Source: Reclinomonas americana ATCC 50394 (Eukaryota). Taken from it: a stretch of DNA of 58,048 bases. The stretch spans positions 75,155-133,202 of the forward strand of contig PS015160.1 in the NCBI GenBank assembly GCA_048213135.1, read 5' to 3'. Positions 1 to 58,048 of this stretch are shown piece by piece. How positions within the stretch are numbered: position 1 is the first letter of the stretch; the number at the start of each line of letters is the position of its first letter. Position numbers and translations under genes: made by a program. Under the pieces are notes generated by a model. It was not told the origin of the DNA, ran no database searches, and was given only the letters and a program-made list of their open reading frames with translations.

Positions 1-238
1 GTTGTCGTCGACAGATCGTCACCCCAAGCGGCGTGTTGTCTCACCGCGATCACGCAAGTCGGGATCCAACTGCGCCTCGTCTGTGGCATCGCCGTCGTCC
101 GAGCCAGGACTGCCCGCTCGCTCTGTTGATGGACCACTCATCTGTTCAACAACGTCGAAAACCGAACAAAATTTTACTGTAGTTGTTACACAACAGCGCT
201 GCCTCCAAGTGAGAGACTCATCGCGCACAAAACAAAAC

Positions 239-1267
239 TCACTTGTCTTGCTCAGCGTCCAGATCCCGCAGCATGGCCTCCTCGTACGGACGCGCGTCAA
301 ATCCGAACGGCGAGTAACGCGCCTTAACGCCCGCCAGTGTCTGCGGCGTCCAGTACCGGTGACCGGGAGCGGGGAAACCGAGGGCGGTACGCTGGAACAC
401 GGTGGCGCTCGCCACCAACTTCTCCAACACCTGCTCCTTGCTGTACATGGAGCGCGCCCAGCCAAAGTTCCAGTGCTGGAACCACTCGGCATCGGCACGG
501 CGGTACGACAGATTGACCACCAGCCGCACAGAATCGGGCTTGGTCAGCGCCGTGCCGCGATGCCACGCATCGTGCCGATACAGCAGCACGGTGCCCTTGT
601 GAAACTGCGCCCGCGCCTCCCGCCGGTACAGCTCCTCGCGAAAGTCGGCCACATCGGGAGCGTTCTCACGCAACCACGCCTCCGCCGACGGCTTGTCGTT
701 GATCCACGGCAGCGCACCGGCACCAGGCGTGCGCAGAAACGCCGTCGGTGAGTCATACAATGGATCATCGTCGCCCAAACGTGGCACCACCGCCGTCGCA
801 CCACCCGTTTCCTCCACATCATTCAAATACACAATCATGGCCACAGAGACCGGCTGATGCCACGCCGGCGGCACCACCAGCATGTGGTTCCACCCATCAA
901 TGTGCACGCGCTGCTCACGATTGTCGTAGACGGACGACGAAGAGTCGGAGTAGAACTTGGCCCAGGCATCGCCCTGCGTCAGGCGAATGTCACTGGTGCG
1001 CAGCAGTCGCGCCGCCACACCCATCAGATTGGTGTGCATGCAGAGGCGGTTGACGGCGCCCGGAGTGCCGGCGCCGATAACGGGGAACTCGGCGCCGCCG
1101 AAATCCTTGCGTTTGCGCGCCTCCTCGCCCGCCTCACCAGTGAACATGCCAGTGAGCTCCGCAGCGGCCTCGTCGACCACCTCGGCAGGCAGCAGACCGT
1201 CCACCAGTGCGTACCCGTGATGCCGCCACGAGTGCTCTGCACTCCCGATGTGAGACAAGATGCGCAT
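239..1267 (-). CDS. Phytanoyl-CoA dioxygenase (PhyH) family Fe(II)/2OG dioxygenase, single exon
   Basis: 342-aa ORF. N-terminal HGYALVDGLLP, HxD motif (VHID), GGATAVVP and distal His in KGTVLLYRHDAWHRG with downstream Arg. Confidence 0.85.
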   Translation of the reverse strand: MRILSHIGSAEHSWRHHGYALVDGLLPAEVVDEAAAELTGMFTGEAGEEARKRKDFGGAEFPVIGAGTPGAVNRLCMHTNLMGVAARLLRTSDIRLTQGDAWAKFYSDSSSSVYDNREQRVHIDGWNHMLVVPPAWHQPVSVAMIVYLNDVEETGGATAVVPRLGDDDPLYDSPTAFLRTPGAGALPWINDKPSAEAWLRENAPDVADFREELYRREARAQFHKGTVLLYRHDAWHRGTALTKPDSVRLVVNLSYRRADAEWFQHWNFGWARSMYSKEQVLEKLVASATVFQRTALGFPAPGHRYWTPQTLAGVKARYSPFGFDARPYEEAMLRDLDAEQDK

Positions 1268-1347
1268 GTGAGTGCATGATTTATGACATGCCTTGCTCTG
1301 CGGTGATCACGCGTGTAATGGTCTCGTCGACTTCATCGCTGCCCTCA

Positions 1348-4337
1348 ATGGCCGCACTCGGCACCGCCCACCGCCACTCTCCAGTCTCGGCGACAGCCAT
1401 TTTATTTATATGGTGGACAGCCGTGCTCGCCGTTGAATCGCCAACTGTCCTCTGTCCACGTGTGTGTGTGTGCGTGTGTTGTGTGTCGTGTGTGCATTGT
1501 AAATCGATGACAAACTACTCGCACGGTTTGTCTCTCTTTGTGTGCAAGTAGGCGTGCGTGCGTGTGCGCGCGTGCTTCTCATCTCATTCTGCTCACGTCA
1601 CTTTTTTGCATGCATTCTCGTGTCACACACACTCATGCACTCGCGCGCGCAGTGTACAGCGAGTACAACCGATGGCTGGTGGAACCCGACACGTTTCGCA
1701 CGGGGTTCACGTACATCCAGGTGCGTGCGAGTGAAGCGAGTGAGAGAAGGCATGGCGTTCGTCGCGACTCTCTGTCTGTGTGTGCGTCCACTTTGATCAC
1801 ACACCTTCAATTGGGGTTGTCTCGTCGTGTTCGCTGCATGCATACACACACACTCGGCATTATACACGCACACTCGCCTTTGTACACACGCACACGCATT
1901 CGCTGGTGGTTTGCGCGTCGAAGGTTGTCGTGTGTGTGCGCGATGGCCATGCCCACTCTCTTTTGTGTTTGTGAGTGCAGAAGGGCGACATTGTGCTGTA
2001 CTACTACAGCTGCCACTCGGAGCATGTTGCACAAATGCAGCAGACGATGCCCAATGTCGATCGAAGCTTGTGTCAGCTGCCGTTCAACACGGCACCAACG
2101 CGTGACAATATGCCCCTGCGATGCATTGTTGCGTAAGTGTGTGAAAGAGAGAGGGGGGAGTGAGGGAGTGAGAGAGGGAAGAGAGAAGAAATGATTTGGT
2201 GCATTGCCTGACGAGGAGACAGGTGAACAATGTGGAGTTCGATCACGTGGAGAATGGCGAGTACCTGGTGCAGTACATTACGCTGTCGCCGCTGGAGGAT
2301 CCCACAACGCCCGGGCTGGAGGTGCTCAGCCCGCCTCCGATTTATGACGTTGCGTGTGTGTGGTGTGGGGAGTGGGCCGCTGCTTGGGGGTGCTCATCGT
2401 TTGCGGGTACGAGCAGGAGGCGTACTGGGGGCACATTGCGTACCCGTCGGGGCATCCGAAGCACGCCGACTTTGTCATTCCCTTTGTCGATCTGTTGATA
2501 GAACCAGCGTTCATGGTGTTGGAGAATCCGTTCCGCAACTGTTGCGTTGTGGTGCTGGTCATATGGGGGGACCCAGTGTGAAGAGTGTGCATTCTTATGA
2601 CTTGGTGCGGGCGCGCAGATTTTGTGTCCAATGGCTTCCGCAAGGGCGGGCAGGCAGACGTGTACTTTTTGGAACCCGAAGGTCTCAAGGCGTACCAAGC
2701 ACAAATCACGTACATCAGCGCCACCGAGGACTTCTTGCCGGCGTTCTCTGTCAGGCTTCGATTGTTGCGTGGCTTGTGTCGCGTGGTGTGCAACTATTTG
2801 ATTTGGTGTTGTTGTGTGACGACGCCCCGATGCAGCCCCGGCGAACAAGAAGACCAGCCGTATCACTGGTGGGAGTTGGTGAAGCGCGGCTCAAGACCAA
2901 TACCCGTGCCGTTCTACTCGCAGCGTTGCGTGGCTGTGGGAGGGGGAGTAGGAGGAAGAAGGAGGAGGGAGGGAGAGATGGGAGGGAGAAGGGTGGGAGC
3001 AGGGTGGGCAGAAGANNNNNNNNNNNNNNNNNNNNNNNNNNNNNNNNNNNNNNNNNNNNNNNNNNNNNNNNNNNNNNNNNNNNNNNNNNNNNNNNNNNNN
3101 NNNNNNNNNNNNNNNNNNNNNNNNNNNNNNNNNNNNNNNNNNNNNNNNNNNNNNNNNNNNNNNNNNNNNNNNNNNNNNNNNNNNNNNNNNNNNNNNNNNN
3201 NNNNNNNNNNNNNNNNNNNNNNNNNNNNNNNNNNNNNNNNNNNNNNNNNNNNNNNNNNNNNNNNNNNNNNNNNNNNNNNNNNNNNNNNNNNNNNNNNNNN
3301 NNNNNNNNNNNNNNNNNNNNNNNNNNNNNNNNNNNNNNNNNNNNNNNNNNNNNNNNNNNNNNNNNNNNNNNNNNNNNNNNNNNNNNNNNNNNNNNNNNNN
3401 NNNNNNNNNNNNNNNNNNNNNNNNNNNNNNNNNNNGCAGCCGCAGCGGCAGCTGCGGCGGCGGCGGCGGCGGCGGCGGCCTCAGGGTGGGACGGCTCGGT
3501 GGATGAGCATGAACAGTATCGCGATAGTGCGACGGTGAGGAGGGAGAAAAGGGGGAAGGGAGGGGTAAGGAAGGGGAAAGAGAGTATGCGTGATTCTGTG
3601 TGGGTGTGGGTGTGGGGAGGTTTTGTTGGGGTGTGTACGTGCGTATGTTTGTGAGTAGATGTGTTCGCGTGTGTGCGTGTGAGTGTGTGTGAAAGTGAGC
3701 GTGTGTGTAGAGTGTGCGTTGTGTGTGTATGTTTGCGAGTGGGCGTGTTCGCGTGTGTGCGTGTGGTTGCAAATTGGGTGTGGGAACGTCTGTGAGTGAG
3801 TGTTTGTTGGTTTGTTGTGTACTGGTGAGCTTGTCTGCATTTCTGTCTGTAGGTGTGCGTATGTTTGCGGATTGTCTGTGGGCACGTGTGTGAGTGAGTG
3901 AGTGAGTGTTTGTTTGTTTATGTATGTGTAAAAGAGTGTTTGCAGTTCAGTCTGTTACTGTGCGTATGTTTGCGGATTGTCTATAGGCACGTGTGTGAGT
4001 GTTTGCTTGTTTGCTTGTGCGTGTAAGCGTATCTGTATTTCAGTCTGTTGGTGTGCGCATGTTGCGTGTTTGCGGGCTTGTGAGTGTCGTGTGTTTACAA
4101 GTATGTTTTGACTCCGCCTGCATGTGCGCTCACCCACTTTTTTTGTCGACGCAGCGCCACTTGGAGACGCTGCGCGGCGCTCTCGCATTCATGTCATACT
4201 CGCCGGAGAACTTCCGCAAGATTGTCACCATCGAGGCCATGATGGCCGAGTGCCTGGAGACTCTCGGCTTCCAGCCCTCGCGCATGACTGGTCGCCCACG
4301 CTCCGGCGGTGGTGCGGGTGTGGGGAAGCGGAAGTGA
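1348..4337 (+). CDS. Multi-exon hypothetical protein, possibly secreted; partly in an N-gap
   Basis: GT-AG exons join in frame: about 1348-1459 (hydrophobic N-terminus), 1653-1720, 2223-2321, 2417-2540, 2619-2743, 2836-2924. After the gap, 3436-3534 and 4155-4337 (TGA). Linkage across the gap is assumed. Confidence 0.6.
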
Positions 4338-6061
4338 GTTGTGATGGAGATCGTTGAAGAAGGGAGAGAATAGGCAGTGAGAGGATGAAAAAAAACGGGA
4401 AGAGAAGAAAAGGTGGAGAATTAGTGCTGGGTCGGAAATGAAATCTGTGATGGCGAAACACGAAAGGGGGGAGAGAGAAGGTGCGAGAGCATGCCGTGTT
4501 GCAGCAATTCGTCCGTCGAACGAATCACACGTTCGCCATGTGGTCGAGCACTACCGCGTGTGGTACAGAGCAACGAATAGCGATCACGAGTGGACGGCGA
4601 AGACGGGCCATGCCGATGACCAGAATACCGATTCCGGTTTGTATGGTCTTTGTTGACGCGGCGTGTCGAATTCGTTTTGTTTGCGTGTGTGGCGGGTGCA
4701 CGTATCAATAGATCTGCGACTAGTATCTTCACGGTGTCTGCTGTTGCACAAGTGTTGCTGCTTGGCGATGAGATCGATCGAAACGGAATTCGCCATCGAT
4801 TTCGAGTTCATGATCAGCGGACGAGCACTCTTGGTTTCAATGCTGGAGCAATCCCTTCTCGCACACGGTAATAATCGCAATGAGGCCGTACACTGGTCAA
4901 CCACGCTTGTGCGGTGAAGATCGCAGTTGTCGACTTGTTCGGAGCTCCGAGAGCGAATTCGAACGCACACACACAAGGAACCTGCTGCTTCCTCAAGATT
5001 GGTGTTTGTGTTGATGTTTTGGATTCGGTTGAACTTGGTCATCAAGACAGCTGTTGCTTGTTTGTTGGTGACTGAATTTGTTGTTATCAAGCCAGGGGCG
5101 ATGAGACGATCGCGATCGCCATGTCCAGCAGCCGACAACGGATCCGGATCAGAAATCGTTGCATCATTCGCGATCGACATGTATTACGCTGGTACTCTGC
5201 CTTTCTGGTCCTTGTTATCCTAGGAGGCATCACGTTCGTCAGCCTCCGGCTCTCTATTATAATGGATGATCTCCAGCAAGTTCGAGTTGATCATGAATTT
5301 TTTCAAGTGGGCGATATCGATTTTCATCTGGATCCATCGACAGCAGGTCAAAGTCGACTTCCACCTCCCGCAGCACCACATGATCCATAATATTTTCACG
5401 CTTCATTCCACCAATCGCCACGGAGTAAGTGCGGCTCGACATTGACCGAAAACTGGCTTCGTGAAACGTTCCGTTATTGCGGTCGACCAATCGCCACATC
5501 GCGCGTGCCTTCTCCTTCTCACCCCCTCCCCATTCCGCCCATCCCACCACCAGCAGAGCACCACCAAGCGCATTTTCTTATCCTCGGTATATGACCAATA
5601 ACCGCACCGACATGAAAACCGCACGAAACGAAAAAAGAAAAGCATTGGACAGCACGTCGCGAGCACGCACCGTCCGGCAATTTTTCAGTGACGCATCCAT
5701 CCACCCCACATCGGCAGAGTGCGCACGGCGCGTGTGAAGGAAACAGAGTGACTGTGTGTGTGCGTACGAGAGGATGGACGGACTCGCGAGAGTGAAACAA
5801 TCCAAGGAGCGCAGGCCTTCGCTTCGTTGCGTACAAAAAACGACTTTTTTTCTCACTCTCTCTCCATGTCTCTCTCTTCTGTTGCGCGTGTGTTTTCTTT
5901 GTGTGTATCTCTTGTCTCTCCCTTAAAGTGTGTGTGCGTGTGTGTGCGAGCGAGTGAGCGAAAAAAGAAAAAGAGAGAGGCGTGGGGCATTGGCCATCTG
6001 CCTCTCGCTTGTCGCACTTTCTTTTCGCCGCCCCTCAGTCATGGCACGCGCGATACTGATC

Positions 6062-8029
6062 ATGACTCCCCCCCTCCCCCATACAGGCGATCCAGCAAAG
6101 AGCCCCTCGGTGAGCACACGCCGCCACACAACGTGTTGTCACACGCGATCTTACTTTTTTGTGTTGCTCAGCACCATCACGCTTCTGGATCTGGATCATT
6201 CTCCGCCGTCAATGGCAACCTCCTCGCCTCGCCATCCTCTGGCTCCTCAGCCGCCGCTGCTGCAGCTGCCGCTGCGGCCGCTGCCGCCGCAGCCGCTGCA
6301 CCAGTACAGCAGCTGCCACCACCGCCGCCACCACCAGCACAAGATAAAACAGCTGCCGCAGGCTCAGCGGCCGCGCCCCCGGCTTCTGCTGCTGCAGGAG
6401 CACCGCGGCACAGTAAGAAGTACGCGGCGCAGAAGATTGCCGGCAAGGGCGCCTTTGGCACCGTCTACATTGCCGTCGCCGAGGACACGGGCGAGAAGGT
6501 CAGTGTGTGTGCTAAAAGAGTCGATCGACCATGTCGCGCGCCATGTTTTTTTCGTGTTGTTCTCAACACCCCGCGTCTCCCCCGCTCGTGCTCGTGCTCA
6601 GGTCGCCATCAAGAAGGTGTTGCAGGATGAGAGGTTCAAGGTGAGCCTTTGTCGTCGCGGTATCTTTTGCACTCTCTCTTTTTGTTTGCTTGTCTTTTTT
6701 TTTCTCGCTGGTGGCGGTGGCGCGTCGTGCGGGCGCCAGTGTGCGCGCGCGTGTGTGTGCTGTGTGCGTGTGTGAAGAGAGTTGGCTCTTGGTGGTGGCA
6801 TGGCTGACATTGCGCACTTTGTGTGTTTTCGCTCCGTGGCTTTTGGCTCTTGTCACGCGCACTCTTCCTCTCGCTCGCTCTCCCCCTCCCACGTTCACTC
6901 TTTTGACGTGTGTGTGTGTGTCGCCATCGGTGTTATTCCGTGGGGTGTGCGCGCATGTTTGTGTTTACCGCATTTGGAAGTCGGCGGCATCTTCAATCAC
7001 GCACGCACGCTCTCTCCTCATCGTGACGCATTCCATTCCCTTTGCCCCATCGATGTAATGGGTTGCCTGTTCACTTCAACTGCGTTCCCTTTTTCGTATC
7101 TTCTTCTATGGCCGCCATCCGGAGTCGTCTAATTGCTCACTTTTCACGCAACNNNNNNNNNNNNNNNNNNNNTTTGAGTTCAAATCCATCCGCAATGCCT
7201 CACGCTCTCGCACCCTCTCAATCATTACCTTCTTGGAGTTCTGTGAGTAGAAGCTGTGTTCCATGTGCACCACATTCGGGTGATTCAGCTCCTGCATGAT
7301 CTCCAGCTCGCGATTCTGCGTGCGCNNNNNNNNNNNNNNNNNNNNGCACGCACGCCTGCCATCAATCTCCACACCACTCGCTCACCTCTCTCACGCGCTC
7401 CGCAGATTCTCGGCACCCCGACGCCTGCTCAACTCCAGGTGTTGAATCCCAAGGTGCCGGAGAACAAGTTCCCGGTGGTGAAGGGCAAGAGCTGGGACAA
7501 GGTGTTGCCGGCAAGTGCGCCGCCAGAGGCCTGCGACCTGATGCACCAGTTCATGCAGTATGCGCCCGAGGACCGCATCACCGCCGTCGAGGTTTGTTCC
7601 ATCGCTCTCACCCTCCCTTTGCCTCGATATGGAGACTCACCCCATCACATTCACCAGGCGCTCGCGCATCCCTTCTTTGAGGAGCTGCGAGACCCGCGCA
7701 CGGTGCTGCCCAATGGCCAGCCGCTGCCTCCGGTCTTTGACTTCACCGACCAAGGTGATTGACTTGCACCACCTCCGCACCATCCCTACGTTGTCGCCGT
7801 TCCTCACTCTCATCTCACAGAGCTCTCGCAATGCTCGGACGAGCTCCGTGAGCACTTGTTGACAATCTCACGCTCGGTGATGTCCATGGACAGCGCCGCC
7901 GGCTCCTCGACCGCCTCACCCGATCGCGACTTGTGCGACCAATTGTCGTCCTCGCTCCGCATTCAGCAAGTCAGTGCGAGCAGGGTCGCGACCGCCTCCG
8001 GTTCTCGGCCCACCGACAGCACCTACTAA
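6062..8029 (+). CDS. GSK3: Glycogen synthase kinase-3/shaggy-like kinase; central subdomains missing from the assembly, start uncertain
   Basis: GKGAFGTVY...GEK|VAIKKVLQDERFK|NRELEIM (this exon is on the minus strand, 7229-7315), then ILGTPT...ALAHPFFEELRDP...LPNGQPLPPVFDF; TAA at 8027-8029. Confidence 0.9.
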
Positions 8030-8769
8030 GCGGTGGCGTCTGTCGGTGGTTGGGCATGAGAGGGTGGAGGATATGGGCGTGAGGGGTGGAGTGGGCTGGT
8101 TGGTGTGGTGTGTGTGTGTGTGTGTGCGCGCGCAAGCGCGTGAGGCTCGGAGGCGGAGATGAGGATGGGATAATTGACGAGTGTGACGACGAGGAAGTCG
8201 AGGAGAGAAGGATGTGTGGGAGCGTGTGGGCGGCTGTGGAAGACGACGGTGGAGGAGAACGAATGGAGGCACGAAAAATGCGAGCGTGGAGGGGCGGACG
8301 AACGACCTGTGGAGGTCGCTTTTCGCCCCAGCCATTGTTGCTCGGCCCTCCTGTTCTCTCCTCCTCTCGCAGTTTTTCTCGCATTGTTGCTGCTCAGGCG
8401 TTCTTCTTGCATTTCCTGTTGTATGCTCTTCTTCGTTTTCTTGTTGCCGACATGGTGCATGCGTTTGCGTGTCTTGTGTCGCGCTCGGGCCCGTCCTCTT
8501 ATTTTTGTCTGTTTGTCTCGTGCATGTGTGTGTGTGTGTGCGTGTGTGTGTTGTTAGGCTTTTTGCCGTGTGTATCGGTGCTGTTATGAGTGGAATGCTT
8601 TTTGCTGCAACCGCTGCTGAATGCTGACGGAGAGGGAGAAAGAGATGAAGAGAAAAGAGAGAGAGAGAGAGCACGAGACTCTCTCGCTCACCACCCAACT
8701 CGTCAACAGTGCGGCTGTTTTTGGTGATTTGTGCGTGTGGAGTCAAGGAAAATTGTAAGTTGATAGTTT

Positions 8770-10686
8770 TCATGCCACACCCTCCGAAGTTCTTTCAGTG
8801 TTAGGCGCCGCGCCCGTAGCAGGTGGCTGAGTAGAGGAGGCGGGGACAGGCCGGTTGGCGGCTGCGAGAAGCATGCGAGCCAGCTCGTGGTGGCCGGCGG
8901 CTGCGGCCACAGTTGCCGGTGTCATCCACGATTGTCGTCGTTCGGGTTCGGCCGCCGGTGCATTCGCGGATGTGGCGGCAGCTCCGGTGGTGGTGGCTGT
9001 AGTCGGTGCAACTGGAGCACCGGGAAGTGTGGGTGACGGCAGGCGACTGGCGTACATCGTCGACACGGATGCCGCAGTATGGCTGCCGTGCGCGGCAGCG
9101 GGCATGCGGGCTTGTCGATTGACATCGGCACCGCGCGCAAGGAGCATCTCCACAATGGCGGTGTGATTCTTGGCCGCGGCCACCATCAACGGCGTCACAC
9201 CACTCGCCAGTCCCTCGTCGACGCCGATATCAGTGTGCTGCAACAGGTATTCCACCACCGCCGTCTGTCCACCCTGGCAGGCCACAAACAACGGATTGCC
9301 GCCGACATCGCACAGGCCGCGATGCACGTCGGCACCGGCCTCCACCAGCAGCCGCACGCACTCCAGATGACCGTACTCGGCACACACCATGAGCGCCGAC
9401 GCCCCGTTACCGTGACTCTGATTTACGTTTACTGCAAGTGGCGCGTGGCGGTGAGCTCCACATGGATAAACACAAGCGACGGTGACGATAACAGCGAACC
9501 GTGTTGCTCCAGCAAGTAGGCGCAGACATTGGCGTGACCATTCTGGCAGGCGGCAAAGAGCGCACCAGCGGTCCCGTTTCCGAGCATCACGTGATGCACA
9601 TCGGCGCCGTGTGCCACCAGGAAGCGACACATGTCGAGGTAGCCACCGTCAGCCGCCACCATCAGCGGCGAGCTGCCGGCGGCCGTCACCACATTCACAT
9701 TGGCGTGGCACTCCTCCACCAAATACTGCACCACCGGCAAGTGTCCCTGCTGACAACTCGAAAACAGCGGCGTCACTGCATCGCCACGTGAGCCTTCAAT
9801 CACTCACGCCTGTACGCAAAAACGACGCGCCACCACCCACCTCCCTGCGAGTCGGCCACATCCGGCGTGGCCCTGCCCAGCGTCACCAGCAACCGAACGC
9901 ACTCCAGATGCCCGTGATACGCCGCCATGTGCAGCGACGTGACACCGCCCGCCTGCCCCGCTCCACTCACCGGCACATCCCATCGCGCACCCCGCCTCAA
10001 CAGCAACTCCACGCACTCTGCATGACCTCGCATCGCCGCTCGAAACAGCGGGGTTCCACCTCGTGCCTCTGGAAGACACAGCAGTCAGTCAGTCGCTGAG
10101 GCAAAGACGACGATCTGTGTGAGGCAGCAAAGACCTGCTGCGCTCTTGGGCGTGGCCACTGGTGCACCAGCCTCCAACAGCAACTGCACCATCGCCGTGT
10201 GCCCTCGCGAGCATGCCAAGTACATGGCCGATCGATCGGACCCATCGCGCGCCACACTCGCCTTGAGCGTGTTATCAGCAACAGACTTACAGCTCCCGCC
10301 TTTCGCCGAACACACTCACCAGTCGCTTGTTCCTGTGCAACATGGCTCTCACTGTGGCCTCGTTGCCGCTCTGCACGGCCTCCAGCAACTGACGAACTTC
10401 AGTGGCAGTGCGCGTGGCACTGTCCGCAAAGGCCGATGCCTTGGCCGCGCTCACCAGCGGCACAGGACCGGGAGAGAGAGGCAGCTCGTTGTGACTGTGT
10501 CGAAGTTGACGTCGACGATCGGCGTAGGGAACAATGGTGTGCTGTTGACAGCAGGCTGAGTGTTTGATTGAGAGAGTGAGTGGCGGTTGAAAGAGAAATC
10601 GATTTCCCTCAGAGTGAGAAAGTGAGTGCGTGAGCGCGTGTGAGTGTGAGTGAGTGGTGTGTACGTGGAGGCACACCGTTTCCCAT
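8770..10686 (-). CDS. Ankyrin-repeat protein with a predicted MGNACC N-terminus
   Basis: Many ankyrin repeats (TPLFSSCQQGHLPVVQYLV, SPLMVAADGGYLDMCRFLV, TPLMVAAAKNHTAIVEMLL) across GT-AG exons. Exon 1 at 10686-10677 is inferred from phase. Confidence 0.85.
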
Positions 10687-11037
10687 TGGCGTTGTTTGAA
10701 TCGTCTTTTCTCGCGTCTCGCGACAAGATCACACTGGCAATGCGTGTCCCGCACCACAGATATCGAACCGACGTGCGGGTGTGGTTGAAGGCGTGTGTGT
10801 TCTCGCGACACTTGCGGATGAATCGCTGTATGTCGGCGATAAACTATATGCCCAAACGCGGTGAGTGGTGCGAGGCGCAAAATTCACTCAACACCTTTTC
10901 GTTGTCTTCGACGTCGAGATCCACACTATCAAGTGGTCGCTCACTTCTAGCTGTCGTGTGCTACTACTCTTTCTCCGTACGGCCCCCGTTGCGTGAGAAA
11001 GAGACCAAATAAAGCCCAAATCTGCTGATTATTATTA

Positions 11038-11938
11038 TTATGTAGCAGCACCTTCGCCATTAGCCCTCATCGCTCCATCACCCTCCGCAGCCATAACAAC
11101 GTCGGATGCTAGTGGTGGTTGTGCAGGAGGAGGAGGAGGCGGTGGTGGAGGCGGTGGAGGAGCAGGTGGCAAAGGACGAGGTGGACCAGCGTACTCGGCC
11201 TGCAACGCCACCAGCAGCTGCGAGCGCTGCGCCTCCGACAACCTGCGTATGCGAGCCAGCAGCTCCCGCGCCTCTGCATCTATCACCGGCACCTCCTTGG
11301 GCTTACTCCGCTGCCGCGCCAGCACCAAAAACGGTTCCGAAGTCAACACAAACTGCGCCTGCGGTCGCCTCCCCGTGGCCGGCGGCTGCTGCTCATACAC
11401 GCTAATCTCCAAGTGAAACGGTGCCTCCGCGTGCCGCTTACTGGTGGTGTTGAAGCGAAACGATAGCTCCACTGCCAGCTCGCCGTCTGCCTCGCGCACG
11501 ACCAAGCCCGCCTGCAAGCAATCGCCCACTAGCCCGCGTTGCGACTCCTCCAGCCCCGCCTTGTGCGTCGGCACCAGTCGCCCACTGGCATGGTTCACCA
11601 AGTCCACCTTCACAACACACAATGAGCACAGAGGAGAGAGAGACTCTGCGCGAGCGTGACTCTCTCACCATTGCCCACCAGCCTGCGTGCTGCATCGCTG
11701 GTGGATCGCCACGCACGCGCACTCGCACAGTGTACACAGCAGTGGCCACCAACTCACTCTCCAGGCGTCGTGAGAAGACGCCTTCTGCGCGATTTCGTCG
11801 GCAACATCGTACTTGACATGACGCCTGTGTGCGCGCGTGAGTCAAGCGCGTGAGACACGCTGTGCACGCACACAGGCAGACCTGCATGTGGTGCAGCGCG
11901 AACATGCTGCTGCTGGTGGCCTGCACGGACCACGCCAT
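11038..11938 (-). CDS. Three-exon protein, putative Ig-fold (CudA/STAT-like) DNA-binding protein with a Pro-rich tail
   Basis: Exons join in frame. Motif LSFRFNTTSKRHAEAPFHLEI...SEPFLVLARQR. The family call is resemblance only. Confidence 0.55.
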
Positions 11939-11991
11939 CGTGTAGTGAGACTGTTGACAAAGCGAGCAGCATTCTGTCACCACTCACACTC

Positions 11992-13069
11992 ATGACAGCA
12001 GGCAGTGAAGCGATCGCCTTTGTTCGCGCCAACGGCTTCTTTGCCGCGTACTTTGTCGGTGTCTCATGGCTGTGGTCATCGCCCACTGGCGTTTCGTTGG
12101 CTCCTCCCTCCTCTCATGTCTTCTCTCCGCAATCACTGACAAGATCTTCTCTGCACTGCTTAAGCATCGATTGTGGTCGCGCGTGGAGTCCATTGGTGAG
12201 ACACCGAGCATGATTCTGTTCCTGACCTCGGCGCTGCTGCCGACGGTGGTGTACTGGGCGCACTCGCTGGTGCTGATGATTGCGGACGCGTGGTCGCTGG
12301 TGCCGGAGCGGTACAAGACGCAGCCGAGCATGCGCTGGCGTTTCCGCGAGGCCATGAGTGCGGTGCCTGGTGTCCTCTCTAACACGGTGTTGGTGGCGTG
12401 GACGACTGCGTTTCTGGGCAACAGTGTGGCGCTGTTGCCGGCGGGTGTGCGCACCGAGGCGGAGGCGCTGCCGTCGTTCTGGCACTGCTTGCTGCTCATG
12501 GCCGTGTGTCCGCTGGTCACAGAGGTGTTCTTCTTCTATACGCACTGGGTGATGCACTATCCGCCGCTGTACGCTCTCATCCACAAGCAGCACCATACGT
12601 GGACGGCCCCGGAGGTTCTTTGCTCTTGTTTTTCGAACACCGCTGTGAGTGAGTGAGTTGCTCAGGTGTCGTGCAGGGGTTCACGGCGGTGTATTGCCAC
12701 TGGATCGAGCATCTGGTCGTGAATCTCGTCTCGGTGCTGGCACCGGTTGTTCTCACCGGAGCTCATGCGGCGGTGGCGGCCTCGTGGACCACTCTTGCCG
12801 TGCTCAACACGGTCAATTCGCACTCGGGCTACGCGTTGCCGGGCTTCCCCTCCCCGCTCTCCCACGATTACCATCATGCATCGTTGCGCGGAGAAGGGAA
12901 AAAGATGCGAGACAACTCCGTCCACCGCTGGCTCATCTCCTTGCGTATGCGCAGGTTTGACTACAACTATGGCGTGCTGGGCCTGCTGGATGCGCTGCAC
13001 GGGACCGACAAGGGCTACGACAAGTACTGCGAGCGGTTTGCTGCGCGGCAAGTGCCTGCAGGTGAGTGA
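11992..13069 (+). CDS. Fatty acid hydroxylase/sterol desaturase family membrane protein, four exons
   Basis: His boxes FYTHWVMH, IHKQHH and HSGY...HDYHHASFDYNYG (spliced), then LDALHGT. Confidence 0.9.
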
Positions 13070-13310
13070 ATGGGTGGCCGTCGACGTTCTCTTTGCCGAC
13101 GTTGACTGATTCGGTGAATGCACAGGCACAGTGCCGTCAAAGGCACACCAGCAATAGTTGCTGCAGTGAGGCAGATGATGTACATGTAGACTCCCCCTTG
13201 TTCTGCTGATCTTGTGTTTGGGACACTCGACGTTTTGTGAGAGCAGTTGTGTTGCCCGCCCGAAAAGGGCGTTTTATCTATTCCACACCGTACACACGCA
13301 CAGCACCGCC

Positions 13311-16300
13311 ATGTCCAGTGGCCTCGCCGAGGCTCCTCTGTCGCCCACGGGCTTCTCGTCACTGGCGGCGTCGCCAAGTGCGGCGCTCATGTATGGATCG
13401 CCGAGTGGCGCGATCAAGCGAGCCCGATCGGCGTATCCTCTAATCTCGGACACGCAATCACCGACGGCGGCGGCGGCGACAAGGCCCGCGGCCAGTGTGG
13501 TCAGTGTCGTTGTGCGACCGCGCCGTGAAGTACAAGACGAGTTGCGGGTGCTGGAACATGCGCAGCGCAACGCTGTTCGCCGATCTCGATCTGGTGAGTT
13601 TTTGCGCGGGGGAATGTAGTGGTGCTGGATTGTTGAATGCTGATCCTCCTCCACAGCCGCGGCAGTACGGAGACCAAACTCGTCGTCGTCGTCGAGCATG
13701 GGAGTGACGGCCAGTGTTGGCGGCCACGAGTTTCTGTTGGCGCTGGCCGAGCGGCGTGCAGCGTCTCTCCTGGCGCAAAGCCCCCTGGCAGCCGAGGTCA
13801 GCTGCTGCTTTCGTGCCTTGCTTACGCGCTGTTAGCTCACCTCTTCCGCCGTCAACAAACACAGGGCGGTATGGCCGCAGCCTCCTTGTGGCGACGAAAT
13901 GGCGTCACACCGACCGCCACGTCAACACCAACACCGACTGGCGATGGCAGCCATGTGCCGCCGCCAGTGATGCAGCGGGCGGCCACCACCGGCGACCTTC
14001 CCTTCTCCAACAGCCGCACACTGGTTTCGGTACTCCACGAGCAGCAGCATCAGCGATCGGCCACCGTCGTGACGACCGCCGCCACCACGCCGGCATCGTC
14101 TCCGCCGCCCTCACGGAACGGTGGCTCACGTCAGCGTGCGGTGCAGTCGGCGGGTGGTGGGCGGCGGCGACCGTCGGTTCTCGTGCTGACTAGTCCCTCC
14201 ACGGCCAATGGTACTGGCGTCGGCGAGTCTCGCGAACCGAGCCCACCTTCACCCTCCCGCACATCGTCCCATACCGTCAACGCACCGGGAGGAGATCCGC
14301 GGAGCTCGTCACCCGTGCAGCAGCCGTTGAACATACAGCCCAAGTACGCCAGCTACGGAACGAAGGCCGAGTTTCTGCGTCGCATGGAACAGTTTGTCGT
14401 CACCCACCTCGATCACCAGCCGGCCGATCGGTGTGCTTCCGTTCACTGTCACTGCAGCCTCTTTCAGCAACGATGGATACTCATGAGGTGCTTTTCCTCC
14501 CCAATGTGCAGTACGAATCCTCGGATATGCCACGAGCGGCTTGCCGCCGTGCGCTCTCTGTTCGGTTGGTGGCGAAGAGTTGGAGAAGGTGTGGTGGGCG
14601 TGTCGGCGGTGACTGACCATCATCTCGACGCAGGCATGTTTATGCAAGAGTTCTCGTCGTACAGCCTCGTCTTGTCGTATGTAATGGACGAGTATGAGGA
14701 GTATGTGCGCGAGTGGAGCATGCTGCAGGAGCGGAACAACGAGTTGAAGATGCAGGTTCAGGACCTGCGCGGTGAGATGCGGCTGCACAACGAATCACTG
14801 GCCGACGCCATCAGCAAGAGCCGCAGCATCCTTGCGCAAGGAGGGTATGTAGGGTGGAAAGCGCGATGGCAGAGCTATTGGTCTCTCACTCGTCGTGTGA
14901 CAGTGGCGATCGTGCTGGTACCATTATGGAGGAGACGCAGAGGAATGGACTAAAGTTGGAAATTGAGGAGCTCAAGGAGCAAGGTGAGAGGCACCGTGGT
15001 CGCACTGTCTATGTTGGCGCAGTTTGCTCACGCAGTCACCGCCCACAGCCGCTCAGCTGCGGCGAGAAATTCTGGTGATGAACGGCGACAAGCGGCAGCT
15101 GGAGGCCTCGCTGACGAATCTGCAGAACGACGTGCAGCGCAGCGCATACTACGAGACGCAGTACATCAAGGCCAAGAGCGATGCTTTCGCGAGTTGCGCT
15201 GCCTTTGTGTCACAGGTCTCCCTCTAGAAAACCACGCCGTCTCTCATTCTCCTATCGCCTTCAGCCGTGGTCAAGATGGAGTCGGCGCTGGAGCAGGTGC
15301 GACTTGCCGACGAGCGGTTTGCCAAGGGCATCGAGCTGGAGCGACAAAAAGCCAATCTGCGCATGGCGCGCAAGTTTGACAAGCACGTGCTGACTGAAAA
15401 GAGACTGGTGAGTGTGGAAGGCACTCTTCTTCATCTTTTTTTGCATCCCAGCGTATCTCACGGTGGTGGTGCGCACAGCGGGAACAAGTGGAGAGATTAC
15501 GATATGCGTTGGATGTGGTGCTCCAACGCAACCGTGATTTGGCGCAAAAGCTCAACGAGCTGCGCGACCGCAAGCAGCGCGGCGGTTTCACGCCACGGCC
15601 CGACTGGGTCGCCATTGAGCAGACGCTGACCAAGAAGGGCATCGAGATGCCGCCTCCACCGCAGCCGAATGTGGTGTACGAGGTGCACTCGATGCCCATC
15701 TTTGACGCTGCCGCACAGCCAGTGGTTCCAGTCCGCGAGTCGGCGGCCGAGTGGCTGGAGCGCTTCCTCAAGGCGCACCACGACAAGACCCGTCTGCGAC
15801 GGCGCAAGTCAAAAAAATCGGCCGCCGAGATCCAGTTGCGCGAGCTTGCCCGTCGGCAAGGCGACACCGATGATGCCGTGTCGCTGTCGTCGAGCGATGA
15901 GGAAGACGATTTGTCGGAGGTGAACACCGACTGGGACCAGGCCCACGTGGAGAGTCTGTACATGGAGGCCATGAAGGATCCGTCATTCTCGGCCAGCTCG
16001 TTTTACGTGGAGCACTTGGTGGCGGCCCTGGTCGAGCTCACCAACGACTATGAAGTGGTGAGTGTGGTAGTGGGGTGTGTGTGGTGAAAGGAAAAGGATG
16101 CGCTGACTTGGTGAATGTGGGCCGGCAGCTGGAGAAGGAGATGGCGGGACTGAAGGACTTTGTCAACCTGGCCGGCCGCAAGGGTCGCATGGCAGAAAAG
16201 TGCGTGCACGCCGTTTCTGTCTTCTAACTCTCGGTGCTCCTCAATGATTCGCTTGGTGCAGGGCGGATTCGCAACTCAAGTACATTCCCGCACTCGGTTC

Positions 16301-17909
16301 CACGCCCGACATTCCCAAGTACCTGCGCGCCGTCGGCAAGATCCGCAATCGCAGCATGAGCAAGCGCGATGCCGAAATGTTTATTCGCGAGTTCTGGGCC
16401 GCCAAGGCCAAGTACGAAAGCGGCGGTCGCGTGATATCTGTTGCGTGCAGTCATCTGTGACGACATCTGAATGGTGGATTACTCATCTCAGCTCTCGCCT
16501 CGTCAATGTGCAGGTGGACGAGTTCATGTACCACCATCTGCTCAGCAAGCACGGCATTCACGGTGTCATTGTGGAGTTTGCGTACAACTTGCTGGAGGCG
16601 CTGAAGCAGTACCGATACGACCCGGACTGCGACATGTTTTTGAGGATCTTGGAGGGTCTGTTTGACGCGTGACTCTCTTGTGTCCCTCGCACGCATGTGT
16701 GTGTGGGTGACTCACTGGCGGTTTGGCGCGACACAGGCAACTTTAGCGAGGAAATCTACCAGGAGCAGATGAAGCTGGTGTCCTCCACGCAGCACGTGCT
16801 TCGCAAGGCCGACGAGGAGCTGCACGGTAAAAAGACACGCACGAACAAGTTGCGCAAGTCGGAGATCGTGGCCAAGCTGCGTGAACACTTGCCGGCCAAG
16901 AAGCACGAGAACATTATCAAGCTGCTGGTGGTGCGTCGCCACGCCACGTCTTCTTCGTCTCGATTGCCCCAGTGGTTCTCTCAACACCTTCCCTTTATAC
17001 AGTGCCTACACAACGACACCGACACGACTCGCAACGTGCTGGTGCGCTACAACAAGCTGTTCGAGGAGGATCGCAACTGCAATCAGTCGGACTTCCTGGA
17101 GGAGTTGCGCACGCAGCACATGTCGGAGCGAGCTGAGTTTCTCGAGGCGATCGAGGTGGCGGTGGCCAGTCGTGGCATGTCGACGATGGGGCCGCAGAAT
17201 GTGTGGGAGGTGTTTAGAGAGGTGAGTGGGGGAAGGGGAAGGGAGAGGAAAAGGGAGAAAGGGAAAGGGAAAGGGGGAGAAGAGTAGAAAGGGGAAGGGG
17301 GAGAAACATGAGATGCAGAGGCGAGGAGTGAGATATTAGTCAGAAGAGTGAATGCTGGAGTCAGTGCTGTTACTGCACGAGGAGTTCAGCAAGCGCCACA
17401 CGCACGCACGCACTGACCTCTCCCCGCCCACAGATCGACCCAGATATGCCGATATCCTATGCCGACTCGGTGCTACTAAAGGTCTTCAACGTCAAGGTCA
17501 AGACCTTGATCGAGAGGAGCGACAGCAACACCTTGTCACACACTCCACCGCTCTCCGTCGACTCGCTGCTCTCGGTGAGTCGAGAATCGCAGCTTGCGTT
17601 GTTGTCGTGTCCCTCCCGTTTCCCGTCGCTCACTCAGCATCCCTTCCCCACTTTCAGCAAATTCGCAAGTACGACATCAAACGCTTCACTCAGGCGCCAG
17701 TGGGACCGCTGCCCTTTGAGGAGGTTGGCGAAGACGAGGCGGACGACGATGGCTCCGACAGCGACGTCAACGACGACGAGAAGCACGATGTCGAACACGT
17801 CGAGCACACGTTCAACACGGGCGATTACATGGCCAAGGATCCCGACGATGCCGCCGCCGCCGCCACCGGCGCCTCTGCTTCCGCCATGCCGAGACCACCC
17901 GACGAGTGA
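13311..17909 (+). CDS. TSNAXIP1: Translin-associated factor X-interacting protein 1-like (cilia-associated coiled-coil protein), about 14 exons
   Basis: Coiled-coil middle, then LGSTPDIPKYLRAVGKIRNRSMSKRDAEMFIREFW and VEFAYNLLEALKQYRYDPDCDMFLRILEG, FEEDRNCNQSDFLEELRTQ. Confidence 0.75.
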
Positions 17910-17941
17910 TCTCACAAATGAATCGATAAACCACTGTGCGG

Positions 17942-20551
17942 TCACTTGCGTCGCTTGCCGGCATTTGCCGCGGGAGGGCTGGACGGTGATCCACTTTCGA
18001 GAAAGCCATTCTCGCGCAACACGGCCACCATCGACTCGAGGATGCGTTTGAAGCGGTCCGGACCGAGCATGATGCCGCCGTACCAGCGCGTGACTACCAC
18101 TGCCACGTTCTTCACGTCGGCCGTCTGCAGAAAGTACAAGAGCTGGCGGGAGAGAGGTGAGCACCCCCGGCATATCATACGTTAGCCGTGCGCCTGCGTG
18201 CACACCTTGAGACTCGCGCCACCCTCTCCATCGTCGTCTGTGTGCTCCAACACACGCCCCTGCCCGTCGTCCACCCGATACACAAAAATGCTGACAATGC
18301 TGACAGTCAGCACATCTCTCTCTTGGGCGCGCGGCATGGTACACCGTCTGCCACTCAACTTGTGCGTCGCCATGGCATACTTCTTCTCCATCAGCAAGTG
18401 GTACCGCATGGACTCCGCCTCCAGGGCGCTGTGCACCTCGGCGGCGTGCGATACGAACTTGCTCTTGCGGTCGACAATTGCCTCGGCGCTCTCGAACATT
18501 CTTCGCGAGAGGGAAGGAGAAGGGGGGATGAGAAGAGGGAAGAGGAGAGGGGAAGGTAAAGGCAAAGAATAACTGGCTTAGGGGTGCAACGAAGATGAAC
18601 AGGTTGATGAGAGAGAGAAAAGCAAGGACAAGTGCAGACTGGAGATGCGGAGGAGATCACAGCGAGTAAGTTGATGTGAGGGAAAGAAGAGGCAGAGACG
18701 ACAGAGAGCATACAGAAGGGTTGCAGAGTAATGAGAGGAAGAGGAAACGAAAAGTGGAGGCGGGGAGACGCAGTGTCACCATGATTGGGCTGATGAGAGA
18801 AGAGGGCAAGGCGGAGGCAAGCATGAGTGCAGGCCGGGAGCATGCAGAGAAGAGAAGGACGAATGCAGACGATGCGGAAGCGAGGCTGAGCAGGGAGAAG
18901 GGCCAGATGACAAAGAAAAGAGGACAGACTCATGAGAGAGAACGAAGTCAATGAAAGGCATGAGGGCACAGCTTCGACAACAAGACACTCAACTCTGGCG
19001 GAGGCGGCAACGCAGAGGCCAGTGCCAACGCCGCCCGTTCCCGCCCAAGTCCCTCCTGCTCATGCTCCTCCATGGCCGCAGCCGCCGCACGCTCGCTGGC
19101 AGACGACAGCGCATCAAGTTCCGAGGTCAACCTGCCCCAGCCCCGAGATGAGCATGCCACCAGCGAGAGAGAGAGAGAGAGAGAGGCAGACACACCACTG
19201 CGCCCACTGATAAAACGGCTGCTCCTCCGGCTGCTCTCGATACACGTCGGCCAGCTGTGCATACATGCGAGAGATGGCCGCAGAAGGCAAGGTTCCACGC
19301 AGNNNNNNNNNNNNNNNNNNNNNNNNNNNNNNNNNNNNNNNNNNNNNNNNNNNNNNNNNNNNNNNNNNNNNNNNNNNNNNNNNNNNNNNNNNNNNNNNNN
19401 NNNNNNNNNNNNNNNNNNNNNNNNNNNNNNNNNNNNNNNNNNNNNNNNNNNNNNNNNNNNNNNNNNNNNNNNNNNNNNNNNNNNNNNNNNNNNNNNNNNN
19501 NNNNNNNNNNNNNNNNNNNNNNNNNNNNNNNNNNNNNNNNNNNNNNNNNNNNNNNNNNNNNNNNNNNNNNNNNNNNNNNNNNNNNNNNNNNNNNNNNNNN
19601 NNNNNNNNNNNNNNNNNNNNNNNNNNNNNNNNNNNNNNNNNNNNNNNNNNNNNNNNNNNNNNNNNNNNNNNNNNNNNNNNNNNNNNNNNNNNNNNNNNNN
19701 NNNNNNNNNNNNNNNNNNNNNNNNNNNNNNNNNNNNNNNNNNNNNNNNNNNNNNNNNNNNNNNNNNNNNNNNNNNNNNNNNNNNNNNNNNNNNNNNNNNN
19801 NNNNNNNNNNNNNNNNNNNNNNNNNNNNNNNNNNNNNNNNNNNNNNNNNNNNNNNNNNNNNNNNNNNNNNNNNNNNNNNNNNNNNNNNNNNNNNNNNNNN
19901 NNNNNNNNNNNNNNNNNNNNNNNNNNNNNNNNNNNNNNNNNNNNNNNNNNNNNNNNNNNNNNNNNNNNNNNNNNNNNNNNNNNNNNNNNNNNNNNNNNNN
20001 NNNNNNNNNNNNNNNNNNNNNNNNNNNNNNNNNNNNNNNNNNNNNNNNNNNNNNNNNNNNNNNNNNNNNNNNNNNNNNNNNNNNNNNNNNNNNNNNNNNN
20101 NNNNNNNNNNNNNNNNNNNNNNNNNNNNNNNNNNNNNNNNNNNNNNNNNNNNNNNNNNNNNNNNNNNNNNNNNNNNNNNNNNNNNNNNNNNNNNNNNNNN
20201 NNNNNNNNNNNNNNNNNNNNNNNNNNNNNNNNNNNNNNNNNNNNNNNNNNNNNNNNNNNNNNNNNNNNNNNNNNNNNNNNNNNNNNNNNNNNNNNCACAG
20301 AGATGCGGCATGGAGGAGGCTCAGTGCTTACTGCTGCAACAACAGCAGCAGAAGTCTCCACGTAGAAGGTGACTTGCAGAGTGACGCGTGTGCTGCTCAG
20401 TGTGAGCTGCAACATGTGATGAGCGCGTGATTGCTGTCGCTCTCTCTCTCTCTCTGTGGCATGCGCACACCTTCCACTCGTCGTCTTGCGTGCCACGTGT
20501 GAGCTCGTCAGAGAACACACTGGAGAGCATCTCAAGTGACTCGGCGTCCAT
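17942..20551 (-). CDS. IMPACT: IMPACT family protein (RWD plus UPF0029 domain), spanning an N-gap
   Basis: DRKSKFVSHAAEV, ATHNIFVYR, DDDGEGGA, VAVVVTRWYGGIMLGPDRFKRI. The N-terminal exon MDAESLEMLSSVF is RWD-like. Confidence 0.9.
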
Positions 20552-20589
20552 TCGCAGCAACAAAGAAGCACGGAGGGACAAGGATTTTT

Positions 20590-21696
20590 TTACTCTTCCC
20601 GAGCACTCAGAAAGACGCGCGCTTGAGCGTCTTCCACGAGAAAGCAACGCATCACAATCTCCGCCAACGAGTGCTCGTCGCCAGCACCACCACCAGCAAC
20701 AATAGCCTCCTGCAGTGCCTGCTTGGCGGCCTCGGCGTCGTGAAGTTCCTGTCGAGCGACCGCCAGTGTAGTGCGATACACGAGCACAGTACCGCGTTCC
20801 AGGCCGCACGCAATGTGCTGACCGTCGGGCGACACGGCCACTGCGCGGACGGGCGAGTCGCAGTCGAACTGTTGCACCTGGGGCATGTCGTCGAGCGACC
20901 ACACGCGCAGCGACTTGTCCCAGCTGCCGCTGACCACGAGACGACCTGTGGGCGGCACCGCGGCAACCGAGGTCACTGGCATCGTGTGGCCTTGCAGCTG
21001 CTGCACCTCCTGCAGCGTGGCGATCGACCACAGGCGCACGCAGTCGGGGTGGAGACCGCCATCGGTCAGCACGTGCTCACCGTCGGGCATCAGGCACATG
21101 GAGTGCAGTGGCCCGGTGAAACGCATCGACTTGCGCACAAGCTCACCCGTGGCGAGTGACCACACGCGTAACACCATATCCTCGCCTCCACTGACCGCCA
21201 GCTGTTGCTGCGCCTTGTCGTCGACAACGACGATACAATACACGGCGCTGTCGTGACACTGCGGAATATCTCTCTGCACCACGTGCGTGCCCGCGACTGC
21301 GTCCACCAGCACCACTTGCACATCGCCACTGAGGCTGCCCGTGAGCACGAGCAGCGAGTGCGGCGAAGGGCAGCTCGCGACAGTCACCGCCCACACCATT
21401 GACGATTCCCACGAGTGCACAAGCGCACCTGTCTCCAACGCCCACACGTGCACCTGTGAGGCGCTGGAGGCCAGCACCCATTGCCCATCGGGCGACACTG
21501 TTACGGCATACACCTGCTGCTGCGCATGCTCGACATCATGCTGCCAACACCAGTGCAATGCCAACGATTGCCACGTGCACACAGAACCATCGGCGGTGCC
21601 AGTGACAATGTAGCGCCCATCCGGCGACCAGGCTACGCTTGTCACAGCACCAGCATGCGCAGTGTTGTGGCACAGCGGTCTCCCTCGGAAGAACAT
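20590..21696 (-). CDS. WD40-repeat protein, apparently intronless
   Basis: About seven repeats: HAGAVTSVAWSPDGRYIVTGTADGSVCTW, SGGEDMVLRVW, GHTMPVTSV...SGSWDKSLRVW. Start codon inferred. Confidence 0.85.
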   Translation of the reverse strand: MFFRGRPLCHNTAHAGAVTSVAWSPDGRYIVTGTADGSVCTWQSLALHWCWQHDVEHAQQQVYAVTVSPDGQWVLASSASQVHVWALETGALVHSWESSMVWAVTVASCPSPHSLLVLTGSLSGDVQVVLVDAVAGTHVVQRDIPQCHDSAVYCIVVVDDKAQQQLAVSGGEDMVLRVWSLATGELVRKSMRFTGPLHSMCLMPDGEHVLTDGGLHPDCVRLWSIATLQEVQQLQGHTMPVTSVAAVPPTGRLVVSGSWDKSLRVWSLDDMPQVQQFDCDSPVRAVAVSPDGQHIACGLERGTVLVYRTTLAVARQELHDAEAAKQALQEAIVAGGGAGDEHSLAEIVMRCFLVEDAQARVFLSAREE

Positions 21697-22043
21697 TGGA
21701 AGAGAGTTGTCCTGCAGTGAGCTGCAGGTTGCAAGGTGCGGTCTTGGCTTGCAGTTGAGCTGCCTAGCCACTAGCAAGTTGGAGATGCAAAGCACGGGCT
21801 CCATAATACAGCTCCAGCTCGAGGCATGCATGCATATGCGCAGTTGCAACCTCGACTTCGAGGCCCTTTGCCGCTCGCTTTCTGCAGACTGCAAGCCAAT
21901 TACGTATGCGCAGCTCTCTGTCTTTGTCTCTCTGTTCTGCTTCTTGATGGCACGACGGTGAACACGCCCGTCGAGCTGTCCTTTGCATGCATTGATCACC
22001 GACACTTGCGTGCTGTTGCCCGAGAGATTCGCGATCGCACAAA

Positions 22044-25000
22044 ATGTATTCGCACAACATCGAAGTCTCCGTGCAAGACGCCGCGGCCGATGTCGGCAAG
22101 GAAGGTTCGTCGCGCGAATAGGCAAACCCTCTCCCCCCAAAAGAGANNNNNNNNNNNNNNNNNNNNNNNNNNNNNNNNNNNNNNNNNNNNNNNNNNNNNN
22201 NNNNNNNNNNNNNNNNNNNNNNNNNNNNNNNNNNNNNNNNNNNNNNNNNNNNNNNNNNNNNNNNNNNNNNNNNNNNNNNNNNNNNNNNNNNNNNNNNNNN
22301 NNNNNNNNNNNNNNNNNNNNNNNNNNNNNNNNNNNNNNNNNNNNNNNNNNNNNNNNNNNNNNNNNNNNNNNNNNNNNNNNNNNNNNNNNNNNNNNNNNNN
22401 NNNNNNNNNNNNNNNNNNNNNNNNNNNNNNNNNNNNNNNNNNNNNNNNNNNNNNNNNNNNNNNNNNNNNNNNNNNNNNNNNNNNNNNNNNNNNNNNNNNN
22501 NNNNNNNNNNNNNNNNNNNNNNNNNNNNNNNNNNNNNNNNNNNNNNNNNNNNNNNNNNNNNNNNNNNNNNNNNNNNNNNNNNNNNNNNNNNNNNNNNNNN
22601 NNNNNNNNNNNNNNNNNNNNNNNNNNNNNNNNNNNNNNNNNNNNNNNNNNNNNNNNNNNNNNNNNNNNNNNNNNNNNNNNNNNNNNNNNNNNNNNNNNNN
22701 NNNNNNNNNNNNNNNNNNNNNNNNNNNNNNNNNNNNNNNNNNNNNNNNNNNNNNNNNNNNNNNNNNNNNNNNNNNNNNNNNNNNNNNNNNNNNNNNNNNN
22801 NNNNNNNNNNNNNNNNNNNNNNNNNNNNNNNNNNNNNNNNNNNNNNNNNNNNNNNNNNNNNNNNNNNNNNNNNNNNNNNNNNNNNNNNNNNNNNNNNNNN
22901 NNNNNNNNNNNNNNNNNNNNNNNNNNNNNNNNNNNNNNNNNNNNNNNNNNNNNNNNNNNNNNNNNNNNNNNNNNNNNNNNNNNNNNNNNNNNNNNNNNNN
23001 NNNNNNNNNNNNNNNNNNNNNNNTTTCGGTAAGCGTACGAGAGAATGCATCGTGCATCTCCAACCCCACTTCCTCATTTGCCCTGCCCTTCCCCACCCTC
23101 GCCACTCACCGCTCCAGCAACTCCGCCGCAGCATGATCGACAATGAAACGGCAGTTGCGGTGCGACTGCAAGCACGACACCGGCACGTGTGTGGTCTGTG
23201 GGCCTTCCAGGGCCGCCTTGACGATGCGCGACTTGCCCTCGCCGGTGGCCAGCACAAGAATGCGGCGTGAGTTGGCAATGGTCTCCACGCCCATCTGTAG
23301 GCGAGGAGCGTGAGGAGGCGACGAGTGCAAGAGAGAAAGGCGACGCATGAGAGCACAAACCGTCAGCGCACGCAGCGGCACATTCTCGGCACCGAAGAAC
23401 GCCGTGGCAGCATCGCGACCTGCATCGCTGGTGAGCAGCAGCAGCAGCAGCAACACGGGGGAACACGCAAGTACGAAACGAGTCTGCTCGTCCAGGACCA
23501 CCATGCGGGTGCGTGTATGCAACGGGGTTCCGGGCTCATTGAAGGCCTGACGAGTGCGCACGCGNNNNNNNNNNNNNNNNNNNNNNNNNNNNNNNNNNNN
23601 NNNNNNNNNNNNNNNNNNNNNNNNNNNNNNNNNNNNNNNNNNNNNNNNNNNNNNNNNNNNNNNNNNNNNNNNNNNNNNNNNNNNNNNNNNNNNNNNNNNN
23701 NNNNNNNNNNNNNNNNNNNNNNNNNNNNNNNNNNNNNNNNNNNNNNNNNNNNNNNNNNNNNNNNNNNNNNNNNNNNNNNNNNNNNNNNNNNNNNNNNNNN
23801 NNNNNNNNNNNNNNNNNNNNNNNNNNNNNNNNNNNNNNNNNNNNNNNNNNNNNNNNNNNNNNNNNNNNNNNNNNNNNNNNNNNNNNNNNNNNNNNNNNNN
23901 NNNNNNNNNNNNNNNNNNNNNNNNNNNNNNNNNNNNNNNNNNNNNNNNNNNNNNNNNNNNNNNNNNNNNNNNNNNNNNNNNNNNNNNNNNNNNNNNNNNN
24001 NNNNNNNNNNNNNNNNNNNNNNNNNNNNNNNNNNNNNNNNNNNNNNNNNNNNNNNNNNNNNNNNNNNNNNNNNNNNNNNNNNNNNNNNNNNNNNNNNNNN
24101 NNNNNNNNNNNNNNNNNNNNNNNNNNNNNNNNNNNNNNNNNNNNNNNNNNNNNNNNNNNNNNNNNNNNNNNNNNNNNNNNNNNNNNNNNNNNNNNNNNNN
24201 NNNNNNNNNNNNNNNNNNNNNNNNNNNNNNNNNNNNNNNNNNNNNNNNNNNNNNNNNNNNNNNNNNNNNNNNNNNNNNNNNNNNNNNNNNNNNNNNNNNN
24301 NNNNNNNNNNNNGACGAGAAATGCGCATCGTGGTCGTAATCGAGCTTTGGCGATCGTGAATACTGTAGCGAGTGAGCAAGAGGAGTGCGGGAGCTTAGTT
24401 CACAGTACACATGGAGCATTGCGTACATGAGTGAGCATTCAATCGATCTTGAATACTGTAGCGAGTGAGCAAGAGGAGTGCGGGAGCTGAGTTCACAGTG
24501 CGCATGAAGCATTGCGTACACTCAATCGATCTTGAACACTGTACGGAGAAAGTGAGGCAACCGAGGAGGTGCTTCGTAGACTGAAGCAAGCTTGATCGAT
24601 GTTGAATACTGTGGCGAGTGCAACTTGAGCTGAGATTGCAGTTCCACATGATTGCAGTGAGCGACTGAGCTAGATTTAGTACGCTCTTGAATGCTGCGAC
24701 AGGGGAAGCGAGTTTGTTGATGAATGTTCAACAAGCGATTGAGTGGTGTTGGTGGAGGGCGACAGGGAGTCTCATTTCTGACTCCACGCAGCGCCTGGGC
24801 ATGGGCGAGGAGCACGCGCACTTCCTCAACCTGCCGTTCTACCAGACTGGTGCGCAAGCTGTTCTATAGTCGCTCATCTTTCGCCATCGTGACTCACAAA
24901 TCTCTCGTTAAATATAGGCACCATCGAGAAGAAGACTGTGGGCGAGGAGGACGTGCAGATTGTGTACGAGCTGCTGCAGAAGCTCCGACCACACCACATT

Positions 25001-26399
25001 TTCCTGGCCGGCGATCTCACCGACCCACACGGCACACATCATATCCTTTTGTCGTCGCCCAGCTGCTGTGCTTCGTCCATTCTCCCTCAAGTCTCCTTGA
25101 CTCCTCGTCCTCCTCCTCCTCACGCCAGTGCTACTTTGCCATCCGCGACGCCCACATCCGCTACAAGGAGCTGTGCTTTGCCAATCAGGAAGAGTTCCCC
25201 CTGCCGCTGGTCTACCTGTACCGCGGTGCCTGGCAAGAGTGGAATCTGGAGGACGTGTCGCTCTTTGTGCCGTTCTCGCCGACGGAGATGGACATTAAGA
25301 TTCACAGCATTTTCGCACACGAGAGTCAGAAGGACAAGGCCATGTACCCCGGCAATGATGAGCGGTGAGTGGGGGCGAAGGGGAGAGGGGGGATAAGGGG
25401 AAAGGGTGAAGGGGAATGGGTGAAGTGGAAGATTGGAACGCAAGAATGAGAGTGAGTTGTCATATTTGGAAGAGTAATCGCCACGGGAGGAGAGTCACAG
25501 AGGACCACACATTAGGCTCAGATTTGCATAAGACAGGAAGGAAGAAGGAAAGAATGAGTGTGAGTTGTCTTGTTTGGAAGACTTATCACCAAAGGAAGAG
25601 TCACGGAGGATCACACATTAGGCTCAGATTTGCATAAGAAGGGGAGGAAGAAAGAATGGCTGGGAGTTGTCTTGTTTGGAAGATTTGTCACCAACGGAAG
25701 AGAGTCGCAGAGGGTCACACATTAGGCTATTGCGAATGCAGATTTGCATAAGAAGGGAAGGGAGGAAGAAAGAATGACTGGGAGTTGTCTTGTTTGGAAG
25801 ATTTGTCACCAACGGAAGAGAGTCGCAGAGGGTCACATTAGGCTCTTGCGAATTCAGAGTAGCTATGTTGTTGATGTCAACAAGACAGCTGTTGCTTGTT
25901 TGTTGGTGAATGCATTTCTATTGTGCGAGTGCATCCGTGTGCAGTGTATCGACAGAGATAAGTGTGAGAGTGATGTTCGAGTGAGAAGAGTGTCCATGGG
26001 GAAAGAGCAGCATGACGTGGACGGTAGAATCAGAAGCTGTTGCGCCACTGTCCATTGTGTGCAGTCAGGAAGGCACAACAGGTGCTGCGAGTGCATGACG
26101 GGAGAATTATGTGCGTGTGTGTGTGTGCGTGTGTGTGCGTGTGTGTGCGTGTGTGTGTGTGTGAGAGAGAGTCGCATGGGGCTCACCTCCATCTCCTCTG
26201 CAGTGAATTCTGGCAACGCGCTCGTGACCGCAATCGCGCCACCGCCGCTGCCGTGGCCGCCCTCGGATTGCCCAAGTTGCGTCCTCTCCACCAATCATTC
26301 CTCGATTCATCACCACACTTACACGTCGCGAACCACAGTTTCGGAGCCATGGAGGCCTTTGTGATTGTCGACGACATCCCTCTCGGCCGTCTCCGTTAA
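22044..26399 (+). CDS. nagB: Glucosamine-6-phosphate deaminase fused to a C-terminal PIG-L/LmbE-like domain; gapped, with contig 23024-23564 inverted
   Basis: Putative exon 1 at 22044-22104 (+). NagB motifs FNEPG, ALTMGVETI, ATGEGKS, PVSCLQSH lie on the inverted contig. C-terminal part: HFLNLPFYQTG, AGDLTDPHGTHRQC, LYRGAWQEW, IFAHESQKD, EFWQRARDRNR, AMEAF. Confidence 0.85.
24352..24545. repeat. Intronic tandem repeat, unit about 83-93 bp, 2+ copies
   Basis: GATC(G/T)TGAATACTGTAGCGAGTGAGCAAGAGGAGTGCGGGAGCT at 24352 and 24445, partial copy at 24528. Confidence 0.85.
25041..25123 (+). other. U12-type (minor spliceosome) AT-AC intron, 83 nt
   Basis: 5' end ATATCCTTT, branch-site-like TCCTTGAC at 25094-25101, 3' end CAC. 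Removing it restores the frame (DPHGTHRQCYFAI). Confidence 0.85.
25443..25850. repeat. Intronic tandem repeat, unit about 100-118 bp, 4 copies
   Basis: AGAATG...GAGTTGTCTTGTTTGGAAGA...CACATTAGGCT recurs from about 25443, 25551, 25653 and 25771. Confidence 0.9.
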
Positions 26400-26488
26400 A
26401 CCGATGCCTCGCCTCCTTCTCTCCCTCCCCCACTCGACTATCGCTTCGTGCACCGCCACTACCACCAATAAAACCAAGCGCGGAGCAT

Positions 26489-26890
26489 TCATCTCTTGGG
26501 TTTGATAATTCGCTGCCGAAACGCCGCCTCGCCCGCCTCCGCGTAATCCGCGCGCAAGTGCGCAAATAGTGGCGAATCACACGGAATGACGTCCGACTCG
26601 AGCTGCACGCCATCCGCTCGCCGATACGTGAAATACGCAATCTCATCACTGCCCTCCAGCGACAGCGCCTCCGCCGTCTGCGCATACAGACCCTCCAGCG
26701 TCAGCGGCAGTGGAATACGAACGCGCATCACTCGCGGCTGCTGCTGTTGCTGCTCGACAGTCACATCCACCGCACTGACACTGATCCGCTAATGAGCACA
26801 GAAAACGGAAGAACTGGCAGAGTGTGGAACGAAACGCTCGTGTCGCGCTGGAGTCGATCACGTGAATGTCAAGCAGAGGCCGGTCGGACT
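26489..26890 (-). CDS. Last two exons of a hypothetical protein; 5' part missing
   Basis: Exon SDRPLLDIHVIDSSATR splices in frame to AVSAVDVTVEQQQQQPRVMRVRIPLP...IIKPKR*. The upstream low-complexity intron runs into the gap. Confidence 0.55.
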
Positions 26891-27474
26891 GCGAAGAAGG
26901 AGAAGGATCAGCAGAAGGAGAAGGCGAAGGAAACGGAGAAGGATAAGGAAGAGAAGGAAATGGTGAAGGATAAAGCGAGGAAATGGCGAGGGATACAGCG
27001 AAGGATGAGAAGAAGGATAAGGCGAGGGTGAAGAGTGAGGATGAGGAGATGGAGGAGGAGAAGGATAGAGAGAAGGGCGAGGAGGAGAAGGAAGACAAGG
27101 AATCGGCGAAGGATGAGGTGACGGATAAGACGAAGAAGGAAGGTGAAGGATGGAGGCCAAGGCTGAGATAACGAAGGATGAGGAGAACGATTATGTGAAG
27201 GATAAGGTGACTTACAAGGAGAGCAAAGGCGAAGGTTACGGCGAAGGATGCGGCGATGGACAAGGCAAGGTTGAGATAAGGTGACGGATAAGACAAAGGA
27301 TAAGAAGGTGAAGGAAAAGGCGAAGGATAAGGTGAAGGATGAGGAGAGAAAGGTGAAGGAGGCGAAGGATAAGGCGTCGCCTTTTCACGCCTTACGCTGC
27401 AGATCTGTGTTCTCTTTCTCTCTCTCTCTCTCTCTNNNNNNNNNNNNNNNNNNNNCGTACGTACGTAGTACGAC

Positions 27475-27519
<45 letters not shown>

Positions 27520-27648
27520 CTCTCTCTCTCTCCTCTCTCTCTCTCTCCTCCTTCTCCCCCCTTCCTTTCTCTCTCTCCTCCTTCTGCCCCCTTCCTTCTC
27601 TCTCTCACCCTTCCCCTTTCCTCAACCTTCCCTTCACTACGACCACAG

Positions 27649-30600
27649 CTCCACCGCGACCCCAACGCCTACCTCCTGCACCACGTGTTGCCGGGCGAGG
27701 AGGAGCGGCGCAGCGCATGGTCCGACGACGAGCACGCCATGTTTCTCGGCGCGTTGCGAGCGCATCCTCCGCGCGACATGTGGGGTCTCTTCTCGGCGCA
27801 CGTTGTCGGCCGCACGGGCGAGCAGTGTCACAGCTACTACCAGTTCCTGCTGTCGCAGGGCGTTGTTCGCGACCCGGCGTTTGTGGATGAGAGTGGCGCG
27901 TACACGGCCGTGCCGGTGCGTCCTCCTCGTTGCAGCGTGACATCCATCTCTTATCGCAGTCGCTCATTTCCTCTCCTGAGCAGCAGCCGCACGTCAAGAG
28001 CGAGGACAGCAAGAGTGGTGCGGAGATTGTCGACGAGCGGCCGATCACCGAGCTGGTCACTCGACCGGAGCCAATGATGGACGAGTCAGTGGAGCCGCCG
28101 CCGCAAGAACAACCCGCTGCGACCGAGGAGGCAGCAGCATCAGCCTCTTCCGCTGCTGCTGCTGCTGCCGCACTCAAGGCAGAGGACGCCGCGGTGCCGA
28201 CTGTGGTCCATGTCCAGGGCACCGCTGTCGCCGAGCCGCTCCTGCTGCCTCCGCTGCCGGCGGATCACACGCCGCTGACGACTTCGGTGGTGGTCACGCC
28301 ATCACCACCACCTCCACCACCTCCGCCACCACCACCACCTGCGGCTCCTGCCGCTGCCGCTGCTACGCCCGCGCCGCCGACCGCGGCCATGAATGCCGCC
28401 TCGCTCATGTCGGCATTGGCGACACCGGGAGCGCTGCCGTCGTTGTCGTCGTCCGCATTGGCGGCGCATTTGGCCAGCCGCGTCCTCCAAACACCGAGTG
28501 GCACGCCGGTCATGCTCTCCTCGTCGTCCCTGCCGGTGCTTATGGCATTGCATCAGCAACAGCAGCAGCAGCAGCAGCAACAACACCAACAACAACAGGG
28601 AGGAGCCGCGTCCGAAATGCCACCGCTGCCGTCAGTCAGCAAGCTGGTGAGTTGTGCATGCTCTTTTGTCTTGTGTGTGTGTGTCCGACCACCTCACGCC
28701 TGTCTTTCTCCCTGCCAGATTGCCGACACGCAGCGTGCCGTTGGCATTCCGCTCGCTGCTGCTGTGCCGGCAGATAAGAAAAAGAGGCGGCGTGAGCCCG
28801 GCGCCGATGGTGATGGTGGCGAAGAGGATGGCGAGCCGGTGAAGAAGGCTCCGCGCAAGAAGGCCTCCACCGCCACGGGAGTCCCATCGGCGGCTGGAAT
28901 CGCCGGCGCAGGTGCAGGCGTTACTGGCACCGCTGCGACANNNNNNNNNNNNNNNNNNNNTAGGGAGGATGGGTGGTTGCCACATAGCTACGTGGCGAAT
29001 CGCGCTTGGTCCTTATTTGCGTTTCGCACACTACAGCAATCGGCAGCCTCCGCCGCAGTCGCTGCTGAGACAGCAACGTCTGCATCGACCGCCAGTTTGG
29101 ACACTGACCGGCGATCCGAGGATGATATCGTGCTGGAGCCGGTGGCGTACGATGAGTTGTTGCTGGTGGAGCCGCACTGGGTCACCGAGACGAATGATTC
29201 CACGCAGCGCTGTTGCGTAAGAGGGGAATGGCGAGGGAGGGTGAGGGGAAGGGAGGGAAAGGAGAGGGAGAGAGTGGGAAAGAGAGATCGTGTCTCTGCA
29301 GTTCTTTTGTCATCTCTTTCTCTTTGATGGTGTGTATGCGAGAGGCAGCTTCGTGCGCTGGATCTTTTCTTTTTCTCGCTTCCATTGTAAGCGTGGACGT
29401 GTCTCTGCAGTTCTTTGTCGTCGCTTTCTCTTGATTGTACTGGCAGATTCATGAGCTGGATCTTATCTGTTTCTCGCTTCCATTGTAAGCGTGGATGCAT
29501 GTGGGAGACAAGGGTAGAGATGGGAAAATCATGCCTGCGTTTCCTGCCAGTTTTTGTTGTCTCTTCCTTCGTGATTGTGTGAGTGTGTGCGTGTCCGAGA
29601 GGCATAGACTGGGTGTTTGTTACTTGCGCTGTCTATACAATTTACTATCTTGAATGTGTAAGCGTGGATGTACGTGGAGGCAGATGCAGGGAGCACGTGC
29701 TGCCTATTTGTGTGTTCTATGCATGTGCTTCGTGGCAGAGCTGGATTATTCATTGATTTTCTCTCCTGCACTCTCTCGGTGTGTGTGTATATGTGAGGGG
29801 TGAGAGTGGAGAACATGCCAGTTTGACGTGCCTGCTTATCTCTCTCTCACTCTGTCTCTCTCTCTCTCTCCCTCCCCTTTTTTCTCTCTCTCTCTCCTCT
29901 CTTCCCACCTTGTGCTCACTCCTCTCTTCTCCCCTCTACAGTCGAGCAAGGCCTTCGCGACCGTCGCGCACAAGACGTGCGCACTCTGCGCCGCCTGGTC
30001 GATCCCGAATTTTCCTCGCTGCTGCGCGACATGGAGGACCACGAGCTGGTGCCGGTGCTGGGTGGTGCACTGGCGTACCTCAAGTCGCAGGCGGAGAGAC
30101 ACGAACCCAACCCGCTTCCGCCGCCGTTGCGCTCGCGACCGGCCACGGCATTGGTGGAGAAGCGAGTGACGTCGTTGCATGAGACGTCGCTGGAGGATTT
30201 GGTGGCGGAGCACCGCTCACGCCTCAACTACGTGCGCAATCGGCGACCACCGCAGCCGCCCAAGGACGGCGGCGGCGATCGCGGCGACGCGGATTACGAG
30301 GCGGCGGGTGGCGACAATGACAGCGACGGTATGCAAGTGGATGAGGACGAGGGCGGCGATGCGGATGACGAGGATGGTGCCGGTGATGAGCGAGCTGCCA
30401 ATGGCGCCCGCAAGGCCGCCGGGGGAGCGTCGAAGAAGAAGTCGCCGCTCGAGTCGTCGGCACAAAAGAAGAAGGGCGCCTCCACGCCGACTGCCGCCTC
30501 GTCGTCCTCGCGAATGCGGGGCTCCGATGCCTTTGCGCGAGGCCGGCAGGCACAGGCACAGCGGCGGTTGCTTGCGTCGCGTCGCGGTGATCGCTTGACG

Positions 30601-30906
30601 CGATTGTGTGCGCCGCTGTGGAAGCGCGAAGGCTTGCAGTTCTGTGCGCATCTGCAGCCCACCACGGATATTGCGGATCGCGAGTTTGGCGGCACGGGTG
30701 GCGGTCAGAGCAGTGCCGATGTGTGGGACACGCTGGAGGCCGATGTGGCGCTGCTGCATAATCTGGAGCGCGAGACGTTTGCGGCGATGCAGCAGCATGC
30801 CAACTTTGCCGTGTCGTACAGCGACAGCGAGGAGGAGGCGGAGGAGGAGAAGAAGGGCGAGGGAGAGAGTGCGGGTAAGGAGACTGCGGTGGCGGTGAAC
30901 AGATGA
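27649..30906 (+). CDS. Myb/SANT-domain protein with Pro/Gln/acidic low-complexity regions; 5' partial
   Basis: DPNAYLLHHVLPGEEERRSAWSDDEHAMFL...WGLFSAHVVGRTGEQCHSYY. Later exons join in frame, with an NLS-like KKKRRR. Confidence 0.75.
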
Positions 30907-31098
30907 CGGGGGTGGGAAGAGTGAAAAATGATAGTAATTTGAAAGAGGGCGAACAGTTGGTGACTGCTTGCTACGCGATTCGTCAGTGCGTCCACCGATG
31001 CAGACTGCAACACACAGCAGTGACGAGGTTGAACAGTGGATTTGACGCACTTGTGTTTCCGCTAAACACAATTATGGTGAATTACATTATCGCATGAT

Positions 31099-32137
31099 CT
31101 ATCTCGTCGGCTCTGGCTTCTCCAGAGCGTAGCGCACGGCTCGCACCACCTCTCCCGTCGGCACAATCTTGTAGTTGTCTGTTTGTGGAGAACATAAGCG
31201 TCAGTAAGTGCCGAGCGTGACGCACAGAGAAACCGCCAACCATTGTAGTCCAGATCGACGTGCAGCTGCAAGTGCTCCAGACCCTACACGTGTAACACAT
31301 GGTCAGCATTTGAAACACACAGTGACAGTCAGACCTCCGCGCGCATACCAACACTGCACATCAAGAGCAAAAGGTGAGCACAATGAGACTCCCTTTTCCC
31401 TCTTCCTCCCTCACACACACCGTGGCTCAGGTGCCAGTAATTAGTGGCCTCCTTGTAGCCGATGATCTCCACCAGAACGGCTCCCGGCTGCGCATACACC
31501 AGGTTGGCCAGTGCTCCACCATGACCCGAAACCACCACGCGGGCGCGAGCAAACAGCCGCCCGGCCTCCCGCAGCGTGTAATCGGATCCCACAAACTCCA
31601 CAAACTGCGGCACGCAACGCACCCACGTGAGCATCACCACATGCGCAAACAACAAAGCAACAACAGGATCACCTCCTCCTGCGGAAACTCGCGACGAATG
31701 GCCTCCACAATCGACTCGTAGTTGATGAGGTTGCGCACGGAGCCGTGGTACCGCGACGGATCCACCATGTTGAGCGTGCGCTTCACCAGCACAATGAGGC
31801 GACGCTCATGCCACGCGGGTGGTGGTTCGATGGAGCGCGTGAGGAAACGACGAGCGGCGCGCACGCCGACGGCCGCCGGCCACTGCACCGGCCACGAGGG
31901 AAAATTGCCGAGCAGCAACAACTCGTCGACGTGGAAGAGTGCCGACGAGGCGCCGGTTGGGTGCAGGCAGCGATGCATGCGGTGGGCGGGGATGCCGAGT
32001 TCGTCGCGCATGAGGGTCTCGGCGTAAGTGGAGGGGGTGATAAAGTGCAGATCGGGGGTCCAGGCGGGGGATTCGGAGAGGAGGACCAGTTGGCCAAAGG
32101 CGTCGACGAGGAAGTGTTGCCAGGGGGCGGAGAAGCC
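31099..32137 (-). CDS. Glycosyltransferase family 61 (DUF563) protein; 5' partial
   Basis: WQHFLVD, RNLINYESI, LFARARVVVSGHGGALANLVYAQPGAVLVEI across four exons; TAG at 31099-31101. Confidence 0.85.
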
Positions 32138-33137
32138 CTGCACAGGGGGAGAAGGGGGGAGGGGGGGAGAAGGGGAAAGGGGGGAAGGGGGGAAGAAATG
32201 AGGATGAGGAAAGAAGTTTTGTGCGCGCAGAAGAGAGGTGTGTGACAGAAGGAAAGGGATTGAAGGAGATGAGGCATGCAAGCAAGAGGGGAGTGGAAGA
32301 CAAGAGTATGAGACAGGAAGAGCGCGACGGAGATGCGGGAATGGTGAAGACATGAGAGAGAAGGACGAACTGGGAGGAGTGAGAATGAGTGCAAGAAAGA
32401 AGGAGTGCAGGCGGGACCAAAGCAGTTGGAGAGAAAGAGAGAGTAATCCAGAAAGCGATATGAGAAGGAAACATGAGGCGACGCGGAGAGAGAGAGAGAG
32501 AGAGAGTAATCCAGGCAGCGAACAGAGAAGAAAGCGGTGCAGCTGTTGAACGGATGAATTCAACAGAGAAAGAAAAAAGAAAGAAAGAAAGAAAGACATG
32601 AATGAAAGAGAAAGAGAGAGAGAAAGAGAGAGATTGAGAGAAATAGAGAAACAGAAAGAAGGAAAGCAAGAGGGAGAGAGAAAGAAAAAGAGAGAGAGAG
32701 AGACAGAGCAATCCAGGAAGCAGAATGGGAAGGAATGGCAAAGCACGCTGTTGAACGGCAAGTGAATGATGAGGCAATGCGGAGAGATAGAGAGAAACAC
32801 GCACACACAGAGAGAGAATAGAGAGATACCCAGAAAGCGGAATGCGAGGACAACGGCGCAGCATGGATGTTGGTCTGCAAGTCAATGATAAAGCGCCGCG
32901 GAGAGAGACAGAATGAGAGAGAACAGAGAGTAATCCGGGAAGCAAATATGTGAACAGCGAACCATAGCTGTTGAGCGGCAAGTGAGTGGCAAAAAGAGAG
33001 AGAGAGAGAGAGTAACTTAGGAAGCAAACGAATGGTGAAGTGCGAAGAATAGCTGTTAAACTGCAGCAGAAAGATGTTGAAAATGGAGAGAGAGAGAGAG
33101 AGAGAGAGAACGTAACCNNNNNNNNNNNNNNNNNNNN

Positions 33138-33557
33138 CGACGACCGGGTAGTCTGTGCACATGTTCCAACTTGGGTGAAAACAATCGGCACATACGTAAC
33201 CACCGCTTCAGTGTGCACTGCGTTCGGATCTTCTCCACCAGTTCGGCATACTTCGCCAACTTGCGGTCGTACGCCTTCTGCAGCGCCTCTTCGTCCTTGG
33301 GATACGCCACAGTGAGCTCCACAATCAGCACCTTCGTCACCTGTGCATCGACACCTGGACCTGCTCGAGTCACGCCACAATGTCTGGTTTCAACTGTGCC
33401 AACTGGTCTTCTCCTGCTGGCAACAAATTCTGCGGTACTTTCTCGGTGTAGAAGACTGCCTCGCTGTGCACACTTGAGTCTCTGAGTTCCTCGTGCAAGA
33501 TCGTTGCCACTCTGTTGTGCCGACTCGTCACATTGTCTTTCTGTGCCTCACACCAGC
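33138..33557 (-). mobile_element. Frameshifted relic of a non-LTR retrotransposon restriction-like endonuclease (R2/CRE/NeSL type)
   Basis: C...SRHNRVATIL, KPDIV, VLIVELTVAY, AYDRKLAKYAEL and YVPIVFTQVG are spread over three reading frames. Confidence 0.8.
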
Positions 33558-34009
33558 ACATTCACCAACAAACAAGCAACAGCTGTCTTGATGACCAAGT
33601 TCAACCGTATCCAAAACGTTTTCGCGAGTGCTGGGCGAGCCGGCGCCGCAAAGAACACATTTATAGGTGCAGGGCCGCCTGTGGGGTGTACGGGTATACG
33701 TAGACTTTGCAGAGCACGTCTGAAATGTAGTGCACGTGCCGAGAAGAAATTCGAATTCGAATCCGGCGGCAAGCTGCAGCTGCAGGTGCATGTTTGGCAA
33801 GTATTGGAAATGTGTTCCACGGCAGGTGCTGCTCCGAGCCGAGTACGCACAGTTACAGGTGCATCCGTGCCGGTGAAGCCTGCGAGACTAGAGACCACCT
33901 GCTGCTGGCCATGATGGGCGATGGACTCGATGCATTGTTGTATAGGCGATGCAGTACGGCTATGTCCAATGACCATCAAGACAGCTGTTGCTTTTTTGTT
34001 GGTGGATGT
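33558..34009. repeat. About 450 bp segment bounded by 36-bp inverted repeats of a dispersed motif
   Basis: 33558-33593 and 33974-34009 are reverse complements with 2 mismatches. The same motif occurs at 5016-5071 and 25881-25912. Confidence 0.75.
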
Positions 34010-34048
34010 TCATGAATTGTTGCAGTTTNNNNNNNNNNNNNNNNNNNN

Positions 34049-34500
34049 GAGTGGCCACTTGTGATGCCGGCCAAGGACGACGGCACGAAGAATGGCGCTG
34101 ATGATGCGGGGGTCGAGCGGGAGGGCCCGCGCACGTGAGGAGGCGACGGCCTTGAAGGCGGAGTGAGGCGAAGCCGATTCCGACGATCGCAGCGTCTGTC
34201 TGGGGTGTAGATGGCAGTTGAGCCGCGCATGGCGGCGGTGACGAGGGCGTAGTCGAAGAGGCTGATGCTGAACACGTCTCGATGAAAAGCCGACAGCGCC
34301 GAGACGTAGTTCTTGATGGTGCTTGGAGCGAGATTCTTGCCGGTAAGCGCGGCGATGAGGTTGATGGTGTCGCTCTCCGAGAGCGGGAAGCGGAGGTTGT
34401 AGTTGCTGGCGAGCCGTGCCACAGTCTTGCGGTACTGAAGCTGAGTGCCGGGTTGGGTGGCGGCCACGAGAAGGTCGTCACCGGTGAACGTCAGTGGTTG
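34049..34500 (-). CDS. Tyrosine recombinase N-terminal (core-binding) part; catalytic part not visible
   Basis: TQPGTQLQYRK...LAPSTIKNYVSALSAFH...AMRG, in a frame overlapping the MT domain. Confidence 0.7.
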
Positions 34501-37334
34501 CGAGGTGTCAGGCTGAGCCAGTCTGGTGAAGAGGGTGGAAGCGTCGCCTCCGGGAGCGGTGCCGGTCGACCAAACGCGCTCGGCTGCGCGACCGGCGAGA
34601 GAAGCCAAGCGACCAGGCGCAGGTGAGAGTGAGCGTTTGGCTCGATGCGGAGTGAGCGACTGCGAAGAGGTGTCGGAACCGCGGCGTGCTCGCCCAGGTC
34701 CACCGCGTCGAGAGCGTGGCGAGCGAGACCGCCGTGAAACACCGCCGACGGCCACCACGGAGCGATCAGAATCAGCCTCGAGCCAGGGAGGGCCGTCTCG
34801 ATAAAGTGGCTGAGCGTGCGGCCGACCAGGGGAAACGGAGGGCAGGCGTACATCAACGACTGGTTCCATGGCTGAGTGAAGGCGTCCACGGCCGCTGCCT
34901 TCGGCGACGGGCCGAACGAGTAAAAGACCGGTGTCTTGGCGCTGTCGTCCGACGCGAATAGATCGACCGTAGGCTTGCCCCACCGGAGACACAGAGCCGC
35001 AAAGGCGCTGTCCGCCAGCGACCAGTCGTGTCTCTGGAAAACCCGAGATGGCACGTCGACTGCGTTGAGGGCTGACGGAACGTACTTGGCCGTGAATGAG
35101 ACTTGGTTGGTGGCGAGGAGGACGAGCAGTTGGCGCAAGGTGTTGTTGAGGGCCGGTGACCGAGAGGTTTGACGCTGGAGCAGGTGCACCACTGCCAGGT
35201 TGTCGCAGACGAACATCACGCGCCGAGACCGCAGAAGGTCCATGAATNNNNNNNNNNNNNNNNNNNNNNNNNNNNNNNNNNNNNNNNNNNNNNNNNNNNN
35301 NNNNNNNNNNNNNNNNNNNNNNNNNNNNNNNNNNNNNNNNNNNNNNNNNNNNNNNNNNNNNNNNNNNNNNNNNNNNNNNNNNNNNNNNNNNNNNNNNNNN
35401 NNNNNNNNNNNNNNNNNNNNNNNNNNNNNNNNNNNNNNNNNNNNNNNNNNNNNNNNNNNNNNNNNNNNNNNNNNNNNNNNNNNNNNNNNNNNNNNNNNNN
35501 NNNNNNNNNNNNNNNNNNNNNNNNNNNNNNNNNNNNNNNNNNNNNNNNNNNNNNNNNNNNNNNNNNNNNNNNNNNNNNNNNNNNNNNNNNNNNNNNGTCT
35601 CGGCGGCGAAGAGTACCGCCAAAAGCTCCTTGTGCGTGATGTGAAGGTGAGACCAGCCCGCTGGGAAAGGTCCGTTGATGAGGCGTTGGTCCGGAGAGGG
35701 AGGAGTTGATGTTGCTGTTGATGTTGATGTCGAGGTGAGGTTGAGGCGTGGAGCGAGCACTGACGCCGCGTAGCCAGAGCTGCTGGCGTCGGTCGTCACT
35801 CGCACCGCGTGAGTGAAGGAGGGCAGTCGAGCCGGCCGCCAAAGGACCTGCTGGTCGAGGTTGNNNNNNNNNNNNNNNNNNNNCACCAGAACTGGAGATC
35901 GTGCAAGGCCTCCGGCGACAGCTTGACCGAGTGGCGCCAACGCTTGGCCACCCGAAGCATTGTTGGCGAGGTGTGGAGGGAGTTGTACAGTTGACGAAGG
36001 AACACTCGACACAGAGGCAGAGCGATGGAGTGCGACTGGCAGCGGCCGATGAGGCGAGCAAGTTGCCTGGCGGGCAGAGAATTGCCATGAGTACGAGCCT
36101 GCTCCATCATGCGCCGTGCTAACTGCTGAGTTTCTTGTGCCGACGACTCTGTCACGCGAAAGATCGGAGATGCCGTGCAGTCTATTTCTACCCCTAGGTA
36201 CGTGGTGCGCTGAGTTGGGTGAAACGTGCCCTTGTCGTGCTGCACTCTGACCCCGAGGCGGTAGAAGAGAAGGAGGAGAAGGTCGCGATTGCGTATAGCT
36301 TCTTCCTGACTGGCTGACACCACCAAGAAATCGTCTACGTACGAGAAGATCGTGATGGAGTAGCGGCGACGAAGATAGTGAGCGATGGCGTTGCTGAATC
36401 TCTGCATCGTGGCTGGACTGCTCGCGTAGCCAAACGGACAACAGTTGTGCACCCACATCTGATCTGCCAGACGACACGCAAATAGGTTCTTGTCTTGCGG
36501 AGCGAGAGCGAGGTGAAAGAAGAAGTCTTGAGCGTCGTGTGTGGTCATCCAACAACCCGGAAAGAGCACTTGACCGATCTCTCGGAGATTGGGAAAACGA
36601 AAGTGGTCTACTGAGACGTGCCTGTTTAGAAAGGACAGATCGGAAATCAACCTGTACTTCTGAGGTGCGCCCGGAGACGTGAGCTTCTTCTTGATGATGA
36701 ACGCTGGACTCACACAAGGATACAGATGTGCATCGCTGAGAGGAATGCGAGTGACCGCGCCCACTTTCTCCAACCGAACGAGTTCTGTCTGAAGCCAGCT
36801 CTGCTCCCTCTGCCCGATCGAACGAGACGGTATCGAGAACGGAGATGGACGAGAAAGCCACTGAACTGGCACCCCCTCTCTGACCCACGATAGCAACTGT
36901 TGGTCGCGAGGTGTCGGAAGCAACACCCGCTCCCACCAGCCCAGATGAAACGGTTTTCGCAGGGTGAGAGGAATAGGTTCTGACGGATCGAGTGAAGGCA
37001 GAAAAGGCGGAGCGCGGAGAGAGGAAGGCAGCATCGAGACCAGAGGTGGAGAGACCGGCTCTAGCGTGCTGTGTGCGACTGACTGGAGGGACAGCCGCGG
37101 TGGAACTAGACTGTGTGTGACTGACTGGAGTGCAGGTGGTGTGCTCAAGTCTATCGAGGACGTGGAAAAAGTTGGAGGAGAAGAGAGTGGAGGAGGTAGC
37201 GCCGGCAGACGAGGTGATGCGTGTGTCGGTGGAGTGAGACGCAGCTCTGGTGCCGGACTGGGACCCGAGACGGCGTTGGTGTTGGTGGCGGTGGTGGCGG
37301 TGGGGATAGGGGGCGACCGACCAGCCCTCCTCAA
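34491..37334 (-). CDS. DIRS pol: reverse transcriptase, RNase H and Dam-like methyltransferase domain, interrupted by gaps
   Basis: RT: KYRLISDL, HDAQDFFFH, CPFGYASSP, YVDD. RNase H: TTDASSSG, HITHKELLAV, CDNLAVV, LNAVDVPSR. MT: VDLFAS, DAFTQPW, YACPPF. Confidence 0.9.
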
Positions 37335-49275: not shown

Positions 49276-50431
49276 AGACAAGAAAGGGAGACAGAGTACG
49301 AGGCGTTCGCACGCACGCACGCAGTACGGTGTTTGTGGGAGTGAGTGTGTTTGTACGTATGTATGAATGTATGTTTGCGTGCGTGTGTGTGTGCGTGTAA
49401 ATATGCATGTGCAGTATGGCGAACGTGGGAGTGCGTGTGTTTAAATGTATGTACGTATGTGTATGTATGTATGAATGTATGTTTGCGTGCGCGCGTGTGT
49501 GTGAGAGAGAGAGAGTGTGTGTGTGCGTCACCCCTTTGTGTGTGTGTAAATATGTATGCATGTAGTATGCTGTATGTGGGAGTGAGTGCGTGTTTGTACG
49601 TATGTGTGTATGTGTATGTATGCACGAATCTATGTTTGCGTGTGTGTGTGCGTGTGTGTGAGTGTGTGTGTAAATATGCATGTATGCAGTATGGTGTGCG
49701 TGGGAGTGAGTGTGTATTTATGTGTATGTATGTATGAATGTATGTTTGCGTGTGTGTGTGTGTGCGTGTGTGTGTGTAAATATGCATGTATGCAGTATGG
49801 TGTGCGTGGGAGTGAGTGTGTGTTGATATGTATGTACGTATGCGTATGTATGTATGAACGTATGTTTGCGCGTGTGCGTGTGTGTGCGTGCGTGCGTGAG
49901 TGAGTGAGTGTATGTGTGTCCGTGCGTGTGTGTGTGTATGTATGTATGTACGAACGTATGTATGTGTTTGCGCGTGTGTGTGCGTGGTGCGTGTGTGTGT
50001 CTGCGTGTGGGTGTGTGCGTGCTTGTGTGTGTGAGTGGAAGACGACTCTGACAAGAAGGAGTGCGACTTCCCCATTTTGATTTCCGTGTTGCAGCTGGAC
50101 ACTCCCATGCAAAAGCTCTTTGACGCATACGCCAAGAAGAACAATGTGCAAGCGAACGCCATTCGCTTCATGTTGGACGGAGTGTTGCGTGTCGATCCCA
50201 ACAACGAACGCGCATCCCTCCTCCTCACCATTGTCTGTGCGCAGCCGCATCAAGCCGGAAGACACGCCGCGATCGCTTCACATGGAGGACAACGGTGAGT
50301 GTTGAACGGCCTTGTCTTTCGCCTGCACATGCTGGTGCTGAATGACGGCGGCAGATGTGATTGATGCAATGCGCGACCAAGAGGGCGGTTGGTCGATGGA
50401 CGAAGTGGTGGGCATGGAGGTCGACGAGTGA
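48579..50431 (+). CDS. Tandem (di-)SUMO-like protein
   Basis: Exons 48579-48602, [gap], 48764-48813, 48874-48906, 48972-49021, 49097-49105, 49167-49202, 50095-50183, 50245-50294, 50355-50431. Domain 2 reads VTIKVQ...TPMQKLFDAY...IRFMLDGVRIKPEDTPRSLHMEDNDVIDAMRDQEGG. Confidence 0.8.
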
Positions 50432-50780
50432 GGGGGGCGATAAAGGGGTTGGAGGAAGTGTGGTTTTCTGCGCGATTCAGATAAAAGAGCCCGATGTTGG
50501 CAGGGGAAGGGGTTGCGGCTATTATGGACAAGAAGCGATGCGAGAGTATGGCGGAGAACGGGGAGCAGAGGGGTGCGGAGGGAGGGAGGGAGGGAGAGAG
50601 AGAGAGACAGCCAGAGAACGAAAAGAGAGAGAGAGAAAGAAAAGGCAACGCAAGATTGCTGGAGCGAAAGAAAAACGGGAAGCAAGAAAAGCGCGGAGAG
50701 AGAGAGAGTCGGACAGAGAGATTGCTGAAGCGGAAGACGAACCACATTCCGCTCCCCGATGAACAAGTGTGACCCAATGC

Positions 50781-53658
50781 TTAAAATTCAATCGTTAATC
50801 TCTGAAACACATCCTCCACCGCCACCATCTGCAAAAGAACAGCAAAAATATGAGAAGCTTTGCCATGTTCCTTGTCTGCGAGAAATGAATACCTTCTCAA
50901 AGTCGTCAAAGCCAATCTTGCTGTCGGGAGTGAACGCGCTCACCTCGTCCATCGTCTTTCTCACCAGCTGCAACGAGGAGTGGTTGTGAGAAGTCAAGCA
51001 CAGGCACATGTAAGGACACGTAAGCACCCACAGCCATTCTGACACAAACTATGCAGAATTATCAACTTTCATCCTGATACTACAAAACACAGTCGTTCTC
51101 ACACTAAGGCACTTGCTCTCGCATGCAACGCCACAGACACAACACAGCGAAGACAATCCTTTGTCACAGACGGAACACGCGCACTCGCACCGTTTCTTAC
51201 ATAAACGCGGCAACCATCAACTCTCACCCTAACACCACAAAGCACGGACCGTCACTCCCCTCTCGCCAGTTCTCTCACACAAAGACACTTGCTCTCGCAT
51301 GCAACGTCACACACACAAACAATAGCGAAGGATGCCAGAGACAACACACGCGCACACCGTTCTTACGCAATCATCGGCAACCATCAACTCTCACTCTTAC
51401 ACCACAAAGCACAGACCCTCACCCGCAATGTCTGCCACACAAAGGCACTTGCTCTCGCATGCAAGGCCGCAGACACAACAACAGCGAACACGCATTCTCT
51501 CGCAAACCCGCGATCACAGAGACACACGGGCACAACCAATGACCAGCCACAACGCTCTGACCGCATGCACAACAAACAGTTTCCCTCCCCTCCTCTCCTC
51601 ATCCCCCTTTCCCCCATTCCTTCCCCCCCTTCACACCTCATCAATCATGTCATTCGACACGTACTGCTCGCTGTTGCCCAGCACCCGTCGCACCGCGCGA
51701 TCCAAATCACTCATCGAAATGTACCCATCGCCGTCCGTATCGTACAGCTTGAAGAGGAACTTGAGTTTCCAGTCCTGCGGGGCGCGCGGAGAGAACACGG
51801 CCAGCGCAATTACCAGCTCGCGGAATGTCAGCTGGTTGTCGCCTGCACGGTGGGAGTGAGAGGGTGAGTGGCGGACGGGAGAGAGACAGCGGGAAGGGGC
51901 GTACCATTGAGGTCGAGAATCTCCAGAATGCGCTCGCAGAAAGGGTTGGATTGGAACTCCTCAAAGTTCATGAATTCTGGGGAAAGGGGGGAGGTGAGCG
52001 CATGAGGGGGGAAGTAGGTGAAGAAACACGAGGGTGGTGAAAGCCAGCNNNNNNNNNNNNNNNNNNNNNNNNNNNNNNNNNNNNNNNNNNNNNNNNNNNN
52101 NNNNNNNNNNNNNNNNNNNNNNNNNNNNNNNNNNNNNNNNNNNNNNNNNNNNNNNNNNNNNNNNNNNNNNNNNNNNNNNNNNNNNNNNNNNNNNNNNNNN
52201 NNNNNNNNNNNNNNNNNNNNNNNNNNNNNNNNNNNNNNNNNNNNNNNNNNNNNNNNNNNNNNNNNNNNNNNNNNNNNNNNNNNNNNNNNNNNNNNNNNNN
52301 NNNNNNNNNNNNNNNNNNNNNNNNNNNNNNNNNNNNNNNNNNNNNNNNNNNNNNNNNNNNNNNNNNNNNNNNNNNNNNNNNNNNNNNNNNNNNNNNNNNN
52401 NNNNNNNNNNNNNNNNNNNNNNNNNNNNNNNNNNNNNNNNNNNNNNNNNNNNNNNNNNNNNNNNNNNNNNNNNNNNNNNNNNNNNNNNNNNNNNNNNNNN
52501 NNNNNNNNNNNNNNNNNNNNNNNNNNNNNNNNNNNNNNNNNNNNNNNNNNNNNNNNNNNNNNNNNNNNNNNNNNNNNNNNNNNNNNNNNNNNNNNNNNNN
52601 NNNNNNNNNNNNNNNNNNNNNNNNNNNNNNNNNNNNNNNNNNNNNNNNNNNNNNNNNNNNNNNNNNNNNNNNNNNNNNNNNNNNTAGCCCCAAGCTCTCG
52701 CATGATAGCGCGCAAGACAACTACCACGAGAGTTGATTTCAGACTCAGGTGGAACGTGCAACAATCTGCGTCCTCCCCACTGTAAACCAATACGCGGCTC
52801 ACCATCCAACGTGATCACTCCCGAGTCCGTCGGATCGTGTTTCCTGCCAACACGCGCACCGTCACTATCCTCGCTCACCGATGGAACCTCACACACGCAA
52901 GCACACTCACCGAAATCGATCAAACAGTCGCAAAACCTCCTTCTCGGTGACTGCAATGGAGAACGGCGAGGAAGAGAGAGCGAGTGAGCGAAAAAAATGA
53001 AGGCGCTGAAGGAGAATGAGGAGAGACACAGCAAGAGACAGAGACTGATCCGACGACAGAGATTGTGTCCAACTCTACCAAAGTCACCCACTCGGCAACT
53101 TGAGAGCTCATCAGTGATCTCTGGACGGCTTTTGCGACAAGCTACACCCATCTCTCACTCACTCGATCACCCAGAGCATACACAACAGGAGCACGCGCCC
53201 TCTCACACACATTCACTCTCAGTCAAGCACTGCCAGCAAGCTGCCACACAACCCATCTCACTCACAATCACCCAGAGCATACAACAACAGCACGCTCTCT
53301 CTCTCTCGCTCTCTCTGTCGTGGCTCTCTTCCTCCTGTCTCACACTCACTCACTCTCTCTCTCACTCACTCACTCACTCACTCACTCCCTCACTCAATCT
53401 CTTTCTCTCTCACTCACTCACTCACTCACACACACACACACACACTCTCACACTCACACACACTCATTCACTCACTCACTCACTCACTCTCACTCACTCA
53501 CTCACTCACCCACTCACCCACTCATACCCACTCCCTTTCTCTCTCTCTCTTCCACCCCTTCCCCTTCTCTCCCGCACGCACTCACAAGTACTCTGCAACT
53601 TGAGCTCCTCAATAACCTCCGGATCCAGCGGCTTATCCGCCGAGCTACCCCCACCCAT
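50781..53658 (-). CDS. Calcineurin B-like EF-hand protein, seven exons
   Basis: MGGGSS (myristoylation-type start), FTEKEVLRLFDRF, SNPFCERI, DLNGDNQLTFRE, KLKFLFKLYDTDGDGYISMSDL, KIGFDDFEK, RLTIEF*. Confidence 0.9.
51107..51470. repeat. Intronic degenerate tandem repeat, unit about 160-175 bp
   Basis: CACTTGCTCTCGCATGCAA occurs three times and CGGCAACCATCAACTCTCAC twice. Confidence 0.8.
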
Positions 53659-53782
53659 TCTTATCTCTCTCAATCACACACAATCACAAATATCGGACCG
53701 CAATTTCGTTCATCGTTTGCAACCGTCAGCTTCGTTCCAACCGTCACGTTTTCTTTTGTTTTGTTTTGTTGTTGTGTTTGAT

Positions 53783-53905
53783 ATGGCGGAAGGTGCGGCG
53801 GCAGAAGAGAACAGTAAGTCTTTTCCTTGTTGTTTTTGCTGTTGCTTTTGTGTCCTTGGAAAGAGAGTGACAACTGCCGTTGCGCGCGCGAAAAGGCTCT
53901 CTCTT

Positions 53906-53936
<31 letters not shown>

Positions 53937-53968
53937 NNNNNNNNNNNNNNNNNNNNCTCTCACTCCTC

Positions 53969-54019
<51 letters not shown>

Positions 54020-55876
54020 AGTTGTCACGACCTTTCTCACTGTCTGTCGCCCTTGCTCTTCCCCGTCTCCTCTCGTCTCTCACTTCCTCTCTTGTCTGCC
54101 CTTCACTGTCGCTCGTTGTCTATCTCCTCTAGTCTGTGTTGTCTCTCCTCAGTCTCCTCACTCTTCTCTGCTTCTCTACTCTCCAACGCTCACCATTCAC
54201 TGTCTCCCCTTCTGTCATCACAATCATGGCACTCGTCCTCTCTCCTGTTCTCTTCCATTGAGTTTCTGTGCTCTCACTTCTCAGTCTCCTCAATCTTCGG
54301 TCTCCAACTCTCACCCTTCCCTGTCTCTCCCTCCCATCACTCCTGCATCGCTCCTCCCTGATCTTCTTTGATCTCCTCTGCTTGCTCTTCCATCGAGTCT
54401 CTGTGCTCTCTCTTCTCAGTCTCCTCTCCCTGTCTCCCCCTCCATCACTCCTACATCGCTCCTCCCTGATCTCCTCTGTTGTCTGTCATCTGTTTTTCCA
54501 TCGCGTCTCTGTGCTCTCTCATCTCAGTCTCCTCACTCTTCTCTCCCTTCTCTACCAATCTGTCTCCAACCCTCACTCCCTTTCCTGCCATCACTTGCAC
54601 TCCAGCATTCTTCTTTTCCATCTAGTCTCTGTGTTCACCTGCACTGCGCGCTTTCATCCTTTCGCGATGTAGCTCACTCTTCTCTCCTTTCTCTGCCCTT
54701 CTGTTTTCTCCTGCTGCCCAAATTGTTCTCCTTCTTCTCCTTCTTTTCATCCTCTCTCTCACACCCACTCTGCGCTCTCTCAAATCATTCAGTCTCCTCC
54801 CCCTTCTTCTCCCTTTCCCTCCCGTTTCTTCTCCCATTCCTTTTCTCCCGTTTCTTCCCCCTTCCATCTCCCTCCCCCTTTCCATTTCCCTTTCCTTTTC
54901 TCTCCCCCCTCCATCCCTCCCTCACTCCCTCTCCCCCTCGTCCCCCTTTCCCCACTTCTCCCCCCAGGACGACGCGTGGGCTCCGCGGCCAGCACCGACC
55001 TCCTCCACGGTGGTCGTGCCGAAATCATCCTCGCCAGCTCCTTTGATGAGAGCTACCCTGTCGTTGCGTCCTTCTCCCTCGCTCCCTCTCACTCCCCATG
55101 TCACTCACTCTTGTCTCTCTACAGAGCAATGTTCTTGACGAGTTTCGTCGCGTGTTGTCCTCCTGCGCGCCCGTGTGATCTTCCAGCTCACGCGAGATAT
55201 GCACAGCTCCGAGTCCACATTCTGGGTGACCACTGGCATGTATCCGCAAGAGTTTGTCGTGGCCTTCAAGGCACCAGTGCGGCTCTCCAATGTGGCTTTT
55301 GTGTGTGCAAATGGTACGCATGGGTTATCACACAAAATCTGTGCATCTTAGTCTTCTTTGTCACTCTCTCTCTCCCCTCTCTCTCCCTCTCTCTCCCCTC
55401 TCTCCCTCCCTTCTCCCCTTACCCTTCCCCCTCCCCCCCTCCAACAGTGAAGCGCTTCGAGATCGCCCGCAGCGAGGAAACACAGCCAATCAACTGGAAA
55501 GGCGTGCTGGAGCAAGGTAACACNNNNNNNNNNNNNNNNNNNNNNNNNNNNNNNNNNNNNNNNNNNNNNNNNNNNNNNNNNNNNNNNNNNNNNNNNNNNN
55601 NNNNNNNNNNNNNNNNNNNNNNNNNNNNNNNNNNNNNNNNNNNNNNNNNNNNNNNNNNNNNNNNNNNNNNNNNNNNNTATCCATGCCTCCCCTTCCTTGT
55701 CCTCCTCTCTCTTTCCCTCTCACACCACCCCCACAGACCTGGAGGAACGCCACGGCCTGCAGCGCGAGACCGTCTCCCTGAATTATCTGCCTGCTCGCTT
55801 CGTCAAGTTCACCATTCGCAGCGGGTGGCTCGACTTTGCCGCCGTACACTCAATCTCCATCAAGGGCACCGAGTGA
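53783..55876 (+). CDS. IFT25: Intraflagellar transport protein 25, six exons
   Basis: Spliced sequence LASSFDESYPVSNVLDDSESTFWVTTGMYPQEFVVAF...ARFVKFTIRSGWLDFAAVHSISI. Confidence 0.9.
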
Positions 55877-56563
55877 AATGAGAAAAGGAAAATATCATAC
55901 CCACCGGCGAGGAGAAGTGGTGTGTGCGGCATGACGCAAGGGTGGGCGCGACACGCTGACAAAGGAGCAGATGTGTTGCGCAACAAAAGAAACACAAGTG
56001 TCGACTGCGAGAGAGAGAGGTGGTGCTCTTGCGACACAACCAAACGAAGCGAGATGAGAGCAGAGGGAATGACGTGCTTCCTTGCTGGTGGAAGAGGAGT
56101 AGACAGTGAGAGCGCATGCAGTGATGATGAGCAGCAGCGGAAGCAGCACGAAGACAAGTGGCGCGCGGCATATGGAAAACGAGATGATAATTCATTTTAG
56201 ACCGTGCCTTGTTTCTCTCTCTTGTCTGTAAAGAGAATCGTCGTTGCCTTCACGCAGCTGAGGCTTATTGCTGGTGGTGGTGGAGGAGGAGTAGACAGTG
56301 AGGGCGCACGCAGTGAGGATGAGCAGCAAGCGCTTGCACTGCGCACTGCCAGCATCTGTCATACAGAAAAATCGTGTCAGACGGTGAACAATACATCGCC
56401 GTCGTTCCGACGCAGTCGCATCGAGTTGACTGACCAACGCTGCACCGTTTCCACGCACTCAGCAGCAGCCATGTAGTCTCGAGTGAAAAGCCAAGCAATC
56501 GGTCAGTGTCACCACACCCTTCTCTCATTGCATCCTTTACCATTTTCTCGGCCTCCTCCCTCG

Positions 56564-57329
56564 CTAACGCCGATGGCGATCACCACCACCTCGATCGCGA
56601 TCCCGATAGTCACGATCGCGATCACGATCGCGATCTCTGTTACGATCGCGATAATCTCTCTCCCTCTCCCTGTCCCTCTCACGATCCCTGTCGCGATCGC
56701 GATAGTCCCTCTCGCGCTCCCTCTCGCGCTCCCTCCGCCTGTCACCCTCGTCATCGCGCTCGCGACTGCGGCGGCGTGGCTCCTCCTTCCCTCCCTCCTG
56801 CTCCATCGTCGTCTTCTTCTTCTTCTCCTCCTCCTTGGCCTTTTTCTTCTCCTCCTTGGCCTTCCTCTTCTCCTCCTTGCGCCGCCGCTTCCGCTCGCGT
56901 GCCTCCTCGCCGTCGCCCTCCTCCCCCTCGTCGTCGCTGTACACCAGACCCGAATGCCGCCGCTTCTTGGCGCGCTTCATCATGGCCAGCGGGTCCTCCT
57001 CCTTGCCCTCGGCCGGCTCCGGTGACGACGAGTCGGCGCGCTTGGCCGCCTCGGCACGCTCCTTGGCCACATGCTTGCGGAACTCGCTCTCCTTCTCGCC
57101 CCCCTCCTCGTCCTCATCCTCGTCCTCTTCCTCGTCGCTGTCGACTTTCGGCTTGCGGTAGTTGTCGACGTGATCGACGCGAATGGTGCGCTTGCTGATG
57201 GTGGCGCCGTTGAGGTTGTCGACCGCCAGCACCGTGCTGCGCTGGTCCTCGTAGCACACAAAGGCAAAGCCCTTGACCTTGCCGGTTTTCTTGTCGCGAG
57301 CCATGCTCAGGTCGACGATCTCGCCGTAT
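56564..57329 (-). CDS. RBMX2: RBMX2/Snu17 RES-complex RRM protein, last exon; 5' exons lie outside the window
   Basis: YGEIVDLSMARDKKTGKVKGFAFVCYEDQRSTVLAVDNLNG...RTIRVDHV followed by an RD/RE-rich tail. Confidence 0.92.
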
Positions 57330-58048
57330 CTGTGGAGAGGGGGTAAAGGGGAAGGGGGTAAGAGGGGAAGGGTGAGGGAGAGGGAGAGGGAGAGGGGAGA
57401 GGGAGAGGGTTGAGGGGTAAGTGGTAAGGAGGAGAGGAAAGTGGGCAGGAGGGAGCGATGAAGGTGCGAGGTGAGGAGAGAAGAGTTGAAAGGAGGAGGA
57501 GAGAGGGGGCGATTGGAGTGGGAAGAGAAAAAGAAGAAGGACAACAGGAGAGAGGAGTGAGTGGAGAGAGGGGAGAGGGTAGGAGAGAAGAAGGGCGACA
57601 AGGAGAAGAAGGGCGAGAGAGTGACAGAGGGACAGCAGGAAGGAGTAGAGGGGGTGATTTGAGGATAGGAGAGATGGAGGGAGGAGGTGACAGGTGCGAG
57701 AGGACAGGAGCATGGAGAGGGCGAAGAAGAAGAAAATGGATGAGTGTAACAGGAGGCAAGCGAGGACAAGGGAGAAGAATGACAAGAGAGAGAGAGAGAG
57801 AGGCACGAGATGAAGGAGAGAAGAAGGGAGGTGTGGAACGGAAGATGGAGGGAGGGAGAGAGGGGGAGAAGAAGGACGAAAACAGCTCAAAGGAGGGAGA
57901 GTCAGAGAGAGGTCAGATAAAGGACGCTGCATCTTTCTGCCGTATGAAGAAACACATGCTTCCTCTTCTTTCCCCTCCTCCGTTTTCTCTTCCTTTCCTA
58001 CCTTCCCCCATGCTCTCCCCTTCCCCTTCCATCTTCTCTCTCTCTCTC

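What the first reader, a model, noticed from the sequence alone, without database searches (positions are those of the whole stretch)
2541..55148. Abundant class of 5' splice sites shifted by one base (H|GTTDSG)
Seen: modelled donors read GTTGCG (2541, 2925, 12883, 15193, 16440, 26276, 29212, 40765, 49022, 50184, 55063), GTTTCGT (12091, 55142, minus 23479, minus 26835), GTTACGT (48603) and GTTGAGT (minus 18359). These equal GTGCG, GTTCG, GTACG and GTGAG donors with an extra T, moving G+5 to +6. All 17 follow a non-G exon end, while GTT donors after G mostly keep G+5. Several are pinned by conserved motifs (HHASF, ATHNI, DGVRI). Known: shifted or bulged U1 pairing exists for rare mammalian GUUAAGU sites. 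Inference: here it is a major class, possibly using a variant U1/U6 or a systematic alternative register.
Basis: partly seen in the sequence, partly recalled or inferred. Interest (0 to 1): 0.78.

Follow-up and report, generated by a model that had tools for sequence, protein, structure and literature searches.

The report
Splice donors shifted by one base
In this piece of an unidentified intron-rich eukaryote, a sizeable share of introns begin with GTTNCGT instead of the usual GTNCGT, as if the splice signal were read one base further in, a layout known so far only as a rarity in human genes.

Summary
All 17 hexamers are at the stated coordinates and none follows a G. No RNA runs, genome or U1/U6 genes were available, so splice-site status rests on homology and gene modelling.

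- **Status of the 17:** 6 are pinned by homology (12883, 18359-, 23479-, 50184, 55063, 55142). 3 are supported by donor-blind gene models (2541, 12091, 15193). 1 is ambiguous (16440). 7 are unverifiable.
- **Extra sites:** three more class donors lie in the first gene (2128, 2349, 2764).
- **Not chance:**
  - GTTGCG starts 5 of 63 donor-blind predicted introns, against 0.5 expected.
  - GTTGCGT is followed by a branch/AG signal in 8 of 18 cases, against a 13% background.
- **The shift looks real:**
  - U at +7 occurs in 11 of 14 donor GTTGCG sites against 8 of 36 other sites.
  - G at -1 occurs in 0 of 12 class donors against 19 of 24 other donors. This is not significant against the sequence background.
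- **Mechanism:** this fits a +1-shifted U1 register better than a bulge. Modelled pairing to a standard U1 end is weaker than for random GT sites, so the mechanism is open.
- **Literature:** my searches found no description of such a class.

Verdict: a real, abundant class and a new variant of a known kind.

The parts
12883..12954 (+). 72-nt intron, donor ATC|GTTGCGC, in a fatty-acid hydroxylase family gene
   Evidence: The exon ends at Pfam FA_hydroxylase position 112. In the read-through, F102..T118 map to about 116..132. The spliced form leaves 1 residue for 3 profile positions; the read-through leaves 25. This is the only GT that gives this junction.
18291..18359 (-). 69-nt intron, donor CAA|GTTGAGT, in an IMPACT/UPF0029 gene
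   Evidence: Exon A reaches UPF0029 profile position 34 and exon C starts at 66. The spliced form gives 30-33 residues for 31 positions; the read-through gives 53.
23420..23479 (-). 60-nt intron, donor CTC|GTTTCGT, in a glucosamine-6-phosphate deaminase gene
   Evidence: In the alignment to 2bkv_A, removing this intron and the next (23295-23360, ACG|GTTTGT) leaves exactly the residues between chain 163 and 182. The junction RALT|MGVETI matches chain KALTMGIQTI.
50184..50244 (+). 61-nt intron, donor AGT|GTTGCGT, in a SUMO gene
   Evidence: The exon ends at FMLDG, which matches chain FDG(55). DTPAQ sits at chain 62-66, six residues on, as in the spliced V-RIKPE-DTPRS. Length 61 is not a multiple of 3, so splicing is required.
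55063..55124 (+). 62-nt intron, donor GTC|GTTGCGT, in an IFT25 gene
   Evidence: The model with the micro-exon aligns without a gap to 16 of 17 IFT25 relatives. Skipping the micro-exon leaves an 8-residue gap.
55125..55141 (+). 17-nt micro-exon of IFT25 between two class donors
55142..55206 (+). 65-nt intron, donor CGA|GTTTCGT, in IFT25
   Evidence: Other GT/AG pairs nearby give one residue too many before the conserved TFW.
15193..15264 (+). 72-nt intron, donor CGA|GTTGCGC, in a long coiled-coil gene
   Evidence: Chosen by the donor-blind gene finder in every run. It is the only in-frame GT.
2541..2618 (+). 78-nt intron, donor ACT|GTTGCGT
   Evidence: Frame continuity. The donor was picked by the first donor-blind run. 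No homologue was found.
12091..12143 (+). 53-nt intron, donor GGC|GTTTCGT, at the 5' end of the hydroxylase gene
   Evidence: Donor picked by donor-blind runs. The acceptor is uncertain, and a downstream ATG could make the intron non-coding.
2128..2222 (+).
   Evidence: Donor-blind runs.
2349..2416 (+).
   Evidence: Donor-blind runs.
2764..2835 (+).
   Evidence: Only this donor phase joins the two open frames.
16440..16513 (+). Claimed donor TCT|GTTGCGT; ambiguous
   Evidence: In-frame alternative CGC|GTGATATC at 16431, which the coding score prefers slightly.
26781..26835 (-). Claimed donor AGC|GTTTCGT; intron-like but unverified
   Evidence: Branch-like TGCTCAT and CAG lie downstream. No homology.
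49022..49096 (+). Claimed donor ATT|GTTGCGT; intron-like but unverified
   Evidence: Branch-like CGCTGAC and CACAG lie downstream. The 5' part of the SUMO gene could not be modelled.
2925..2931 (+). Claimed donor AGC|GTTGCGT; unverifiable
   Evidence: The downstream sequence runs into the N gap 3016-3435.
48603..48609 (+). Claimed donor ATT|GTTACGT; unverifiable
   Evidence: The N gap 48636-48682 lies inside the putative intron.
26276..26282 (+). Claimed donor CAA|GTTGCGT; unverified
   Evidence: Weak coding scores and no CT[CG]A[CT] motif.
29212..29218 (+). Claimed donor GCT|GTTGCGT; unverified
   Evidence: Only a 730-nt intron to 29941 fits. No Pfam hit.
40765..40771 (+). Claimed donor CAA|GTTGCGA; unverified
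   Evidence: Negative coding scores. No Pfam hit.

Best explanation
These are genuine GT-AG introns of the ordinary (major) spliceosome. Their 5' splice site has its own tight consensus, H|GTT-N-C-G-T. That is the organism's strong GT-N-C-G-T donor with one extra U after GU.

Cleavage stays at the GU. I infer that the pairing which normally reads +3..+6 is displaced by one base, so that C+5, G+6 and U+7 take the places of C+4, G+5 and U+6.

The lack of any G preference at -1 fits the +1 'shifted' register better than a bulged U. In the shifted register, G+1 itself sits opposite U1 C9 and U+2 is mismatched. In the bulged register, C9 would still favour G at -1.

Because C+5 and G+6 are almost invariant, the partner probably has G opposite the C. 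Such a U1 5' end (ACGUAC) has been published for Mastigamoeba balamuthi.

Shown: the sites exist, 6 are pinned and are used as donors, the class is over-represented, and the +7 and -1 statistics hold. Inferred: the pairing register and the partner RNA. The confidence given is for the whole statement; that the class itself is real I put at about 0.85.
For: - Reality: 6 donors are pinned by homology, and three of those introns are not multiples of 3 (61, 62 and 65 nt), so they must be spliced.
- Enrichment: 5 of 63 donor-blind introns start with GTTGCG, p=1.4e-4. Association with a 3' signal: 8 of 18 and 4 of 6 against a 12.9% background.
- Displacement:
  - +4..+7 is NCGT, NCGC or NCGA in 19 of 20 class sites.
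  - GCGT, GCGC and ACGC are 6 of 24 among other donors at +3..+6.
  - U+7 occurs in 11 of 14 donor against 8 of 36 non-donor GTTGCG, p=6.7e-4.
- Position -1:
  - G in 0 of 12 pinned or modelled class donors against 19 of 24 other donors, p=4.9e-6.
  - Against the 11 strong GTR[CA]G donors (9 of 11 with G), p=6.7e-5.
- Same machinery: class introns have the same length (53-95 nt) and the same CT[CG]A[CT] branch-like motif as the others.
- Model: with an ACGUAC-type U1 end, the best helix of 17 of 20 class sites lies in the +1 register.
- Precedent:
  - Shifted and +2/+3-bulge registers are proven in human cells (PMC4856993, passages and section 18).
  - U1 5' ends that co-evolved with donors are reported in Entamoeba and M. 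balamuthi (bioRxiv 2022.06.08.495308, abstract, passages and section 15).
Against: - No RNA evidence: no run was listed.
- No U1 or U6 sequence of this organism.
- Modelled pairing is weak:
  - With the standard U1 end, class sites average -1.1 to -2.1 kcal/mol. Random GT sites average -3.06 and other donors -6.30.
  - With the ACGUAC variant, class sites average -3.7 to -5.0, against -4.34 for random GT sites and -7.10 for other donors.
  - The three exceptions to the +1 register are all GTTTCG sites.
- Position -1:
  - The result is not significant against background: P(no G in 17) = 0.055 at 15.7% G before GTT.
  - G precedes 0 of 14 donor GTTGCG sites against 7 of 36 other GTTGCG sites, p=0.17.
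  - A at -1, which would pair in the shifted register, occurs in only 5 of 20 sites.
  - One intron-like candidate follows G: 42917 CAG|GTTTCGT.
- The set of 24 other donors was hand-filtered from my own gene models.
- The class was defined by a pattern that fixes +3 and +6.
Confidence: 0.5

Rival explanations
1. A dedicated second U1-like snRNA, or a U1 paralogue with one extra base in its 5' end (complementary to GUUNCGU), reads these sites in full register. The genome would then run two parallel donor codes.
For: - The class consensus is tighter than that of the other donors. Information at +4, +5 and +7 is 1.19, 1.59 and 1.35 bits, against 0.23, 1.26 and 0.45 bits at +4, +5 and +6 of the others.
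- Neither modelled U1 end pairs with class sites better than with random GT sites.
- Changed U1 5' ends exist in Archamoebae.
- Variant U1 genes exist in human (title and abstract of PMC5159530 in the listing).
Against: No snRNA gene could be searched, because no genome is held. A U1 with an inserted base in the pairing region did not turn up in my searches.
Confidence: 0.15
2. No special register is involved. Donors in this organism are loosely defined, and GTTNCGT is one tolerated or favoured variant. It would be recognised mainly by U6, U5 or Prp8, or by a protein that binds the (T)NCGT word, without U1 pairing mattering.
For: - Other well-supported donors are very degenerate (GTCTTTGC, GTCAGCTG, GTCTGTTT, GTGATTGA, GTTCTTTG).
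- Class sites pair poorly with either U1 model.
Against: - Degenerate donors nearly always keep G at -1 (19 of 24), whereas class donors never do.
- The class's NCGT block mirrors the NCGT of the strong ordinary donors, displaced by exactly one base, including the U at +7.
- The U6 ACAGA pairing described fits GUUUGU but not GUUGCGU.
Confidence: 0.2
3. The shared 5' end is inherited: class introns descend from a mobile 'introner' family that carried GTTGCGT at its end and inserted after non-G bases.
For: - Near-identical heptamer at many introns.
- Non-G at -1 could be a target-site preference.
- 37 of the 50 GTTGCG occurrences lie on one strand.
Against: - With the first 8 nt trimmed, class introns are no more alike than other introns. 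Mean local alignment score is 7.8 against 8.8, with a maximum of 14 in both.
- I saw no target-site duplication or terminal repeat when reading the junctions.
- The positions interrupt old conserved motifs.
Confidence: 0.05
4. Modelling artefact: the boundaries are misplaced, or the in-frame segments are retained coding insertions.
For: - 7 of 17 sites cannot be verified and 1 is ambiguous.
- Three pinned class introns (72, 69 and 60 nt) are in frame and free of stop codons.
Against: - The 61-, 62- and 65-nt introns must be removed to keep frame and homology.
- Each in-frame segment starts with GT, ends with AG, carries the branch-like motif and lies exactly where relatives have no residues.
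Confidence: 0.05

Closest known systems
Human 5' splice sites recognised by U1 in the +1 'shifted' register (Roca & Krainer 2009, as cited and illustrated in PMC4856993; I saw passages and the reference entry, not the 2009 paper)
   Same: Cleavage at a GU, no G at +5, G/U one base further in, and a non-G exon end because G+1 takes the place opposite U1 C9.
   Different: In human it is a rarity, and the test sequence has A at -1 pairing with U10 (Table 2). Here the class is abundant, -1 is mostly C or T (15 of 20), +5 is C rather than A, and the register is inferred, not tested.
Human bulge +2/+3 and +3 registers (Roca et al. 2012; counts from PMC4856993 Table 3, section 18)
   Same: GUU... donors in which one U is looped out so that downstream bases pair as in a normal donor.
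   Different: Human counts are 68 (+2/+3) and 51 (+3) of 201,541 sites, about 0.03% each. Here the share is of the order of 10% or more of the window's introns. A bulge register would keep the G(-1) preference, which is absent here.
Co-evolved U1 5' ends in Archamoebae (bioRxiv 2022.06.08.495308; abstract, passages and section 15)
   Same: An atypical donor consensus is matched by a changed U1 pairing region (Entamoeba GUUUGUU with AACAAAC; M. balamuthi GUGCGC with ACGUAC). This window also favours C at +4 in ordinary donors and has G|GTTTGT donors.
   Different: Those are single-register consensus shifts of the whole genome. No second, one-base-displaced class is described there.
U12-type (minor spliceosome) introns
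   Same: A second donor class without a G(-1) preference (recalled, not from a call).
   Different: Their defining donor and branch words (recalled: RTATCCTT, TCCTTAAC) are absent. Class introns share the branch-like motif of the other introns.

Membership tests
Shifted-register 5' splice sites | GU kept at the cleavage site | tested here: met
   6 of 6 pinned junctions need the GT at the stated base.
Shifted-register 5' splice sites | Consensus G+5/U+6 found at +6/+7 instead | tested here: met
   G+6 holds by definition of the class. U+7, which is not in the search word, occurs in 11 of 14 donor against 8 of 36 other GTTGCG sites, p=6.7e-4.
Shifted-register 5' splice sites | Exon end not G; position -1 behaves like a normal -2 (A preferred) | tested here: inconclusive
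   G in 0 of 20 against 19 of 24 other donors. But A occurs in only 5 of 20, and the lack of G is not significant against background.
Shifted-register 5' splice sites | More stable pairing to the U1 5' end in the shifted than in the canonical register | tested here: inconclusive
   U1 of this organism is unknown. With the standard end, the best helix is in the +1 register at 7 of 20 sites (one more is mixed) and is weaker than for random GT. With the ACGUAC end it is 17 of 20, but the energy is about that of random GT.
Shifted-register 5' splice sites | Rescue by compensatory U1 mutations in the shifted frame | not testable with these tools
   Needs experiments.
Bulged (+2/+3) register 5' splice sites | -1, +1 and +2 pair canonically, so the G(-1) preference is kept | tested here: not met
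   G(-1) in 0 of 12 against 19 of 24, p=4.9e-6.
Co-evolved U1/donor systems | U1 5' end complementary to the atypical consensus | not testable with these tools
   No genome is held. No snRNA in the window.
U12-type introns | Extended donor and branch consensus of the minor spliceosome | tested here: not met
   Read directly from the 12 class introns printed. The consensus words are recalled.
Introner / mobile intron families | Sequence similarity along the intron; terminal repeats or target-site duplications | tested here: not met
   Mean pairwise local score is 7.8 for class introns against 8.8 for others.

The most novel reading that the evidence does not exclude
The genome runs two donor codes in parallel. 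Ordinary G|GTNNGT sites are read in the normal register. A second, tightly defined Y|GTTNCGT code is read by its own U1-type snRNA, with a lengthened or altered 5' end, or by an obligatory one-base-shifted register. This would be the first organism in which non-canonical U1 register is a standard, selected mode of splice-site definition.
Probability: 0.15. Interest if true: 0.85.

Novelty: new variant of a known kind. Interest (0 to 1): 0.62.

Why it matters
- **Biology:** shifted or bulged U1 pairing is treated as a rare rescue of odd human sites, at most 2.1% of sites in the curated list and about 0.03% for each of the bulge +2/+3 and +3 classes. An organism that uses one such layout for a tenth or more of its introns would be a natural system for asking how U1, U6 and U5 fix the cleavage site when the pairing register moves. 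It would also show whether snRNA 5' ends co-evolve with a second donor class.
- **Annotation:** gene finders trained on GTNNGT logos would miss these introns. Many are multiples of 3 without stop codons, so the error would pass unnoticed as inserted peptides, and micro-exons such as 55125-55141 would be lost.

Tried and rejected
- **RNA evidence:** no RNA holder was listed for window 9303-19302, so read laying could not be used.
- **Whole genome:** none is held.
- **snRNA genes in the window:** none at gathering score. At E<=1 there were only sub-threshold chance hits in repeats. No tRNA genes either.
- **Earlier scan notes:** nothing for this genome or for look-alike stretches, and nothing for the motif.
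- **Protein searches without result:**
  - Hydroxylase ORF.
  - Exon 2621-2761 of the first gene.
  - Pfam on exons next to 2128-2925, 26835, 29212, 40765 and 44546.
  - PDB for IMPACT, the IFT25 upstream exon and the last SUMO exon.
- **A scoring scan of all GT sites by flanking coding potential** was dominated by GTs inside exons and was dropped.
- **Organism:** not identified.
  - Best PhyH-like hit is 65% identical.
  - Cluster names only gave distant protists.
- **Literature by motif:**
  - GTTGCG with 'splice site' and 'intron': 8 papers, none relevant.
  - GUUGCGU, GTTGCGT, GUUGCG or GUUUCGU anywhere: 3,110 papers, of which the 25 listed are unrelated.
- **Literature by concept:** searches found the human register papers and the Entamoeba preprint, but no abundant shifted class.
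- **Supplements:** these were closed, so the human site lists and the M. balamuthi logo figure could not be seen.
- **Rejected readings:** U12-type introns, introners, retained coding insertions, and sliding of both intron ends by one base, which gives TT..GC or TT..GG ends.

Full report
**What the window is**

The window is 58,048 bases, 57% G+C outside 20 runs of N. It carries eukaryotic genes on both strands, with many short introns.

Genes recognised:
- A PhyH-like gene, a fatty-acid hydroxylase family gene, a WD40 gene, an RRM gene and a protein kinase.
- A glucosamine-6-phosphate deaminase.
- An IMPACT/UPF0029 gene, a SUMO gene, IFT25 and an EF-hand protein.

What was not available:
- No genome is held.
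- No RNA run was listed.
- No snRNA or tRNA gene lies in the window.
- The scan had no earlier notes on this genome.
- The organism stays unidentified. The best hit of the PhyH-like gene is 65% identical.

**The observation**

All 17 words are at the stated bases and none follows G. I then asked, site by site, whether a GT-AG intron starting there is required.

*Six sites are pinned by homology.*

- **12883.**
  - The exon ends at FA_hydroxylase profile position 112.
  - The next conserved block maps to about 116-132.
  - The spliced form puts 1 residue there; the read-through puts 25.
- **18359(-).**
  - Exon A reaches UPF0029 position 34 and exon C starts at 66.
  - The spliced form supplies 30-33 residues for those 31 positions; the read-through supplies 53.
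- **23479(-).**
  - In the alignment to B. subtilis NagB, removing this 60-nt intron and the next 66-nt one leaves exactly the number of residues between chain positions 163 and 182.
  - The second junction reads RALT|MGVETI against KALTMGIQTI.
- **50184.**
  - The exon ends at the FxxDG that matches FDG(55) of SUMO2.
  - The spliced form has six residues before DTP, as the chain has before DTPAQ(62-66).
- **55063 and 55142.**
  - They flank a 17-nt micro-exon of IFT25.
  - With it, the model aligns without a gap to 16 of 17 relatives fetched by an exon search.
  - Without it, an 8-residue gap opens.

*The other eleven.*

- Three sites (2541, 12091, 15193) are supported by frame continuity and by a gene finder that I wrote. 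It uses coding potential, GT..AG and, in later runs, a branch/acceptor score, but no donor motif.
- 16440 is ambiguous: an in-frame GT lies 9 nt upstream.
- Seven cannot be verified:
  - 2925 and 48603 run into gaps.
  - 26276, 26835(-), 29212, 40765 and 49022 have no homology support.

*Additional sites.*

- Intron-like candidates also exist at 4061, 44546 and, after a G, at 42917.

**More than chance**

- GTTGCG occurs 50 times among 6402 GT sites. It starts 5 of the 63 introns of the first donor-blind run, where 0.5 were expected; p=1.4e-4.
- Independently of coding, I asked how often a GT is followed at 45-110 nt by CT[CG]A[CT] and then YAG.
  - All GT sites: 799 of 6199 (12.9%).
  - GTTGCGT: 8 of 18 (p=0.001).
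  - GTTTCGT: 4 of 6 (p=0.003).
- 11 of the 19 GTTGCGT heptamers in the window are at listed donors.

**How common**

- In donor-blind predictions the class makes up roughly 6-16% of short, well-formed introns (my reading of those lists).
- Among introns I could pin by homology it is 6 of 11.
  - The five others are 12615 GAG|GTTCTT, 18205 AAG|GTGTGC, 23360 ACG|GTTTGT, 39755 CTT|GTGCGT and 50295 ACG|GTGAGT.
- A true share needs the genome.

**Is it 'a normal donor plus one T'?**

For comparison I compiled 24 other donors from the pinned junctions and from the donor-blind models. I dropped predicted introns of these kinds:
- Longer than about 160-200 nt.
- Without the branch-like motif.
- In genes overlapped by a stronger gene on the other strand.
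- Inside the long ORF 33976-37671.
- With several equally good in-frame GTs, for example 9461, 9823, 10894, 11945, 13525, 16067, 31240 and 56568.

Results:
- **Downstream block.**
  - In the 20 class sites, +4..+7 reads GCGT 11, TCGT 4, GCGC 2, and GAGT, GCGA and ACGT 1 each.
  - The ordinary donors show GCGT 3, GAGT 3, ACGC 2, GAGA 2, TTGT 2 and 12 single words at +3..+6.
- **U at +7.** This base is not part of the GTTGCG search word. It occurs in 11 of 14 listed donors against 8 of 36 other GTTGCG sites, p=6.7e-4. For the 8 pinned or modelled donors it is 6 of 8, p=0.008.
- **G at -1.**
  - It occurs in 0 of 12 pinned or modelled class donors and 0 of 20 overall, against 19 of 24 other donors (p=4.9e-6 and 3.3e-8). 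It occurs in 9 of the 11 strong GTR[CA]G donors (p=6.7e-5).
  - Against this, G precedes only 15.7% of all GTT in the window, so P(no G in 17) is 0.055.
  - Non-donor GTTGCG sites have G at -1 in 7 of 36, p=0.17.
  - The fair statement is that class donors lack the G(-1) preference of other donors. It has not been shown that G is avoided.

**Mechanism**

Two non-canonical U1 registers are proven in human cells (PMC4856993; passages and section 18):
- A one-base shifted register.
- A register with a bulged +2/+3 U.

Predicted human use is tiny: 68 (+2/+3) and 51 (+3) of 201,541 sites.

A bulge leaves U1 C9 free to pair with -1, so it predicts the usual G(-1) preference. A shift puts C9 opposite G+1 and predicts none. 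The -1 data therefore favour the shift.

I modelled duplexes with the standard U1 5' end (printed in that paper) and with the ACGUAC variant reported for Mastigamoeba balamuthi (bioRxiv 2022.06.08.495308; abstract, passages and section 15). Both are assumptions for this organism.

| Site set | Standard U1 end (kcal/mol) | ACGUAC variant (kcal/mol) |
|---|---|---|
| Class donors, pinned | -2.1 | -3.7 |
| Class donors, modelled | -1.7 | -5.0 |
| Class donors, other | -1.1 | -5.0 |
| 24 other donors | -6.3 | -7.1 |
| 1500 random GT sites | -3.06 | -4.34 |

- With the variant, the best helix lies in the +1 register at 17 of 20 class sites. With the standard end it does so at 7 of 20, with one more mixed.
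- The register idea is therefore geometrically consistent but thermodynamically weak. A partner with G opposite the invariant C helps. A dedicated snRNA variant, or a protein, remains possible.

Other readings tested:
- Class introns are not a sequence family. Mean pairwise local score beyond the first 8 nt is 7.8, against 8.8 for other introns.
- They share length and branch-like motif with the others. An introner origin or a separate minor-type spliceosome is therefore unlikely.

**Novelty**

- Searches by motif and by concept found no report of an abundant one-base-displaced donor class.
- Supplementary tables and figures were not visible to me.
- The nearest published cases are the rare human registers and the whole-genome donor/U1 co-evolution in Archamoebae.
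- I rate this a new variant of a known kind. The class is well supported as real within this window. Its mechanism and genome-wide extent are open.

Noticed in passing
55125-55141 (+): A 17-nt micro-exon in the IFT25 gene, needed for an ungapped alignment to 16 of 17 relatives.
   Followed up: yes
12883-12954, 18291-18359(-), 23420-23479(-), 23295-23360(-): Several short introns are multiples of 3 without an in-frame stop. Read-through would only add 20-25 residues, and a stop-based gene finder misses them.
   Followed up: partly
12615-12676 (+): The donor GAG|GTTCTTTG is used (Pfam positions 39 then 42) although a textbook GTGAGTGAGT lies 33 nt downstream. That one would leave only a 29-nt intron.
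   Followed up: partly
whole window: Donors outside the class are very degenerate after GT (for example GTCTTTGC, GTCAGCTG, GTCTGTTT, GTGATTGA), but 19 of 24 follow G. Most short introns carry CT[CG]A[CT] 8-45 nt before the AG.
   Followed up: partly
48580-48900 (+): A degenerate second SUMO-like piece lies upstream of the SUMO gene. Its first exon ends ...ACGATT|GTTACGT, like ...ACCATT|GTTGCGT at 49022. The 5' half of the SUMO gene could not be modelled.
   Followed up: no
49100-50030 (+): About 0.9 kb of GT/GTAT-type microsatellite lies inside the SUMO gene. It gives sub-threshold mir-297-like chance hits.
   Followed up: no
242-1306 (-): A single-exon PhyH-like dioxygenase. Its nearest relatives (65%, then about 50% identity) include several proteins named as marine bacterial MAG proteins, so this may be a transferred gene.
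   Followed up: no
674 (-): The perfect heptamer after a G (GTG|GTTGCGTG) sits inside the homology-supported PhyH coding exon and is evidently not spliced.
   Followed up: no
33976-37671 (-): A very long ORF, interrupted by N runs, without any Pfam hit. By eye it looked retroelement-like, but that is unsupported.
   Followed up: no
42917 (+): An intron-like candidate, CAG|GTTTCGT, 81 nt long, with a CTCAC branch-like motif and CAG directly before an ATG. If real, it is a class donor after G, in a 5' UTR.
   Followed up: no
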